The notes below the pieces were generated by a model, which was not told the origin of the DNA, made no database searches, and saw only the letters and a program-made list of their open reading frames with translations. From the IMG/VR virus record IMGVR_UViG_3300032321_001382: a DNA stretch of 56,245 bases. One strand, given 5' to 3'. Positions 1 to 56,245 of the stretch are shown in pieces (positions within the stretch are counted from its first letter, which is position 1; every line of letters starts with the position of its first letter). Source of the stretch: a virus. Taxonomy: Duplodnaviria; Heunggongvirae; Uroviricota; Caudoviricetes. Both the position numbers and the translations under genes were made by a program.

Positions 1-84
1 GGAAGACCTCAACCTATCGGAGGACTGCAACCAAGGGGGGGGGGGGTGCACATTGACTGCATAGATAGGTGTTAGTTTTGCTTT

Positions 85-270
85 ATGAAAATAAAAAAGG
101 AAGAATTGATAAAAATCGCGCCACACATATTTTATGGATACAAATGTGGTATGTATGTTAAACATAGTGGTTTAGATTATATGTTTATGGGTTATGTTGA
201 TAAAAATCAATGTACATTATCGGATATACATGGAAACAAATTCATAGCATTTTTATGCGATGTAAAATAA
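85..270 (+). CDS. Hypothetical phage protein
   Basis: 61-aa ORF with an A-rich start context; no recognisable motif. Confidence 0.6.
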   Translation: MKIKKEELIKIAPHIFYGYKCGMYVKHSGLDYMFMGYVDKNQCTLSDIHGNKFIAFLCDVK

Positions 271-509
271 CTAAAACCTCAAATAGATTGAGGAGTAAAA
301 AGTATTATATTATAAAATATTATAATAGGATTTAATAATTATCCTATGATATAAATATTAAATAAATGTCTTTGTTGTGATTTCTATAGATTAAAAATCA
401 ATTTTAGGGGGGTGATTAGTACATCTTATCGCATTTTAAAAAATATGCCAAATTTGAGGCTTAAAAATCAAAAAATGTTAAAATTATAGTATTATTATAT
501 AAGATAATA

Positions 510-517
510 TATATTTG
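510..517 (+). promoter_or_regulatory. Bacteroidota sigma70 -7 element (TATATTTG)
   Basis: Matches TAnnTTTG in an AT-rich intergenic region upstream of the early genes. Confidence 0.55.
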
Positions 518-526
518 CATAAAATA

Positions 527-584
527 TTAACAACCCTTTAACATAAAAATATTATTGTTGTATTAAACAATATACATATCTTTG
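527..584 (+). promoter_or_regulatory. TTAACA-N5-TTAACA direct-repeat box (527-543) plus -7 element TATCTTTG (577-584)
   Basis: The same architecture recurs at 7694, 12407 and 20596; lies upstream of ATG 623. Confidence 0.7.
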
Positions 585-622
585 TTATCCTTTTAAATAA
601 CAATATAAAATTAAACAACACT

Positions 623-823
623 ATGGACGATAGAAACGATTACAGTGCGATTCCAGAGCAGCAAGCTCAAATTGACATAACTAGACTAGAGGTTATTAAT
701 CATGCTAAAAATGACCATCCTATTGGTAGGATGCTTACCCTATACAAAGAGCTAGGAGATTTTAAATCAATAGAGTTGTCATATCAAGATGGAAAGAGAA
801 CCTTAAAGATATTTTTAAACTAA
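623..823 (+). CDS. Hypothetical protein
   Basis: 66-aa ORF directly downstream of the promoter. Confidence 0.75.
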   Translation: MDDRNDYSAIPEQQAQIDITRLEVINHAKNDHPIGRMLTLYKELGDFKSIELSYQDGKRTLKIFLN

Positions 824-906
824 TGAATGAATTATGCCCTATACACAGCATAGCATTAAATGATGATGGTATTTGTAATATATGCCTAGAACAATCAAAT
901 AAATAA
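823..906 (+). CDS. Putative 27-aa zinc-binding micropeptide (MNELCPIHSIALNDDGICNICLEQSNK)
   Basis: Fills the gap between ORFs 623-823 and 911; CxxH...CxxC pattern; below the ORF-track size cutoff. Confidence 0.55.
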   Translation: MNELCPIHSIALNDDGICNICLEQSNK

Positions 907-910
907 ACAT

Positions 911-1156
911 ATGAAAGATTATAAAAAACATTGGACTGATAAAGCAGTGAAGGTTTTAGAAGGTAAGACAATTACCAAGGTTCGTTATCTTAATGATAAA
1001 GAAATGAAAAACATGGGATGGTATAAAAGACCTATATGCTTTTTTTTAAATGACGGAACAAGTTGTATACTATCTATGGATGATGAAGGAAATGATGGAG
1101 GTGTTTTATTCTATCAAAACGAATCAGAACCAAATGGTGTACTACCAGTACTATAA
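911..1156 (+). CDS. Hypothetical phage protein
   Basis: 81-aa ORF in a tight operon. Confidence 0.8.
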   Translation: MKDYKKHWTDKAVKVLEGKTITKVRYLNDKEMKNMGWYKRPICFFLNDGTSCILSMDDEGNDGGVLFYQNESEPNGVLPVL

Positions 1157-1159
1157 CCT

Positions 1160-1423
1160 ATGAACAAGCATGATTTAGAATGGTACAAAGAAAGGGTAGG
1201 AAAAAAGGTTTATAGAACCGCATCAACTTGTCCTTGTGAAATATGTAAAGCAGTAGAAGATGTTGGTTTATATATAGCAGATGAACTACACGCTAACTAC
1301 CTATATGATTGCCAAAATGATTTAGACCTTTATTATTTTGATGAAAAACCAAAACAAAAACAACAAATCATTGACATTATGAAAGCAGATGAAGATGATG
1401 GATTATATAACCAAAACAAATAA
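1160..1423 (+). CDS. Hypothetical protein with CxCxxC and a C-terminal 'IIDIMKADEDDGLY' cassette
   Basis: ORF preceded by TAACCT-ATG like its two downstream neighbours. Confidence 0.8.
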   Translation: MNKHDLEWYKERVGKKVYRTASTCPCEICKAVEDVGLYIADELHANYLYDCQNDLDLYYFDEKPKQKQQIIDIMKADEDDGLYNQNK

Positions 1424-1426
1424 CCT

Positions 1427-1639
1427 ATGAAAACAGCAATGCAAGAATTAATTGAATTTTATAAAAATAATAATTCATTTTATAGTTATACTAAAGATGA
1501 TATAATTAAAGTATTACAATTATTCCTTGAAAAAGAAAAAGAGCAGATAAGATTAGCTTTTTTTAGAGATGGACACGAGTTTTGGGATAATATAACATTT
1601 GAGGAATATTACAATCAAACTTATAACAAAAATAAATAA
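1427..1639 (+). CDS. MKTAM-family small early protein
   Basis: MKTAM...EKEKEQI...EEYYNQTY; paralogous to 1643-1927. Confidence 0.85.
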   Translation: MKTAMQELIEFYKNNNSFYSYTKDDIIKVLQLFLEKEKEQIRLAFFRDGHEFWDNITFEEYYNQTYNKNK

Positions 1640-1642
1640 CCT

Positions 1643-1927
1643 ATGAAAACAGCAATGGAATTAGCATTAGCTAGAATTGAAATGCTATATATTGAAAAAG
1701 ATAGCGTTCATTGGGAAATGTATAAGAGTGATTGTATGGAAAAGGAAAAAGAGCAGATGATAGATTTTGCCTATGGATGCACACAGCATATAAGTAAGGA
1801 AGACATTGAAGAATACTACAATAAAACTTATAATCCTAAAAAAGAAGAACTATTGTCTTTCCTAGCAAAACAAGCTCAAGAGCTTGATTTAGGTTATGAA
1901 GAATTTGAATTAGGTGGTGAAGGATAA
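1643..1927 (+). CDS. MKTAM-family small early protein
   Basis: MKTAM...EKEKEQM...EEYYNKTY plus a C-terminal extension. Confidence 0.85.
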   Translation: MKTAMELALARIEMLYIEKDSVHWEMYKSDCMEKEKEQMIDFAYGCTQHISKEDIEEYYNKTYNPKKEELLSFLAKQAQELDLGYEEFELGGEG

Positions 1928-1939
1928 AATAAATATATA

Positions 1940-2146
1940 ATGGAAAAAGAAAAATTGATTGAATTAAATAATGGAGTAATAGAAGAATCAAAATTTTGGA
2001 TAAAATGGTATAATACACATCTAGGTAGTCCTGATATAAGAAAAGACCAAATACAAGTAATTTCAAGACTATTATTAAATTTTAATAAGGTAAAAGACTA
2101 TGCTGAAAAAGAAAACAAAACATTATATAATCAATTAACTAAATAA
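1940..2146 (+). CDS. Hypothetical protein
   Basis: 68-aa ORF in operon. Confidence 0.75.
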   Translation: MEKEKLIELNNGVIEESKFWIKWYNTHLGSPDIRKDQIQVISRLLLNFNKVKDYAEKENKTLYNQLTK

Positions 2147-2147
2147 T

Positions 2148-2351
2148 ATGCCAGACATAACAATGTGTAAAGGACAAGTAGGTGCTATTATCTGCCCATA
2201 TAAGGATAAGTGCTATCGTTACACAGCCAAGGCTAATGAATTAGCTCAAAGCTTTTTTGTAGACTTACCACTAAAAGATGGTAAATGTGATTTGTATTGG
2301 GGTGATAATGGAGAAAGTATATGGAATCAATTAAAAGAAATATTAAAATAA
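2148..2351 (+). CDS. Cys-rich hypothetical phage protein (MPDITMC...CPYKDKCYRY)
   Basis: ORF with a Cys pattern I recall from small phage proteins. Confidence 0.8.
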   Translation: MPDITMCKGQVGAIICPYKDKCYRYTAKANELAQSFFVDLPLKDGKCDLYWGDNGESIWNQLKEILK

Positions 2352-2399
2352 ACAAAGGTGATAGAATTAAATTAAAATAAACAAAGGTGATAGAATTAA
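2342..2399. repeat. Perfect 29-bp tandem duplication (ATTAAAATAAACAAAGGTGATAGAATTAA x2)
   Basis: Copies at 2342-2370 and 2371-2399 span the MTase start region. Confidence 0.9.
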
Positions 2400-3121
2400 A
2401 TAAAATATATAACGAAGATTGCCTTACTACTATGGGTAGAATAGAAGATAGTAGTATTGATTTAATAATAACATCGCCACCATATAATAAAGGATATTGG
2501 AGTAGTAATAGAAATTTAAACAATGGTTTTAAAACCAAATCAAGGAGAATAGACTATGGAGAATACAATGATGATTTAGACCCTATTGAATATGAGAAAA
2601 ACCAAATAAAGGTAATATCTGAATGTTTAAGAATATTAAAGCCAACTGGTAGTTTATTTTATAATCATATTGATATTTTAAATAAACATCAAACCATACA
2701 CCCCAAATGGGTATATAACTTTCCTTTAAAGCAGACAATTATATGGGATAGAAGAAATACACCCAAATTAGATAAATCATATTTTTTCCCAATAAATGAG
2801 TATATTTTTTGGATTCAAAAAGATAATAAATCAAGGGTTTATTTTAATAGACATAATGCTATAATGAATAAATCTATTTGGTCTATGAGTTCAGATAATA
2901 AAAATAAATTTGCAGCACCATTTCCTAAATCTTTACCAATGAATTGTATATTATCTTGTAGCAAAGAAAATGATATTATATACGACCCATATAGCGGTAG
3001 TGGAACAACTTGTCTTTCTGCAAAAGAATTAAATAGGAATTTTATAGGAAGTGAGATAAGTAAAGAACATTCTGAAAAATCTATATTAAGAATATTACAA
3101 CCAAATCTATTTACTATATGA
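2387..3121 (+). CDS. Orphan DNA methyltransferase, N4-cytosine/N6-adenine family, beta-class motif order
   Basis: Catalytic TSPPY near the N-terminus and SAM-binding DPYSGSGTT near the C-terminus; GTG start. Confidence 0.93.
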   Translation: MIELNKIYNEDCLTTMGRIEDSSIDLIITSPPYNKGYWSSNRNLNNGFKTKSRRIDYGEYNDDLDPIEYEKNQIKVISECLRILKPTGSLFYNHIDILNKHQTIHPKWVYNFPLKQTIIWDRRNTPKLDKSYFFPINEYIFWIQKDNKSRVYFNRHNAIMNKSIWSMSSDNKNKFAAPFPKSLPMNCILSCSKENDIIYDPYSGSGTTCLSAKELNRNFIGSEISKEHSEKSILRILQPNLFTI

Positions 3122-3327
3122 AACAAATACTTACGGCTAGAGAGCTAATAAATTACTTAGATAAAAAGACTGCTGAATTAGAGGGCACTATTATGATTAA
3201 GCAATTATTTCCAATTGACTCTAATAAGGTAGATAAGCAAGAGGCTTTTGAACATGGAATACAAATTGGTAAGTTACAAGGGCAAAGAGATGTATTACTT
3301 GAATTAGCTTTATTATTAAAATTCTAA
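3118..3327 (+). CDS. Hypothetical protein
   Basis: 4-nt overlap with the MTase stop. Confidence 0.75.
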   Translation: MKQILTARELINYLDKKTAELEGTIMIKQLFPIDSNKVDKQEAFEHGIQIGKLQGQRDVLLELALLLKF

Positions 3328-3331
3328 CATC

Positions 3332-3481
3332 ATGATAAACTTTTACAAAAGTGAAGACACTATATATATAATACCAGCTATAAGCTTTTGGTATGATTAT
3401 AATTATTATTCAGAGGGGTTAAGTGATTTAACATTTGAAATATCTTGGATTAAATGGACTTTAAGTATAAAAATAAAATAA
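3332..3481 (+). CDS. Hypothetical 49-aa protein (MINFYKSEDTIYIIPAISFW...)
   Basis: Fills an operon gap; below the track cutoff. Confidence 0.6.
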   Translation: MINFYKSEDTIYIIPAISFWYDYNYYSEGLSDLTFEISWIKWTLSIKIK

Positions 3482-3490
3482 AAATAAAAA

Positions 3491-3655
3491 ATGAAACATT
3501 TATCAGCTATTGAGGTATTTATATTTGCTATTCAAGAACAAATGAAAAAGATGGATGATAAGGAATCTGATATATATCTTACCCTTGCAGCCTGCAAACA
3601 ACTTGCTATGGATATTAAAAACTTTCCTGAAACCAAACCAAATGAAAATGAATAA
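3491..3655 (+). CDS. Hypothetical 54-aa protein (MKHLSAIEVFIFAIQEQ...)
   Basis: A-rich ATG context; explains the 5' part of the track ORF at 3555. Confidence 0.65.
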   Translation: MKHLSAIEVFIFAIQEQMKKMDDKESDIYLTLAACKQLAMDIKNFPETKPNENE

Positions 3656-3842
3656 TGAAATAATCTTATGGAAAGATGGTGATTATGTTGCCAAGGGTGG
3701 TTTCTTTATAAGAAACGATATAAAAGATTTTATAAAGACACTTATAGAATCAGGATATGAACCAGTTGGTATTAAGATTGATATAGAAAGCTATAATGTA
3801 GAGGTTATGGTAAAATCTAAATTAGAAGACATTAAAGATTAA
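3648..3842 (+). CDS. Hypothetical protein
   Basis: Track ORF 3555-3842 re-started at ATG 3648, which overlaps the upstream stop. Confidence 0.7.
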   Translation: MNNEIILWKDGDYVAKGGFFIRNDIKDFIKTLIESGYEPVGIKIDIESYNVEVMVKSKLEDIKD

Positions 3843-3844
3843 AT

Positions 3845-4114
3845 ATGATAATAATAACTTTATTACTATTGAATTATATAATAGCTAGGCTTTTAGTTAA
3901 GTTAACTATTAAATTAAGTTCAATTTATGTACACAATAGTCAAATACTTGCCCCTACGATAAAAAAGGAAATGTATGAAATGTATGTAAAGATATACCAA
4001 GACCAAAAGTGTTTAGATAATATACTATTAATGCACATACCTATATACAATTTAATTGAGTGCTTCTTTGTATATATGGCAATATTAAATGTAAAAGAAA
4101 AATTAAATAAATAA
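3845..4114 (+). CDS. Hypothetical membrane protein
   Basis: Hydrophobic N- and C-terminal segments. Confidence 0.65.
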   Translation: MIIITLLLLNYIIARLLVKLTIKLSSIYVHNSQILAPTIKKEMYEMYVKIYQDQKCLDNILLMHIPIYNLIECFFVYMAILNVKEKLNK

Positions 4115-4115
4115 T

Positions 4116-4454
4116 ATGGAAAACTTAACAACATCAACATTGGATAGTCTTATAGGTACTTCTGGTACATCTACTACCAACACATTAAATATAGATAAAA
4201 TCGTATTTGATACTGCAAAACATTCAACTTCTAGTACTTATAACTTGTACTCTAAGCCTGAATTAATAGACACTATAGTTACAAAAGATTATATAGAGTT
4301 AGTATATAAAAGACAATATATGGTTTCTAATAATTGGGGTATGCCCAATCCAGAAATATATAAAGATGTTTATAGTAGACATGGAGGAGATGTACGAAGG
4401 GTTATTGGTACATATATACCAGAACAATCAGAATCATATGAATTTGAAGAATAA
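4116..4454 (+). CDS. Hypothetical protein
   Basis: 112-aa ORF with a Thr/Ser-rich N-terminus. Confidence 0.8.
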   Translation: MENLTTSTLDSLIGTSGTSTTNTLNIDKIVFDTAKHSTSSTYNLYSKPELIDTIVTKDYIELVYKRQYMVSNNWGMPNPEIYKDVYSRHGGDVRRVIGTYIPEQSESYEFEE

Positions 4455-4468
4455 TTAATAAAAACAAA

Positions 4469-4729
4469 ATGAAAAAAACACCCATCAACAAACTTACAGA
4501 AAAAATTGACCTACTCATAAACCTTGAGATAGAACAAGCAATGAAAAACAAAGTATACGAAAAGGTTAAAATTAGCGATTTGCCACAAATACAAGCTTAT
4601 AGCTATATATTAACATTAATTGAAAAAATGGATTTAATACAATATGAAAAACAAACCATAGTAGATGCTTGGGATGATATGTCAAAGGTTAAAAATGGGG
4701 AAGAATATTATGCTATTAATTTTAAGTAA
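4469..4729 (+). CDS. MKTA-like family small protein
   Basis: EKQTIVDAW...GEEYY resembles the C-terminal cassette of 1427 and 1643. Confidence 0.8.
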   Translation: MKKTPINKLTEKIDLLINLEIEQAMKNKVYEKVKISDLPQIQAYSYILTLIEKMDLIQYEKQTIVDAWDDMSKVKNGEEYYAINFK

Positions 4730-4829
4730 ATATAAATATGATATATTATTGGCTTTGGTTCTAGTAATATTGTTTATTATAATATATTTATCAGTAGATA
4801 ATGACGAAGACACCGATTATTTAAGTTAA
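4710..4829 (+). CDS. Putative 39-aa single-TM peptide
   Basis: MLLILSKYKYDILLALVLVILFIIIYLSVDNDEDTDYLS fills the intergenic gap. Confidence 0.5.
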   Translation: MLLILSKYKYDILLALVLVILFIIIYLSVDNDEDTDYLS

Positions 4830-4840
4830 AAAATAAAAAA

Positions 4841-5152
4841 ATGAATGTATTTAAACTAGAATCTAAAAATGATGTGCAAAAGATATTTAAATCGCACGAT
4901 GTAGACATTTATGTAGGAAAGGCTTTTGATGAAGAATCAAATAAACACTTCCTTATATTTAGCATACCAGTAATACCAGAAGCTGGAGTTCAACATATAC
5001 AATACCCCTTTGTATTTGATACGGAAAAGGAAAGAGATGATGTTTTCATACATATTGATGAAAATTACGCATCTGATTTTCTAGACAAATTAATTACTCA
5101 AATAGAAGAAAACAAAAAACAAGTTTCTAATGAAAGTAATATACAGAATTAG
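4841..5152 (+). CDS. Hypothetical protein
   Basis: 103-aa ORF. Confidence 0.8.
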   Translation: MNVFKLESKNDVQKIFKSHDVDIYVGKAFDEESNKHFLIFSIPVIPEAGVQHIQYPFVFDTEKERDDVFIHIDENYASDFLDKLITQIEENKKQVSNESNIQN

Positions 5153-5828
5153 TGATGGTGGATATAAAAAACAAAAGCCAGACTATATTACTAAAGTTGA
5201 TTGTTTTGAAAATGCTTTAAAACACTTCTATGATTTTTACATAATACAAGATGGAGAACTAAAAGATGATAATATAATATTTAATATGATTCGTTTAGCC
5301 CAAAAGTATAATGTAAAAGCAGAAAGGTCATTAGTTAGTATGGGTAATGGTGCTAGCACCTTTAATTTAGCACTAGATTATGCTTTGACCCTAGATGACA
5401 ATGAAATAGTATATTTTCTAGAGGACGACTATTTACATAGAGATGGGGCTAAATTAGCATTAGAAGATGCTTTTAAGCTACCAATTGATTATGTAACCCT
5501 ATACGACCATCCAGATAAATATATGAATCCCATAGATGGTGGAAATCCATTCTGCGAAGGTCTTAGTGAAAAAACTAGAGTTTATTGTGGTTTATTTTGC
5601 CATTATAAGATAACCAATAGCACTACAATGACATTTGCAGCAAAAGTAAGTACACTTAAAAGAGATGAGGCAATATTAAGGAAATGGACTAATGGTACTC
5701 ATCCTAATGACTTTGAAATGTTTAAAGAACTTAATATAGAAAGAAAATTAATATCATCAATTCCAGCATATTCAACGCATGGAGAATCACAATGGTTAAG
5801 TCCAATAATAAACTGGGAAAATATATGA
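5130..5828 (+). CDS. GT-A fold glycosyltransferase (GT2-like)
   Basis: IVYFLEDDYLH DxD-type motif, YVTLYDHPDKY and a STTMTF segment. Confidence 0.75.
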   Translation: MKVIYRISDGGYKKQKPDYITKVDCFENALKHFYDFYIIQDGELKDDNIIFNMIRLAQKYNVKAERSLVSMGNGASTFNLALDYALTLDDNEIVYFLEDDYLHRDGAKLALEDAFKLPIDYVTLYDHPDKYMNPIDGGNPFCEGLSEKTRVYCGLFCHYKITNSTTMTFAAKVSTLKRDEAILRKWTNGTHPNDFEMFKELNIERKLISSIPAYSTHGESQWLSPIINWENI

Positions 5829-6625
5829 AAACAAAGTTCGATATAAGTATATATCAAATAAGAAAGAAAGACGTAAGTAGCGCATTTGTAGTAAATGACC
5901 TTAGATTTGCTTTGTTCCCAAAAGACAATGCAATTACATCTAGTATAATAGAGGGTTGGCAATACGAGTCATATATGTTTGAGTTCTTATATAAAAATCA
6001 TATTAAAACACTTGGAAAGGATATAGTTGATATTGGTGGTAATAACGGAAACTTTGCAATAGACTTTGCTCACATGGTTGGGGATGATGGAAAGGTGCAT
6101 TCATTTGAACCACAAAGGTTAATATACTATCAATTATGTGGCAATGTATTTATTAATGGCTTAGACAATGTTTATTGTCATAACCTAGCTATTGGTAGCT
6201 GTGTTGATAAGGTTTATATTGAAACCCCAAATTACTTTGAAAAAGGATATGTAAACTTTGGTAATGTTAAAGTTGGTAAGAAGGGTGATTTGGTTGTGCA
6301 AGTACCATTAGACTCATTTGAAAATGATTTTAAAGATGTTGTATTCATAAAGATAGATGTACAAGGATATGAATTAAATGTAATTAATGGTGCAGTCAAT
6401 ACCATAAAAAAACATAGACCATACATTTTTGTAGAGTTTGAGGAAGATTTATTACAAGATGCTGGAACTAGTGAAAAGGAGCTTCAGGAAAAAATAGAAT
6501 CATTAGGATATATAGTTAAAAGATTCCATGATGGGATATTACATCAAACAACCAGTGGTAAATGCCTTGATTGTGTTTGTATACCAAAAGAGAAATTTGA
6601 AGAGTTTAATCACTTAATACCTTAG
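5825..6625 (+). CDS. FkbM-family SAM-dependent methyltransferase
   Basis: VDIGGNNG, VHSFEPQ and FIKIDVQGYE motifs; start moved to ATG 5825. Confidence 0.92.
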   Translation: MKTKFDISIYQIRKKDVSSAFVVNDLRFALFPKDNAITSSIIEGWQYESYMFEFLYKNHIKTLGKDIVDIGGNNGNFAIDFAHMVGDDGKVHSFEPQRLIYYQLCGNVFINGLDNVYCHNLAIGSCVDKVYIETPNYFEKGYVNFGNVKVGKKGDLVVQVPLDSFENDFKDVVFIKIDVQGYELNVINGAVNTIKKHRPYIFVEFEEDLLQDAGTSEKELQEKIESLGYIVKRFHDGILHQTTSGKCLDCVCIPKEKFEEFNHLIP

Positions 6626-6626
6626 T

Positions 6627-6830
6627 ATGATGTTACAATTAAATCCAATGATTCCAATTATAAGGAAATCTGACAATATGAAAGGGTATGCTTTTTTAAC
6701 CATTGACTATTCCCAAGAACATTATATATTATTTGTTTGTGCTATGGATAATGGAGATATATGGAGTTTGGATAATAGAGAAATATCAATTCAAGAAAAT
6801 ACATCACTGGGGCGTAAAATTGAAAAATAA
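6627..6830 (+). CDS. Conserved hypothetical phage protein (LQLNP...IDYSQE...N...GR)
   Basis: Pattern recalled from small phage proteins. Confidence 0.75.
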   Translation: MMLQLNPMIPIIRKSDNMKGYAFLTIDYSQEHYILFVCAMDNGDIWSLDNREISIQENTSLGRKIEK

Positions 6831-6831
6831 T

Positions 6832-7041
6832 ATGAAAACAGCATTTACAATTGTTTGGGAAGAATGTAACTTGGTTTTAGAAAAAGACGAATTTTATGAG
6901 TGGCTTCAAAAACATTCATTTGAATTAATACATTATGAAAAAGACTTTATATTAAAACTTATACAATATGTAAAAGAAAATACCGATAAAACAGAAATAG
7001 AAATATATAATAATTTTTTAAAAACACAAGCCTTAAAATAA
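6832..7041 (+). CDS. MKTA-family small protein
   Basis: Starts ATGAAAACAGCA like 1427 and 1643; track ORF 6703 re-started here. Confidence 0.75.
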   Translation: MKTAFTIVWEECNLVLEKDEFYEWLQKHSFELIHYEKDFILKLIQYVKENTDKTEIEIYNNFLKTQALK

Positions 7042-7042
7042 T

Positions 7043-7438
7043 ATGAAATTTAGAGCGACAATAAGCATAGACTATGATGATACAATAGTTTATCAAGACT
7101 TTCCAAATACTGGAACAATAAAGCCAAACGCGGTTGAGGTTATTAATAGACTTTATGATGAAGGTCACCATATTCTCATATGGACTTGTAGGGCTTTAGA
7201 AAATGTAAAAATAGCCAAAAGATACCTAATTGAATGTGGAGTAAGATTCCACCTAATTAATGAGAATTTACCAAGTAATATTGAAAAGTATGGTGGAGAT
7301 ACTCGTAAGATGTCTGCTGATATTTATATTGATGATAGACAACTGGGTGGAATACCAGAAGATTGGCTTGAAATTGAAAGAATGGTAAGAAATGATATAA
7401 TAAAGGCTGAAAAGATAAGAAAGGCTAAAAACAGATAA
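7043..7438 (+). CDS. Capless HAD-superfamily phosphatase
   Basis: Motif I DYDDT, motif II IWTCR, and K...ADIYIDDR motifs III/IV. Confidence 0.88.
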   Translation: MKFRATISIDYDDTIVYQDFPNTGTIKPNAVEVINRLYDEGHHILIWTCRALENVKIAKRYLIECGVRFHLINENLPSNIEKYGGDTRKMSADIYIDDRQLGGIPEDWLEIERMVRNDIIKAEKIRKAKNR

Positions 7439-7439
7439 T

Positions 7440-7697
7440 ATGAATGGTAAAATATACCCAATTGGCGATGCTTATGTAGTCCAAGATATAGAAAATGGGC
7501 AAAAATATGTAGTTCGTAAAGAAGATAGTGATTTAAGCTATGTGGTTGGCTCTGATGTCGTTTATAGGGTAGATAATGGATTTGCTTTAATACAAGAATG
7601 TGTAACCTCTGCACCAATACATAATATTAGTGTTGGCTGGATATGTCCTAGGTGCAATAAGGTCAATGCCCCACATAAGCTTAATTGCGATTGTTAA
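7440..7697 (+). CDS. Hypothetical protein with a C-terminal zinc ribbon
   Basis: GWICPRC...NAP...CDC. Confidence 0.8.
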   Translation: MNGKIYPIGDAYVVQDIENGQKYVVRKEDSDLSYVVGSDVVYRVDNGFALIQECVTSAPIHNISVGWICPRCNKVNAPHKLNCDC

Positions 7698-7748
7698 CAA
7701 AATTTTAACAGATATTTGTTATTTAATAAGACAATATGTGTACCTTTA
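7694..7748 (+). promoter_or_regulatory. TTAACA-N5-TTAACA box (7694-7710) plus near-consensus -7 element TACCTTTA (7741-7748)
   Basis: Same architecture as at 527, 12407 and 20596; upstream of ATG 7770. Confidence 0.65.
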
Positions 7749-7769
7749 TGTAAACAAAAACACACTAAA

Positions 7770-8153
7770 ATGAAAAAAGCTCTAAAAATTGATGTGGTTA
7801 ATCAAACAGTAACCAATATCTTAATTAATGACCTTGAAGACATTTACAAGGAAATAGGTAATGGATGTCAGCTATTCTGCTGTCCCATTAACTTTGACAA
7901 TGGAGATACCTTATATGCAGATGATGAATCCCTACTTAGGGAAAATGTAGAAGGATGCTTTATGATGGATAGCTGGTCTTATGCAATAGTTGGAAATGCT
8001 ATTATATTAGGAACCGATGATGAAGGAGAGTCTATAGATTGTAAATCTTCTATTATGGATATATATAAGAACCTTATATGGGGCGACAAAAGAGTTGCTG
8101 AAAAATATAGAGAGACTGCATTGTCTAGTACACCACAATTTATTTTTTGTTAA
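7770..8153 (+). CDS. DUF3846-like protein
   Basis: ALKID...DLEDIYKEIG...GDTLYADDESLL...IVGNAIILG...GES pattern; start moved to ATG 7770. Confidence 0.75.
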   Translation: MKKALKIDVVNQTVTNILINDLEDIYKEIGNGCQLFCCPINFDNGDTLYADDESLLRENVEGCFMMDSWSYAIVGNAIILGTDDEGESIDCKSSIMDIYKNLIWGDKRVAEKYRETALSSTPQFIFC

Positions 8154-8168
8154 TTTAATTTAATTTTT

Positions 8169-8543
8169 ATGAAAAAGCTATTATTAATCTCAATTTTATT
8201 TTTTTCTATTTTCAACCTAAATGCACAACATTATAGAAATTATGAAAGAAAACCAATACGTCATTATTATCGAGAACATATACACCCAGAACGACCTAAA
8301 ATAAATATTTTACCCATATTAGGTGCTATTGTTGCTACTGCTATAATAAGTAGTGAACTAAATGATTATGATGATTATAACTTAAACTCTCGTCAACTAA
8401 TGAGAAAACATTATTATCAAAATCAATTAGAATTACAAAGACTTGAATATCTAGAAAGACAATCTATTATTTTAGAAAGACAAAATTGTAATAAACAAAG
8501 GGGCTTTTTAGGTATTTTCCCTAAAAGACACCATAGGTTTTAA
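8169..8543 (+). CDS. Secreted or membrane hypothetical protein
   Basis: Signal peptide (MKKLLLISILFFSIFNLNA) and an internal hydrophobic segment. Confidence 0.75.
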   Translation: MKKLLLISILFFSIFNLNAQHYRNYERKPIRHYYREHIHPERPKINILPILGAIVATAIISSELNDYDDYNLNSRQLMRKHYYQNQLELQRLEYLERQSIILERQNCNKQRGFLGIFPKRHHRF

Positions 8544-8561
8544 TAATTAAAAAAATATTTT

Positions 8562-8843
8562 ATGGATTATGTAGTTGCTAGAGAATTATACAAGAAAAGT
8601 GTAGTAGATTTTAGTAAAGGCTGGAAAGTAGATTTAACAGACCACCAAATAAATACTATGATTAGCGTAATGCTACATAGAGATGGTATTATGAATGGCG
8701 GTAGTTTTGTAGAGGCTGTTGCTAATAATGACCTTTATGGTGCTATTACAAATGCTGATATAGAAAACTTTCAAAACCTTAAGTTGGTTACACTATGTTT
8801 TAAGAACAATCATATACATCCAATACCTAAAATAGATAAATAA
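8562..8843 (+). CDS. Hypothetical phage protein
   Basis: 93-aa ORF containing GGSFVEAVANNDL. Confidence 0.8.
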   Translation: MDYVVARELYKKSVVDFSKGWKVDLTDHQINTMISVMLHRDGIMNGGSFVEAVANNDLYGAITNADIENFQNLKLVTLCFKNNHIHPIPKIDK

Positions 8844-8849
8844 ACAAAA

Positions 8850-8923
8850 TCCTAAATAGCTCAGTTGGTTAGAGCATTTGACTGTTAATCAAAGGGTCGC
8901 TGGTTCGAGTCCAGCTTTGGGAG
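8850..8923 (+). tRNA. trnN: tRNA-Asn(GUU)
   Basis: Full cloverleaf: TCCTAAA/TTTGGGA acceptor, GCTC/GAGC D-stem, TTTGA-CT[GTT]AA-TCAAA, GCTGG-TTCGAGT-CCAGC; CCA not encoded. Confidence 0.97.
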
Positions 8924-8943
8924 CGAAAATAAATTAAATAAAT

Positions 8944-9519
8944 ATGAGCGGTTTACAAAAAAATCAAATGACTGGCACATTTGTCAACATCAAGGAAGGT
9001 TCTTTAGTTACAAAAGGAAAAGAAGGAAACTTAGAATCTTATGACTCTCTAGAGGGTATTATTGAAAAGGTAGAATTCCTTACAGAAGAGTACGAGGGTA
9101 AAAAAATAGAAAAAGCTAAATTCTACGTTAATGACATTGGTGAAATATTCATTTTGCAAATAAAGGTTAATAGTGGTTATTTTAGAGGATTGTGTAATTC
9201 ATTAGCTAGCTCTTCTGCCCCAAAAGATATGCTTAAAATAGTACCTTCTTTAAAAAAGGATGATAAGGGTAAGCCTAAATCAACTTGTTTTGTAGGTCAA
9301 AATGGTACATTCTTAAAACACGCTTTTACAAAAGATAATATGGGAGATTTACCAGATTTAGAAAAAGTAACATTTAAGGGAGAAGTTCAGTATGATAATA
9401 CCAAACAAATAGAATTTTGGAAAAATTGGCTTTTCAAAATATATAATTCAAATTCAAGAGTTATAGAAAAATCGGAAATTGATGAGGATGATGAATATAT
9501 TGATGATTTACCTTTCTAA
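8944..9519 (+). CDS. Putative single-stranded DNA-binding protein
   Basis: Beta-rich body with the acidic SSB-type tail DEDDEYIDDLPF. Confidence 0.65.
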   Translation: MSGLQKNQMTGTFVNIKEGSLVTKGKEGNLESYDSLEGIIEKVEFLTEEYEGKKIEKAKFYVNDIGEIFILQIKVNSGYFRGLCNSLASSSAPKDMLKIVPSLKKDDKGKPKSTCFVGQNGTFLKHAFTKDNMGDLPDLEKVTFKGEVQYDNTKQIEFWKNWLFKIYNSNSRVIEKSEIDEDDEYIDDLPF

Positions 9520-9530
9520 AAATAGAAAAT

Positions 9531-9971
9531 ATGAATACGGAAATAACATCAAAAAGAAAAGCTGTTATAGATGCTTTTGAAAAGGGTTATAGGGTTATAA
9601 ATAATATTGTAGAATATAAGGGCAGAACAAGAAAACTTCACCTTAGATTTAAAAAACAAAGTTGCTTATTGAAATATGCTACATTTGGGGTCAGAGATTC
9701 AAATGGTAAAAGGGTAGAAATTTCAGTTCACCATTTAGCCGCATATCAGAAGTATAAAAATTTCTTTATAAATGAAGAAAATTTTTTTGAGCAAAAGATG
9801 GTAGTAATGCATAAGGATGGAGATACATTAAATAATAATTTAGAAAACATATACATGGGAACTAGAATCGAGGTTGCTCAAAATAGATTAAAAAAATGGG
9901 AAGAAGAAAGAAAAATACATTCTGAGTGGGTAAATAATTTGATTTTAGAAGAAAAGCGCAAAAAAAAATAA
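9531..9971 (+). CDS. HNH endonuclease (HNH_3-like)
   Basis: VHHLAA...VMHKDGDTLNNNLENI..GT..E. Confidence 0.8.
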   Translation: MNTEITSKRKAVIDAFEKGYRVINNIVEYKGRTRKLHLRFKKQSCLLKYATFGVRDSNGKRVEISVHHLAAYQKYKNFFINEENFFEQKMVVMHKDGDTLNNNLENIYMGTRIEVAQNRLKKWEEERKIHSEWVNNLILEEKRKKK

Positions 9972-9976
9972 ATATT

Positions 9977-10393
9977 ATGGGAGTAAGTCCAAAACATTGG
10001 GGAAGGGAAGCGTGGAAATTTATACACTGGGTAGCATTAACATATCCAAATAATCCAACCGAAAAAGACAAAGAAAATTATTTAAAATTCTTCGAGTCTT
10101 TACAAGATGTATTGCCATGCGGTATATGTGCCGAACATTTTAGGCAAAATATGGAAAAAATGCCTATAAAGCTAGATAGTAATAGAGAACTATTTAACTG
10201 GACGGTTGATATACACAATGTCGTAAATGTACAAACTGACAAAAAAATACTTACATATGACCAAGCATTTGGAGAGGTTACAAGACAAAATAAAAAGATT
10301 AGCGATGAATTATTAAAGGGGATAGCTTTTTCTTCAGCTATTATAACGGTAATTACATTATTATCAAAGCAGTATGTTAAAAGAAAAAAATAG
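9977..10393 (+). CDS. Erv1/Alr-family FAD-dependent sulfhydryl oxidase with a C-terminal TM anchor
   Basis: WG..AW.FIH...YP, LPCGIC..HF (CxxC), LFNWTVDIHN.VN, then a hydrophobic helix and KRKK. Confidence 0.92.
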   Translation: MGVSPKHWGREAWKFIHWVALTYPNNPTEKDKENYLKFFESLQDVLPCGICAEHFRQNMEKMPIKLDSNRELFNWTVDIHNVVNVQTDKKILTYDQAFGEVTRQNKKISDELLKGIAFSSAIITVITLLSKQYVKRKK

Positions 10394-10433
10394 TTATATT
10401 TACGCCCTAGTGTGTTTCCTTAAAACGGAAATC

Positions 10434-10464
10434 GGGGCGTTGTTTCTACTTCTGCCCCTTTTTT
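10434..10464 (+). terminator. Rho-independent terminator-like hairpin
   Basis: GGGGCG (10434-39) pairs with TGCCCC (10453-58), followed by T6. Confidence 0.6.
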
Positions 10465-10487
10465 ATTGATATACCGAAAAATAATAT

Positions 10488-10495
10488 TAACTTTG
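10488..10495 (+). promoter_or_regulatory. Bacteroidota -7 element (TAACTTTG)
   Basis: TAnnTTTG 20 nt upstream of the HTH gene. Confidence 0.65.
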
Positions 10496-10515
10496 CATTT
10501 AAATAAATAAACAAT

Positions 10516-10755
10516 ATGTCACAAACGAAATTAGAATTATTACTTCAAGAGCGAGGGATGTCCCAAGGTGACTTAATGAGGCTTATTAGAGACAAGTCTG
10601 GATTTAAGATTGGAAGGGATAGAATTTCAAAAATTTGTACTGGTAGACTTAAAAACTATACACTAGAAACTGCGGTTATGATTAGCGAAGCTCTAGAGGT
10701 ACCAGTAGATGAAATCGTAGAATTAAAAGAAATAAGAAAGGTTAATAGACCATAA
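10516..10755 (+). CDS. XRE/Cro-type HTH transcription regulator
   Basis: KLELLLQERGMSQGDL...ISKIC.G...TLETA..ISEALEVPVDEIV. Confidence 0.9.
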   Translation: MSQTKLELLLQERGMSQGDLMRLIRDKSGFKIGRDRISKICTGRLKNYTLETAVMISEALEVPVDEIVELKEIRKVNRP

Positions 10756-10756
10756 T

Positions 10757-11344
10757 GTGAGAAAATACGTAATTCCAGAGATATTTTTCAAATCTATTGC
10801 TGAAAAAGGGAAGTTGTATAGTCGAATTTGGTTTTATTGGTTAAGTGGATTTGTGGACGAACTATTTGAACCAGATTTTATAGAGAAACAAGAGAAGGAG
10901 TTTAAAATAAGCGAAATTAAAGAAATATACCATTTCGGTATACACTTCCTTCAGCAAGATTTTAAGATAATAGATGGCAAATCAAAAAAAAGTGTTACAA
11001 CACAAGAGCATAGAGATATGGCTATAGAAATCATAGAATATCTGAATAGCCGAGCAGAAACCACTTTTTCAACTAAATTAGGTTCTAATATAGAATTAAT
11101 ATGTGCAAGATTAAAAGAAGGTTATACAATATCAGATTTCAAATCAGTTATAGATAAAAAAGTTAAAGATTGGAAAGGTACAGATTGGGCTAAGTTCTTG
11201 AGACCCAATACCTTATTTGCAAAATCTAAAATAGAAAACTATTTAAATAGTAACAATAATGACAAACAATCAGCTAGTAAGTTCTCAAAATTCGCAGATT
11301 CAGTTGCTAAAGCAAAAACCATTATTGGAGTTCACAACAACTAA
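10757..11344 (+). CDS. Phage replication initiator-type protein with conserved phage C-terminal domain (Phg_2220_C)
   Basis: IIEYLN...F...I.ARL.EGYTI.DFK.VID.K...W.GT....FLRP.TLF..K.E.YLN. Confidence 0.85.
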   Translation: MRKYVIPEIFFKSIAEKGKLYSRIWFYWLSGFVDELFEPDFIEKQEKEFKISEIKEIYHFGIHFLQQDFKIIDGKSKKSVTTQEHRDMAIEIIEYLNSRAETTFSTKLGSNIELICARLKEGYTISDFKSVIDKKVKDWKGTDWAKFLRPNTLFAKSKIENYLNSNNNDKQSASKFSKFADSVAKAKTIIGVHNN

Positions 11345-12065
11345 TGAAGAAATGGCTCTAGTCAAATGCGTAGAAGGAAGCGTATTAATTGGTAATCTAA
11401 AAGACTTAAATACTCTTGTTAACGTGGTTGCAAAATGGAGAATGTATATTGGTTTGCCAAAAGAAGATATCAGTGAAGAACTTTCAATAGTTGCAGATTT
11501 TTTACACAAACAATACCCTTTTTTAACTATTGCTGAAATAGAATTGGCTTATACCCTTTCAGTTACCAATAAACTTAAAGATGTTGAGTTTTATGGTAGC
11601 TTTAGCCCATTGTATGTAGGAAAGGTTCTAGACTCTTTTCTTTATTATAGAAAATTGACCCTAGCTGACACAATCCGTAGAAAACAGCAATATGATAATG
11701 AGATGAAAGAAATTGAGAATAGACCAAGCCCAGCCAAGCAATGTAATGATTTGAAATGCCTTATAAAAGATATGTACGAAGATTATAAGGTAAAAAAAGA
11801 AATCAGAGACCCTTTTAACATATGCTACAATTTTTTTAGGAAGACAAAGATGCTGATAGTAAAAAAGGATGAAATAGAAATGGCTATGGATTATGCCAAA
11901 AAAATGTACTTATCCAAGGAAAGGAATTTATTTGACAAGGTTACAGAATCCAGCAAAGAATTAGAAATTCAGAGATATGCTAGAAACTGGTGTGTTCAAA
12001 AGTACTTTGATAATGTGGGTATTGATATTATATTAAATAATATAAAAGTGGAACATTTTACTTAA
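11259..12065 (+). CDS. Replication-associated protein (possible helicase loader)
   Basis: Overlaps the initiator gene; FL..QY..LT..EI..A....FYG.F...Y.G.VL pattern. Function inferred from synteny. Confidence 0.5.
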   Translation: MTNNQLVSSQNSQIQLLKQKPLLEFTTTNEEMALVKCVEGSVLIGNLKDLNTLVNVVAKWRMYIGLPKEDISEELSIVADFLHKQYPFLTIAEIELAYTLSVTNKLKDVEFYGSFSPLYVGKVLDSFLYYRKLTLADTIRRKQQYDNEMKEIENRPSPAKQCNDLKCLIKDMYEDYKVKKEIRDPFNICYNFFRKTKMLIVKKDEIEMAMDYAKKMYLSKERNLFDKVTESSKELEIQRYARNWCVQKYFDNVGIDIILNNIKVEHFT

Positions 12066-12074
12066 TTTTACTAA

Positions 12075-12410
12075 ATGGTAAAAGTCGGAGTCATATCTGG
12101 TAGAATTTTTGAAATTATTATTGTCAGCGATAAGGTGGCTCAAATAGTTATCAATAAAAAGGATAGTAAAGGCAAGGTTATCCCTTTGACTATATCTGTA
12201 ATTGGATATTGGAAAGACAAAGTGATTAATGATATGAAACTTAGGCAAAAAGACAAAATCAGGGGTAATATATATATGAAGTCAAACCTATATAATGGTA
12301 AGTACTATACAGATGTTCAATTCAAGGAAATAGACCTACTAGAACCAGCACCAGTAAAAATGGGAACTACGACACTATTCGTTGACAAAGAGACTGGAGA
12401 AATTCTTTAA
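12075..12410 (+). CDS. OB-fold, SSB-like protein
   Basis: SGRIFEI...GNIYMKSNLYNGKYYTDV layout and a VDKETGEIL tail. Confidence 0.6.
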   Translation: MVKVGVISGRIFEIIIVSDKVAQIVINKKDSKGKVIPLTISVIGYWKDKVINDMKLRQKDKIRGNIYMKSNLYNGKYYTDVQFKEIDLLEPAPVKMGTTTLFVDKETGEIL

Positions 12411-12461
12411 CAATATTTTAACAAATATATTTATTTATTCAAAAAAATGGTTTTATCTTTG
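12407..12461 (+). promoter_or_regulatory. TTAACA-N5-TTAACA box (12407-12423) plus -7 element TATCTTTG (12454-12461)
   Basis: Recurrent promoter architecture upstream of ATG 12491. Confidence 0.7.
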
Positions 12462-12490
12462 ACCTATCATTTTAAAAAATAATAATAGTT

Positions 12491-12694
12491 ATGGAAAATA
12501 ACATCAACCAAGACGGAAGGTATTTTGACTGGATTTCTAACATTATTGATTCTTGTACTGACACCTTTCACTTTGAAGCTTTGGACAATTTAATTGAATT
12601 GTACAAGCAAAAGACTGATAATGAAATTCTATATTTAGAATTGAACATTAAAAAGCAAATTAAATATAATGAGATTCACTTAATATTAAAATAA
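12491..12694 (+). CDS. Hypothetical protein
   Basis: 67-aa ORF after the promoter. Confidence 0.75.
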   Translation: MENNINQDGRYFDWISNIIDSCTDTFHFEALDNLIELYKQKTDNEILYLELNIKKQIKYNEIHLILK

Positions 12695-12697
12695 GAT

Positions 12698-12771
12698 GGA
12701 CTTTTAGCTCAGTTGGTTAGAGCATCTGACTCATAATCAGAGGGTCATTGGTTCAAGCCCAATAGAGTCCA
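12698..12771 (+). tRNA. tRNA with CAU anticodon, probably Ile2 (lysidine), less likely elongator Met
   Basis: GGACTTT/AGAGTCC acceptor, TCTGA-CT[CAT]AA-TCAGA, ATTGG-TTCAAGC-CCAAT, discriminator A; lacks initiator features. Confidence 0.93.
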
Positions 12772-12804
12772 CATTATGTATTATAAACAATAAAAAAAAC
12801 AAAA

Positions 12805-13074
12805 ATGAAGTATTTCGAAGTGCTAGTAAGCATTAAAACAGAAACAGAGGGTTACAAAGGTGCGTTGAAAATTAAAAACGTAAAAGAAACCTATTTAGTT
12901 GATGCAATGAGCGTAACCGAGGCAGAGGCTAGAGTTATAAAATTATTTACCCAGTCTGGATTTTCTCAAGATTTTGAGGTAATCGGTGTTAAGGGTAGCA
13001 AAGTAATTGAGGTTATCGATGTAGATGAGCCTAAGAAAAACACCAAGGTAACCAAAGAGGACGAAAATGAGTAA
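12805..13074 (+). CDS. DUF4494-family protein
   Basis: YFEV...KETYLVDAMSVTEAEARV...FEV..VK.SKV.EV; a Bacteroidota-associated family. Confidence 0.85.
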   Translation: MKYFEVLVSIKTETEGYKGALKIKNVKETYLVDAMSVTEAEARVIKLFTQSGFSQDFEVIGVKGSKVIEVIDVDEPKKNTKVTKEDENE

Positions 13075-13297
13075 AGATAAAAATGCCCCTATAATCATTT
13101 TAGAGGCTAGTAAGCAGCCCTTTTTGTCAATTGGTACCATTTATGGAGCAATCAATACTTATGGTCAAGATTACACTTATATTAAAAGCGAGGATGTATT
13201 TTTAAGGAATGATTACCTCAAGGAGTATAAGAAGTTTAAAAAATGGGATGATTTTATAGAAACAATAAAAAACAAATATGATAAAATTAAGTGGTAA
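13067..13297 (+). CDS. Hypothetical protein
   Basis: 76-aa ORF in operon. Confidence 0.75.
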   Translation: MSKDKNAPIIILEASKQPFLSIGTIYGAINTYGQDYTYIKSEDVFLRNDYLKEYKKFKKWDDFIETIKNKYDKIKW

Positions 13298-13595
13298 AAT
13301 TACCCAAATGAATGAAATGGAAAGTTTTGGAACAAGAGAAAAGCCTTTTAAGAAGGTTGTATTCTGGTTACAAGAAATTAGCGATATGTACCCTAATACT
13401 TGGCAACTTGAGTTTTGGCAAGAAGATTGTACTATGGCTAGCTCTTACAATGTAGGTGACTTTGTTACTTGCTATGTAGATATTAAGGGTAAAACTTTTG
13501 AAAAAAGAGATGGTAGCGGTCAAGCTGTTATCAACACCTTAAAATGCTGGAATGTTGAAAAAGAGGGAAAGACCCACAAGGAAATTAAACCCTAG
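13278..13595 (+). CDS. DUF3127-family OB-fold (SSB-like) protein
   Basis: GKI...ESFG....FKK...YP....LEFWQ....YNVGD.V...DIKG......NTLKCW. Confidence 0.88.
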   Translation: MIKLSGKITQMNEMESFGTREKPFKKVVFWLQEISDMYPNTWQLEFWQEDCTMASSYNVGDFVTCYVDIKGKTFEKRDGSGQAVINTLKCWNVEKEGKTHKEIKP

Positions 13596-13831
13596 TGGAA
13601 TTCTGGTATAAAATAACTGATAGAGATATTGTAGATAGTGTCCCGCACATTGTCTATGATATGTCTATTGATGATATACAAGAAAGGAGATTAAAGGCTT
13701 TAGTATTTGACAACGTGGTTGAATTATCTGCTTTTTTGGGAGTTAATGTAGAAACCATATTTAGAAATAGAAAGCCAAAGAAATACATTAAAGGATTGGA
13801 TGATAAAAAATACGCAGTAAGAATGCTGTAA
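13595..13831 (+). CDS. Hypothetical protein (possible small DNA-binding domain)
   Basis: GTG start overlapping the upstream TAG; SAFLGVNVETIFR resembles an HTH. Confidence 0.65.
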   Translation: MEFWYKITDRDIVDSVPHIVYDMSIDDIQERRLKALVFDNVVELSAFLGVNVETIFRNRKPKKYIKGLDDKKYAVRML

Positions 13832-13872
13832 ATTATTTTACAAAATAATAGTATTTTCAAAAATAACACCAA

Positions 13873-14451
13873 ATGAATATAATTCAAATAGGGGCAAATA
13901 GAGGGAATGATGATGTAAGTCAAATAATTGGGACTAGACAACCAGATAAGTTAATTCTGGTGGAACCTATGAAGTTGCATAATGAAGCATTAAATAATTT
14001 TTATAATTGGGTAAACAATAAGTTCATAGAAAATATCGTTATAGATATAGAAGGCGGAAAAGATGTTGAATTCTTTTACCACGAAAATGACGCACCTAAC
14101 TACGAAATATCCTCTTTAAGCAAAGACCATTTCTTTCCCAAACATCCCCACGTTTTGTCAAATGATGGTCTCAAATCATTTTTTATTAAGAGCGTAAACA
14201 TAAACGACTTATTTGAAAAATATGAATTAACCACAATAGACATTTTATTTATTGACGCGGAGGGTCACGATGACGCAATTATTAAATCAATAGATTTTGA
14301 TAATTATAAAATAAAAAACCTTTATTTCGAGAACCTACATATTAAAGATAATAATATATATACATATCTAGAAAGCAAGGGTTATTCAATAACACACCAA
14401 GTTGGACATAATGGATGGACTTCATTAGCCGAATTTGATTTAAAATTTTAA
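13873..14451 (+). CDS. FkbM-family methyltransferase
   Basis: IQIGANRG, LILVEP and IDILFIDAEGHD. Confidence 0.9.
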   Translation: MNIIQIGANRGNDDVSQIIGTRQPDKLILVEPMKLHNEALNNFYNWVNNKFIENIVIDIEGGKDVEFFYHENDAPNYEISSLSKDHFFPKHPHVLSNDGLKSFFIKSVNINDLFEKYELTTIDILFIDAEGHDDAIIKSIDFDNYKIKNLYFENLHIKDNNIYTYLESKGYSITHQVGHNGWTSLAEFDLKF

Positions 14452-14454
14452 AAA

Positions 14455-14979
14455 ATGGCACACCAAGAACAAATAGATTTTTGCAAATCAGTACGAGATA
14501 GATTTCCTGAATATTTTGAAAATGTATCAGTTTTGGATATTGGCTCTTTAGATGTAAATGGCAATAATCATTATTTATTTACTAATTATAAATATGTTGG
14601 AGTTGACTTAGGTGAGGGCAAAAACGTAGATATCATATCTAGGGGGCATGATTATAAGACTCAAGATAGATATGACGTAGTAATTAGTACTGAATGCTTT
14701 GAGCACGACTCTTATTGGATAGAGACCTTTAAAAATATGTATGAGCACCTAAAAAGCGGTAAAATATTTGTTTTTACTTGTGCTAGTGATGGCAGAGCAG
14801 AGCATGGAACAAATAGAACCAGACCACAAGACGCTCCTTTTGTAGCAGAAATAGACGATTATTATATGAATATTAATCCAGATATGGTTTTAGATGCTTT
14901 ACCAATAAGTGAAATGTTTAGTAGTTACGAATTAAAAAGACAAGATGTTGACCTATACTTTTGGGGTATAAAAAAATAA
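14455..14979 (+). CDS. Class I SAM-dependent methyltransferase
   Basis: VLDIGSLDVNG, YVGVD and YDVVISTECFEHD. Confidence 0.9.
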   Translation: MAHQEQIDFCKSVRDRFPEYFENVSVLDIGSLDVNGNNHYLFTNYKYVGVDLGEGKNVDIISRGHDYKTQDRYDVVISTECFEHDSYWIETFKNMYEHLKSGKIFVFTCASDGRAEHGTNRTRPQDAPFVAEIDDYYMNINPDMVLDALPISEMFSSYELKRQDVDLYFWGIKK

Positions 14980-14988
14980 TTATAACCA

Positions 14989-15966
14989 ATGAACGAATAC
15001 GAATATTTCATAAAAATGTATCAGCAGTCAAAAAATAATGCTGAATTTATTAATTATGTAGAAAGCAATACTACCCCAATTAATAGGCAAGATACTTCCA
15101 TACTAAAAGACGATGTAGTTAATCAAGATATTGTTATAAAAACTGATAATGACGAATTAATATCCAAAATAAAAAACAACACCTTGCATACTTTAAGGTT
15201 AGGTTGTGTTGAAGCTTCTTTTTACTTGATGTACAAAATGGGCAAAAGAATACCACTAGACCACTTAAACTATGATGATAGCATAGATGGTAGGATGCAA
15301 CAAAACGCTGGCTTGTACTATAAAGATGAAAGCGATAAGCATAAAGTAATTGAGTGGTATTGTGATAATTTGTCTGAATTAGCAAAAACGGCAACTATCA
15401 CTTCTTGTATATCTGGTATTAAGTACGATTTATTCTTTTATGCTTATATGAATATAAACCATAAAACCTTACACGATTGGGCTTTGCTTCCAGATGTACT
15501 TATTACCAATTTGCAAGGTAAAAAAGTTTTAGTTGTTTCAAATGCTACGGATATACTAAAAAAATCATACGATAGGGGTTTGCAAAACATTTACAATATT
15601 GACATTTGCCAATTTGAAAAAGTAAGCTATATAAAAACCCCACAAACAACAAGGGGTTCTGAATACCCACATCAAAATTCTATTGAAACCACTAAGCATA
15701 TATTTGAACAAATTGAAAAACAAGATTATGACATAGTCTTATTGGCTTGTGGTGTTTATGGAGTACCACTAACCAACCTTATCCATAAAAAAGGCAAGAT
15801 GGCAGTATACTTAGGCTCTGCATTATATACAATGTTTGGTGTTTATAGCCATGGTATACCATTACCTTTAAACCCAATATACAACACATCAAATTTTATA
15901 GAGGTAGAGGAAAAGTGTCCAGAACATTGCAAGCACATTGATTTAGGAAAATATTGGAAAATTTAA
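14989..15966 (+). CDS. GT-D-fold-like glycosyltransferase
   Basis: RLGCVE, GKKVLVVS and YDIVLLACG.YG..L...I...GK.AVYLG..L..MFG. Confidence 0.65.
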   Translation: MNEYEYFIKMYQQSKNNAEFINYVESNTTPINRQDTSILKDDVVNQDIVIKTDNDELISKIKNNTLHTLRLGCVEASFYLMYKMGKRIPLDHLNYDDSIDGRMQQNAGLYYKDESDKHKVIEWYCDNLSELAKTATITSCISGIKYDLFFYAYMNINHKTLHDWALLPDVLITNLQGKKVLVVSNATDILKKSYDRGLQNIYNIDICQFEKVSYIKTPQTTRGSEYPHQNSIETTKHIFEQIEKQDYDIVLLACGVYGVPLTNLIHKKGKMAVYLGSALYTMFGVYSHGIPLPLNPIYNTSNFIEVEEKCPEHCKHIDLGKYWKI

Positions 15967-15969
15967 AAT

Positions 15970-16773
15970 ATGTTAAGAAATTATAAAGAATTTAAAAAAT
16001 TCATAAAAGACTATGAAGATGATGGGTCAATACCAAAAATAATTTATAGAACATCCCCTTTTAAGTTTGATGAAATACCTCAAGTTATACTTGACTCTTA
16101 CCAAAAAGACTTAGAAAAAAGCCCAGAATATTCTATGTTTTACTTTGATGACTTTGATTGTCAATGCTTTATAGAGGAAAACTACGGCATGGAATATTTA
16201 TCTTTATATAATAGTCTTATACCTACTGCTTTTAAAGCAGACCTATTTAGGTACTTATTATTATACAAGCATGGTGGCGTTTGGATGGATTTTTCAATGT
16301 CCTTAAACACACCCCTACATAGGATAATTTCAAGTTTTAAGCAAGTATATGTAAGAGATAGAATACATCTTTTACATGGTGGATGGCAGAAAAATGTATC
16401 AATATACCAAGGGTTTATTTGTACCATAAAAGGAACCGATTTGTTAAAATTAGCTATAGAAAGGTCATTTAAAAATGTAAGAGATAGGAACCTGACGCTT
16501 AGTTGCTTAGGTGTAACTGGACCCATAATGCTTGGGATGGCTTATAGAGACCTTGAAATAGATGGAACTAAGGATAACGATACCATGAAAATTGGCGTTA
16601 TTAATGATGACATTTACGTTTATCAGTTTGAATATGAACACGAAAATGTTATATTAGACAATAATACAGCAATAATAAACATAAAGCACCCAGACCATTA
16701 TAGTTTAATTTATAAAAACAGAGACCACTATGGTGAGTTATGGAATCAGCAAAATGTATTTAAAAATATTTAA
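15970..16773 (+). CDS. GT32 (OCH1/Gly_transf_sug-like) glycosyltransferase
   Basis: IPKIIYRT and ADLFRY..LY..GGVWMD. Confidence 0.9.
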   Translation: MLRNYKEFKKFIKDYEDDGSIPKIIYRTSPFKFDEIPQVILDSYQKDLEKSPEYSMFYFDDFDCQCFIEENYGMEYLSLYNSLIPTAFKADLFRYLLLYKHGGVWMDFSMSLNTPLHRIISSFKQVYVRDRIHLLHGGWQKNVSIYQGFICTIKGTDLLKLAIERSFKNVRDRNLTLSCLGVTGPIMLGMAYRDLEIDGTKDNDTMKIGVINDDIYVYQFEYEHENVILDNNTAIINIKHPDHYSLIYKNRDHYGELWNQQNVFKNI

Positions 16774-16782
16774 AAATAATTT

Positions 16783-17427
16783 ATGAGTTTTTGCATTTTA
16801 ATTCCTACGATTAATAGGAAGGATTTACTTGAGGATGCTTTAAAAGAATATGCCCTTTATTACCCAAATACAAAAAAACTTATTTTGGATAATGGCAATC
16901 AAAACATTGAAGCTCAAGACTTTAGAACAATTTTATACAAGTCTCCAGAAAATCTAGGGGTTGCTGGTTCTTGGAATTTTTTAATTAAAAGGGCAATAGA
17001 CCAAGGCGAAACCAACTTTTTAATTCTAAATGATGATGTAATATTAAAGAAAGGTGAAAGCATTATAAATGAAATAATAAATTCAAAAAACCAAAATCAC
17101 CCATATTATAACAATTTCTATGTTTGTTATGCATCAAATCATTGGTCATCGTATATACTTAACAAAGAAATATACGAGGAGGTGGGTGAATTTGACGAGA
17201 ACTTTAAAAGATGCTTTTATGAGGATAATGACTATGCATATAGAATGAAGTTAAAAGGAATTAATTATCACATAGACAAAAGGCTAAATCCAGAGGTATT
17301 TCTTAATAACGGCTCAACCCTAATTGACCCAAATCTTAGAGGAGACGAAGAGAATAAAGAGTATTTTGTAAGAAAATGGGGAGGAACGCCAACCAATGAA
17401 ACATACCCAACCCCCTTCAATGAATAA
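16783..17427 (+). CDS. GT2 glycosyltransferase
   Basis: ILIPT.NR, LGVAGSWN, LNDDV and VGEFDENF...YEDNDY..RM. Confidence 0.9.
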   Translation: MSFCILIPTINRKDLLEDALKEYALYYPNTKKLILDNGNQNIEAQDFRTILYKSPENLGVAGSWNFLIKRAIDQGETNFLILNDDVILKKGESIINEIINSKNQNHPYYNNFYVCYASNHWSSYILNKEIYEEVGEFDENFKRCFYEDNDYAYRMKLKGINYHIDKRLNPEVFLNNGSTLIDPNLRGDEENKEYFVRKWGGTPTNETYPTPFNE

Positions 17428-17860
17428 GTTTATTTTATTTTTTTTATTTATAAGTTGCCAAAACCACCCTTCAAAAAGCAGTTTTGGCAATTTTCGTGTT
17501 ATAACCATAGAGCCAAGCACATTTGATATTGAAGTTGTAGTCTTAATAACTCACGATACAGCTAAAGCATTAAAGTATGTTCAAGAAAATAACGATAGTA
17601 CTGCTAAGATGGAAGATTTTGATGCCAGAGCGGTCACCTTTCCAATTAACGATGGCAAACCACCAATAATCTGGTTGCCACACATGAATGGAAGCCCTGA
17701 AGATATTTCTATAGCTAATCACGAATTATTACACGCAAATTTTAGTATTTTATCTTGGGCTGGCTTATCTTTGTCAGATAGTAGTGAAGAGGCATATACC
17801 TATAACTACCAATTTTTAACAAAACAATTTTATGAAAAAATATTTAAGCATAGTAAGTAA
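17420..17860 (+). CDS. Putative lipoprotein with HExxH zincin motif
   Basis: Lipobox-like MNKFILFFLFISC; HELLH followed by EEAY. Confidence 0.6.
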   Translation: MNKFILFFLFISCQNHPSKSSFGNFRVITIEPSTFDIEVVVLITHDTAKALKYVQENNDSTAKMEDFDARAVTFPINDGKPPIIWLPHMNGSPEDISIANHELLHANFSILSWAGLSLSDSSEEAYTYNYQFLTKQFYEKIFKHSK

Positions 17861-18206
17861 ATATTTCAGCACTAACCTAATAGCCTTTTTTGCTGGTCTT
17901 GTATTGATGCTTGTTTTATCAAAATCCTCTTATAATTCTGATATAAAGGAGTTAAGACAAAAAAATGATAGTTTGCAACTTGTTAATCTAAAATTGGCAA
18001 AATCAAACGACTCAATAACAACTAATCTTGCAAAATCTGATTTGGTAATAGAATCTTTAAATAAAAAGGACTATTTATTAAAACAAAAGGTAAGCCAACT
18101 AAACATTAAAATACAATCTTTAAAAGGTAAATATGAAGAAGCTAGTAATCACGCTAATAATTTTGGTACTTTGGACATCCAAAGGTATTTCTCAGAACTC
18201 AAATGA
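17832..18206 (+). CDS. N-terminally anchored coiled-coil protein (spanin-like)
   Basis: TM helix followed by a long heptad region; overlaps the next gene. Confidence 0.55.
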   Translation: MKKYLSIVSKYFSTNLIAFFAGLVLMLVLSKSSYNSDIKELRQKNDSLQLVNLKLAKSNDSITTNLAKSDLVIESLNKKDYLLKQKVSQLNIKIQSLKGKYEEASNHANNFGTLDIQRYFSELK

Positions 18207-18549
18207 TTCTGTAACCTCTATTCCTAACACTCAACTTAGGAAAGCAATCAACATTATTGAAAATAGTAAGGTATTAAATCAAGAGCTTGAAATGGTAAAA
18301 GAGCGCTCTGTAGTATTGGAATATAGACTATCTGTCAAGGATAGTACAATAAACGAATATTTATCCAAGGAAAAAAATTGGAAAAATCTTGATAAAAACT
18401 ATAAAAATCAGATTTTCAATTATCAAGAATATGGTAAGAATACCCAAATTATTTTTGAAAAACAAAGAAAGGAAATAAGGAATCAGAAGTTAAAAAAATG
18501 GATGGGTATACTAGCTGGAGTTGGTATTGGGTATGTTATTGGTCGATAA
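18133..18549 (+). CDS. Signal-peptide coiled-coil protein with C-terminal TM (spanin-partner-like)
   Basis: Signal peptide, coiled coil and WMGILAGVGIGYVIGR. Confidence 0.55.
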   Translation: MKKLVITLIILVLWTSKGISQNSNDSVTSIPNTQLRKAINIIENSKVLNQELEMVKERSVVLEYRLSVKDSTINEYLSKEKNWKNLDKNYKNQIFNYQEYGKNTQIIFEKQRKEIRNQKLKKWMGILAGVGIGYVIGR

Positions 18550-18630
18550 AAGTGTAACATAACTACATAATTTCGTACAAAAAAGTGTCCAGTTAATTAT
18601 ATAAAAAACTGGACAAAAAAAGAGAAAATA

Positions 18631-19860
18631 ATGAAAATACTTTGTTTAATGGACTATGTAGCCAGAACTGGCTTCGGAACAGTTTCCAAAAATATTGTTC
18701 GTGAGCTTAAAAAGCACTTCAAAGAAGAAATAGACCTCCATATTATAGCCATAAACTATTTTGGAGTACCATATTTTGAGGATGATAAAACATACATAGT
18801 AAGCGCAAAACTAGATGATATTGAGAAAGACGACTACGGTCGTTATCATTTTTTAAAGACCCTTACAGATGGCGATTTTGATGGAGCATTTATTTGCCAA
18901 GACCTAGGAGTAATATCCCCTATTATAGAATTACTAGAGCACATCAAAAATATAAAAAAACAAGCTAATAGAAAGAGCTTTAAGTCTATATTTTATTTCC
19001 CAGTAGATTGTCATATTTTCCCAGAACTAACCAAAAAGCTTGAATTCTTTGATTTACTATGCACATACACCCATTTTGCAAAAGATGAGGTAGTTAAGTA
19101 TAGACCAGATTTAAAAACCTCAATTAAGGTTGTACCACACGGGAATAACTCAAAAGAGTTCTATCCACTTAATTTTATTGATACAATTAATTTCAGAAGG
19201 GAGTATTTTGGTGAAAATTCTGATAAATTTATTATCACAAATGTCAATAGAAATCAACCTAGAAAAGATATACCCAATACTATTTTTGGATTCATTGAGG
19301 CTAAAAAGACATGGGATAAGGGGCTTCCTAAGCCATTTTTGTATTTACACTGCCACCCAAAAGACCCATTAGGATGGGATTTACCAAGAATATTATCTCA
19401 AACAGAACTTGTTGAAAACGAAGATTATATGTTACTCCCAGAGGAATATCAACACGCTATGGTAGAGGTAGAAATGCTTAATAGGATTTATAATGCCAGC
19501 GATGTTTATTTAACCACGACACTTGGGGAGGGCTGGGGTTTAACTTATAGCGAAGCCGCATCTTGCAAGGTCCCAATTATAGCACCCTACACGACATCTT
19601 TTGTAGAAATGTCTAGTATGGGTAAAGGAGCTTATATGTTGTATAATATATACCCTTGTTGCCAACAAACAGATAGTATTATAAGAGAACAAACTGATAT
19701 CATGGAAATAGCAGAAACCTTACATAAGGTGGCTATAAAGGTAATTTCAAAAAGCGAAGCCCACCAAAAGAAAATTGACACTAATTACGAGTGGGCTAAA
19801 AATCTAGAATGGTCAAATGTTTGTAAGATTTGGATAAAATACTTTAAAGAAACCTTTTGA
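18631..19860 (+). CDS. GT4 (GT-B) glycosyltransferase
   Basis: TGFG, NRNQPRKD and YNASDVYLTTT.GEGWGL...EA....PIIAP. Confidence 0.92.
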   Translation: MKILCLMDYVARTGFGTVSKNIVRELKKHFKEEIDLHIIAINYFGVPYFEDDKTYIVSAKLDDIEKDDYGRYHFLKTLTDGDFDGAFICQDLGVISPIIELLEHIKNIKKQANRKSFKSIFYFPVDCHIFPELTKKLEFFDLLCTYTHFAKDEVVKYRPDLKTSIKVVPHGNNSKEFYPLNFIDTINFRREYFGENSDKFIITNVNRNQPRKDIPNTIFGFIEAKKTWDKGLPKPFLYLHCHPKDPLGWDLPRILSQTELVENEDYMLLPEEYQHAMVEVEMLNRIYNASDVYLTTTLGEGWGLTYSEAASCKVPIIAPYTTSFVEMSSMGKGAYMLYNIYPCCQQTDSIIREQTDIMEIAETLHKVAIKVISKSEAHQKKIDTNYEWAKNLEWSNVCKIWIKYFKETF

Positions 19861-20213
19861 AATACTCGTCAAGTTTTACCCATGACTTAAATTTTGGGGA
19901 GAAAGGGGAAGACTGGATTAATGAAATATTTAATGATGGTAAGCTTATTGAAGTTAAAAGCGATAGGCTAGCCCACAAGACTGGTAATGTATATATCGAG
20001 TTCGAATGCAGAGGTAAACCATCTGGAATTGCTACTACCACAGCTCATTATTGGATTTATAGAATTGAACAAAATAATATAGCTATAATAATACCGACAG
20101 AAAGATTAAAAGAAATATGTAGAGTATACTATAAAGATGGTAGAATAATGTTAGGTGGGGATAATAACCTTTCTAAAGGATTCTTAATACCACTCATCGA
20201 ACTCGTAAGATAG
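19857..20213 (+). CDS. PD-(D/E)xK-type nuclease-like phage protein
   Basis: GE.GE...IEVKSD....TGNVYIEF..RGKPSGI..T.A.YW. Confidence 0.7.
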   Translation: MKYSSSFTHDLNFGEKGEDWINEIFNDGKLIEVKSDRLAHKTGNVYIEFECRGKPSGIATTTAHYWIYRIEQNNIAIIIPTERLKEICRVYYKDGRIMLGGDNNLSKGFLIPLIELVR

Positions 20214-20226
20214 TACAAACTAAAAT

Positions 20227-20245
20227 AGCCCCACCAAGTGGAGCT
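20227..20245 (-). terminator. Terminator hairpin downstream of the twin minus-strand peptides
   Basis: On the minus strand AGCTCCAC-TTG-GTGGGGCT followed by ATTTTA; the plus-strand C/A mismatch becomes a G.U pair on the minus strand. Confidence 0.65.
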
Positions 20246-20271
20246 CAATTTTAGCAATAAGTAACGTTAGA

Positions 20272-20376
20272 TTACTTTAACTTCCAAGCCGCGAAGCCTA
20301 ACAAGCCAATAATCAATAAGTTATGTACATTTGTACCGCCTAAAAAATTAGGACTTTTGATGTTTAATAAATCCAT
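20272..20376 (-). CDS. 34-aa membrane peptide A (MDLLNIKSPNFLGGTNVHNLLIIGLLGFAAWKLK)
   Basis: Hand-translated; paralog of 20403-20513 with synonymous third-position divergence; absent from the track. Confidence 0.85.
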   Translation of the reverse strand: MDLLNIKSPNFLGGTNVHNLLIIGLLGFAAWKLK

Positions 20377-20402
20377 TTTGTTTGTTTTTAGATGGGTTAA
20401 AA

Positions 20403-20513
20403 TTATTTCTTAACTAATTTGTAAACGATAAAACCAGCTAAAGCTAATTTGATTACGTTGTGAACATTAGTTCCTCCCAAGAAGTTAGGGCTTTGAATGT
20501 TTAATAAGTCCAT
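20403..20513 (-). CDS. 36-aa membrane peptide B (MDLLNIQSPNFLGGTNVHNVIKLALAGFIVYKLVKK)
   Basis: Hand-translated; 18 of the first 19 residues are identical to peptide A. Confidence 0.85.
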   Translation of the reverse strand: MDLLNIQSPNFLGGTNVHNVIKLALAGFIVYKLVKK

Positions 20514-20547
20514 TTTTTGTGTTTTTATTTAAAAAATATTGATATAA

Positions 20548-20555
20548 CAAAAGTA
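20548..20555 (-). promoter_or_regulatory. Bacteroidota -7 element (TACTTTTG) for the twin peptides
   Basis: CAAAAGTA on the plus strand, 34 nt upstream of the minus-strand ATG at 20513. Confidence 0.65.
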
Positions 20556-20595
20556 AGGCATTTAATTAATTTATTTGTATCTTTTTTTAAACCAT

Positions 20596-20660
20596 TTAAC
20601 AAAATTTTAACAAAAAAAACACTTTTTTAATATTGTTTTACGAAATAATATATATCTTTG
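20596..20660 (+). promoter_or_regulatory. TTAACA-N5-TTAACA box (20596-20612) plus -7 element TATCTTTG (20653-20660)
   Basis: Recurrent architecture upstream of ATG 20682. Confidence 0.7.
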
Positions 20661-20681
20661 ATGTAACAAAAACAATACAAA

Positions 20682-20945
20682 ATGAACAACACAGAAATGG
20701 TGATTATCAAAAAAACAAAAAACCACTTTAAAGTAACACCCTTAGTTGCGGAAACATTAGATTACTTGTATGATGCAATAACTACCGACAACTTAGACCA
20801 CACACATCAACAAGAATGTAAGATTTTTGACAACTTTGATAAGTTAACTAATGTTGAATTAGAAAACTATCGAAGAATTGCTACCCAACTTGATGAACAT
20901 TTTAAAAACCACAAGGTTGAAAAACCAACTTGGGAAATAAAATAA
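20682..20945 (+). CDS. Hypothetical protein
   Basis: 87-aa ORF after the promoter. Confidence 0.75.
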   Translation: MNNTEMVIIKKTKNHFKVTPLVAETLDYLYDAITTDNLDHTHQQECKIFDNFDKLTNVELENYRRIATQLDEHFKNHKVEKPTWEIK

Positions 20946-20952
20946 TCAATAT

Positions 20953-21219
20953 ATGCAAATTAATACGATAAAAATGAGTGATATAGCTACACATCCAACA
21001 CAAAGAATGGATGCTCAATATTGGGTAAAATCTTTTAAAATTCTTACTAGCCATAATGCATCCGAACTTAATAGATTAATACAATCACACATTGAAGATG
21101 GGTGGTCAATAGTTGGTTCACATCAAGTTGCGATAGTCCACGTACAAAATAGATTTGCTGGTACTCAACATAAAGACACGATTAACGAATTAGAATACTC
21201 TATAAGTATAAAAAAATAA
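20953..21219 (+). CDS. DUF1737-like protein
   Basis: FKILTS....EL...I..HI.DGW...GS pattern. Confidence 0.55.
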   Translation: MQINTIKMSDIATHPTQRMDAQYWVKSFKILTSHNASELNRLIQSHIEDGWSIVGSHQVAIVHVQNRFAGTQHKDTINELEYSISIKK

Positions 21220-21238
21220 ACACACAAAAAATTATATT

Positions 21239-21706
21239 ATGGGAATGGATTTAACTGGTATTAAACCAAAAAATTTAAAAGGAGAATACTTTGGCGCAAA
21301 CCTTTGGGCTTGGAGACCAATAAATTTCTTATGTTATATTGTAAATGAAAAAGAAAATTATGGCTTCAATATGGAATATTGGGATTCAAACGATGGATAT
21401 GGATTAAACACTAGCAAAGATTGCAATAAACTAGCAGATGGTATTGATAAACTATTATTGGACATACCATTAAGTGATGAAGATGATAGACTATATTTGA
21501 ATATGGGTTTTTGGGTTAATTCATCAAATTCTTTTATACAAGATAAAGAAGAATTAAATAATCAATTTCCTATTGGTAGCATTATTTACACCTCAATTAT
21601 TGATAAAAATGGTGAAAAAGTAGAGCCAGCACACTCAATATCATTAGGTAGAATAAAGGATTTTGTTGAATTTTTAAGAAATAGTGGAGGATTTAAAATA
21701 TATTAA
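21239..21706 (+). CDS. Conserved hypothetical phage protein
   Basis: MGMD..G.....GEYF.AN.W.WRP...NDG.GL...F..FL..SGGF.I pattern. Confidence 0.8.
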   Translation: MGMDLTGIKPKNLKGEYFGANLWAWRPINFLCYIVNEKENYGFNMEYWDSNDGYGLNTSKDCNKLADGIDKLLLDIPLSDEDDRLYLNMGFWVNSSNSFIQDKEELNNQFPIGSIIYTSIIDKNGEKVEPAHSISLGRIKDFVEFLRNSGGFKIY

Positions 21707-21707
21707 T

Positions 21708-22379
21708 ATGAGCAATAGATACATAAAATACGAAAAGTACTCTTATTTATTTCCTCCAAGACCAGAGGAAACAACTAGCAATACCGAATTATATAAATAT
21801 GATAATGGTGATTTTATTGCACAACCAAAGTATAATGGAACTTGTTGTGTTGTATTCATTTCCGAGTCTGAAATCATAGTTATGAATAGACATAAAACTA
21901 AAATAACAAGTGATTATAGTGATATTGACTTTAGAGGACTACATAGAGGTAGTGGTTGGTTAGTTTTATGCGGAGAATTTTTAAATAAAAACAAAAAAGG
22001 GGAAGATGGCAAATCATTTAATTTGAAATTTGTTATCTGGGATATATTAGTTTATGAAAGCCAATATTTAATTGGTAGCACCATAGTAGAAAGACTTGAC
22101 TTGTTAGAAAAACTATACCCTTGTACTAAAATTGCCGTTAGTGAAACCCAAATGACGGTACTAAAACACGCTTGCTTCACTTCATATAAAAATGTTTATA
22201 GAGCACCGACTTATGCAAGTAAGTTTGATGTATTGTATAATCAAATTGTAAATACCGATTTGTACGAGGGCTTAGTAATAAAGAGAAAAACAGCTAAACT
22301 CACAATAGGATTAGTTGAAAAAAATAATAATGGTTGGCAAATAAAGTGCAGAAAACCAACAAAAAATTATGATTTTTAA
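21708..22379 (+). CDS. ATP-dependent ligase, nucleotidyltransferase domain only
   Basis: Motifs I QPKYNG, III LCGE, IIIa FVIWDIL, IV EGLVIK and V WQIKCR; the stop follows with no OB domain. Confidence 0.82.
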   Translation: MSNRYIKYEKYSYLFPPRPEETTSNTELYKYDNGDFIAQPKYNGTCCVVFISESEIIVMNRHKTKITSDYSDIDFRGLHRGSGWLVLCGEFLNKNKKGEDGKSFNLKFVIWDILVYESQYLIGSTIVERLDLLEKLYPCTKIAVSETQMTVLKHACFTSYKNVYRAPTYASKFDVLYNQIVNTDLYEGLVIKRKTAKLTIGLVEKNNNGWQIKCRKPTKNYDF

Positions 22380-25079
22380 TTACAATTTATGCTCAATCAA
22401 AGTAATCCATATTGCTTGAATACCCCTAGTTTCAAATGAAATATCATTAGAGTCGTTCATAAAATATAATAATTCTTTATCTAAATTAATTTTTATAAGT
22501 GGTTTCATTCCACCTATTGCACTCGTGCGATTAAGGTATCTAAATATCTTTTCGTCACTTTTTAATCTTATATTTTTAACTAATTCTTTGTCAAAATCAC
22601 TCAATTTATATAAATATCCATCTGCTAGTTTCTTATTTTCCGTTTTCCATCCAAAACTACCAACGAAATCTTCCTCGTTAGAATCAACTCTTGATAAAAC
22701 CTCCTTTTCTATATAACCACTTGGTCTACCAATTTTATATTCGTTTTCTTTATCATAATATTTTAAAGCACCGCCTTTCTTGTATTGCATAGAAATAAAA
22801 TCTGGATAATCTGGAGATGGGTTTTTAACTTTACCGCCTTTAGCAAAACCTTTCATATATTCTATTCTACTTTCATCTTCATCTTCATCATATTGTAATT
22901 GTTTAGTTTTATATAAGGCTTTTTCACTTATCCAAGGGAATGAGTTTCCATATTTAAGAGATAATTGATAACGATATGTTTTAACATAATAATTAGTAAC
23001 TCCTGACCTTCGGGTAGTATAACTAGATGATATAGCATTTATAGGTGCTGCATAATTAGTGTTTTGATAAGAGTATACCATATCTCCTACTTTAAATTTT
23101 GGTAATCCAGCCATGTAGCCACCATCGGAAAATTTTGAATCTTGCTCTATATAAAACAAATCGTTTTCAAATTCCAAGCCAATACTTTCTTGACTCCAAA
23201 GCTTACACCATTGCTTTACCTTATTTACAAGCTTCTCGAATTTAGGCTCAAATCCTTCTGGATTAGCAAATGCTACAACTCTTACCGCATCTTCATTAAT
23301 TACCCCCTTATCTACTGATTTAAACCCCCCATCAACCTTAGCAGAATTAAATCCGCCAAATAATGTAGCTAAATATTTTTCTACAACCTTGACTCTATAA
23401 GCTAATTCCTCTTTAGAAACTACTACATTCTTATCTTTTGTAGATGGAACATAAACAGCCATCTGTAATGGTAATTCAAAAGATTTAGATAATCTTTCTT
23501 TTATTTTATATTCTATATTACCACCTCTAGCTAATGGAGTTGATTCACTTTCTGTTATATTATTTTCAATAAAGAAATTTAAAACACCCTCTACGCTATA
23601 TGGAATTACCTCGTCATTTCCTTCACCTCCACCTACGTACCCAGATATGCTTCTGTATTTAGGGTCGTAATATATGTATGCATTATGTGATTTGTTATAA
23701 AAGGTTTTTGTACCATACGACCCCCTCTTTTCTACAAATCCATAAGCTTTAAATAGCATTACAAAGGTATCATTACCATCATCAGTCAATCCACCAGCAT
23801 CGTACTTTTCTTCTGGTTCCTCGCTATCTTCCCCTAAATTTAGCTCATCAAATTTATACGATATATCCTCATCATCTAAATTATCACTTATAATATCAAA
23901 TATTTTGCTATAATTACCATTCCTATCTATTAAATAATCTTCACTAACATCAAATTCGCTCATTAAAACATCATCTTCACTATTATTTATGTAGTAATTT
24001 ATAACATTATCTCTTTTACTTCCAATACCACCGCCTTTTGAAAACTCATCTTCCTCAATCTCTTCAATTATTTCCTCTTTATATCTTGTTGGCATATCTC
24101 TAAACCAATCAGGTATATTATTTCCCTTTAATTTTGAATATTTTTCATTTAATTCTTCATCCGAAACTATAATATCCATACCCTTATCAGCAACAAGCAT
24201 AATTCCTAAAATTTCAATATGACTATATCCCAATCTTTTAAAATGTTCAAAAACCTCTATAGCTACATTATCTTTATTATCCGCATAAAAGAACCCTTCT
24301 TGATATTTTAGACCATCTTCCTCATCAGTATACCCTATCAAATATTTAACCCTATATTTGTTCAATCTCACTCCATCTGCATATTTGCTTCTTTTCTTTT
24401 CGTAATATCCAATTTTCCCAGTTTTAACCAAATACCTTGTTGCAGACAGTCTTTCTTTCGGTTTCATTTTTTTCCAATCATCCTCCCCTACAAAATCTCT
24501 TGCCTCTAAAACCTCTAATGCTGTAATTCCACCATTAGCTAAAATATCTGATTGAGATATAACCAAAATTTCCATATCCATTGGAACATCCCCACCATCC
24601 TCAAAAGCCATAAACATTCCAGTTTTATTCTCAATAATATGCTTTAAATCAACTGCATATACATCTTCTTGTTTATAAACAACCTTATATGTAGTACCCC
24701 TAATTCTTCCAATTTCTATATCGTATAAGTCATTGCTATTCAATGTTATTTTAATATAATTACTTCTTGCATTTTTTATTTTAAAAGATACTCCATTTTT
24801 TAAATCAACAAAGTTATAAGCACCAAGCATAATCTGCAATCTTGAAAATCCACCCAATTGCATAATAATGTTAGAGGCTATTACTCCGCCATCGGCAAAT
24901 GTTCTTAATGTTTTAGCCAAAGATGCTTGTTTAGCGGTCTTTCCACCCTCTTTTTCTAACTTATTCAAGTCTGACATAGAAAGCTTCTCATCGCCCTTGA
25001 TTAAACCTTGCTTGCTAGCCGTTTTTCTTAGCGCACCTCTATGCTTTATAGCATCTTGTATCCATTTGTTCTTGGTCAT
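22380..25079 (-). CDS. 899-aa mosaic polyprotein-like protein with 9 [FYML]xxGG motifs
   Basis: FADGG, FEDGG, LANGG, FSKGG, YDAGG, LARGG, FSDGG, FAKGG and YKKGG (plus degenerate YADGV) separate unrelated modules: a basic N-terminal peptide, a QLGG...TG domain, a DUF3574-like domain and a KOW/SH3-like segment. Confidence 0.9.
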   Translation of the reverse strand: MTKNKWIQDAIKHRGALRKTASKQGLIKGDEKLSMSDLNKLEKEGGKTAKQASLAKTLRTFADGGVIASNIIMQLGGFSRLQIMLGAYNFVDLKNGVSFKIKNARSNYIKITLNSNDLYDIEIGRIRGTTYKVVYKQEDVYAVDLKHIIENKTGMFMAFEDGGDVPMDMEILVISQSDILANGGITALEVLEARDFVGEDDWKKMKPKERLSATRYLVKTGKIGYYEKKRSKYADGVRLNKYRVKYLIGYTDEEDGLKYQEGFFYADNKDNVAIEVFEHFKRLGYSHIEILGIMLVADKGMDIIVSDEELNEKYSKLKGNNIPDWFRDMPTRYKEEIIEEIEEDEFSKGGGIGSKRDNVINYYINNSEDDVLMSEFDVSEDYLIDRNGNYSKIFDIISDNLDDEDISYKFDELNLGEDSEEPEEKYDAGGLTDDGNDTFVMLFKAYGFVEKRGSYGTKTFYNKSHNAYIYYDPKYRSISGYVGGGEGNDEVIPYSVEGVLNFFIENNITESESTPLARGGNIEYKIKERLSKSFELPLQMAVYVPSTKDKNVVVSKEELAYRVKVVEKYLATLFGGFNSAKVDGGFKSVDKGVINEDAVRVVAFANPEGFEPKFEKLVNKVKQWCKLWSQESIGLEFENDLFYIEQDSKFSDGGYMAGLPKFKVGDMVYSYQNTNYAAPINAISSSYTTRRSGVTNYYVKTYRYQLSLKYGNSFPWISEKALYKTKQLQYDEDEDESRIEYMKGFAKGGKVKNPSPDYPDFISMQYKKGGALKYYDKENEYKIGRPSGYIEKEVLSRVDSNEEDFVGSFGWKTENKKLADGYLYKLSDFDKELVKNIRLKSDEKIFRYLNRTSAIGGMKPLIKINLDKELLYFMNDSNDISFETRGIQAIWITLIEHKL

Positions 25080-25095
25080 TTTTTTTTAATTTAAA

Positions 25096-25428
25096 CTATA
25101 TCCAATCAATTAAAGGATTTTTGTCTTTAACGATTCCCTCTTTTGCTTTTTCTAAATTTGAATAATATTGTTCATCTAATAACTTCTCTTCTTTAGTCTT
25201 TACCGAGTCTTCTATATACGAAAGCACCTTATTTACAATAACCCCCGCTACTATGCCAGTAATCAACACATAGGTCAATTCAATACCCTTTGGTAGAACA
25301 AATCGGAAACCTAAAGCATTTTCTCTTGTTGTGGGTATCTTTAAAGAATAACTAAAAACATTTGAAGCAAGTCCTATGAACGTTGTTGACCCAACTACAA
25401 GTATCTCCCTTTTTTGCTTCGTTGTCAT
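25096..25428 (-). CDS. Two-TM membrane protein
   Basis: Two hydrophobic segments. Confidence 0.8.
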   Translation of the reverse strand: MTTKQKREILVVGSTTFIGLASNVFSYSLKIPTTRENALGFRFVLPKGIELTYVLITGIVAGVIVNKVLSYIEDSVKTKEEKLLDEQYYSNLEKAKEGIVKDKNPLIDWI

Positions 25429-25553
25429 TATTCTGCCTTTTTTTGTTTGTTTTTCAAGTAAAAATAATACCCAAAACCAGTTAATACAGTTAATACTGCA
25501 AGTACTTGAATCTCTTTTGTAAGAGCAAATTCCTTTATTTTAGTTGTTCCCAT
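25428..25553 (-). CDS. 41-aa single-TM peptide (MGTTKIKEFALTKEIQVLAVLTVLTGFGYYFYLKNKQKKAE)
   Basis: Hand-translated; stop/start overlap with both neighbours. Confidence 0.75.
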   Translation of the reverse strand: MGTTKIKEFALTKEIQVLAVLTVLTGFGYYFYLKNKQKKAE

Positions 25554-25711
25554 TATTTTTTATTTAAAGAATATATAATAAACCCGAATATTGATAAAAT
25601 TAATATAACTGGAAGTCCATCCAATATTCCAGCTGATTTAACATCTGGTCTAACTTGAACACAAACTCCATTAATATCCTTTTCGTAGAATGGGGGTTGA
25701 GACCTACACAT
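25553..25711 (-). CDS. 52-aa tail-anchored peptide (MCRSQPPF...GVCVQV...LPVILILSIFGFIIYSLNKK)
   Basis: Hand-translated; two Cys, a C-terminal TM and KK. Confidence 0.75.
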   Translation of the reverse strand: MCRSQPPFYEKDINGVCVQVRPDVKSAGILDGLPVILILSIFGFIIYSLNKK

Positions 25712-25745
25712 ATTGATTTATTTTATAAATGCCTAACTTTTGTAT

Positions 25746-25783
25746 CAAAAATATGATTTTTTGGTGAAAAAAAATTAATTTTG
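25746..25783. promoter_or_regulatory. Divergent -7 elements: minus strand TATTTTTG (25746-53) and plus strand TAATTTTG (25776-83)
   Basis: Two TAnnTTTG matches facing the divergent operons. Confidence 0.55.
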
Positions 25784-25798
25784 GTAAAATAGTATAAA

Positions 25799-27256
25799 AT
25801 GCCTAAAAGAGTCGGTAGAAAATCTGCTTCACAAACACCAGCACCTAAATCAGACAAGATTTATGGGTCAAAGAAAAATAAAACTGGTTCAGCTTCTGAA
25901 CTACAATCTAAAGGCATTAAATTATCTGAAAAAACTGAAAATACATTAAAAGAAAAGTTAACAGAATTCAAGGAAAATAACCCATCCAAGAAAAATATAT
26001 CTATTTCTGACCTCAAAGCGGTCTACAGGAGAGGTTCTGGCGCATATAGCAGCTCTCACAGACCAACTATAACGGGTGGCGCTCCAAATTCTAGGGCAGC
26101 ATGGAGTTATGCTAGGGTTAATAAGTTTTTGGAAAAGGCGGCTGGAAAACCAGTAAAAAAGGCATATGTTCAAGATGATGACTTAATGGCTAAGGGTGGT
26201 AGGGTATTTGATGATAAAGAGCTTTTATCAAGGTGGAAAAATGGGGAAAGTATCGGATTTACTGCCATATCTCATCTTAAAGCAAAGGGTTTAATACCAA
26301 GAGCAGATGGCGAAAAAAGGAAATCTGAAAAATATATGGAAGATGGTGGACAAACAAGCCAAGAAATTCAATGCGTAAATTGTGGATGGAAATGGGAAAC
26401 AGCTGATTCGGATGAACAAGATATGTATATTTGTCATCAATGTGGATTCGATAATACACTATACTATATAAATATTATGAGCAAATTAAAAAAACCAATG
26501 TCTGTTTCTGAAATTTCTCAGGAACATGGAGTTAGTACAGAATATATTGATAATCAATTAATTATAGGTATTAAGCACGAGCTTGAGCATACTGATGATG
26601 AAGGAATAGCTAGAATTATTGCTTTACACCACATCGGAGAGAAACCTAATTACTACGAATTGGTAGAAAAGTACAAGCTAGAGGACGGCGGTCAACCAAG
26701 TAAGTTTTTTCACAAAGCAGAAAAATACGAAATAGCCGATTTTATTAAAAATGAAAGGATTGCCACAAAAGAGTTACTTTGTTCTTCTGATACTAGAATA
26801 TCAAAAGCTATAATATGCCGTGCAAAAATTGATTTTTTTGAGAAAAAAGAAAGAAATACAAGCAATTTTGAGATAAAAAATGCATGGTCAGAAGTGAAAA
26901 ATATATGGGAAGATTGCCTTTTAGAAGTAAAAAATGGGGTAATATACGAATTTAAAGATGGTGGAGAGTGCGGATGTACATCAAAATCTTACAAAGATGG
27001 AGGATTGGCTTATGGGAATAGCCATGACAAAGGTGGTATGCCATTAAAAGTTGAATCTACTGGTCAAAATATAGAAATAGAGGGTGGAGAGGGGGTTATT
27101 AACAAACGCTCTATGCAGATTAAAAAAAGGATAGACTTTGAGGGTAAAAAACTAACACCTTGCCAAATTGTTTCAAAAATAAATGAAATGGGTGGTGGAG
27201 TTAAGTTTAAGTGTGAAGATGTCGAGGAAATATTGGAAAAAGATGGTAAATTTTAG
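25799..27256 (+). CDS. 485-aa mosaic protein with 5 [FYML]xxGG motifs
   Basis: MAKGG, MEDGG, LEDGG, FKDGG and YKDGG separate a DUF5824-like module (AVYRRG.GA...HRP...W.YARVN), a CxxC..CxxC zinc ribbon, a DUF5661-like module (GIKHELEHTDD..IA..IA..H..E.P.YY) and a G.SH..GG...E.EGGEGVIN module. Confidence 0.88.
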   Translation: MPKRVGRKSASQTPAPKSDKIYGSKKNKTGSASELQSKGIKLSEKTENTLKEKLTEFKENNPSKKNISISDLKAVYRRGSGAYSSSHRPTITGGAPNSRAAWSYARVNKFLEKAAGKPVKKAYVQDDDLMAKGGRVFDDKELLSRWKNGESIGFTAISHLKAKGLIPRADGEKRKSEKYMEDGGQTSQEIQCVNCGWKWETADSDEQDMYICHQCGFDNTLYYINIMSKLKKPMSVSEISQEHGVSTEYIDNQLIIGIKHELEHTDDEGIARIIALHHIGEKPNYYELVEKYKLEDGGQPSKFFHKAEKYEIADFIKNERIATKELLCSSDTRISKAIICRAKIDFFEKKERNTSNFEIKNAWSEVKNIWEDCLLEVKNGVIYEFKDGGECGCTSKSYKDGGLAYGNSHDKGGMPLKVESTGQNIEIEGGEGVINKRSMQIKKRIDFEGKKLTPCQIVSKINEMGGGVKFKCEDVEEILEKDGKF

Positions 27257-27267
27257 TAAAAAAAGTT

Positions 27268-27275
27268 TATCTTTG
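27268..27275 (+). promoter_or_regulatory. Bacteroidota -7 element (TATCTTTG)
   Basis: Upstream of ATG 27303, heading the helicase-ATPase operon. Confidence 0.65.
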
Positions 27276-27302
27276 GTTACATATAGTTTAAATTAACAAT
27301 TT

Positions 27303-27782
27303 ATGATTTTTTCTAACCCAGAAATTATTAGGGATAATAATGACATTAGGATAGGTAGTGTCCAAATGGACTCCGATGAAATATCTTTTAATAACTATAC
27401 ATTAAAAGTCAAGCATAGAATTATAAAGCTTGTTGCACAATATGTTAGAGGATTGATGGGGGAGGGATTATCATACGAAGAGGCAATAAAAGAAACGGCT
27501 GATTTAGTATATGGTTATTTAAACATATCAAAAGATGACCTATTTGCAGCAGATGAAGAACAAATTGCAGATGATATTGTAAAATCTTTTGAATATCAAA
27601 ATTGGGAAACTAAGGTTTATTATAGATTTTTAGACACTCACGTTGGCGTTACTACAAAAGAAAGCGAAATACCAGCAGGAGGTGAATTACACAAAGAAAT
27701 TTCAGAAGAAACAATTCTTCATTTAGAAACCGAAGAGTCTCTTTGGACTATTTTAGAAGCTTTAGTTTCTGCAAACCTATAA
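27303..27782 (+). CDS. Acidic hypothetical protein
   Basis: 159-aa ORF. Confidence 0.85.
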   Translation: MIFSNPEIIRDNNDIRIGSVQMDSDEISFNNYTLKVKHRIIKLVAQYVRGLMGEGLSYEEAIKETADLVYGYLNISKDDLFAADEEQIADDIVKSFEYQNWETKVYYRFLDTHVGVTTKESEIPAGGELHKEISEETILHLETEESLWTILEALVSANL

Positions 27783-27786
27783 CACA

Positions 27787-30700
27787 ATGGCAGAACAAAC
27801 ATTAGATTCATTAACCGAACACCTTGAGAATGATGCATTAAGGATTGAAAGAGCAGCTTCAATAGAGGAAAAGGTTAAAGCACAAGAAGAGGAGGGTTAT
27901 GATGGTTTTTCGGATGAGAAACTTAAATTAATACCTTCTCCAAATTTTACTGGATGTAATTCGGTTGGCACAATGTTGCCTATTAATATGGCTGATGAGA
28001 CGGTAACTAATTTATCTCAATTATCACAGCAATTTGATTTCATAACCTTTATTAAAGAAAAACTAGGTTATGCTTCGAATATTAAAGTTTGTCAATCATT
28101 TGCTAGTGAGCAAATTGACGCACTAGTTTTAGCGATAAAATCTTTTGAAAAAAACAATGCTTTTATTTTGGGAGATATGGCTGGTATTGGAAAGGGTCGT
28201 GTATGTGCGGGGGTATTAAGATACGCATATCAAAATGGTTTTATTCCAGTTTTTATAACACATAAACCATATTTATTAAACGATATATATAGGGATATTA
28301 AAGATATAGATGGGTTTGGATATGATAAAAATAATAATAAAATCATGCCACAACCATTCATCTTGCATCAAGACGGTATTATTAATGATAGAGATGGAAA
28401 ATTAATAGCCGTTCCACCATCTGGTAAAAGTACAAATGAAATATGCAAAGCGGTTAGTGAAAAGGCAGAAAAAAGAAGCATTATTGAATTACCAAAAGAA
28501 TATAATTGTGTTTTCTTGCCTTATTCTACCATATCAATGAGCAAAAGCCCAATTAAACAAAATTTTTTAGAGGCTATTGCTCCAAAATGTATTTTTGTTT
28601 TTGACGAAAGCCATAACGCTGCATCATCAAAATTAGATTCTAATATATTGAAGAGGGCAATACCTATCGTGAATGCATCAAAAGCTGTATTATTTAGCTC
28701 TGCAACATACGCTAAGACACCTTATGTTTTCGGATTATATGTTGTTAAAACAGCACTAGCATCAGCAGTTCCATCTTTAGATAGCATAACCGATGCATTA
28801 AAAGTTGGTGGTGAGAATGTTTCCGAATATATCGCTAGTGGATTGGTAAAAGAGGGTCAAATGATTAGAAGAGAGAGGAGTTTTGGGGATTGCAAAAAAG
28901 TAACTGATTATGTCGGAACAACTAGAAGTTTAGACGTTTTAGGTAGAACGGTATATAATCAATTACAAGATGATACACAAAGACAATTTTATGATGAGGC
29001 TATTGGATATTTTAAGGAATTAAGAGACTTTTCAAAAAGTGACTTATCTAAAAATGCTGTTTTAAGAGCAGTTCTTAGACAATGTACATTACAAGGGAAA
29101 GAGATAATAGATTCGAGTTTATATTATGCAGCAAAAACATCAGCATCAGATAGTACCGCTAGGGATATTTTTAAAAGAGAATATAGGGGTAAATGGATTG
29201 TTACTTCTAGCATATCTGATTCAATTTCAAGATATAAGCAAACATTTCGTGAAAATTTATTTTTAGCTATTAAAGCAAAATATGCTGCCGATAAAATAAT
29301 AGAATCATTATTAACCCCAGTAAATTATACCAACGTAGATGGTACTATGCACAATGCACCAATGAAACCATTGATTGCAATAAGAAATACTGGAGAGGCA
29401 ATATTCAATGAATTAAAGCTTGAAGATGGCGATGAGATTAACAATGATTTTGCAGAATATTTGAGAGCTATTTATTTAAAAATGTTTTCTGGAACATTTG
29501 TAATTCGTAAAGTTGATAATAATATTTTCGAATCAGTATCAAGCTTATTAGATAGGGATGCTGATTTTGAAGAAGCGAAACTTGAATATGAAGTCGAATT
29601 ATCTGATTTCTCAGACAATGGTGAAAGAATTACCGAAATACAATCAAGATTAAACTCGTATACATCTAATATACCATTTTCAGTTATAGATTATTTAAGA
29701 AATAGAATAGAAACAACTGAAAGACCAAGTTTTTATTATACCGATGGCAATAATATTTATCCAAAATACGGACAAGCTGCTAGTAGTAACTTTATAATGG
29801 GAGAAGGAACTTCTAGAAACCATATGTTGAAATATAATCCAGAATCTGGTAAGTGGGCTTATATTAAAAACGAAAGGGAAAAGAGTACAACGCAATTATT
29901 TAGAGCGTTTAATAATGGCGCAATTGATGTTATGATGATAAACGTTGTTGCTTCTACTGGTGGTTCTGCTCAGAGTTCGCCAGCCGAGGGTATTGATACA
30001 AGACCAAGAAATATGTTTATTATTCAATTTGAGTTGGATATAAATACTGAAGTTCAAAAGAGAGGTAGGATTAATAGAACTGGGCAATTAAATAGTCCAA
30101 CTTATACATATGTTATTAGTAAAATACCAGTAGAACTTAGAACATACTTAATGTTTAGAAAGAAACTAAGGAAATTAGATGCCAATACAAGTGCAGACCA
30201 AACAGCTTCTTCTCAAACATCTGAGATAACTGACGATAAGGGTAAAACAGTTGAAGATATTTTTAATTCATATGGTTTTGATGTTTTTAGTAAAGATTTC
30301 ATTGACCTAGCTCAAAACATAGAATATAAGGTAATTTACGATGATTTAAACTTTAGATTTAAAAATAGTAGAGCTGCTGGGCAAGCCGAGCAAGAGGAAT
30401 TTAATATTGAATCTTTTAATGCATTTGTTAGAGAATTGGAGCTTTATCCAGCTGAATTCCAAGAGAACTTCTTTAATCAAATGAATGAAAAATATACTGA
30501 TAAAATAAATCAGTTAAAAGCAACAAATGAGTATCAGCTTGAATTAGAAGCTAAAAACTACAAAGCAGCATTAAAACAAAGAGTTGTTATTGGTTTGAAT
30601 AGCGGAGATACGGTATTTTCATTACCATTGTTCATAACGGATTATTATACATTAGATGATAAGAGAGTTTGGAGTAAAGATAGGGTTCAGCAAAAAGTAA

Positions 30701-32535
30701 CAGAATTGGCAACACTTCCAGATGGAAGAACTTTAACACCAAGAGAGTTTCATATTGCCCTAATTGAAGATTATCAAGAAGAATGGCAAAGGTCACAAGC
30801 TATATTATTAGAGAATTACAGAGCCACATCTGAACCAAAAAGAGAGGATTTTGATGATGGAGATACGTATGCAGTTGCTATGGAAAGATTTATGGCAAGA
30901 GAGGGAGCTTTGAGGATTAGAGAAAGAGAGGATAAAAATAAGATGTTAGACTTGATGCGCTTCTTTACACCGAATAAGGCTGTTCAGTTTGAGGGTAATG
31001 ATGGAATATTTGTAGGTTATAAAATAAAGGATACTGGTTCAAGATTCAAATATTCTAATGGAAGTATTGAGTTCTTATTCTGCTTTTTATCAAAATATCC
31101 AATCTTACACTTCAAGGTAAGTTCTGATTACGAAAACTTGAATTTAATTAAAAATGTATCAAGTTTATTTGGTGGAGATAGGCTAAATAGGGCAATACAA
31201 GAATGGAAGCCCGACTATAATAAAAGAACTATTAAAAGATTCTTATCTGGAAATATATTGAGTGGTATTATTGAAGCTAATAAGAAAAAAATAGCTGGTG
31301 ACATAACTGGATGGTCTTTAACTAGATTTACAAATATTGATGGAACATTGAATACGGCTGTTCAATTAAAGTTTGAAAAAGACTTGCCAGCAAGTACTTA
31401 CATACAAAGCTCTAGTCAAAGTTTATCTATTACATCAGATAACATTGATTTTATAGAGTATGTAAAAATGATACCTAATTCTTATAATGATATATATCCT
31501 ATTTGGAATATAGAAAACGATAAAGCAATCGATAGGTCACTTTGCATAATCAAGAGGAGAAGTTACACAAGCGCAACTGATATTATTTCTATTGAAATTT
31601 TACAACAATATGTAAGAGACAAAAGCGGTAATATTAAAGAAATAGTTATACCAGCAAGTGGTATTGCTCCATCAAGATATAATCATATATATCACGATAA
31701 TTTATTCTTAGATACATATAGGGAATATCAAATAGATAATGGTGTTAAGAGGTCAATAGAATATGGCAAAAAGATAACTTACGAGAAGTCTAGAAGTGGA
31801 GGAACTTCAATAAAGACTGCTTTTAATAAAATGACCGTTAACATAAAGTCTTATAATTTTGATTTATCTAATCCATCTGGATATGAGGCTTGTAAAAATT
31901 TCTTTACAGAATTGCATACCAAATACGATATGGCTTTTAATTTCAGAAGTAGTAATAGTGATTACTATAACATTGATAATCAAGCTGATATATTTGACCC
32001 AATAAAAAAAGTTGAAAACAAAAAATCATTTGAAGAAGGTGTTTATCAATATAGATTTATTAGAAAAGTTTCAGATGCAATCATAGATAGTATTCCAAAT
32101 GTAATCAATAGGACATATGAAGGAGCTAATGGGGGTATGGAATTAAGCTATCCTATGACTCCAACGCTTCTTCCATCATATGAAATGAAACCTTATAAGT
32201 TCCCTAATGAGGTAATGATTAAGCTAGTATTTTCTATATTAAATGATGCTCAAAAATTAGAATTCGCAAAAAAATTAGAAGATAAGGCTCAAACAGATGA
32301 TGCTTATGAAATTGGACAATTTGTAAGTTCATATCTATCAGACAAAACCGTGAATATTATATACTTTGTTGGTGACTTGAGAACATCGGAATATGGACTT
32401 ATATTCAAAGAATATGCTCTGAAAAATGATGTAAAACAAATTTTCTTTGAAGAAAAAGAGGAAATAATTAAAAAAGATTCTAAAACAAAGGTAACTTTTG
32501 AAGATGCCGAAAAATTTTTATTTGCACTTATATAA
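27787..32535 (+). CDS. Strawberry-notch-family SF2 helicase (AAA_34 plus Helicase_C_4) with a long C-terminal extension
   Basis: AFILGDMAGIGKGR, FVFDESHN, LFSSATYA and Q.RGRINRTGQ. Confidence 0.9.
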   Translation: MAEQTLDSLTEHLENDALRIERAASIEEKVKAQEEEGYDGFSDEKLKLIPSPNFTGCNSVGTMLPINMADETVTNLSQLSQQFDFITFIKEKLGYASNIKVCQSFASEQIDALVLAIKSFEKNNAFILGDMAGIGKGRVCAGVLRYAYQNGFIPVFITHKPYLLNDIYRDIKDIDGFGYDKNNNKIMPQPFILHQDGIINDRDGKLIAVPPSGKSTNEICKAVSEKAEKRSIIELPKEYNCVFLPYSTISMSKSPIKQNFLEAIAPKCIFVFDESHNAASSKLDSNILKRAIPIVNASKAVLFSSATYAKTPYVFGLYVVKTALASAVPSLDSITDALKVGGENVSEYIASGLVKEGQMIRRERSFGDCKKVTDYVGTTRSLDVLGRTVYNQLQDDTQRQFYDEAIGYFKELRDFSKSDLSKNAVLRAVLRQCTLQGKEIIDSSLYYAAKTSASDSTARDIFKREYRGKWIVTSSISDSISRYKQTFRENLFLAIKAKYAADKIIESLLTPVNYTNVDGTMHNAPMKPLIAIRNTGEAIFNELKLEDGDEINNDFAEYLRAIYLKMFSGTFVIRKVDNNIFESVSSLLDRDADFEEAKLEYEVELSDFSDNGERITEIQSRLNSYTSNIPFSVIDYLRNRIETTERPSFYYTDGNNIYPKYGQAASSNFIMGEGTSRNHMLKYNPESGKWAYIKNEREKSTTQLFRAFNNGAIDVMMINVVASTGGSAQSSPAEGIDTRPRNMFIIQFELDINTEVQKRGRINRTGQLNSPTYTYVISKIPVELRTYLMFRKKLRKLDANTSADQTASSQTSEITDDKGKTVEDIFNSYGFDVFSKDFIDLAQNIEYKVIYDDLNFRFKNSRAAGQAEQEEFNIESFNAFVRELELYPAEFQENFFNQMNEKYTDKINQLKATNEYQLELEAKNYKAALKQRVVIGLNSGDTVFSLPLFITDYYTLDDKRVWSKDRVQQKVTELATLPDGRTLTPREFHIALIEDYQEEWQRSQAILLENYRATSEPKREDFDDGDTYAVAMERFMAREGALRIREREDKNKMLDLMRFFTPNKAVQFEGNDGIFVGYKIKDTGSRFKYSNGSIEFLFCFLSKYPILHFKVSSDYENLNLIKNVSSLFGGDRLNRAIQEWKPDYNKRTIKRFLSGNILSGIIEANKKKIAGDITGWSLTRFTNIDGTLNTAVQLKFEKDLPASTYIQSSSQSLSITSDNIDFIEYVKMIPNSYNDIYPIWNIENDKAIDRSLCIIKRRSYTSATDIISIEILQQYVRDKSGNIKEIVIPASGIAPSRYNHIYHDNLFLDTYREYQIDNGVKRSIEYGKKITYEKSRSGGTSIKTAFNKMTVNIKSYNFDLSNPSGYEACKNFFTELHTKYDMAFNFRSSNSDYYNIDNQADIFDPIKKVENKKSFEEGVYQYRFIRKVSDAIIDSIPNVINRTYEGANGGMELSYPMTPTLLPSYEMKPYKFPNEVMIKLVFSILNDAQKLEFAKKLEDKAQTDDAYEIGQFVSSYLSDKTVNIIYFVGDLRTSEYGLIFKEYALKNDVKQIFFEEKEEIIKKDSKTKVTFEDAEKFLFALI

Positions 32536-32544
32536 TAAATATAT

Positions 32545-33747
32545 ATGGAAAACAACGAAATCATACAACAAGTAATTGACACAATTAGAACTGACATTTT
32601 AACTAATAAGCAATTCTTAAAATCTATTTTATCTGATATACAATTAACAGAACAAAATATCGACCCAAATTTAATATTAAAACTTATGGCAGAATTAAAT
32701 GCACAACAACAAGCGCCAAGACCAGTTTCAAATGCACCAAAATCTAAAGGCGAAAAAGGTAAAGCGGTAGCAAGACCAATCGCTATTGGCGAAGGAAGTA
32801 CAGAAGCTCAAATAGTTTCAGACTTACTAGAAGGAAACAATGTTTACCTTATGGGTAAAGCTGGTACTGGTAAAACATATTTAGCAAAAGCTATTGCAGA
32901 ATCCGTAATGGGACAACCAGTTTATATTATTAACTGCTCTCAATGGACATCTCCTATTGAAATTCGTGGTGGACAAACTATCAAGGGATATGAAGAGGGG
33001 CAATTGATTAAAGCATGGGCAAATGGTGGTATTTTAATATTAGATGAGTTACCTAAATTAGACCCAAATACGGCTGGTTTATTGAATGATGCACTTGCTG
33101 AAGCTGCTGCTCAACCAAAATATGATGCAGATGGTAAGGTTATTGAGTCTACTGTGCCAATTATCGTGAATGGTAAGGGTCAAAAAATTAAAAAAGGGCA
33201 AGACCAAGAAGATGAAAACATAAAATATAGATTTTGTGTAATTGGTACTGGTAATACCGATATGATGAATGTTGGTAATAAATATGGTGGAAACCAAAGA
33301 CAAGACTATTCATTAGTGGATAGATTTGCGGGTTCTTTCTATACTTTAGATGCCGACCCAATAAAAGAGAAAGAATTGACATATCCGTATGTATTTGGAG
33401 TAGCCAATGCCATGCGTAAATTCTTGAATAATATTGATGCAGTTCAATCAATTTCACTTCGTACTATGTTGAATTTCAATAGAACATACGAACAAGAAAT
33501 GTTATATAAAATAGAGAGTCCTTTTGCTGATGATATTTATAGCAATGATGGTAGACAAGTCGCTCCTAAAAGTGTAGAAGATAGTATAGCAAGCTTTTTG
33601 AGTATCTTAGAACCTAATATGAGAAAACAATTAGAAGACGACCCCGATTTTAGACAAGAAAGAAATAGAAAACCAGATGACGAAACTTTTATTAGACAAT
33701 TTCAGGCAAAATACGGCTTAAATCCAAGAACTGGAAAGGCTATCTAA
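32545..33747 (+). CDS. MoxR/CbbQ-like AAA+ ATPase
   Basis: Walker A GKAGTGKT, Walker B LILDE, GTGNT and QDYSLVDRF. Confidence 0.9.
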   Translation: MENNEIIQQVIDTIRTDILTNKQFLKSILSDIQLTEQNIDPNLILKLMAELNAQQQAPRPVSNAPKSKGEKGKAVARPIAIGEGSTEAQIVSDLLEGNNVYLMGKAGTGKTYLAKAIAESVMGQPVYIINCSQWTSPIEIRGGQTIKGYEEGQLIKAWANGGILILDELPKLDPNTAGLLNDALAEAAAQPKYDADGKVIESTVPIIVNGKGQKIKKGQDQEDENIKYRFCVIGTGNTDMMNVGNKYGGNQRQDYSLVDRFAGSFYTLDADPIKEKELTYPYVFGVANAMRKFLNNIDAVQSISLRTMLNFNRTYEQEMLYKIESPFADDIYSNDGRQVAPKSVEDSIASFLSILEPNMRKQLEDDPDFRQERNRKPDDETFIRQFQAKYGLNPRTGKAI

Positions 33748-33757
33748 ATAATATATA

Positions 33758-35116
33758 ATGTCAGCAAGCTCAATAGGTTATTCAGCAAAACCTAGTGGTT
33801 ATACCAACTATAGCATTATGTCTTTCCCAAGTTGGAGAGCATTGCAGGATTTTGCCTTCAAGGTAAAAGAAAAGATGCCTAGTAGGGTTGCCGAACAAGC
33901 AAATAGGAACTTTAAGACGTATATTGAAAGCACTCTTAGAGGTCAGGGTGATAAGAAAGCATATGGGCTTTTTGGTAAACAACCTAAAACATACGAAGAG
34001 GCTATGTCTAGGGATAAGTTTATTTATTACAAGGAATATGATGAAATAAAGAAAGAGGTAGAGAAAAAAGTACAAGAAAATCTTGCAAAATCTTCAGAAG
34101 CGGAAGCTATGAAACCAAAACTTGTCTTTAATGACAAAGAAATTGGAGATTTTGTATTTGACAGAGCCGCTATGTCTTTACAGCCCGAAATTTATCATTA
34201 TAACCCAAAATCAAAAAAAGAAGTAGATATACTTACTCAAAAAATAGTTTATAAGGGAGATAAGATGTTTTTAGAAAGCGACAATTCTCCAGTAGTATTT
34301 GCATTTAAGGTTCAAAAAGAAGATGGAACAGAGGAATTTGTGGAAATTGAAGGAGAAGAATCTTTGGAGAAAGCCACTAAATTGGGTGTATTAGATTGTA
34401 CTAGTAATAATAAGAAAGTATATTTATATAAAGAGAAGAAGCCAAGGATTACTAATTCGGTTAAAATTGTAGTTGGATTAACAGTCGGTGGTTTTACAAG
34501 ATGGGAAAATGACTTTTACACTGGCGTTACAGCTGGAGTTTTGGTTGAAGTTTTGGAAAGTTTAGGATATTCTGTTGACGTAGAGGTTGCAGTTGGTGGT
34601 GGTAGATGCGGCGGTTGTGATAGAAAATTGAATTTTAATGGACAATTGGGAGCTGGTAGAAGATTTTTCGTATTTACAGCAAAAGACTTTAATACTCCAT
34701 TGGATAAAGATGGCTTATTATATACCCTAGCAGACCCTTCTTTTCATAATATAAAATTTGTTTCTTTATTAAACTACTTTTTTACATTTTTTGGAGATGA
34801 AATTGATACTATGGATGAATCATCCACTGGTTCAAGATATACAAGAAATGGAAATCCAGCTGGAACATGGCATGGTATTGCAGAATACGACATGATAAAT
34901 CCTATTGGTATGTATGAAAAGAATTTAGATTTTAAGAAGGGTAATAAAAACTTATTCCATTTTTATATTAATGGATATGGAAATGGTAATCCTCAAACAC
35001 AAATAAAGAATAAACAAGATGTTATTTCTGCAGTAACTGATTTGGTTTTAACTTGTGAAAATAGAAATTTAGAAGCACTTAAAAAATACTCATCATATGA
35101 CTTCGGAGAAGATTGA
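33758..35116 (+). CDS. vWA-like partner of the MoxR ATPase (degenerate MIDAS)
   Basis: Position after the ATPase; KIVVGLTVGG...AGVLVEVLESLGYSVDVEV resembles phage vWA partners. Confidence 0.6.
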   Translation: MSASSIGYSAKPSGYTNYSIMSFPSWRALQDFAFKVKEKMPSRVAEQANRNFKTYIESTLRGQGDKKAYGLFGKQPKTYEEAMSRDKFIYYKEYDEIKKEVEKKVQENLAKSSEAEAMKPKLVFNDKEIGDFVFDRAAMSLQPEIYHYNPKSKKEVDILTQKIVYKGDKMFLESDNSPVVFAFKVQKEDGTEEFVEIEGEESLEKATKLGVLDCTSNNKKVYLYKEKKPRITNSVKIVVGLTVGGFTRWENDFYTGVTAGVLVEVLESLGYSVDVEVAVGGGRCGGCDRKLNFNGQLGAGRRFFVFTAKDFNTPLDKDGLLYTLADPSFHNIKFVSLLNYFFTFFGDEIDTMDESSTGSRYTRNGNPAGTWHGIAEYDMINPIGMYEKNLDFKKGNKNLFHFYINGYGNGNPQTQIKNKQDVISAVTDLVLTCENRNLEALKKYSSYDFGED

Positions 35117-35402
35117 TAAAATAGCCTCAAAGGCAAAAGAAATGAGATTCCAAGCGTCAAGAGGGTACAGCACTCATGCTGCGTCATCTTTGCCGTATGA
35201 GCAACTTATAGTCGTTTGTGATGATTACCCAGATTTTATATTTTTAGTTAATAAAAATATGCATTTTGAAAGAAATTCGATAAATAATAGCTCTTATGAT
35301 ATAATTTCATTTGATAAAAATGGTGATTACGTTAAAAAAGAAGATGTTGCCGATTTTGATAGGAGTTTTTTCAGGGATATGAAAGTTATAAAAAAAGTTT
35401 AA
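35097..35402 (+). CDS. Hypothetical protein
   Basis: 101-aa ORF in operon. Confidence 0.7.
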   Translation: MTSEKIDKIASKAKEMRFQASRGYSTHAASSLPYEQLIVVCDDYPDFIFLVNKNMHFERNSINNSSYDIISFDKNGDYVKKEDVADFDRSFFRDMKVIKKV

Positions 35403-37498
35403 TGAAGGTAACTAAAGAAGAATTACAACAATTTGGACTATACGAAAGTCTACCACAGACATTGAAAGAAATGACTGATGGGGATTATTTTGTGTTTTAT
35501 TATAAGGTTGATGAAGAAAATGTAAAACTAGAAGTGTTTGAAACACAGATAGTTAAACAAATTAACCTCTCTTTATATAGAGGAATGGCTACCAAAAAAG
35601 CTGATAAGGTTGGATTTTTTACAAATACTTTTGAAACAAAAGATGGTCTTTTTTATCAATTTTTAAGAACATATAACACAACAGAAAAAGTTAAATTGTT
35701 TTATTCTTTTGCAGTAGAGCAAGATAAGATTATAGACTTGAATGTATCAACCGATGCAGTTAATACAATAAGACAATCTGACGACTTTAGAAGAGCAGTA
35801 TCATATTTTGCACCTAATAGAATACAAACTATTATGTTTGTTTATGACATGGTAAACGAAGCGACCCAGAATAGGTTATCAAAGACCTTGTATGGAGATA
35901 TGATAAAAAAGGTAGTCAATTTGGTTAAATTCGATGGTGGTGTACTTCCAGAAATGGGTGGATATTTAAGATTTATGGTAATCGGTGAGAAATCCGAATT
36001 AACAAAAACACAAATAGAAAAATTAGAAGAAGCAAAACTTTTAGTTCGTTCATTACAAGATTTAGAAAAAGTTTATTCCTATACTGGTTGGGCTTTAAGT
36101 GGAAGAGATGGTAAGTGGAGAACTAACATAGCAGATAATGAAGCATTTTTAAAGAAAGATTTGCTTTACGAAAACAATGGAAGAAATTTATATTTACCAA
36201 ATGGAAGTAAGGTAGAGGATGTATTAAATATTGTAAATAACCCACAAAATATATATACTTCTAATTATAAAGGTAGATTAATAGATGTATTATCACACCC
36301 CACTTTATTTGAATATTATCCAAAACTAGCATTGTTGCCATTAATTTATTACTATGGTGATAATCCTTCTGGTGGACAATCTTTTTATTTTAATCCAAAC
36401 GAAAGAGGTGGGTATATATTGATTAATGGTTCTAAACAAAGTGGAGATTCTTTGTCTATATTATTGCATGAAATACAACACTATGTTCAATCAGTTGAAG
36501 GTTATGCGACTGGCGGTAATTTATTTTTCGCACAATTTGTAGCATCTGTAGGAAGCAGTTCAGTTAGAACAATTTTCGCTTGTATTAATAGAATGGAAAG
36601 ATATTTTAGAGAAGATTTGGTTAGTGATGATGCAAGATTAGAAATAACACAAGTTATTGAAAATCAATTAACTAAGACAAATGAAGCAAGACAACTTAAA
36701 AATGAAATTCTAAAATTATTAATTAATAAAGAGGATTATCAATATAATTACAAGAGTATTAATTTTTATTTAGTATTATTTGTTGCGGAAGAAGGCGATT
36801 TTTCTACAAATAACATTGTTCTTTATTTACAAAAGAAATTAGGTGATATTGTATTTGAATTATTTGAAAATGTATCAGATGGATATAGTCAAGCAAAAAA
36901 ATATCGTGAAAAGTTAATATCCGAAGGTTATAGAGAGGATGATATAAGAAATATTTTATTCAAAAGCTATGAAAATCTATACGGAGAATTAGAAAGCAGA
37001 AGCACTCAATCTTCTAGATATGTGGATAGTGAGTATAAAAATTATTTTTACTTAACAAAATGGGAAAACTCACCTATTCAGCAAATAACTGTAATAGATG
37101 GTGTTGAACAAATAATTGATTGTACTAAAATAAAAGCCGCAGTTGAAACAAAGGATGATGCTTATGTAATGCATTTTCAAAAAACAATATCAGCTGAACC
37201 AATTTTACATGAATTGGGTCATATAGTACATGATGCATTAAAAACATTGGGTCAAAATCACATAATTGAGAAGGAATTTGACAAGGAGATGATGATAGAT
37301 GACATTGATGAGTTTTTCGTACTAAAGTTTTTAGGATATTTAAAAGAAAACATAGATGATTTTGATTTAGCAAATGATGTTAGATTAAACTTTGCCGTTA
37401 GAGGAAACGAGAAAATTAATAAATTACTAGATGACTTTTTTGCTGAGAAATCAGTAAATGAGAGATTACAATACTTACAAACTATTTTATCATTATAA
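35402..37498 (+). CDS. LPD23-domain / zincin metallopeptidase polyvalent protein
   Basis: TGW....DGKWR..I.D, L.DVLSHP.LF..YP.L, LLHEIQH.VQ..EG.A.GGN, Y..L.GE.E.R, and a second HELGH near the C-terminus. Confidence 0.8.
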   Translation: MKVTKEELQQFGLYESLPQTLKEMTDGDYFVFYYKVDEENVKLEVFETQIVKQINLSLYRGMATKKADKVGFFTNTFETKDGLFYQFLRTYNTTEKVKLFYSFAVEQDKIIDLNVSTDAVNTIRQSDDFRRAVSYFAPNRIQTIMFVYDMVNEATQNRLSKTLYGDMIKKVVNLVKFDGGVLPEMGGYLRFMVIGEKSELTKTQIEKLEEAKLLVRSLQDLEKVYSYTGWALSGRDGKWRTNIADNEAFLKKDLLYENNGRNLYLPNGSKVEDVLNIVNNPQNIYTSNYKGRLIDVLSHPTLFEYYPKLALLPLIYYYGDNPSGGQSFYFNPNERGGYILINGSKQSGDSLSILLHEIQHYVQSVEGYATGGNLFFAQFVASVGSSSVRTIFACINRMERYFREDLVSDDARLEITQVIENQLTKTNEARQLKNEILKLLINKEDYQYNYKSINFYLVLFVAEEGDFSTNNIVLYLQKKLGDIVFELFENVSDGYSQAKKYREKLISEGYREDDIRNILFKSYENLYGELESRSTQSSRYVDSEYKNYFYLTKWENSPIQQITVIDGVEQIIDCTKIKAAVETKDDAYVMHFQKTISAEPILHELGHIVHDALKTLGQNHIIEKEFDKEMMIDDIDEFFVLKFLGYLKENIDDFDLANDVRLNFAVRGNEKINKLLDDFFAEKSVNERLQYLQTILSL

Positions 37499-37499
37499 G

Positions 37500-39302
37500 A
37501 TGGCATCATTAAAAGAAAAGGTAAAAGATATAGCATCTGAAATAAAAGGTGAAGATGAAAACTTTGAAATAACACTATTTCAGTCTGGTGATGAAATGGT
37601 TATACCCATTACAGATGAATTCCAAGGTAAGGCTGGTGGAGATGGTAAATCAAATGTTGTAGGTACGCCACAAAGTGGTGATGGCGGTGGTGATGATACT
37701 GGAACCCATGGTGATAGTGGAGATGAAAATCCAGAAGAAACTCCAGATATAAATTTAGGTCCAGATGCTGGTGGACAAGATGGCGATGGTGGTGGACAAG
37801 GCGATGAGGGTGGACAAGGTCGCGAAGGTGATGGAGAAGGTGGTGGTAATCAGAATCAGCAAACTAGAATAAAAGTAGGAGATAAAGTAAGAAACAAGAC
37901 AACTGGAGCAGAAGGTGTGGTTACATCTATAAATACCGATGGAACTTATAAGGTTGGACCAGTTCAAATGGAAGATGGCGGAAATATTGATTATAGTGGA
38001 GTTGATTATTGCGGATGCGATGATAAGATGGAAGATGGTGGTATTACACAAGTTCAATCAGATGTTATCGTTGATAATCAAACAATTAGCGCACCACTTG
38101 TAGGAGATTATACAGAAGATGAAATTGAGGTTATAAGACCAGAAAATCAAGGACAAGGACAAGGTCAAGGTCAAGGACAAGGACAAGGACAAGGTCAAGG
38201 ACAAGGACAAGGTCAAGGTCAAGGACAAGGACAAGGTCAAGGACAAGGTCAAGGTCAAGGACAAGGTCAAGGTCAAGGACAAGGTCAAGGTCAAGGTCAA
38301 GGACAAGGACAAGGTCAAGGACAAGGTCAGGAACCCCAAGACATGAGAGCACTTATAGATGATTTACAAGTTAGATTGGAAAGAATAAAATCGCACAAGT
38401 TTAAATTGCCAATGTTTCTAAAAATGTTCTTTAACCAAAATTTAGAAATATCAAAAGAGCTTCAAAATAAGACAAACCTTATTTTATACAATAGGCTATC
38501 TAAAAATGTATTAAAATTAAAGAGCCCAATGCAAATAAACGATGCAGATGTTTATAAGTCATTGATTGTCAAGTATTTAACACACATAAGTTTTGTAAAT
38601 AATAATGTCAATTTTACTGATTTTATTTTAAAACAAACACCAATAATTAATAATTTTAATTTAGCATTTTCCTTTTCTGAAATAGAAGATATTTTAGAAA
38701 GTGAACAGCAAATGGAAGTTTTGGCGGCTCAATTACATATAAAATTCTTGGAAGATAGCATTTTAATAGATAATGCATATTATCGTATTTTATCTTTATC
38801 AGCATTTATGAACCCTGAATTATATTCAAATAAATACTTAAAATCTCACTTTGAATATGTTTTCAGGTATTACAATACCAATAATATAGCATTTACAAAT
38901 TTGCAAAATGGAGCACCATATTTAAACATAAAAATGACAGACGAGGACTTAATATTGGCTTTATCTAGTCTAAAACCATTAGAAAACCTTAATTTATACA
39001 ATATAATTCGCAAAAATGATGAATATTTTGTCTATAAATGCAAAAACATAAGACCTCGTGCTAATTTTGATGCATTAGAAATAACAAAAGACGACTTTTA
39101 TGGTATACAAGATGATAATATGGTAAATGATATACAAGACAACCTAATTAACTTTTACAAGTTCAGCGTTGAATTACAAAATAATAATCAAAATAAAAAT
39201 ATAACTTTGGCAAATTTAGAAAAATTAGGTAATTTGCAACAAGAGTCTTATACCTCTTTTTTGAGGGATTTAGACTTACAAACATTAAGATATGGCGTAT
39301 AA
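37500..39302 (+). CDS. Mosaic protein: acidic Gly-rich linker, KOW/SH3-like module, two MEDGG motifs, (GQ)30 and a C-terminal helical domain
   Basis: Start moved to ATG 37500; IKVGDKVRNK.TG.EGVV module. Confidence 0.85.
   Translation: MASLKEKVKDIASEIKGEDENFEITLFQSGDEMVIPITDEFQGKAGGDGKSNVVGTPQSGDGGGDDTGTHGDSGDENPEETPDINLGPDAGGQDGDGGGQGDEGGQGREGDGEGGGNQNQQTRIKVGDKVRNKTTGAEGVVTSINTDGTYKVGPVQMEDGGNIDYSGVDYCGCDDKMEDGGITQVQSDVIVDNQTISAPLVGDYTEDEIEVIRPENQGQGQGQGQGQGQGQGQGQGQGQGQGQGQGQGQGQGQGQGQGQGQGQGQGQGQGQGQGQGQEPQDMRALIDDLQVRLERIKSHKFKLPMFLKMFFNQNLEISKELQNKTNLILYNRLSKNVLKLKSPMQINDADVYKSLIVKYLTHISFVNNNVNFTDFILKQTPIINNFNLAFSFSEIEDILESEQQMEVLAAQLHIKFLEDSILIDNAYYRILSLSAFMNPELYSNKYLKSHFEYVFRYYNTNNIAFTNLQNGAPYLNIKMTDEDLILALSSLKPLENLNLYNIIRKNDEYFVYKCKNIRPRANFDALEITKDDFYGIQDDNMVNDIQDNLINFYKFSVELQNNNQNKNITLANLEKLGNLQQESYTSFLRDLDLQTLRYGV
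38148..38330 (+). repeat. Coding hexamer tandem repeat GGWCAA, Q(GQ)30
   Basis: About 30 units of GGACAA/GGTCAA in frame. Confidence 0.97.
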
Positions 39303-39954
39303 ATATTTTAGTCAGCAATTGGTTGACAAAAACTTATTGGATTTATCGGAAGTATTCCCTCAAAAGCAAGAAATTGCCCAAGAGCAGAATAATGTTGCCT
39401 ATAATTTAATGGATATAGTAATATATCTTCAAAAAGTTACCGAAAATTTTAAATTTACAGATGCTAAATATATTGACTTAGACCAAGCAATAAAAGCAAT
39501 AATTAACAAATATTATGTATCAATTAATCAAAAAAATCCATTTGATAATGATATAGACCTAGCCGCATTAGACCAATTTAAAGAAGGTGTTGTTCCAAGA
39601 GAGGCTGCAATCGTTAAAGAGGGTGAAGTTAAGGGAAAGGGTGTTGCTAAACCAGCTCCATCTAAAAAGGTTAAAGAGGAAGTAATAAGAGAGGTAAAAA
39701 CGCCAGCTCCATCTGAAATAGCTATTGACAAAGCTGATGATGTTAAAATTCAACAATTCAAAAATACTCTTGAAAACCTACAAATGTTATTTGATGACTC
39801 TACATTAGAGGAGCAAGATGATTTGATTAAATCACAAAGCAAAAGAGCTAGTGGATTAGAATTTTTCATTGAAGACTCTGAAGGAGAAGATGTTACATTC
39901 CAAAAGGAGCAATTAAAATTATTAAGAAACTTCATTTCAAAAAACACAAAATAA
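39292..39954 (+). CDS. Hypothetical protein
   Basis: 220-aa ORF with a K/E/P-rich linker. Confidence 0.85.
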   Translation: MAYKYFSQQLVDKNLLDLSEVFPQKQEIAQEQNNVAYNLMDIVIYLQKVTENFKFTDAKYIDLDQAIKAIINKYYVSINQKNPFDNDIDLAALDQFKEGVVPREAAIVKEGEVKGKGVAKPAPSKKVKEEVIREVKTPAPSEIAIDKADDVKIQQFKNTLENLQMLFDDSTLEEQDDLIKSQSKRASGLEFFIEDSEGEDVTFQKEQLKLLRNFISKNTK

Positions 39955-39955
39955 T

Positions 39956-41068
39956 ATGAATACTCAAGAAGTTATAGCAAAACTTAACAAGTATAAGGAA
40001 ATGCTTGAACAAGAAAGTGATGCAGATATTAGAGCTCGCTATGCATCAAAGATTTCTCAATTGGAAGTTAGTTTAAAAGAAGCAGAACAAAAAGTTGAAA
40101 AATTAGAAGAAAAAGTAGCTACAGAAGAAAAAAAAGAACTTTCCGAAGCGGAAAAAAAAATAAAGAAATATAAAGATTTCTTGGATAATGAAAGCGACCC
40201 AGATTTAAAAGCTCGTTACCAAAAAAAAATTAAAGAATTACAAGATTCATTAAAAGAGGTAAAAGAGGAAATTAAGGAAGAGAAAAAAGACGTAGCTGAA
40301 CAAAAAGCGGAAATTAAAAAAGCCGTTAAAGCCGTTAAGTCTGCTAAAGCAACTAAAGTCGAAAAGAAAGAAGCTATTAAAAAGGTTGAAAAGAAGGTTC
40401 GTGAAAGAAAAGAGGTGAGTGTTAAGAGAACAAGAAGAGGTAATAAGATTAAGAAAATCATAACAGATTTAGATAAGTTAATCGAAAGCAATAAAAAACT
40501 TAAACAAAAATATACTGGAAAGGGTGTTGATGTAAAAAAAGATGCAGCTCGTTCTGCAAAACCTTTTGGATATAGATTTGCGGGTAAACATGATTATCGT
40601 GTTCCAACTAAAGCTCAAATAAAAGAGGGAAAAGCTAGTGGTAAAGTAGTTTATGAATCAAGAGCTAATCGTTCTGATGTTTTCCCTACTCGTGCGGCTA
40701 AATTGGCTGATGGTGGAAAAACTCAAGGATACGATGATAGAGAAGATGAAAGATTATCAATGGAGCATGGTAAAATATCTAGTAAGGACTTAAAAAGCAC
40801 ACATTCACGCAGAGATGATGCTCAATTTGAAGAAAGAATGGCTAAAGGTGGTAAAGTAGGTCACACACACGAAGACAAAGTGAGATTTGCTAAACCAGCT
40901 GGATGGAGATGGAAAAATACGGCTGTAACAAAAAGAATAATAGATAAATCTGAATTATCAAAATCGCCATCTAAGGCTATGAGAGAAAAATATCCTAATT
41001 ATGTATATTTTGAAGATAGATTAAACAAAGCGGACAACAAGCCTTCGAGAAAATATTTAAGTGAATAA
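39956..41068 (+). CDS. Coiled-coil/basic mosaic protein with LADGG and MAKGG motifs
   Basis: Duplicated N-terminal coiled coil, Lys-rich linker, two AKP.G.R...VY.E.R.N..D modules and a GYDDREDERL module. Confidence 0.88.
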   Translation: MNTQEVIAKLNKYKEMLEQESDADIRARYASKISQLEVSLKEAEQKVEKLEEKVATEEKKELSEAEKKIKKYKDFLDNESDPDLKARYQKKIKELQDSLKEVKEEIKEEKKDVAEQKAEIKKAVKAVKSAKATKVEKKEAIKKVEKKVRERKEVSVKRTRRGNKIKKIITDLDKLIESNKKLKQKYTGKGVDVKKDAARSAKPFGYRFAGKHDYRVPTKAQIKEGKASGKVVYESRANRSDVFPTRAAKLADGGKTQGYDDREDERLSMEHGKISSKDLKSTHSRRDDAQFEERMAKGGKVGHTHEDKVRFAKPAGWRWKNTAVTKRIIDKSELSKSPSKAMREKYPNYVYFEDRLNKADNKPSRKYLSE

Positions 41069-41079
41069 ATAAAAATAAA

Positions 41080-41487
41080 ATGAAAAAAGTAGAAAAAGTT
41101 AAAAAAGAGAAAGGACTACAAACAGCAGATTTGCCAACAGCTATACAACAAGATATATCTGGCTTGCAAAAATTAATCGTTAAATACAACGAAGCTTGTG
41201 ATACTTATGAAAAATTAGACGAAATAAATGACAAAACAGAAGCTCAGTTAGATGCACTAGAAGATGAGATTTCAGAAGTAGAAGATTCGGTAGTAGAAAA
41301 AATAAACGCAATTGAAACCCCAAAGGTAGGAACCGATACTAAAGAAACTAAAGAAACTAATGAAACTAAAGAGAATAAAGTATCTGATAAGAAGTCTGAA
41401 AAAGACAATTCAGTTGGATGGCTTGTTTTTGGTGGAATAGCTTTAATAGTAACCCTAGGTGCTGTAAATGTTTTTAAAAATAAATAA
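41080..41487 (+). CDS. Tail-anchored acidic coiled-coil membrane protein
   Basis: C-terminus GWLVFGGIALIVTLGAVNVFKNK; paralog of 44819 and 45348. Confidence 0.85.
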   Translation: MKKVEKVKKEKGLQTADLPTAIQQDISGLQKLIVKYNEACDTYEKLDEINDKTEAQLDALEDEISEVEDSVVEKINAIETPKVGTDTKETKETNETKENKVSDKKSEKDNSVGWLVFGGIALIVTLGAVNVFKNK

Positions 41488-41513
41488 TATTTTTTTACAT
41501 ATGCATTTATATT

Positions 41514-41538
41514 AGGCTGTTAAAAACACAGCCTTTTT
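41514..41538 (+). terminator. Rho-independent terminator
   Basis: AGGCTGT-TAAAAAC-ACAGCCT followed by TTTT. Confidence 0.75.
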
Positions 41539-41556
41539 GCATAAAAAAAGATTTGC

Positions 41557-41874
41557 ATGAAGTCTATTGAAGGTTTAAGAATGTTATTAGAGGAAGACGA
41601 ATTGGGAAAACATAAGATTGAAGAAGTTGTAAAAAAAAGGATTAATGGATTGGATGAGTTGGCTGAAGACGGAGATTTAGAGGCTCAAGAATATGCTAAA
41701 GGACTTAGAAATCTATTAAGAGAAAGCTTTAAACATGGTGGAAAAATTAGTAAATTAGAGGAACAAGAAAAGACTTATATGAATTTGCTTAGAAAAACAC
41801 AAAACCAAGCCAATAGGACTTTGATTATAAAAAAATTAGAAGACATCGACAAACAAAAAAAATCTTTCAAATGA
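41557..41874 (+). CDS. Small two-module protein split by FKHGG
   Basis: An acidic module and a basic module either side of the motif. Confidence 0.75.
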   Translation: MKSIEGLRMLLEEDELGKHKIEEVVKKRINGLDELAEDGDLEAQEYAKGLRNLLRESFKHGGKISKLEEQEKTYMNLLRKTQNQANRTLIIKKLEDIDKQKKSFK

Positions 41875-44777
41875 AAAGAGTTAGAAAATATACATATTTA
41901 CCAAAAGAAGAAATTGAGGTAATTGAAACAAAAAGTGGCGAAACCATTAAAAGTAAAGAAATACTAGATGGTAACTATGTAAAATCAAAGTCTGCTGCTA
42001 AAAAAGTAGTTAAAAGTAAATATGCTAAAGGTGGTAAGGTAGGTGTAAAAGAGTATAAAATATACCCTATGAAACCTACTGGTGTAAAAGGAATGATAAC
42101 AAATGATTATGATAATATGGAAACATTTGTTGGAACTGAAGATGAAGCAATAACAAAAGCAAAAGAAATAGCAAATTCAAATCCTAATTTTGTAAGAGTT
42201 GAAGTAAAATTGCGATTAAAAACCAAAACCAATACCGTTGGTATAGTTGATGGTCAAAATAAACAATATGCTAAAGGTGGTAAAACGCCAATAGTAAGAA
42301 CACAATTTGAAGAAGAAGAATTCGAATATGCTGATGGTGGTAGAATTAAAGTTGGAACTTTCAACGAAGAACAACTTATAAATAAAGAAGATAAAAAAGC
42401 TGTTGAAAAAGCAAAAGAAGAAAGTGGATTGAAATATGTTGAAACAAAAATTATTAAGAAAGGTGGCAAGATGTATATGGAAGTTTATTTAATTCCAAAT
42501 GAAGAATATTATAATTCATCAAAGTTTTCCGATGGCGGTATGATGGCTAAAGGTGGAATAACAAAGTACACTACTAATGAAATGATGGATATAATTTATA
42601 AAGATTTAGGAATTGTTGAAATGAAAAAATATACATCGGAAGATGGTTATATTGATATAGATGAATTAGCTAAAAAAGCTGGATTTAGACGCTCATATAT
42701 AATAGGGAAAAATGATTATTGGAGAAAAGATATAACTGATGATTTTGCTGAAGGCGGTATCCCAAGTCAAATACCAAGTAGGATTGTAAGGAATGCAGCA
42801 AAAGCAGCTAAAGAACATAATGAGGATGTAAAAATATATTATAGTAATAAAGATAAAGAGTTCCACTATTCTATAGTTAGAGCCATCAGATATAATGATG
42901 TTTTAGTTGGAGTTGTTTCACCAAGTGGAGAAGTAAAAAATGACGATAACTTTTTTTATAATCAAGAAGATTATAATAATTATATTTCCAGAAGGGATGA
43001 AGTGTTAGAACAAACTAATAAGATGGCTGATGGCGGAAATGTAACAGACAAAGAAGTTGCTGATAGTAATGTTCAAATGTTAAAAAGCAATATTAAATCT
43101 ATTAAGCATCATGCAGAAGAGTTAGAACACGCTATTAAGGACAATTCAGAAGTAGAAGGATGGGTTTTAGCTAAAGCCGATAGGGCTGCAACTGCTATGT
43201 CTGATATTACCCACTACCTAGATGGCAGAAAGATGGCTGGTGGTGGAATGGTTGCTGGATACTATTATAAAGACAAAGGTGGCAGTGAGTTAAGATTTGT
43301 AGGACCAGATAGCAAAGATGAAAACAAGGGCATATTTAAAGATGGAGACAAATATTTTAACAAGTCATATGATGATTTCGAAGAAGAGAAAGAAAACAAA
43401 TCATTTTGGTTTGGAAATGGAGGTTATATGCCTAAAGGAAAATCAAGAAAACTATCAGTGTCTGAAAAGGCGGAAGAAATGGTTGGTAGAAATACTTGGA
43501 ATACATTAGATGCCGTAGAAAAAGAAGGCGTTATTGGCGAGTTAATCGCTGATGGAGCATTAGCCATAACTATGGATACTGGCGGTATAATTGATGCCAA
43601 TGATTGGAATAGCTCATCTACCGATGAAAAAATATATGCATTAAAAAAGGCTGGTTATTCTTTTAATATGGCATCAGAAATGAGCTTATTACCATATGAA
43701 GAAGTTCCAATGTGGGTAAGAGAAGATTTTAAAAAGCACGTTATAATCATCGGAGATTATCACATCCATTTAAATAATTTACCAAAAAGCTTCTATGGAG
43801 TTGATATGGGTAAATTCTTGGTTTTCAATGGTAAAGAAGAATTATTACATTCTAGCGACACTTTAGAAGAGGCAAAAGCATGGGCTACTGAAGAAGCAAG
43901 ATTAGATAAAGAAGATTCACAAGATTACGAAATGGTTTCTGATTGTTGCGGTGCTGCAAAAGGAGAATATACCGATATATGCCCAGAATGTAATGAACAT
44001 TGTTCTTGGGAAAAATCATATTTTGCAGAAGGTGGTGTTACCGAAGCAGTTAAGTTTAAGGTTGTATATAAAATTAAGGATGCCGAACCAAAAGAGAAAG
44101 TTTTTGATAACGCTGAAAAAGCTGAGTTTTTCTTAGAAACAATCAAAGAAGATGACGACATAGAATCTGCAAACTTAGTTGAGGTAAAACCAGAAAAAAA
44201 GGCAAAACCAACAAATCTATTTGCTGCAGCTAAACCAGCTACGACAACAGCTGCTAGTAAAAAAGGCAAAGAAGATGTTTTTGTTTCAGGAATAGCTGAT
44301 GAAATAGCTCGATATGACGCATTAAAGGCTATAATTAAGAATGCAGAATCTGAACAATCACTTATTGGAGATAGGTTAAAAGAAGTTGGGGTAGATAAGT
44401 TTTTAGAACTTTATGAGTTGAGAAGAAGAAATCCAGATACATTTAACCTAGCCGATGAGGACAAGAAAATTATGTTTATCGTAATGGATAAGTATAAAAA
44501 AGTAGAACCAGAGAAGGCTGCAATGTTGGAGAATTATAGTGGTTTATTAGAAACAATAACTACTTATAAATTCAATCCAGAATTACTAGACAGAACTGGT
44601 GAAATAGTAAGTAGGTTAATAATGGAAAGTTCAGAACTAACAGATGAAGAAAAAGCTAACTTAATAATTGCAGAAACTAAGATGCAAATTCAAAAAGGAG
44701 CAATTGATAGATTATTGGACTATGATAATCCAGCACAAATATTCACATTAATTGAACCAATATTGGCATTGAAATAA
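41871..44777 (+). CDS. 968-aa mosaic polyprotein-like protein with 11 [FYM]xxGG motifs
   Basis: YAKGG x2, YADGG, FSDGG, MAKGG, FAEGG x2, MADGG, MAGGG, FGNGG and MDTGG delimit modules, including a helical WV..K module and a CCGA...CPEC.EHC zinc module. Confidence 0.92.
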   Translation: MKRVRKYTYLPKEEIEVIETKSGETIKSKEILDGNYVKSKSAAKKVVKSKYAKGGKVGVKEYKIYPMKPTGVKGMITNDYDNMETFVGTEDEAITKAKEIANSNPNFVRVEVKLRLKTKTNTVGIVDGQNKQYAKGGKTPIVRTQFEEEEFEYADGGRIKVGTFNEEQLINKEDKKAVEKAKEESGLKYVETKIIKKGGKMYMEVYLIPNEEYYNSSKFSDGGMMAKGGITKYTTNEMMDIIYKDLGIVEMKKYTSEDGYIDIDELAKKAGFRRSYIIGKNDYWRKDITDDFAEGGIPSQIPSRIVRNAAKAAKEHNEDVKIYYSNKDKEFHYSIVRAIRYNDVLVGVVSPSGEVKNDDNFFYNQEDYNNYISRRDEVLEQTNKMADGGNVTDKEVADSNVQMLKSNIKSIKHHAEELEHAIKDNSEVEGWVLAKADRAATAMSDITHYLDGRKMAGGGMVAGYYYKDKGGSELRFVGPDSKDENKGIFKDGDKYFNKSYDDFEEEKENKSFWFGNGGYMPKGKSRKLSVSEKAEEMVGRNTWNTLDAVEKEGVIGELIADGALAITMDTGGIIDANDWNSSSTDEKIYALKKAGYSFNMASEMSLLPYEEVPMWVREDFKKHVIIIGDYHIHLNNLPKSFYGVDMGKFLVFNGKEELLHSSDTLEEAKAWATEEARLDKEDSQDYEMVSDCCGAAKGEYTDICPECNEHCSWEKSYFAEGGVTEAVKFKVVYKIKDAEPKEKVFDNAEKAEFFLETIKEDDDIESANLVEVKPEKKAKPTNLFAAAKPATTTAASKKGKEDVFVSGIADEIARYDALKAIIKNAESEQSLIGDRLKEVGVDKFLELYELRRRNPDTFNLADEDKKIMFIVMDKYKKVEPEKAAMLENYSGLLETITTYKFNPELLDRTGEIVSRLIMESSELTDEEKANLIIAETKMQIQKGAIDRLLDYDNPAQIFTLIEPILALK

Positions 44778-44818
44778 GAATTTTAATATATATTTAGTAA
44801 AAATAAAAAAAATAAAAC

Positions 44819-45337
44819 ATGAACTGGAGAAAAAAAATTAAAGAAAACGGGTTTGAATTGAGCAGTTATTCAAAAAAAATTGAATCTAGTGCAAATCAAT
44901 TAGACAACTTAGAAAAAGAGAAAAAAGAGTTGATAAAGAGTTTAAAAACAGCACCAGAAGAAGAGCTAGAAGGAATTGGTGATGAAATTGTAAAATTGGA
45001 AGAAACAATAGAGGAATTAGACTCAAATCTATGTTCCAACATTGATAAGTATGATAACAATAGAGAAAAGTATAAGCTTTTAGGTGAAAAATTAAAGGCA
45101 TCAAGAGAAGCAGCAGCTAAAAAACCAAAAGCTAATGCAGAGCCGCAGCCAGAGCCTCAGCCAGAGCCTCAGCCAGTGGTGCAGCCACAACCTGAGCCTC
45201 AAAATGAGCCGCAACAGTCTAAACAACAGTTAGAATCTCAAACAGAGCCTAAAAAAAGTAAAGGTGGATGGGTTTTAGCTGGAGCTTTATTAGTAGTTGG
45301 GTCAATAATTGGCATTAATTTATTAAGAAAAAAATAA
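44819..45337 (+). CDS. Tail-anchored coiled-coil protein with a PEPQ repeat linker
   Basis: EPQPEPQP repeats; C-terminus GWVLAGALLVVGSIIGINLLRKK. Confidence 0.88.
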   Translation: MNWRKKIKENGFELSSYSKKIESSANQLDNLEKEKKELIKSLKTAPEEELEGIGDEIVKLEETIEELDSNLCSNIDKYDNNREKYKLLGEKLKASREAAAKKPKANAEPQPEPQPEPQPVVQPQPEPQNEPQQSKQQLESQTEPKKSKGGWVLAGALLVVGSIIGINLLRKK

Positions 45338-45347
45338 AAGAGAAAAT

Positions 45348-45986
45348 ATGAAATATTTAGAGATATTAAAACAAAGGGATTTAAGTATACAAAACCTTCC
45401 AAAAGTTTTGCAGAAAAAAATACAAGAGCTTGATTATCAATACAATGAATTAAAAAACCTAGAAAGTTTTGGAGAGCTAGATGAAGATGAATTAGAAGAT
45501 ATTGAAATCGTAAAAGAAAAAATAGACGAATTGGATTCTCATATATCACATAAGGTTAAAATATTTGACCAAACTAAATATAATGAGAAGCTAGCTAAGA
45601 TAAGCAAGATGACTGAGCTTAAAAAAGCTGCAAAAAATGAAGTTGAAGAGGTTAAGGTTGAACAAGAAACAGTTACAAAAGTAGTTGCAGCTCCAGTAGT
45701 TCAACCAGTAGTAGCTGAACAAGGTAACCAAATTGGTAACACAGCTCAAATTCAAGAAGCTTATGTACCAACTCCAGTGCCAGAAGCTGTACCAAGAGAA
45801 TATGTACAACCATCAGAACTTGTACAAGAATCTGTACAACCTTTAAATGAACAATACGAAGAGGATGAGTTTGAAAGAAAGGGTACAGGTAATCCTAAAA
45901 AAATGACAACTGGTCTTATTCTAATGGGTGTAGGTGCATTTTTCTTAACATGGGGCGCTGTAAATTTTTTTAAAAGTAGAAGATAA
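45348..45986 (+). CDS. Tail-anchored coiled-coil protein
   Basis: V/P/Q/E-rich linker; C-terminus LILMGVGAFFLTWGAVNFFKSRR. Confidence 0.88.
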   Translation: MKYLEILKQRDLSIQNLPKVLQKKIQELDYQYNELKNLESFGELDEDELEDIEIVKEKIDELDSHISHKVKIFDQTKYNEKLAKISKMTELKKAAKNEVEEVKVEQETVTKVVAAPVVQPVVAEQGNQIGNTAQIQEAYVPTPVPEAVPREYVQPSELVQESVQPLNEQYEEDEFERKGTGNPKKMTTGLILMGVGAFFLTWGAVNFFKSRR

Positions 45987-45995
45987 TATTAATAT

Positions 45996-46274
45996 ATGTA
46001 TAAAATAACCCAATATACCAAAAACAAAGCCAGTGACTATAATGTTATTGTTAAGCCTAGTAAGGTTGAGGGTAAAAAAATTGATGTCTTTAATAAAAAA
46101 GGCGAAAAGTTAGCCTCAATAGGGGCTATTGGATATGGTGATTATCCTACTTTTTTGAAGCAGAAAGGCGAAAAATACGCCGAGGAAAGGAGAAGGTTGT
46201 ACAAAATAAGACACGAAAGTGACAGACACAAAAGAGGGTCAGCTGGGTGGTATGCCGATAAGCTATTGTGGTAA
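45996..46274 (+). CDS. DUF5754-like basic protein
   Basis: S...GKK.DV...G..GY.DY...RR..Y..RH...S.G.....LLW. Confidence 0.7.
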   Translation: MYKITQYTKNKASDYNVIVKPSKVEGKKIDVFNKKGEKLASIGAIGYGDYPTFLKQKGEKYAEERRRLYKIRHESDRHKRGSAGWYADKLLW

Positions 46275-46400
46275 CGTCATCAGTATATGATAATCTTGGT
46301 TTTTGGGTATTTTATGTCCAATTATTGGTTTTCATAGTATTTTTTCTATTTGTTATTAGGTTTTTTTTAAATATTTTTAAAGAACATAAAAAGAAAAGAA

Positions 46401-46673
46401 ATGAAAAAATTATTTAATTGGATTAGTGGGTTTTTCTCTTCAGAGAGTGGAACATCTAGTAAAAGACTTGTAGGTATCGTAGGAGCTTTTATGCTTTATT
46501 GGACTTTGTATGAAAATGCAAAAACAGAGTCTCATGTAGCCCCAGCTGATTCGTTAGTTTGGGGTGTTGTTGCTTTAGTAATGGTAGCTTTAGGCTTAAC
46601 CACTATTGAAAGTGTAGCTACATTGGTACAAAAATTTAAAGGAACTAAAACAGAAGAAGATGGCAACAAGTAA
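46401..46673 (+). CDS. Two-TM holin-like protein
   Basis: SSKR followed by two TM helices; in the lysis cassette. Confidence 0.6.
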   Translation: MKKLFNWISGFFSSESGTSSKRLVGIVGAFMLYWTLYENAKTESHVAPADSLVWGVVALVMVALGLTTIESVATLVQKFKGTKTEEDGNK

Positions 46674-46986
46674 AAAATCAATAGCGGATAAGGTAACAGA
46701 TACCGCTACGGAAAATCTTAAGCTTCCAGTTACATTTAAAGAGTTTTCAAAGAATCCAGTGGTGGCAACTCTTTTTATAGTCTTATTGGCTATTGGTGGA
46801 TTATATGTGGATATACGTAGTACATTTCAAAATCAAGCTAAAAGCCAAGATGTTCGTATTGAAAAGGTAGAAGGTAGATTAGATTTAGTTCAAGAGGCTT
46901 TAAGAAGAAGTGATTCTTTAAATGCAGTTTCTACTACTAAACTATCAACATTACAACAATTAGGAAAAATACAAGAAATTAAATAA
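46660..46986 (+). CDS. Single-TM coiled-coil protein (holin/lysis accessory)
   Basis: LP.TFKEFSKNP..A.LF..L.AIG.LY.D followed by a coiled coil. Confidence 0.6.
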   Translation: MATSKKSIADKVTDTATENLKLPVTFKEFSKNPVVATLFIVLLAIGGLYVDIRSTFQNQAKSQDVRIEKVEGRLDLVQEALRRSDSLNAVSTTKLSTLQQLGKIQEIK

Positions 46987-47321
46987 TGAAAAAAATATTA
47001 TCTTTTTTACCAATTATTTTAATGTTAAATGCTTGTCAATTTGTTGAAAGTCAAACAATTAGTGATGAACAAAAGAAAGACCAAGAATTTATTGAATTAA
47101 TAAAAAATATAGAAATAACAAAACAACAAAGTATCATTTCGCAAGATAATGCTACCAAACAAGAAAATAAGATAGTAAATGGCGCAGTAGAGAAAATAGT
47201 TACCTTAAAAGAAGAAGTTAAAACTCTTAAAAGCGAATTAAATGAAAAGAATCAAGTGCTTAATGGTATTATTAATGATACTGGCAGTAAATTCAAGTTA
47301 CTCCCAATATCCAATAATTAA
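46986..47321 (+). CDS. Lipoprotein coiled coil (spanin-like)
   Basis: Lipobox LNAC at residues 15-18; heptad region. Confidence 0.6.
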   Translation: MKKILSFLPIILMLNACQFVESQTISDEQKKDQEFIELIKNIEITKQQSIISQDNATKQENKIVNGAVEKIVTLKEEVKTLKSELNEKNQVLNGIINDTGSKFKLLPISNN

Positions 47322-47637
47322 AAAGATAGGTAAGGATTCTCTTATCTTAATGACATTAAAGCAAGGTGATGATATAAACAAATCGTTTACTCAGTACCAA
47401 AATAAATTAGATTCTTTAAAAGATTCGGTTGTCGCTAAAAAGTTTTTAATAGATAGCTTAAATATTGAATTTAATAAACTAGATAAAAAAAGAGAAGAAT
47501 ATAAATTAAGATATGAAGAAAGGTTAAATATGCCAATTAATACAAAGTACCAATATCATGATGATGGTTGGGATTTTGCACAAAAAATGGTTTTAATTGG
47601 TGTAATTGTTCTTCAATTCTTTACAATAAAAAGGTAG
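47242..47637 (+). CDS. Signal-peptide coiled-coil protein with C-terminal TM (spanin-like)
   Basis: Overlaps the previous gene by 80 nt; same layout as 18133. Confidence 0.55.
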   Translation: MKRIKCLMVLLMILAVNSSYSQYPIIKKIGKDSLILMTLKQGDDINKSFTQYQNKLDSLKDSVVAKKFLIDSLNIEFNKLDKKREEYKLRYEERLNMPINTKYQYHDDGWDFAQKMVLIGVIVLQFFTIKR

Positions 47638-47640
47638 AAT

Positions 47641-47946
47641 ATGTTTAGTTATCCTAATTTATGGGTGATGGTATTTGGTATATTGCTAGGGCTTAGTATC
47701 ATTTTGACATCAGTTTATTTTGTAAACAAAATGTTTGTAAACGATACAAAAGATGTACTTGTAAGGTTTATAATACTTGTATTTACAGCTTTAGTAGCAC
47801 TTTTTATAGTAGACAAGGTTATTGCATTTAGGATTAAACTATTGGCAGATGATATTAATAAAGAACTTTTTGATTTAATAAAAACATTAATATTAATGAT
47901 TTTTAGTTATTATTTTGGAACAAAAAACAAAACAGAAAATGAGTAA
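47641..47946 (+). CDS. Three-TM membrane protein (holin-like)
   Basis: Three hydrophobic segments ending in YYFG; precedes the endolysin. Confidence 0.65.
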   Translation: MFSYPNLWVMVFGILLGLSIILTSVYFVNKMFVNDTKDVLVRFIILVFTALVALFIVDKVIAFRIKLLADDINKELFDLIKTLILMIFSYYFGTKNKTENE

Positions 47947-48424
47947 AATTTCAGAACACTTAGAATTATCAGAGGTAATTCGTAGCGAGCAAGCTAAAAG
48001 ATTGGGCGTATCAAATATGCCAACTGATGAGCATATTGCTAATTTTAAAATATTAGCAGAAAATATATTTGAAAAAATAAGAAATAACTTTAGAGTTCCT
48101 ATTCATATTTCTAGTGCATATAGGTCTGTAGAACTCAATAAGGCGATTAAGGGAAGTTCTAGTTCACAACATTGCAAGGGTGAAGCGATTGATATAGATA
48201 TGGATGGTAGTGCAAATGGAGTAACTAATAAGATGATTTTTGATTATATCTACAAAAGTTTAGATTTTGACCAACTAATTTGGGAATATGGTAATGATAT
48301 CTCTCCAGATTGGGTTCATGTTTCCTATTCATCTAGTAAACCACAAAGAAAACAAGCATTAAAGTGTACTCGTGTAAATGGGCAACCACATTATGAACCT
48401 TACCATAATAAAGCATCAATATGA
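47939..48424 (+). CDS. Peptidase M15A-family endolysin
   Basis: ISSAYRS..LN..IKG...SQHCKGEAID...DQLIWE...WVHVSY; start moved to ATG 47939. Confidence 0.92.
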   Translation: MSKISEHLELSEVIRSEQAKRLGVSNMPTDEHIANFKILAENIFEKIRNNFRVPIHISSAYRSVELNKAIKGSSSSQHCKGEAIDIDMDGSANGVTNKMIFDYIYKSLDFDQLIWEYGNDISPDWVHVSYSSSKPQRKQALKCTRVNGQPHYEPYHNKASI

Positions 48425-48759
48425 TTTCAGATTTAGAAATAAAATTATCTAAGACAACAAACGCACTAATTCAAATAGCTGCTGTAGTGGGTGCAATAAC
48501 CGTCCTTGCGGGAGGTTATACTTTCTATTTAAACTATATATGGAAACCTAAAGTAGAAGTTCTAGAGGTAGACTTTAACGAAGCAACTGCAAAATTGAAA
48601 TTTGGTAGGAAAACACTTGAATTAGAAGGTGATGCATTATTCTTATTAGGAGGAGATTGGGGTATTCAATTTGGCAGTACCAATAAATCTGGTTCAACTA
48701 TATATGACAGAATTGAACTTATAAGAAAAGGAATGGTTTACGAATATTTAAAAAAATAA
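48421..48759 (+). CDS. Single-TM hypothetical protein
   Basis: N-terminal TM followed by a beta-rich domain. Confidence 0.8.
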   Translation: MISDLEIKLSKTTNALIQIAAVVGAITVLAGGYTFYLNYIWKPKVEVLEVDFNEATAKLKFGRKTLELEGDALFLLGGDWGIQFGSTNKSGSTIYDRIELIRKGMVYEYLKK

Positions 48760-48760
48760 T

Positions 48761-49147
48761 ATGGACTTAGGAATAGACAAGGTTGTAGCAGAAGGAAATG
48801 GTAACACATTGATTTACACCGCTTTAATAGCGGCGGCAGTAGCTAATACCTTACCTACTCCATTTGATGGTATATATTTTAGAAGAGTAAATACGCTTCA
48901 AAGAGAATACGATGAAAAGAAAATTACAGCTGAAAACCTAGAATGGCACGTGGCTGGAGAGTATTACTTATGGACTAGCCTTTGGTATGTTGCCCTATTT
49001 GCTGGAATTTATGCTGTGGGAGGTAAATACAAGGATAATGCAAAGATATTGCTAGCCTTGGCTGCCAGTGGTCTTGTAATAGGAGCTGTACAAAAAAACA
49101 TAAAGATTAATAAAGAAATAGAGGCTAAGAAGATGAATAATGCTTAA
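48761..49147 (+). CDS. Multi-TM hypothetical protein
   Basis: Three hydrophobic segments. Confidence 0.8.
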   Translation: MDLGIDKVVAEGNGNTLIYTALIAAAVANTLPTPFDGIYFRRVNTLQREYDEKKITAENLEWHVAGEYYLWTSLWYVALFAGIYAVGGKYKDNAKILLALAASGLVIGAVQKNIKINKEIEAKKMNNA

Positions 49148-49182
49148 ATAATAAAAAATATTGGGAAAACCAAAAAAAATGT

Positions 49183-49190
49183 TAAATTTG
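49183..49190 (+). promoter_or_regulatory. Bacteroidota -7 element (TAAATTTG)
   Basis: 20 nt upstream of ATG 49211. Confidence 0.6.
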
Positions 49191-49210
49191 AGCAACAAAC
49201 AAACACAAGG

Positions 49211-49783
49211 ATGGCAAACACAAATCTAACTACCATAGTTGATACCTATGGATGTATGTCTAATTATCAAGAAATGAAAGCATTTTTTGTTAATCCTACT
49301 AACGCTAGGGGTATACAAGATGCTTTGTCTAAATATGGTACTCCAAAAGAAAATAGACCATCTACTAATTCTGGGTTTGGTCTTTTCAAAAAAAATTGGG
49401 GTTGGACAGATTATTGTGATTGGCAAAATATTGGAAAGTTTTATCAATATGCTAAACTTTCCGTTCAGTTTCCTATCTTAACAACTCCGCAAACAGATTG
49501 TACTAAGGTATCTTCGGCTATTTTAGCGTTAAATTCACAATTAGCAAATGTTGCAAATGTAAAAGATGCTAATATTAAAACTGCACTAACAGACGCTATT
49601 AATGACAAATTAGCAGAGTATCAATCATTTAATGTAGTTAACGATTGCGACAATTTAGTTAAAAATCAATCTTATTCATTAACAACTGGGGCTACATCTA
49701 AAACTGCCATTTATATATTTGGTGGCGCAGCTGTGCTTATAGGCTTGTTTTATGCTATAGCTGTATCAAGAAAAAATAATTAA
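49211..49783 (+). CDS. Tail-anchored protein with 4 conserved Cys (paralog of 52324)
   Basis: Colinear similarity to 52324-52962; C-terminal TM and RK. Confidence 0.88.
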   Translation: MANTNLTTIVDTYGCMSNYQEMKAFFVNPTNARGIQDALSKYGTPKENRPSTNSGFGLFKKNWGWTDYCDWQNIGKFYQYAKLSVQFPILTTPQTDCTKVSSAILALNSQLANVANVKDANIKTALTDAINDKLAEYQSFNVVNDCDNLVKNQSYSLTTGATSKTAIYIFGGAAVLIGLFYAIAVSRKNN

Positions 49784-49786
49784 CAT

Positions 49787-50398
49787 ATGTTACCAATAAT
49801 TTTAGTCGCAGTAGGCGCATACTTAATAGGGGATTCGGTTTTAGAAGATAAAAAATATTCTCATGGCGGTAAAACCCAAGGCTATGATGACAAAGAAGAT
49901 GAAAGACTTGCTATGGAGCATGGTAAAATGTCTAAAAAAGATTTAGATAGTACACACGCACGCAGAGATGATGCAAGATTTGAAGAAAGAGGTAAAATGG
50001 CTAAAGGTGGTGATGTGAAAGATTATAGTGGTAATTATTATTCTACTTATGACTTTGTTCATGTAAATAAGCTACAAAAAGAAGCCGATGCTTTATTTGG
50101 AAAAGATTGGGAAGCTGAAGATGATGCAAGTCAAATTCTTGTATTAACTGATAGTCTTGGAGGTGGATATACTACTTATGTATCAGAAGGTAAAGGAGAT
50201 TGGGAACGCCTTAGACAGAAGCATAATCTTTATAATGAAACTAATGACGATAACTATGATATTTTTGTAGTTCATTATGGTAAAAAGAAAAAAATGGCTA
50301 AAGGTGGTAAGTTAGTAGGCAAACAAAAGAACTTAGATGTCAATAAAAATGGCAAATTAGATGCTGAAGACTTTAAGATTCTAAGAAAAGGCAAGTAG
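49787..50398 (+). CDS. N-terminally anchored mosaic protein with YSHGG and two MAKGG motifs
   Basis: Hydrophobic N-terminus, GYDDKEDERL module and an EF-hand-like DVNKNGKLDAED module. Confidence 0.88.
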   Translation: MLPIILVAVGAYLIGDSVLEDKKYSHGGKTQGYDDKEDERLAMEHGKMSKKDLDSTHARRDDARFEERGKMAKGGDVKDYSGNYYSTYDFVHVNKLQKEADALFGKDWEAEDDASQILVLTDSLGGGYTTYVSEGKGDWERLRQKHNLYNETNDDNYDIFVVHYGKKKKMAKGGKLVGKQKNLDVNKNGKLDAEDFKILRKGK

Positions 50399-50419
50399 TA
50401 ATATAAAAGTGAAAATAAA

Positions 50420-50914
50420 ATGGAACAAGATAAATTCAATGCTGATGATGCTTTGGCATTAATTAGAATTGGTAGTAGAGAGATAGGCAATAGTAGGGAT
50501 GAAGTAATTGATGTTGTAGAAAACATAATTGCTCAACAACCACAAATAGAATGTCCTGTAATTCATAGGTTTACTCCTAATATGTACATAAGGGAAGTGT
50601 TTGTCCCATCTGGTACCATATTAACGAGTGAAATACATAAGGAAGAACATCCTCATGTATTATCAAAAGGAACGATAACTATGTGGGATGGCGAAGGAGG
50701 TCAGGTAATGGTATCTGCTCCATATTTTGGTATAACAAAGGCGAATGCGAGAAGGGTTGTTCTAGTACACGAGGATTGTATTTTTACTACTTTCCATGTA
50801 ACCAAAGCAACAAATGTAGAGGACGCTGAAAAAGATATTTTCGTAGATTATGAAAATGTTTTGATGGATGAACAAACAAAAAAAGGGTTAATAAAGAATA
50901 TAAAACAAAGATAA
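50420..50914 (+). CDS. Cupin-fold protein
   Basis: H.F...MYIRE...P.G...TS.IHK.EH......G...RR....ED..F.T.H. Confidence 0.7.
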   Translation: MEQDKFNADDALALIRIGSREIGNSRDEVIDVVENIIAQQPQIECPVIHRFTPNMYIREVFVPSGTILTSEIHKEEHPHVLSKGTITMWDGEGGQVMVSAPYFGITKANARRVVLVHEDCIFTTFHVTKATNVEDAEKDIFVDYENVLMDEQTKKGLIKNIKQR

Positions 50915-50915
50915 T

Positions 50916-51296
50916 ATGGCTGGAATCATTACAGCAGCAGCAATAACTGCAGCGGCAACAATCACGGTGGGGGTTATAAAAGACCAAACCCAAAAGAAAG
51001 CAAATAATGCTCAGATTGCAGCTCTGCAAGCAGATACAAAGCTCCAACTTTTGAACTCAACTCAAAAACAAGCCTTGGATTATAGAATTGCTAATGCAAA
51101 AAATGATACCGATAGGTTAAAAGCCTACGAAGATGCTATCTCAAAGGTCAGTTCGGCTACTCAAACATCAATAGGTACTATTTATGCTGCTGGTGTTTCA
51201 AGTACTTCACAACAAAATTACATTCAAAAATCTGCTTTGTTAGCTGGTGGAATTATGCTAGTAGGTGGAACAATTTATGTATTAAGAAAAAAATAA
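50916..51296 (+). CDS. Ala/Gln-rich tail-anchored protein (paralog of 51300)
   Basis: TQK..N.A.IA.L..D..LQ.L...D..IA.A.NDT.RL..YE; C-terminal TM and RKK. Confidence 0.88.
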   Translation: MAGIITAAAITAAATITVGVIKDQTQKKANNAQIAALQADTKLQLLNSTQKQALDYRIANAKNDTDRLKAYEDAISKVSSATQTSIGTIYAAGVSSTSQQNYIQKSALLAGGIMLVGGTIYVLRKK

Positions 51297-51299
51297 GAA

Positions 51300-51713
51300 A
51301 TGGAATATACTGTTAATCAAAAAATAGGAATGGGTCAAGTAGCAGCTCAAGTAGGGCAAGTGGTAGGTGATGTAGTAGTTGGATTAATACAAAATAAGAC
51401 TCAAAAACAATATAATGCTGCTAGGATTGCACAATTAGAAAATGATAGTAGACTACAAGCATTATCTGCAGAAGAAAGATTGGCTTTTGATAAAAAAGTA
51501 GCTAGTGCGGTTAATGATACAGCTAGATTGAGGATTTATGAGGAACAAATAGGAAACCTAGGAGTCGCTACTATACAATCTACAGCTTCATTATATGCAG
51601 CTAAATTACAAGGTGTTAGTTCTGATAAATCTAAAAAGATAGGTTATGCAGTTTTAATTGGAGGAGGTTTACTAGTAGCTGGTACAATAATTTATTTATT
51701 TAAAAAGAAATAA
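51300..51713 (+). CDS. Ala/Gln-rich tail-anchored protein (paralog of 50916)
   Basis: Same core; C-terminus GYAVLIGGGLLVAGTIIYLFKKK. Confidence 0.88.
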   Translation: MEYTVNQKIGMGQVAAQVGQVVGDVVVGLIQNKTQKQYNAARIAQLENDSRLQALSAEERLAFDKKVASAVNDTARLRIYEEQIGNLGVATIQSTASLYAAKLQGVSSDKSKKIGYAVLIGGGLLVAGTIIYLFKKK

Positions 51714-52288
51714 TGGAAAACCAAACAAAAATATTATTAGGACTAGGTGCTGTTATAATTGCTTATTTACTTTTAAAGCCTAAAAAAGTAATAAGCTTAC
51801 CTAATACAAATCCATTAGATAAAATTTTACCTAATACAAATACATTAGAATCTACGAGTAATATCTGTGAGATATGTGAATTGGCTATTGCCTCTGGTGT
51901 ATATACCACCTTAAGTGGAACTTACATAGGAGAAGATTATAAACCCAAAAATGGAGATAAAATATTATATAATGACTCTATTTATGTATTTAATAATGGG
52001 AAATGGGTTGTTTCATCTAATTGCAATGATTACTCCAGCAGTTCGTTATATGATAATGCACATGGTCCATTTCAAACAGCAGCTGGAAATCCAGATTGGA
52101 GAAAACTTTTTCAAGAGCCTAATGAGTCATACGAAGATTATCTAGTTAGAATGAACGAAAATGAAGTGGCAATAAAAAAATCAAAAGATGAAGCATTAGC
52201 TAAAATAAAATCTATTGGAATAGAAAATTGTTATAATCAATATGTTGCATCTAGACAAATGCCAACAAGTGGAGCTCTATGGCAATAA
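51713..52288 (+). CDS. N-terminally anchored Cys-containing protein
   Basis: KILLGLGAVIIAYLLLKPKK; four Cys including CEIC. Confidence 0.8.
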   Translation: MENQTKILLGLGAVIIAYLLLKPKKVISLPNTNPLDKILPNTNTLESTSNICEICELAIASGVYTTLSGTYIGEDYKPKNGDKILYNDSIYVFNNGKWVVSSNCNDYSSSSLYDNAHGPFQTAAGNPDWRKLFQEPNESYEDYLVRMNENEVAIKKSKDEALAKIKSIGIENCYNQYVASRQMPTSGALWQ

Positions 52289-52323
52289 AATAAATAAAAA
52301 CACAAAAAAACATAAAAAATATC

Positions 52324-52962
52324 ATGGCAAATACGACAGAAATAATAGACGCAGCAAAAAGTTTAGGTGGATGTAAGCCGCAAGAAAGCGCTAAAATGGC
52401 TAGTTTTTTCAGCGACCCAGATAATACTCAAGCAATAGCTGAGGCGTATGATAAATTTGGGGGTTATCCACCAGCCAATCGTCAATCTTATCATACTGGA
52501 GTAGGATTTCTTGGGAAGTGGCACGACTTCTGCGACTATCAACCAATCTATGATTTTTATAACTATGCTAAAATTGCTGTAGATTTCCCAAAGATTACTG
52601 CTATGCAGTCTAATTGTTATCAAATAAAGTCAGCCCTTGTTGGATTAGAGGCTGTAAAAGCCAATGCATTAAATAAAAATGATGCTTCTATACTAAATGC
52701 TATCGAGACCAAAATAAGCGAGTATAATGCCATTTATGCGTCTTTAGCTTGTGACCAATATATACTTAATCAAGAAAAATCTCAATTAGAAGCGGCTACT
52801 TTAAGAGAACAACAAGCTGCTGCTGCTTTGCAAGCTGATGCCTTTGATAAGGCTAGTGGTAATACCCCTACAACTGGTTCAAAAACTGGTACTTATGTAC
52901 TTTATGGGTTTGTAGGATTAAGCGCTATCGTATTCTTGACTGTTATCCTTAAAAAAGACTAA
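52324..52962 (+). CDS. Tail-anchored protein with 4 conserved Cys (paralog of 49211)
   Basis: GGCK, DFCD, SNCY and LACD align with YGCM, DYCD, TDCT and NDCD; C-terminal TM and KK. Confidence 0.88.
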   Translation: MANTTEIIDAAKSLGGCKPQESAKMASFFSDPDNTQAIAEAYDKFGGYPPANRQSYHTGVGFLGKWHDFCDYQPIYDFYNYAKIAVDFPKITAMQSNCYQIKSALVGLEAVKANALNKNDASILNAIETKISEYNAIYASLACDQYILNQEKSQLEAATLREQQAAAALQADAFDKASGNTPTTGSKTGTYVLYGFVGLSAIVFLTVILKKD

Positions 52963-53045
52963 AAAACCTTTTTTTTGAAAAATAATTAAGGCATTTGTTA
53001 AAAAAATTGTATAATTTGCATTTGTAACAATAAAAACTAAAAAAA

Positions 53046-53180
53046 ATGGGAAAGCAAGGTGAAAAAATCAAACTAATCTCTGCACACGCAAAGAAAATTT
53101 GGAAGAAAGAACAAGGTGAAAAATGGACTGATGCTATCAAAAGAGCGTCTGTAGAATTAAAAAAGGACAAGAAAATCTAA
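53046..53180 (+). CDS. 44-aa basic peptide (MGKQGEKIKLISAHAKKIWKKEQGEKWTDAIKRASVELKKDKKI)
   Basis: Hand-translated; A-rich start after an intergenic region; missing from the track. Confidence 0.8.
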   Translation: MGKQGEKIKLISAHAKKIWKKEQGEKWTDAIKRASVELKKDKKI

Positions 53181-53182
53181 AA

Positions 53183-53566
53183 ATGAGTAAAAACTTAACA
53201 TATAACAAAAAAGCTAAAAAGAAAGGTTTCGTTGACGTATACTTCAATAATAGATTTGAAAGTTTACCGAAAGCGCCTTCTGCAAGCGAAGCTTTTGTAT
53301 ATGATATAGCAAATGAGCATAGAGATTTTTTTAAGCCCATATTTGCTAATGAAACACAATATTTACCAAATGGTAACTTTCGTGGTTCTCAAGTATCTCA
53401 AGCAAAACCTAATTATTCAGAAACTTTAGATGTCGTAAGTAATTCTACTCGTCCGTCCACTCAATCATTAACAATACCGCCGAATAAAAAACCAGATAAT
53501 TTATTACTAAAAGGTTTAGTACTAGGTGCTGGAATATTTTTGGTATATCAAATATTAGAAGACTAA
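53183..53566 (+). CDS. Tail-anchored hypothetical protein
   Basis: C-terminus LLLKGLVLGAGIFLVYQILED. Confidence 0.8.
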   Translation: MSKNLTYNKKAKKKGFVDVYFNNRFESLPKAPSASEAFVYDIANEHRDFFKPIFANETQYLPNGNFRGSQVSQAKPNYSETLDVVSNSTRPSTQSLTIPPNKKPDNLLLKGLVLGAGIFLVYQILED

Positions 53567-53937
53567 TGGAAGGATTAGAAAACGCAACAATTACACCTAG
53601 TGTAACTCCAGCTCCAGCAGCTCCCTTGGTAGCAGCTCCAGCAGTAGCAGCAACTCCAGCGCCAGCTTCGGCTCCAGCGCCAGTTACTGAATCAAGTAGT
53701 TCTTCATCAGAGAACTCTTTGATGGGAATTATTAAAAGCTTAAATTGGATTGAAGTAACCTTTGGTATTTTGGGTGCTGCAGCCCTATATTATACAATTT
53801 ATTATTATAAGTATAATATGACTAATGGAGATAAGACTAGAAATGAAATGCAAAATAGAATTGACGCACTTGAAATTAAATTAGCTGAATTAAAAACAGA
53901 AGAAGAAAATAAAAATACAATAGACGCAATATTCTAA
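53566..53937 (+). CDS. Single-TM protein with a Pro/Ala-rich N-terminus and C-terminal coiled coil
   Basis: PAPAAP low-complexity region; TM VTFGILGAAALYYTIYYY. Confidence 0.85.
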   Translation: MEGLENATITPSVTPAPAAPLVAAPAVAATPAPASAPAPVTESSSSSSENSLMGIIKSLNWIEVTFGILGAAALYYTIYYYKYNMTNGDKTRNEMQNRIDALEIKLAELKTEEENKNTIDAIF

Positions 53938-53947
53938 TAAATAATCT

Positions 53948-54583
53948 ATGCTTACTTATGGAAACCCGAGTAGGAATTTCCTACCTTATTTAAAGACAGA
54001 GTCTTATTTAGACTCATTGTTGCCAGAACTGGCTTCTTATCCATTTTTCAATAATGATGGTCAGGAAGTTATTGATGAAATAAATCAGTTAATCAACTAT
54101 ACCAACACGCTAAGTTCTGACGATGTTTTACAAAAAAGATACAAATTGTATGATAAAAATTTTGAAGAATATTTTATAAATGTTTTATCAAATGTCGGTA
54201 TAGATAGACAAGAAGTAACAGAACTAATAAAACAAGTTCATGATGAGATTGTCCCATTGCTTGTTAAGTTAAAGTATCACTATCAAAGAGTAAGACCATA
54301 TCAACTTTCTCATAATTTAAATATGAGATTGTATCCATTTGAATCTAGTACAGCAGATACTCCATCATATCCAAGTGGTCATAGCGTTCAAGCCAAATTA
54401 TACGCTGATGTTTTAGGTAATAAATACCCTAAATATTTTAGACAATTAAAAGCTTTATCTAACGATATAGCGGAATCTAGATTGTCTATGGGTTTACATT
54501 ACCCAAGTGATGTATTATTTGGTGAATACGTATGTGAATTAGTGTTAAATCATCCAGAATTCAAGAAAAAATATCGGTTATAA
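53948..54583 (+). CDS. PAP2-superfamily phosphatase (acid phosphatase / vanadium haloperoxidase fold)
   Basis: K...Y.R.RP, TPSYPSGHS and SR..MGLHYPSD. Confidence 0.92.
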   Translation: MLTYGNPSRNFLPYLKTESYLDSLLPELASYPFFNNDGQEVIDEINQLINYTNTLSSDDVLQKRYKLYDKNFEEYFINVLSNVGIDRQEVTELIKQVHDEIVPLLVKLKYHYQRVRPYQLSHNLNMRLYPFESSTADTPSYPSGHSVQAKLYADVLGNKYPKYFRQLKALSNDIAESRLSMGLHYPSDVLFGEYVCELVLNHPEFKKKYRL

Positions 54584-54614
54584 TTGTTACTAATTTATAT
54601 AAAAAGGTAACAAT

Positions 54615-55061
54615 ATGGGTGTACATATAAGCCAATTACCTCAAGAAGTTAAGGATAGATTAGGTCTAAAAGAACCTAGCCATAAGCAGTTTTGGGCAAC
54701 TATTGGGAATAAACCACCAATATATTTTCGCTCTAGCTGGGAGTATTATTACGCAATTTTTTTACAAAAGCTAGAACAAGAAGGAAAGATAGTCACTTGG
54801 AAGCACGAGCCTAAAACTTTTTGGTTTGAGGGTATAAAGAGGGGTGTCAGGTCTTATCTACCAGATTTTTGCATAATTCACTTAAGTGGTCAAGAAGAGT
54901 GGTCTGAAGTAAAGGGATACTTTGACTCCAAGTCTCAAACAAAGATGAAAAGAATGGCTAAATATTACCCAGAAGTAAATATCAGGCTAGTTGGTAGCGA
55001 TTGGTTTAAGCAAAACCTAAAGGCTTGTAAGGCAATAGAATCATTATTTGTAAAGAAATAA
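54615..55061 (+). CDS. PD-(D/E)xK endonuclease (possible resolvase)
   Basis: FRSSWE....FL...W.HEP..F...YLPDF...EVKG. Confidence 0.85.
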   Translation: MGVHISQLPQEVKDRLGLKEPSHKQFWATIGNKPPIYFRSSWEYYYAIFLQKLEQEGKIVTWKHEPKTFWFEGIKRGVRSYLPDFCIIHLSGQEEWSEVKGYFDSKSQTKMKRMAKYYPEVNIRLVGSDWFKQNLKACKAIESLFVKK

Positions 55062-55089
55062 TTTTTTTGTTTATTTATAAGGCATTGAT

Positions 55090-55097
55090 TATATTTG
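55090..55097 (+). promoter_or_regulatory. Bacteroidota -7 element (TATATTTG)
   Basis: Upstream of the DnaA-C-like gene. Confidence 0.6.
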
Positions 55098-55112
55098 TAA
55101 TTGAGAAAAATA

Positions 55113-55571
55113 ATGAATTTAAAGATGAAATTAACTGGTTCCATATCTAATCAAATTTTTGATGAACTGATAACCACATTAGAGGTTATTGGTATAGATA
55201 GAACTATAAAAACACTAAGAGACGCTAAAGCAAACTCCTTGATTTTAGAGGATTTGAACATTGAATTTATACTTAACTGCGTGAACCAAGTTACTGGTGT
55301 TTCAAAAGAAAGAATATTGAATGGTAATGATAGAAATGACGAAAGAAAAATTGCTATTGCTCTTTGTGTTTATTTTATAAAGAAAGAGTTTTTCTATTCT
55401 TATGGAGATATGTCTAAAATATTTAATAAAGATGAGTCTTCATTAAGTAGATATAACTCTTTAATAGAAAACAAGCCAGAAAAACCGAAGACGGAATTTG
55501 ATAAAAACATTGAAAATTACTATAGAAAAATAAACTTATTAATAACTGAGAAAAAATTAAAAAATGGCTAA
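55113..55571 (+). CDS. Protein with a DnaA domain IV (Bac_DnaA_C)-like HTH
   Basis: V...TGVS.E.I....R......A....Y......SY..M..IFNKD.S.L; start at ATG 55113 or 55125. Confidence 0.65.
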   Translation: MNLKMKLTGSISNQIFDELITTLEVIGIDRTIKTLRDAKANSLILEDLNIEFILNCVNQVTGVSKERILNGNDRNDERKIAIALCVYFIKKEFFYSYGDMSKIFNKDESSLSRYNSLIENKPEKPKTEFDKNIENYYRKINLLITEKKLKNG

Positions 55572-56245
55572 CGATTATTTAGAACCAGAAGAGCAAGTGC
55601 AAGAAGTTATAGATATTAACCCATTAGATGAGGCGGTTAATGAAAAGCCTTATTCTAGACCCAATTTTAATGCTTCTACGGAAGAATTAAACAAGCCTAT
55701 TGAAGAGCCAAGATTTGCGCCTCCTCCAATACAAAAACCAGAAGTAGACAGAGAAGACCCAAGAAAGCGTGAGCCAGTAAATCCAGAGTTCACGGGGCTT
55801 CCCAAGAAAGAAAAGGAAATGGCTGCTTCCCATATGGCTAAATTAATATTACAAGGTTACGAGTGGATACACGACTTAGGTAATAAAGGATTAAAAGTAA
55901 GTGAGAAAAAGCTTAATAAGTTACAAGCTGATGGAGAGATGAACCTTAATGCTATGATTGATTATGATTATGGCAAAAAGATGAGAGCTGGTGATTTTTT
56001 CAAAGAATATAATAATCAAGTAGAGGGCATATTAAAAGTTAGTGATGATTTTAAAGAAGAAGTAACTCCAGTACTAGAAAGGGTATTAGCAAAGAGGGGT
56101 GTTGGAATGACTGATGAGCAGCTTCTTATGTTTATGTTCGGTAAAGACATCGCTGCAAAGTCTATGATGTTCTTACAACAAAAGCAACAATTGAACTTCA
56201 TGATTCAATCTATAAAAGAAGCTACAGCTGGTCAATTTGTACAAC
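55564..56245 (+). CDS. Hypothetical protein, 3'-truncated by the window end (MANDYLEPEEQ...)
   Basis: Open frame from ATG 55564 to the window end; absent from the track because it has no stop. Confidence 0.85.
   Translation, partial: MANDYLEPEEQVQEVIDINPLDEAVNEKPYSRPNFNASTEELNKPIEEPRFAPPPIQKPEVDREDPRKREPVNPEFTGLPKKEKEMAASHMAKLILQGYEWIHDLGNKGLKVSEKKLNKLQADGEMNLNAMIDYDYGKKMRAGDFFKEYNNQVEGILKVSDDFKEEVTPVLERVLAKRGVGMTDEQLLMFMFGKDIAAKSMMFLQQKQQLNFMIQSIKEATAGQFVQ

Follow-up and report, generated by a model that had tools for sequence, protein, structure and literature searches.

A virus of bacteria encodes a member of the Erv/ALR sulfhydryl oxidase family

Here we describe a gene for a sulfhydryl oxidase of the Erv/ALR family in the genome of a bacterial virus. 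The bacterial cytoplasm, where phage particles assemble, is reducing, but the virions of some phages contain disulfide-linked proteins; to our knowledge, how and when these bonds form has been largely unaddressed. Disulfide oxidases of the Erv kind are known to be encoded by viruses; the one described here is found in a virus of bacteria. The DNA analysed, hereafter the window, is a stretch of 56,245 nucleotides that corresponds, with identical coordinates, to the first 56 kb of a 118,093-bp scaffold. The role that we favour for the enzyme, with a probability of about 0.6, is to oxidise cysteine-rich phage proteins before lysis, on the cytoplasmic side of the host inner membrane.

Family membership and predicted fold

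An initial annotation of this DNA had identified the open reading frame at 9977-10393 as an Erv1/Alr sulfhydryl oxidase, on the strength of three short motifs and a C-terminal transmembrane segment. The features of the gene are:

9977..10393, + strand: Erv/ALR-family FAD sulfhydryl oxidase gene (138 aa, ATG start, two cysteines in all)
9998..10027, + strand: flavin-site residues W8, G9, W13 and H17 of helix 1, invariant in a 42-sequence alignment and matching residues of R596 and AtErv1
10118..10129, + strand: active-site CxxC (C48-G-I-C51) at the start of helix 3, invariant
10214..10228, + strand: flavin-binding motif H80-N81-V-V83-N84 in helix 4, with H80, N81, V83 and N84 invariant and aligned with the HN-VN of R596 and AtErv1
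10310..10393, + strand: tail anchor, a single C-terminal transmembrane helix (about residues 112-129) and a short basic tail, from a hydropathy scan and the structural model

The profile search that had been proposed as a check gave a match between Pfam PF04777 (Evr1_Alr) and this open reading frame at 81.3 bits (E 6.7e-23, profile positions 1-86 of 93), well over the curated cutoff of 27.6 bits. Solved relatives recovered by phmmer were mimivirus R596 (E 1e-15), Arabidopsis Erv1 (AtErv1), yeast Erv2p and ASFV pB119L, with E values ranging from 1e-15 to 5e-12; yeast Erv1 is also among the best matches of known structure. The WG-W-H, CGIC and W-HN-VN motifs of the initial annotation are all present (W8-G9, W13 and H17; C48-G-I-C51; W75, H80-N81 and V83-N84). 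In the alignment of 42 Erv relatives, which extends to ~40% identity, the invariant positions are W8, G9, W13, H17, Y23, P27, L46, P47, C48, C51, P63, W75, H80, N81, V83, N84 and K89; the pair L46-P47 stands directly before C48, and the CxxC itself aligns with that of R596 and AtErv1; W75, too, has its counterpart in solved members. On sequence grounds, the Erv motifs in this open reading frame are far beyond chance.

We then modelled the protein with AlphaFold using the 42 relatives, obtaining a mean pLDDT of 90.7. The model superposes on the cores of Erv1, Erv2, ASFV pB119L and mimivirus R596, and when it was compared with the PDB using Foldseek the top 26 matches were all Erv-family cores (target-normalised TM 0.8-0.9, rmsd 1.3-2.0 Å). 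By profile, predicted fold and invariant catalytic residues, the product of 9977-10393 is a member of the Erv/ALR family, and the original identification stands. The protein would be a compact, functional, FAD-dependent sulfhydryl oxidase built as a four/five-helix bundle with a single FAD-proximal CxxC; its FAD binding, oxidase activity, membrane orientation and clients are what we infer.

C48 and C51 are the sole cysteines in the close Erv family, and the phage protein has no shuttle disulfide on a flexible arm. Cellular Ervs carry a second, shuttle cysteine pair on such an arm, and many viral Ervs work with the FAD-proximal disulfide only; thus, a missing shuttle disulfide does not exclude membership of the family (PMC3509050).

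A predicted C-terminal membrane anchor

The C-terminal transmembrane segment of the initial annotation was recovered as one hydrophobic helix at about residues 112-129, which in the model belongs to a long helix predicted at 110-137 and which is followed by KQYVKRKK. A hydropathy scan of the 42 relatives found a single C-terminal hydrophobic helix in all except P0048, with a net charge of +1 to +5 in the tail; in the close family, the 15-residue flank before the helix is mostly neutral or acidic. Of 79 homologues in IMG/VR, which come largely from giant-virus MAGs, 76 share the single C-terminal helix, so that the phage Erv has the giant-virus architecture. Within the window, at least 10 other proteins are also tail-anchored, having a C-terminal helix and a K/R tail. 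The tail anchor argues for a membrane-bound enzyme with its catalytic domain in the cytoplasm. As an observation against this orientation, the basic tail and the neutral or acidic flank favour the opposite one by the positive-inside rule alone.

The genome and the locus

The genome has a GC content of ~30%, with nearly all genes tightly packed on one strand, and carries two tRNAs. Its gene content includes a Phg_2220_C initiator, an XRE regulator, an M15 endolysin, a DUF1064 (Holliday junction) resolvase and polyvalent-protein domains. A Shine-Dalgarno-like motif precedes only 3 of the 93 genes, and intergenic DNA has the motif TAnnTTTG at 4.0 per kb vs 0.69 per kb in coding DNA (~6-fold), mostly 23-46 nt before start codons; this enrichment, together with the near absence of Shine-Dalgarno motifs, fits a Bacteroidota-type host. 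Read from its sequence, the genome is that of a bacterial virus, neither a eukaryotic virus nor a chimera. The bacteriophage setting assumed in the initial annotation is supported by the gene content, by the expression signals and by the finding that no gene except Erv is common with giant-virus contigs.

In 74 kb of the scaffold we recognised no HK97-fold capsid protein, portal or large terminase, and found small matches to phrog_12032 (tail fibre) and phrog_218 (head closure). When 25 kb of the window was compared with phages by megablast, the only matches were tRNA-sized.

The genes and signals around Erv are:

9531..9971, + strand: HNH_3 endonuclease gene, the variable upstream neighbour (Pfam HNH_3, E 2.3e-6; PHROG HNH families)
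10434..10464, + strand: GC hairpin resembling a terminator, with a U-run behind it, downstream of the Erv stop (RNA fold)
10488..10495, + strand: TAACTTTG, Bacteroidota-type -7 promoter motif (TAnnTTTG) upstream of the HTH gene (direct sequence reading)
10516..10755, + strand: HTH_26/XRE regulator, a conserved downstream neighbour (Pfam HTH_26, E 4.1e-8)
10757..11344, + strand: Phg_2220_C replication-initiation protein, a conserved downstream neighbour (Pfam, E 7e-27; phrog_428, E 2e-28)

The Pfam matches to HNH_3 and HTH_26 agree with the earlier placing of Erv between an HNH gene and an XRE regulator. The Erv start lies 5 nt past the stop of the HNH gene, and Erv lacks its own promoter motif. 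The claim of Bacteroidota-type promoters at this locus therefore holds in part: a motif is present upstream of the XRE gene, and none upstream of Erv. RNA folding of 10394-10470 gave -17.5 kcal/mol (z -2.6 vs shuffles); a simple consensus terminator scan did not call the hairpin at 10434-10464, since its loop is too long. Given the hairpin after Erv and the motif before XRE, Erv probably ends one transcription unit and the XRE gene begins the next. The gene adjoins the replication module, at the end of a region of methylase and HNH genes and outside the structural modules.

Candidate clients and the proposed mechanism

Two genes in the window encode candidate substrates:

49211..49783, + strand: tail-anchored protein with four cysteines (C15, C69, C97, C146), candidate substrate (paralogue alignment)
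52324..52962, + strand: tail-anchored paralogue with four cysteines (C17, C70, C98, C143), candidate substrate (paralogue alignment)

The two proteins share 37% identity (E 4e-31), and all four cysteines are aligned. Several small anchored proteins with 2 or 4 cysteines are encoded in the downstream region, and a fibre gene at scaffold position 68252 encodes 3913 residues with 160 cysteines in the first 2021 (7.9%), against a cysteine background of 1.04% for window proteins. The genomic linkage between Erv and these clients is weak, because Erv lies beside the replication module, 58 kb from the fibre gene and outside any structural operon.

We hypothesize that the C-terminal anchor holds Erv on the host inner membrane, with its catalytic domain facing the cytoplasm. 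Electrons would pass from cysteine pairs of newly made phage proteins to FAD and from there to oxygen, and disulfides would thereby form in the normally reducing bacterial cytoplasm, prior to lysis. The likeliest clients would be the tail-anchored phage proteins with paired conserved cysteines, and the cysteine-rich fibres are also candidates. Such chemistry is feasible in a bacterial cytoplasm, as yeast Erv1p produced there in E. coli, in the CyDisCo system, supplies the oxidising equivalents that drive disulfide formation (PMC8601162).

The initial annotation had put forward a viral cytoplasmic disulfide pathway for virion assembly and suggested searching the full genome for a thioredoxin or glutaredoxin partner. 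The cysteine-rich proteins described above are plausible substrates of such a putative pathway. No partner was recognised in scaffold positions 1-74316, where the Thioredoxin, Glutaredoxin and DsbA Pfam families had no match among the proteins scanned. Besides Erv, CxxC was found only in 51713 (CEIC, no family match) and in a probable zinc-ribbon-like protein of 85 aa. That no thioredoxin-like partner was recognised, whereas the poxvirus and ASFV pathways use partners, speaks against the mechanism that we favour. Another point against it is that the cysteines of the fibre could become oxidised spontaneously once lysis has released them into oxic water.

The enzyme could instead act mainly on host thiols, such as the thioredoxin system and redox-sensitive enzymes, or make hydrogen peroxide at the membrane. 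In that case its effect would be to reprogramme or incapacitate the host cell, or to keep out competing phages, and not to fold phage proteins. We consider this unlikely, even though Erv sits among early-type genes (DNA methylases, HNH, XRE and the replication initiator), no dedicated partner or adjoining client gene was found, and contigs of relatives carry counter-defence genes nearby (Acb2/Tad1-like in L005, Gad2 in L008). The same genome is unusually rich in cysteine-rich phage proteins that need oxidation, and the viral Ervs that have been characterised serve the folding of viral proteins (PMC3509050). In addition, Ervs that have just the buried, FAD-proximal disulfide are usually selective and not general oxidants of thiols.

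The other alternative concerns topology. If the basic tail lay in the cytoplasm and the Erv domain on the other side of the membrane, phage proteins would be oxidised in the periplasm, which would supplement or bypass the host DsbA/DsbB. The charges described above (tail net +1 to +5, mostly neutral or acidic residues before the helix in the close family) favour this arrangement, and the domains of many N-anchored phage proteins that carry 2 or 4 cysteines would lie outside the membrane. Nevertheless, we judge it quite improbable: Erv has no signal peptide or twin-arginine motif, and a cofactor-binding helical bundle of ~110 residues would need to cross the membrane with neither. A helix within ~10 residues of the C-terminus is the layout of a post-translational tail anchor, FAD loading occurs in the cytoplasm, and giant-virus homologues have the same layout, the characterised disulfide pathways of that group acting in the cytoplasm.

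Distribution of the family

The initial annotation stated that ERV/ALR oxidases are typical of eukaryotes and of large eukaryotic viruses, which agrees both with the literature (PMC3509050) and with our distribution searches. No PHROG family matches Erv at E 1e-3 or better. A tblastn search of 50,697 deposited phage records gave no phage match and two weak matches to non-phage entries (Mollyvirus and a Pinkberry virus). Among 185,579 species genomes, the single relative lies on a contig of 10.5 kb that is phage-like and was binned with an Ignavibacteria MAG. In the phylum of this MAG, PF04777 was found in 1 of 401 sampled genomes, the one being that contig, and was absent from the other 400 and from 14 control genomes; this argues that Erv is not a host gene. 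A recent capture of Erv from the host was considered and rejected, since PF04777 was not found in the other sampled genomes of the linked phylum.

When IMG/VR was searched with the single Erv protein, only two giant-virus MAGs were returned; with the alignment, 276 loci were found to encode relatives, the phage lineage being absent among them. The best 80 of the 276 are at most 53% identical, come mostly from giant-virus MAGs (GVMAG proteins, 37-53%) and have no gene besides Erv in common with the phage. One relative with tandem domains is encoded on a TARA contig, where its neighbours are giant-virus-like. Among predicted viral structures, every named match to the phage Erv is a giant-virus sulfhydryl oxidase.

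The phylogeny called for in the initial annotation was obtained in part. In an unrooted tree, the phage Ervs and a few unlabelled metagenomic sequences stand apart from the giant-virus rows with modest support (86% SH-aLRT). The tree covers phage, metagenomic and giant-virus sequences and, being unrooted, gives no direction of transfer. Full-text searching of the literature returned no description of Erv-family oxidases in bacteriophages. The JGI automatic annotation labels one homologue 'Erv1 / Alr family'.

The Erv gene is maintained at a conserved position

Metagenomes contain ~30 close Erv homologues of equal length and 56-88% identity. In relatives, Erv is followed by HTH_26 and Phg_2220_C, and further on by genes for DUF4494 and DUF3127 proteins, for glycosyltransferases and for a polyvalent protein. 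More than 10 independent assemblies (ENA, JGI, Logan and NCBI samples, different assemblers) have Erv, HTH and the replication initiator in this order, and the same synteny occurs in a 46%-identity clade (more than 79 contigs) and in a 53%-identity clade. To make the choice of contigs independent of Erv, we also picked contigs by an exact match to the neighbouring HTH protein, which is 94-99% identical in close relatives: Erv was directly upstream of the HTH gene in 10 of the 10 places with enough upstream DNA. By contrast, the gene before Erv varies (C5 methylases, N6/N4 methylases or HNH). Erv is constant and its upstream gene changes, so that Erv is fixed and borders a variable island.

Among close relatives, Erv has dN/dS values of 0.07-0.17, with 0.11 for the sole pair in which dS is unsaturated. 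The gene is under strong purifying selection and is maintained. Our model suggests that Erv is a fixed gene in a lineage of ~118-124 kb, low-GC, uncultured bacterial viruses, whose signals would suggest Bacteroidota-type hosts.

These data bear on the possibility that Erv is an evolutionary passenger, captured from a giant virus or a eukaryote and without a present function in the phage. Its nearest relatives beyond the lineage do lie in giant-virus contigs, and the family was not found in sampled genomes of the linked phylum. The strong purifying selection, the invariant catalytic residues, the position fixed through clades diverged to 46% identity and a base composition like that of the rest of the genome all stand against this, and we regard an inert passenger gene as very unlikely. 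A chimeric assembly joining giant-virus and phage DNA, one of the outcomes that the initial annotation had said would overturn it, is also very unlikely, and hardly credible: apart from the eukaryote-virus affinity of the Erv protein nothing further in its favour was found, base composition is uniform across the locus and its junctions, Erv begins 5 nt after the HNH stop, and the same gene order in ENA, JGI, Logan and NCBI assemblies made by different assemblers rules it out, refuting it for practical purposes.

Comparison with known Erv systems

The best sequence matches outside the phage lineage are the compact, tail-anchored Ervs of NCLDVs (GVMAGs; R596, PDB 3GWN/3TD7). They have the Erv fold in common with the phage protein, a similar length (130-175 aa) and, in 76 of 79, the single C-terminal transmembrane helix. 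They differ in belonging to eukaryote-infecting viruses, on contigs with no other gene common with the phage, and the phage proteins stand apart from them in the tree with modest support. R596 further differs in having a CX9C shuttle disulfide and an additional C-terminal domain (PMC3509050), both of which are missing from the phage Erv.

ASFV pB119L (PDB 3GWL) and vaccinia E10R are likewise small viral Ervs with the FAD-proximal CxxC only, and pB119L matches the fold of the phage model with a target-normalised TM of 0.88-0.90 and an rmsd of 1.6 Å. Vaccinia E10R works via A2.5L and G4L, and ASFV pB119L via pA151R. By analogy, the phage Erv may have the same role as these enzymes, the oxidation of viral proteins on the cytoplasmic side of a membrane. 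They differ in their eukaryotic hosts, in their identity to the phage Erv (~27%) and in having partner proteins, none being recognised in the 74 kb of phage scaffold read.

Cellular Erv1/ALR and Erv2 (PDB 2HJ3, 3W4Y, 4E0H, 1JR8, 1OQC) resemble the phage protein in fold, position of the CxxC and flavin-site residues; they have a shuttle pair, whereas the phage Erv has two cysteines and a tail anchor. The cellular enzymes also carry a structural disulfide. The host-type DsbA/DsbB pathway is alike in its end product, disulfides in exported or envelope proteins, but differs in its unrelated fold, its quinone chemistry and its periplasmic location, and no Dsb-like protein was found in the same 74 kb of the phage scaffold. 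CyDisCo is alike in placing an Erv oxidase in the bacterial cytoplasm with oxygen as the electron sink (PMC8601162), but is artificial and combines a soluble enzyme with a disulfide isomerase, whereas the phage Erv is natural and membrane-anchored, and no isomerase was recognised.

A phage Erv oxidase would be a natural counterpart of the engineered CyDisCo system, and would extend virus-encoded disulfide pathways, so far those of eukaryotic large DNA viruses, to the viruses of bacteria. The case is clean, in that the gene is fixed and under selection, has a giant-virus-like anchor and shares its genome with a fibre of ~8% cysteine. It raises the question of whether phages and giant viruses exchanged an Erv gene, and it could yield a compact, bacterial-adapted oxidase for making disulfide-bonded proteins.

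Putative virion genes beyond the window

Just past the window lies a gene for a 270-aa DUF87/HerA-type ATPase (25.8 bits; cutoff 23.2), after which come a 238-aa protein, an extended series of small membrane proteins and an SLT transglycosylase. Clusters resembling the ATPase carry tailed-phage labels, and tblastn against deposited phages gave no match for the ATPase or for a 370-aa open reading frame. The 238-aa protein has more than 2,149 homologous clusters. Its model has a beta-sandwich core of moderate confidence only; in the fold search, capsid jelly-rolls, carbohydrate-binding modules and pilins tie at Z 5-6, and its BFVD matches have low TM.

A more speculative idea, to which we give little credence, is that Erv could belong to a giant-virus-like assembly toolkit of a very large bacterial virus that builds or remodels membranes. 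This idea combines the tail-anchored Erv, at least 12 tail- or signal-anchored small proteins and a small FtsK/HerA-type ATPase replacing a recognisable large terminase with a virion-type lytic transglycosylase and a jelly-roll-like protein whose gene is the most widely conserved of those examined. If it were true, the lineage would be to bacteria what the membrane-containing giant viruses are to eukaryotes, and large DNA viruses of the two kinds of host would have the tail-anchored Erv in common through shared descent or ancient exchange.

The arrangement of the ATPase, the 238-aa protein, the run of membrane proteins and the transglycosylase recalls that of phages with an internal membrane.

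Anchored membrane proteins and a lipid phosphatase gene in the window

We observed that at least 10 proteins (window 41080-53566 and 25553-25711) end in a single Gly-rich transmembrane helix followed by K/R residues, the Erv sulfhydryl oxidase among them. In three further proteins a similar C-terminal helix is accompanied by an extra N-terminal one.

Anchored proteins and one lipid phosphatase gene, by position in the window
C-terminal Gly-rich helix plus K/R: 41080, 44819, 45348, 46268, 46401, 49211, 52324, 53183, 25553 and Erv
Similar C-terminal helix plus extra N-terminal helix: 47242, 50916, 51300
51713-52288: N-anchored protein of 191 aa
53948-54583: PAP2-family lipid phosphatase gene

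The N-anchored protein sits between 49211 and 52324, the tail-anchored four-Cys paralogues that are candidate Erv substrates. It carries its own CxxC (C52-E-I-C55) and two further cysteines, and the 51713-52288 product had no family match; client and adaptor are both conceivable roles for it. Conservation of the PAP2 gene extends over more than 375 homologous clusters from this phage group. Such a phosphatase is unusual among phage genes, and its target might be the lipids of the host envelope.

Conserved and cysteine-rich genes beyond the window

The following genes lie on L014, a stretch of the same scaffold that reaches past the window end.

L014:2031-3706 (scaffold 55564-57239): 286-aa protein, its gene beginning in the window (55564-56244), then a 270-aa ATPase
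L014:4161-4877 (scaffold 57694-58410): 238-aa protein, preceded by a 450-bp gap
L014:14719-20783 (scaffold 68252 onward, outside the window): Cys-rich gene of 3913 residues

The 286-aa protein has a basic, AT-hook-like C-terminus, and the protein directly after it is a P-loop ATPase of the DUF87/HerA/Zot type. Across the 74 kb of scaffold analysed, we recognised no large terminase that carries a nuclease domain. Among the genes examined, the 238-aa protein showed the widest conservation, its homologues forming over 2,149 clusters with identities of roughly 70-93%; it has a beta-sandwich core, for which the fold search placed capsid jelly-rolls, CBMs and pilins level at Z 5-6. By residue count, the first 2021 residues of the Cys-rich product contain 160 cysteines (7.9%), set in Gly/Asn/Ser-rich repeats.

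Surroundings and relatives of Erv

Comparison with four contigs of related phages (L003, L005, L094 and L095) revealed a swap site upstream of Erv, at about 5100-9971 of the window, where the relatives hold either an HNH endonuclease or differing DNA methylases: two enzymes of the C5 type, or N6/N4 enzymes 538-589 aa long. Two tRNA genes flank the Erv-replication block.

Window 8850-8924: tRNA-Asn(GTT)
Window 12698-12772: tRNA-Met(CAT)

In the same early region, two relatives carry counter-defence genes, encoding an Acb2/Tad1-hairpin family protein (L005:6272-6601) and a Gad2 family protein (L008:11021-11521).

On a 10.5-kb contig from an Ignavibacteria MAG (JBEICW010000069.1), Erv, HTH and Phg_2220_C follow one another as they do in the phage. 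This contig probably belongs to a phage and was binned with the MAG, and is thus weak host evidence at best. Finally, metagenomic proteins of 200-300 aa contain two or three matched Erv stretches (L009:9001-9768, on another contig, and the homologue representatives P0033, P0035 and P0036); at the one locus examined, the multi-Erv protein is encoded amid giant-virus-like genes (RNase III, DnaJ, TBP-like).

What the first reader, a model, noticed from the sequence alone, without database searches (positions are those of the whole stretch)
22380..50398. Diglycine-punctuated mosaic polyproteins: candidate protease-release system for a cocktail of virion effectors
Seen: at least 33 [FYML]-x-x-G-G motifs (MAKGG, YADGG, FAEGG, MEDGG, FSDGG and others) in seven proteins: 22380 (9), 25799 (5), 37500 (2), 39956 (2), 41557 (1), 41871 (11) and 49787 (3). 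They sit between unrelated 20-200 aa modules (zinc ribbons, DUF5661-like, DUF5824-like, DUF3574-like, EF-hand-like, basic peptides). The codons vary and both strands carry the motif, so selection acts on the peptide. The adjacent 1582-aa helicase has no such punctuation. Established: ASFV pS273R cleaves GG|X in pp220 and pp62, adenain cleaves (M/I/L)xGG|X, and T4 gp21 and phiKZ gp175 cleave internal head proteins after Glu. Inference: the motifs are maturation-protease sites that let the virus package and then release many small effectors from one precursor. I do not recognise a described bacteriophage system of this kind.
Basis: partly seen in the sequence, partly recalled or inferred. Interest (0 to 1): 0.92.

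Follow-up and report, generated by a model that had tools for sequence, protein, structure and literature searches.

The report
Gly-Gly joint motif in phage polyproteins
Several large proteins of this uncultured big phage are chains of small swappable modules joined by one conserved seven-residue Gly-Gly peptide, which matches the only mapped cutting site of a phage tape-measure protein and so is probably a cutting signal, though no cutting has been shown.

Summary
[FYML]xxGG occurs 35 times in the seven named proteins (3,644 aa) against about 5 expected from shuffling. A stricter form occurs 22 times there and never in the other 86 ORFs (14,255 aa).

The full motif is K-[M/Y/F]-A-[D/K]-G-G-x-[V/M/T/I]. 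It lies at module edges:
- Pfam and PHROG matches end 1-3 residues before it.
- 58% and 44% of homology breakpoints fall within 6 residues of it (16% and 14% expected).
- AlphaFold places every copy in low-confidence coil.
- Free-standing homologues in cultured phages lack it.

The motif is lineage-wide: 54 homologues carry 562 copies against 50 expected, and 2,802 clusters share modules.

The locus is a polyvalent-protein locus in the sense of Iyer et al. 2017, with a Sbno helicase and an LPD23/double-zincin protein here, and ART-PolyVal in related loci.

Cleavage is inferred, not shown. The analogy with adenain or ASFV proteases is not supported: the register differs and no Cys protease was found in 74 kb. 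The best anchor is phage T5 pb2, cut at R|AEGGMM. Lambda gpH carries two copies in or just after the range given for its unmapped cut. This scan has seen similar joints in other genomes. I found no published description.

The parts
22380..25079 (-). Protein A, 899 aa. A mosaic of about 10 modules with 11 regex hits, about 9 of them true joints.
   Evidence: phrog_20603 covers 4-58, phrog_9437 covers 67-157 and phrog_3543 covers 536-649; each ends 1-3 aa before a motif. 2,802 representative clusters share modules.
25799..27256 (+). Protein B, 485 aa, with 5 joints. Modules include DUF5824, DUF5661 and a zinc ribbon.
   Evidence: DUF5824 covers 53-128 and MAKGG starts at 130. DUF5661 covers 238-291 and LEDGG starts at 294.
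35402..37498 (+). Protein Z, 698 aa: LPD23 domain plus two zincin-type HEXXH motifs (HEIQH 356, HELGH 603). It is the only protease-like gene apart from a wall peptidase in the 74 kb read, and so the candidate processing enzyme.
   Evidence: Both HEXXH motifs and E366 are invariant in 109 homologues. Z homologues appear to share contigs with F homologues, judged by six identical longest-contig lengths. No homologue within 10 kb in the more distant loci L007 and L008.
37458..39302 (+). Protein C, 614 aa: two MEDGG joints flanking a 15-aa Cys peptide, a (QG)n repeat and a 320-aa C-terminal domain.
   Evidence: Not enriched on its own.
39956..41068 (+). Protein D, 370 aa: coiled-coil N-terminus, then a 40-aa module between LADGG and MAKGG.
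   Evidence: The same module occurs in protein G and in L007 and L008.
41557..41874 (+). Protein E, 105 aa, one FKHGG.
   Evidence: Not significant alone.
41871..44777 (+). Protein F, 968 aa, 11 joints: a variable N-terminal module string followed by a conserved C-terminal half.
   Evidence: All 11 motifs lie in pLDDT<50 coil. The C-terminal domain 803-968 resembles roughly 200-aa free-standing proteins of tailed phages.
42525..42557 (+). Tandem double joint FSDGG-M-MAKGG, 6-residue period.
   Evidence: The same doubling occurs 81 times in the homologues.
49787..50398 (+). Protein G, 203 aa: N-terminal membrane anchor, 3 joints, a module shared with D, and a C-terminal EF-hand-like tail.
27787..32535 (+). 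Context: 1582-aa Strawberry-notch-type helicase, without the motif.
   Evidence: An Acinetobacter phage record annotates the region matching residues 85-378 as N-6 DNA methylase.
32545..33747 (+). Context: MoxR-type AAA+ ATPase, conserved in related locus L008.

Best explanation
Proteins A, B, D, F and G clearly, and C and E probably, are small-module polyvalent proteins. Each is a string of 15- to 160-residue units, many of which exist as free-standing small phage proteins elsewhere. Every unit is joined to the next by one fixed connector, K-[M/Y/F]-A-[D/K]-G-G-x-[V/M/T/I].

Shown: the connector is real, selected at the peptide level, unstructured, placed exactly at the homology breakpoints, absent from free-standing versions of the modules, and shared by thousands of metagenomic proteins.

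Inferred: the connector is a proteolytic processing signal of the same type as the maturation site of the T5 tape-measure protein (cut between the position-3 residue and Ala: R|AEGGMM). On this reading the chain is made as one precursor, probably taken into the particle with the neighbouring Sbno helicase and zincin protein, and cut into separate small proteins before or after delivery.

The enzyme is unknown. The conserved double-zincin LPD23 protein at 35402-37498 is the only candidate encoded in the sequence read. A host enzyme or self-cleavage is equally open, because how lambda gpH is cleaved is still unknown.

The shared connector also works as a recombination joint that lets modules be swapped, lost or doubled in frame.
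For: - Enrichment: (strict motif 22 vs 0).
- Consensus and 81 tandem doublets.
- 54 homologues carry 562 motifs vs 50 expected.
- Related loci L007 and L008 show the same two-class pattern: 8-13 motifs per protein in some, 0-3 in the rest.
- Profile matches stop 1-3 aa before the motif: (LPD11 at 145-212 between motifs starting at 137 and 217).
- BLAST breakpoints within 6 aa of a motif: 58% vs 16% expected (p 1e-53) and 44% vs 14%.
- Alignment A3: flanks diverge just outside the two motifs. There is a variable 0-10 aa spacer after Gly-Gly. A copy at the C-terminus of its protein ends before the motif.
- AlphaFold: module core pLDDT >90, with confidence falling below 50 at the downstream Gly-Gly. 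In F all 11 motifs lie in pLDDT<50 coil.
- Free-standing homologues in cultured phages match only the stretch between motifs, residues 66/67 to 159. Vibrio phage nt-1 ORF041 has no motif.
- T5 pb2 is cut after R1127 (PMC10038345), and the sequence there is VPR|AEGGMMYPG.
- Lambda gpH has FATGGFT (733-739) and YATGGYV (778-784). They lie in or just after the 691-730 range the paper explores for the end of gpH*; the exact site and the catalyst are unknown (PMC12617516).
- Polyvalent-protein context: LPD23, ART-PolyVal, Eco57I, SNF2 and DUF2958 in related loci. The paper's theme is processing by zincin peptidases.
- Z has two invariant HEXXH motifs.
Against: - No cleavage product has been observed for any of these proteins.
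- T5 has Arg, not M/Y/F, at position -3, and it is a single mapped site.
- Z has no homologue within 10 kb in the more distant loci L007 and L008.
- Motifs within 15 residues of protein ends are as frequent as expected from overall density, not depleted (25 and 28 observed vs 31 expected). A pure separator would not need them there.
- The AlphaFold model of F is poor overall (mean pLDDT 51.6), so 'all motifs in coil' is weak evidence for that protein.
- Packaging into the particle rests only on gene neighbourhood.
Confidence: 0.5

Rival explanations
1. Uncut hinge and shuffling adaptor. The proteins work as intact beads on a string. Gly-Gly gives flexibility, and the conserved coding stretch (ATG GCT AAA/GAT GGT GG) serves mainly as microhomology for in-frame module exchange.
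For: Breakpoints coincide with the motif. Tandem doublets look like modules deleted between two joints. Terminal motifs are not depleted. No dedicated protease is conserved next to the genes.
Against: Codons vary, so DNA identity is low. A plain hinge does not need fixed hydrophobic residues at -3 and +2 or Ala at -2. The spacer between Gly-Gly and the next module core varies by 0-10 aa, so those residues are not part of either fold. The same signature marks a real cleavage site in T5.
Confidence: 0.2
2. Docking tag. The seven-residue peptide is a short linear motif bound by a phage or host partner (for example packaging machinery, the MoxR ATPase with its partner, or a chaperone). Repeats give avidity, and no cutting is involved.
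For: Two fixed hydrophobic anchors six residues apart and tandem repeats. The motif is kept after a short basic leader at the N-terminus of many proteins (MKGRRLYDDGG...) and at extreme C-termini (...YEIGGL). P1 DarB shows that a short peptide can direct packaging (PMC9024508).
Against: No partner is identified. Free-standing and protein-terminal copies of the modules do without the motif. The motif sits only between modules rather than once per protein, unlike known targeting signals.
Confidence: 0.17
3. One reading: an adenain/ASFV pS273R/Ulp1-like cysteine protease cuts after Gly-Gly.
For: Gly-Gly with an upstream hydrophobic residue resembles the adenain and ubiquitin-type sites (established knowledge). 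44 kb of the contig, and any genome beyond it, could not be searched.
Against: The register differs by one residue: the hydrophobic residue sits at P5, not P4. No clan CE, C39 or JAB family hit in 1-74 kb. The T5 site is cut before Ala. Relatives of the F C-terminal domain are in tailed phages, which are not known to use such proteases.
Confidence: 0.06

Closest known systems
Polyvalent proteins of phages and conjugative elements (Iyer, Burroughs, Anand, de Souza, Aravind 2017, PMC5512222)
   Same: Many unrelated domains in one polypeptide. LPD domains are present: LPD23 in the neighbouring protein Z, LPD11 inside an F homologue. The locus context matches: ART-PolyVal, MTase/helicase and a zincin-like peptidase. 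The predicted delivery with the DNA and predicted peptidase processing are also the same.
   Different: The modules here are mostly tiny (15-160 aa) and of unknown function. They are joined by one fixed Gly-Gly connector that the paper does not mention (0 hits for 'glycine' or 'linker').
Maturation cleavage of tape-measure proteins: T5 pb2 -> pb2* + pb2C (Linares et al. 2023, PMC10038345); lambda gpH -> gpH* + gpHC (PMC12617516)
   Same: The core A-x-G-G-x-hydrophobic is at the mapped T5 site (R1127|AEGGMM). It occurs twice in lambda gpH, in or just after the range given for the unmapped cut. In both cases the site separates a functional C-terminal piece, and the catalyst is unknown.
   Different: The proteins here are not tape measures. 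They carry up to 11 sites each, not one or two, and position -3 is M/Y/F rather than Arg.
T4 internal proteins and phiKZ/SPN3US ejection proteins cut by the prohead protease
   Same: Concept only: proteins carried in the head are trimmed at a short repeated motif.
   Different: Those sites end in Glu (L/I-x-E or S/A/G-x-E) and depend on a known prohead protease. Neither the motif nor such a protease was found here.
Adenain and ASFV pS273R polyprotein processing
   Same: Gly-Gly in the site, and polyprotein logic.
   Different: The register of the hydrophobic residue differs. No clan CE protease was found. The virus lineage is different.

Membership tests
Polyvalent proteins (Iyer et al. 2017) | Single polypeptide of a phage or mobile element combining several unrelated domains. 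| tested here: met
   Separate PHROG and Pfam families match successive segments of A and B. Modules recur independently in 2,802 clusters.
Polyvalent proteins (Iyer et al. 2017) | Presence of LPD or other signature domains (ART-PolyVal, MPTase, DarB-like helicase/MTase). | tested here: met
   LPD23 in 35402-37498. LPD11 in homologue P0005. ART-PolyVal and Eco57I in L007 and L008. Sbno helicase. The seven proteins themselves carry only DUF5824 and DUF5661.
Polyvalent proteins (Iyer et al. 2017) | Delivered into the host with the DNA. | not testable with these tools
   Only gene neighbourhood bears on this. A Pseudomonas phage record annotates the gene under the LPD23/zincin match as 'structural protein'.
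Tape-measure protein maturation site (T5, lambda) | A-x-G-G-x-hydrophobic signature at the site. | tested here: met
   against the consensus.
Tape-measure protein maturation site (T5, lambda) | The carrier is a tape-measure protein. | tested here: not met
   No TMP family hit. The architecture is a string of small globular modules.
Tape-measure protein maturation site (T5, lambda) | The peptide bond is actually cut. | not testable with these tools
   Needs proteomics.
Adenain / ASFV pS273R (clan CE) processing | Site (M/I/L)-x-G-G|x, with the hydrophobic residue at P4. | tested here: not met
   Here there are two residues between the hydrophobic residue and Gly-Gly.
Adenain / ASFV pS273R (clan CE) processing | Clan CE cysteine protease encoded by the virus. 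| tested here: inconclusive
   None in 1-74 kb, but the Pfam screen was partial: my own scans of selected ORFs and precomputed hits for called genes.
Prohead-protease-processed internal head proteins (T4, phiKZ) | Cut after Glu at L/I-x-E or S/A/G-x-E, by an S77-type prohead protease. | tested here: inconclusive
   The repeated motif here has no Glu requirement. No prohead protease was found in the sequence read, but the genome is incomplete.

The most novel reading that the evidence does not exclude
hydrophobic|A-x-G-G-x-hydrophobic is a general phage 'cut here' signal. On this reading the same reaction that matures tape-measure proteins (T5 pb2, lambda gpH; catalyst unknown) is used by large Bacteroidota-type phages to release dozens of small effectors from polyvalent precursors. 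The reading predicts the unmapped lambda gpH cut at F733|A734 (or Y778|A779), and it offers a simple reporter for finding the enzyme.
Probability: 0.3. Interest if true: 0.85.

Novelty: new variant of a known kind. Interest (0 to 1): 0.68.

Why it matters
If the joint is a processing site, it defines the products of thousands of uncharacterised mosaic phage proteins. That would turn unreadable 500- to 2,000-residue orphans into lists of discrete small proteins.

It would also show how big phages deliver many small host-takeover or anti-defence factors from one gene.

Finally, it links these proteins to an open question: how tape-measure proteins are cleaved. A 2025 paper (PMC12617516) states that it is unknown how lambda gpH cleavage is catalysed and that the precise site is unknown.

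Even if the joint is never cut, it is a compact in-frame shuffling adaptor that could be reused for building modular proteins.

Tried and rejected
- The search for related loci in IMG/VR with F, A and Z found no relatives.
- No whole genome is held for this window, and the contig record cannot be searched through handles.
- Walking the contig stopped at the 3,913-aa fibre gene (68252-79994), whose full sequence I could not obtain. 74-118 kb is therefore unread. Earlier scan notes list no capsid or protease genes there.
- The fibre is full of Gly-Gly, but of another kind (FVGGG beta-roll repeats), so I excluded it.
- Z gave no hit against PDB sequences or NCBIfam.
- Foldseek of the phrog_9437 module against PDB gave nothing below E 0.048.
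- Complex prediction of Z with F residues 200-250 (double joint) returned no verdict (score 0.01). It counts neither for nor against binding.
- Test for split versus fused genes at E|F: E has no homologue among the F relatives, so the test could not be made.
- Internal translation starts at the Met of MAKGG: rejected, because about half of the sites have Phe or Tyr.
- A full-text search for MADGG, MAKGG, YADGG, FADGG, YAKGG and FAKGG found nothing in a phage context.


Full report
**Where the window lies.** The window is bases 1-56245 of a 118,093-bp metagenomic scaffold (ENA ERZ28594751, KRAE22-1 scaffold_6). GC content is about 30% and no close relative exists among deposited phages. A 120,245-bp contig on record carries an identical copy of protein F. 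Relatives of one neighbouring gene lie on contigs of 180-211 kb, so the genome is probably larger than the scaffold.

**The observation.** I translated the seven named ORFs and counted [FYML]xxGG.
- Counts are 11, 5, 2, 2, 1, 11 and 3, or 35 in total.
- Residue shuffling expects 1.3, 0.5, 1.7, 0.07, 0.08, 0.84 and 0.44.
- Five proteins are individually enriched. The proteins at 37458 and 41557 are not.
- The 1582-aa helicase has 1 copy against 0.73 expected.
- Against the other 86 ORFs of the window the rate ratio is about 9 (Fisher p 5e-14).
- The stricter form [FYML][ASEK][DKEN]GG.[VIMTL] occurs 22 times in the seven proteins and never elsewhere.
- Codons differ from site to site, and one carrier is on the minus strand.

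One regex hit (MQLGG in protein A) belongs to a module core and is not a joint.

**The motif.** In 54 homologues of protein F there are 562 copies against 50 expected.
- The consensus is K-[M/Y/F]-A-[D/K]-G-G-x-[V/M/T/I].
- 81 pairs stand exactly six residues apart (MADGGMMAKGG). The typical spacing otherwise is 50-90 residues.

**The motif is the module boundary.** Five lines of evidence agree.
- Profile matches stop 1-3 residues before it. In B, DUF5824 covers 53-128 and MAKGG starts at 130; DUF5661 covers 238-291 and LEDGG starts at 294. In A, phrog_20603 covers 4-58, phrog_9437 covers 67-157 and phrog_3543 covers 536-649, with motifs starting at 61, 159 and 650. In homologue P0005, LPD11 covers 145-212 between motifs starting at 137 and 217.
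- Protein A hits 2,802 representative clusters at E <= 1e-3. Its segments 58-170, 423-524, 516-657 and 765-899 occur singly, at any position, in proteins of 144-2,197 aa.
- Internal BLAST alignment ends lie within 6 residues of a motif in 58% (A) and 44% (F) of cases, against 16% and 14% expected. The hits are related, so the p-values overstate independence.
- In an alignment of 36 copies of the 58-170 module, similarity ends just outside the two flanking motifs. A spacer of 0-10 residues separates the upstream Gly-Gly from the module core. A copy at the end of its protein stops before the motif, and some copies at the start of a protein lack it.
- AlphaFold with that alignment gives pLDDT >90 for the core, falling below 50 at the downstream Gly-Gly. 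The model of F is poor (mean pLDDT 51.6), but all 11 motifs fall in low-confidence coil between secondary-structure blocks.

**Free-standing versions.** tblastn against deposited phages matches only the stretch between motifs (residues 66/67 to 159) in Vibrio, Ralstonia, Sinorhizobium and other large phages. In Vibrio phage nt-1 it is a separate 118-aa ORF that starts at the module core and ends where the module ends, with no motif. The modules are therefore small phage proteins in their own right, and the motif appears only where they are chained.

**Context.** The plus-strand run holds the following genes:
- B;
- a Strawberry-notch-type helicase;
- a MoxR ATPase;
- a 452-aa protein with no family match;
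- a 698-aa protein with LPD23 and two HEXXH motifs (Z);
- C, D, E and F;
- tail-anchored membrane proteins;
- an M15 wall peptidase;
- G.

More distant loci from sister samples (L007, L008) repeat the two-class pattern. Some proteins carry 8-13 motifs and the others 0-3. Their neighbours carry ART-PolyVal, Eco57I, SNF2/Zeta-toxin, MoxR, DUF2958 and glucosaminidase domains. This is the gene set that Iyer et al. 2017 called polyvalent proteins. They proposed that such proteins enter the host with the DNA and are processed by zincin-like peptidases. That paper contains no occurrence of 'glycine' or 'linker'.

**Is it cut, and by what?** Nothing here shows cutting.

Adenain needs its hydrophobic residue one place closer to Gly-Gly. 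I also found no clan CE, C39, JAB or prohead protease in 1-74 kb. The remaining 44 kb of the scaffold could not be read.

Linares et al. 2023 map the pb2 cut after R1127, and the T5 sequence there is VPR|AEGGMMYPG. That site has the same A-x-G-G-x-hydrophobic core, and even the commonest 'GGMM' continuation.

Lambda gpH carries FATGGFT (733-739) and YATGGYV (778-784). In a six-frame scan of lambda ORFs of 60 aa or more, the strict motif has only two other hits, one of them in an unannotated 66-aa ORF. A 2025 paper (PMC12617516) says that:
- gpH* corresponds approximately to residues 1-710, and the authors varied its modelled length between 691 and 730;
- the precise site is unknown, and it is unknown how cleavage is catalysed;
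- T5 and lambda are the only tape-measure proteins shown to be cleaved.

So both tape-measure proteins known to be cleaved carry the motif: at the mapped site in T5, and in or just after the estimated range in lambda. This is the only experimental anchor. It suggests a cut before Ala rather than after Gly-Gly.

**The candidate enzyme.** Z belongs to a uniform family of about 705 aa. In 109 homologues both HEXXH motifs, E366 and many other positions are invariant. Six F-homologue and Z-homologue pairs have identical longest-contig lengths, which suggests shared contigs. The LPD23/zincin part also matches genes of Pseudomonas phages, one annotated 'structural protein'. Against Z: it has no homologue within 10 kb in L007 and L008. 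Lambda has only the gpC head protease, and as far as I recall lambda tails mature independently of head genes.

**Weighing the readings.**
- A plain hinge does not explain the fixed hydrophobic and Ala positions, which belong to neither neighbouring fold.
- A docking tag explains the tandem copies and the motifs kept near protein ends. Terminal motifs are as frequent as density predicts.
- A processing signal explains the T5 match, the equivalence of modules to free-standing proteins, and the polyvalent context.

I put processing at about 0.5, hinge/adaptor at 0.2, docking at 0.17 and the clan CE model at 0.06. Whatever its biochemical role, the joint clearly also acts as the point at which modules are exchanged, deleted and doubled.

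**Novelty.** The class (polyvalent proteins) is known. The conserved joint, and its identity with the tape-measure maturation signature, is not described in any paper I could search. The scan has met similar Gly-Gly joints in several other genomes, so this is a recurrent, lineage-wide feature rather than a peculiarity of this window.

Noticed in passing
window 36503-36523 (Z residues 368-374): The sequence [F/Y]-A-T-G-G-N lies eight residues after the first HEXXH of Z. It has the form of the joint motif. Gly-Gly-Asn is invariant and Ala is present in 103 of 109 homologues. It could be an active-site turn, a pseudo-substrate or a self-cleavage site.
   Followed up: partly
window 50294-50398 (G residues 170-203): The last module of G (MAKGG + KLVGKQKNLDVNKNGKLDAEDFKILRKGK, an EF-hand/dockerin-like loop) also matches near the C-terminal ends of two unrelated joint-rich proteins in L007 and L008, at 88-94% identity. 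It may be a common tail piece.
   Followed up: partly
homologues P0056-P0204: Joint-rich proteins reuse a few end caps. N-terminal caps: MKLFTKEI..KLF.QY (perhaps the DUF2958 that is precomputed on other such proteins), MAKY.Y.YHEERGEF, and a membrane anchor MIPYLLA.AGGYLIG. C-terminal caps: KTY...EA..AAKRIAGAMRKK, GWKHRKK and CGCWHYEIGGL. These may be targeting or anchoring signals.
   Followed up: no
window 38148-38330 (C residues 231-291): A run of about 30 Gln-Gly dipeptides inside protein C. It is likely a length-variable coding microsatellite.
   Followed up: no
L002 14719-20783 (scaffold 68252-79994): A 3,913-aa Cys-rich fibre gene made of FVGGG-type beta-roll repeats. Already reported by the scan.
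   Followed up: partly
phage lambda gpH residues 733-739 and 778-784 (L005): Two copies of the joint signature lie in or just after the range given for the unmapped gpH -> gpH* cut. This predicts F733|A734 or Y778|A779 as the site.
   Followed up: partly
window, first Gly codon of the joints: GGC is used in 11 of 35 first-Gly positions, against 36 of 307 Gly codons overall in these proteins. This is a mild codon bias of unknown meaning.
   Followed up: no
window 44277-44777 (F residues 803-968): The C-terminal domain of F resembles free-standing proteins of about 200 aa in tailed phages. It also matches 630- to 735-kb 'huge phage' records. This argues that the virus is a large tailed phage.
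   Followed up: partly
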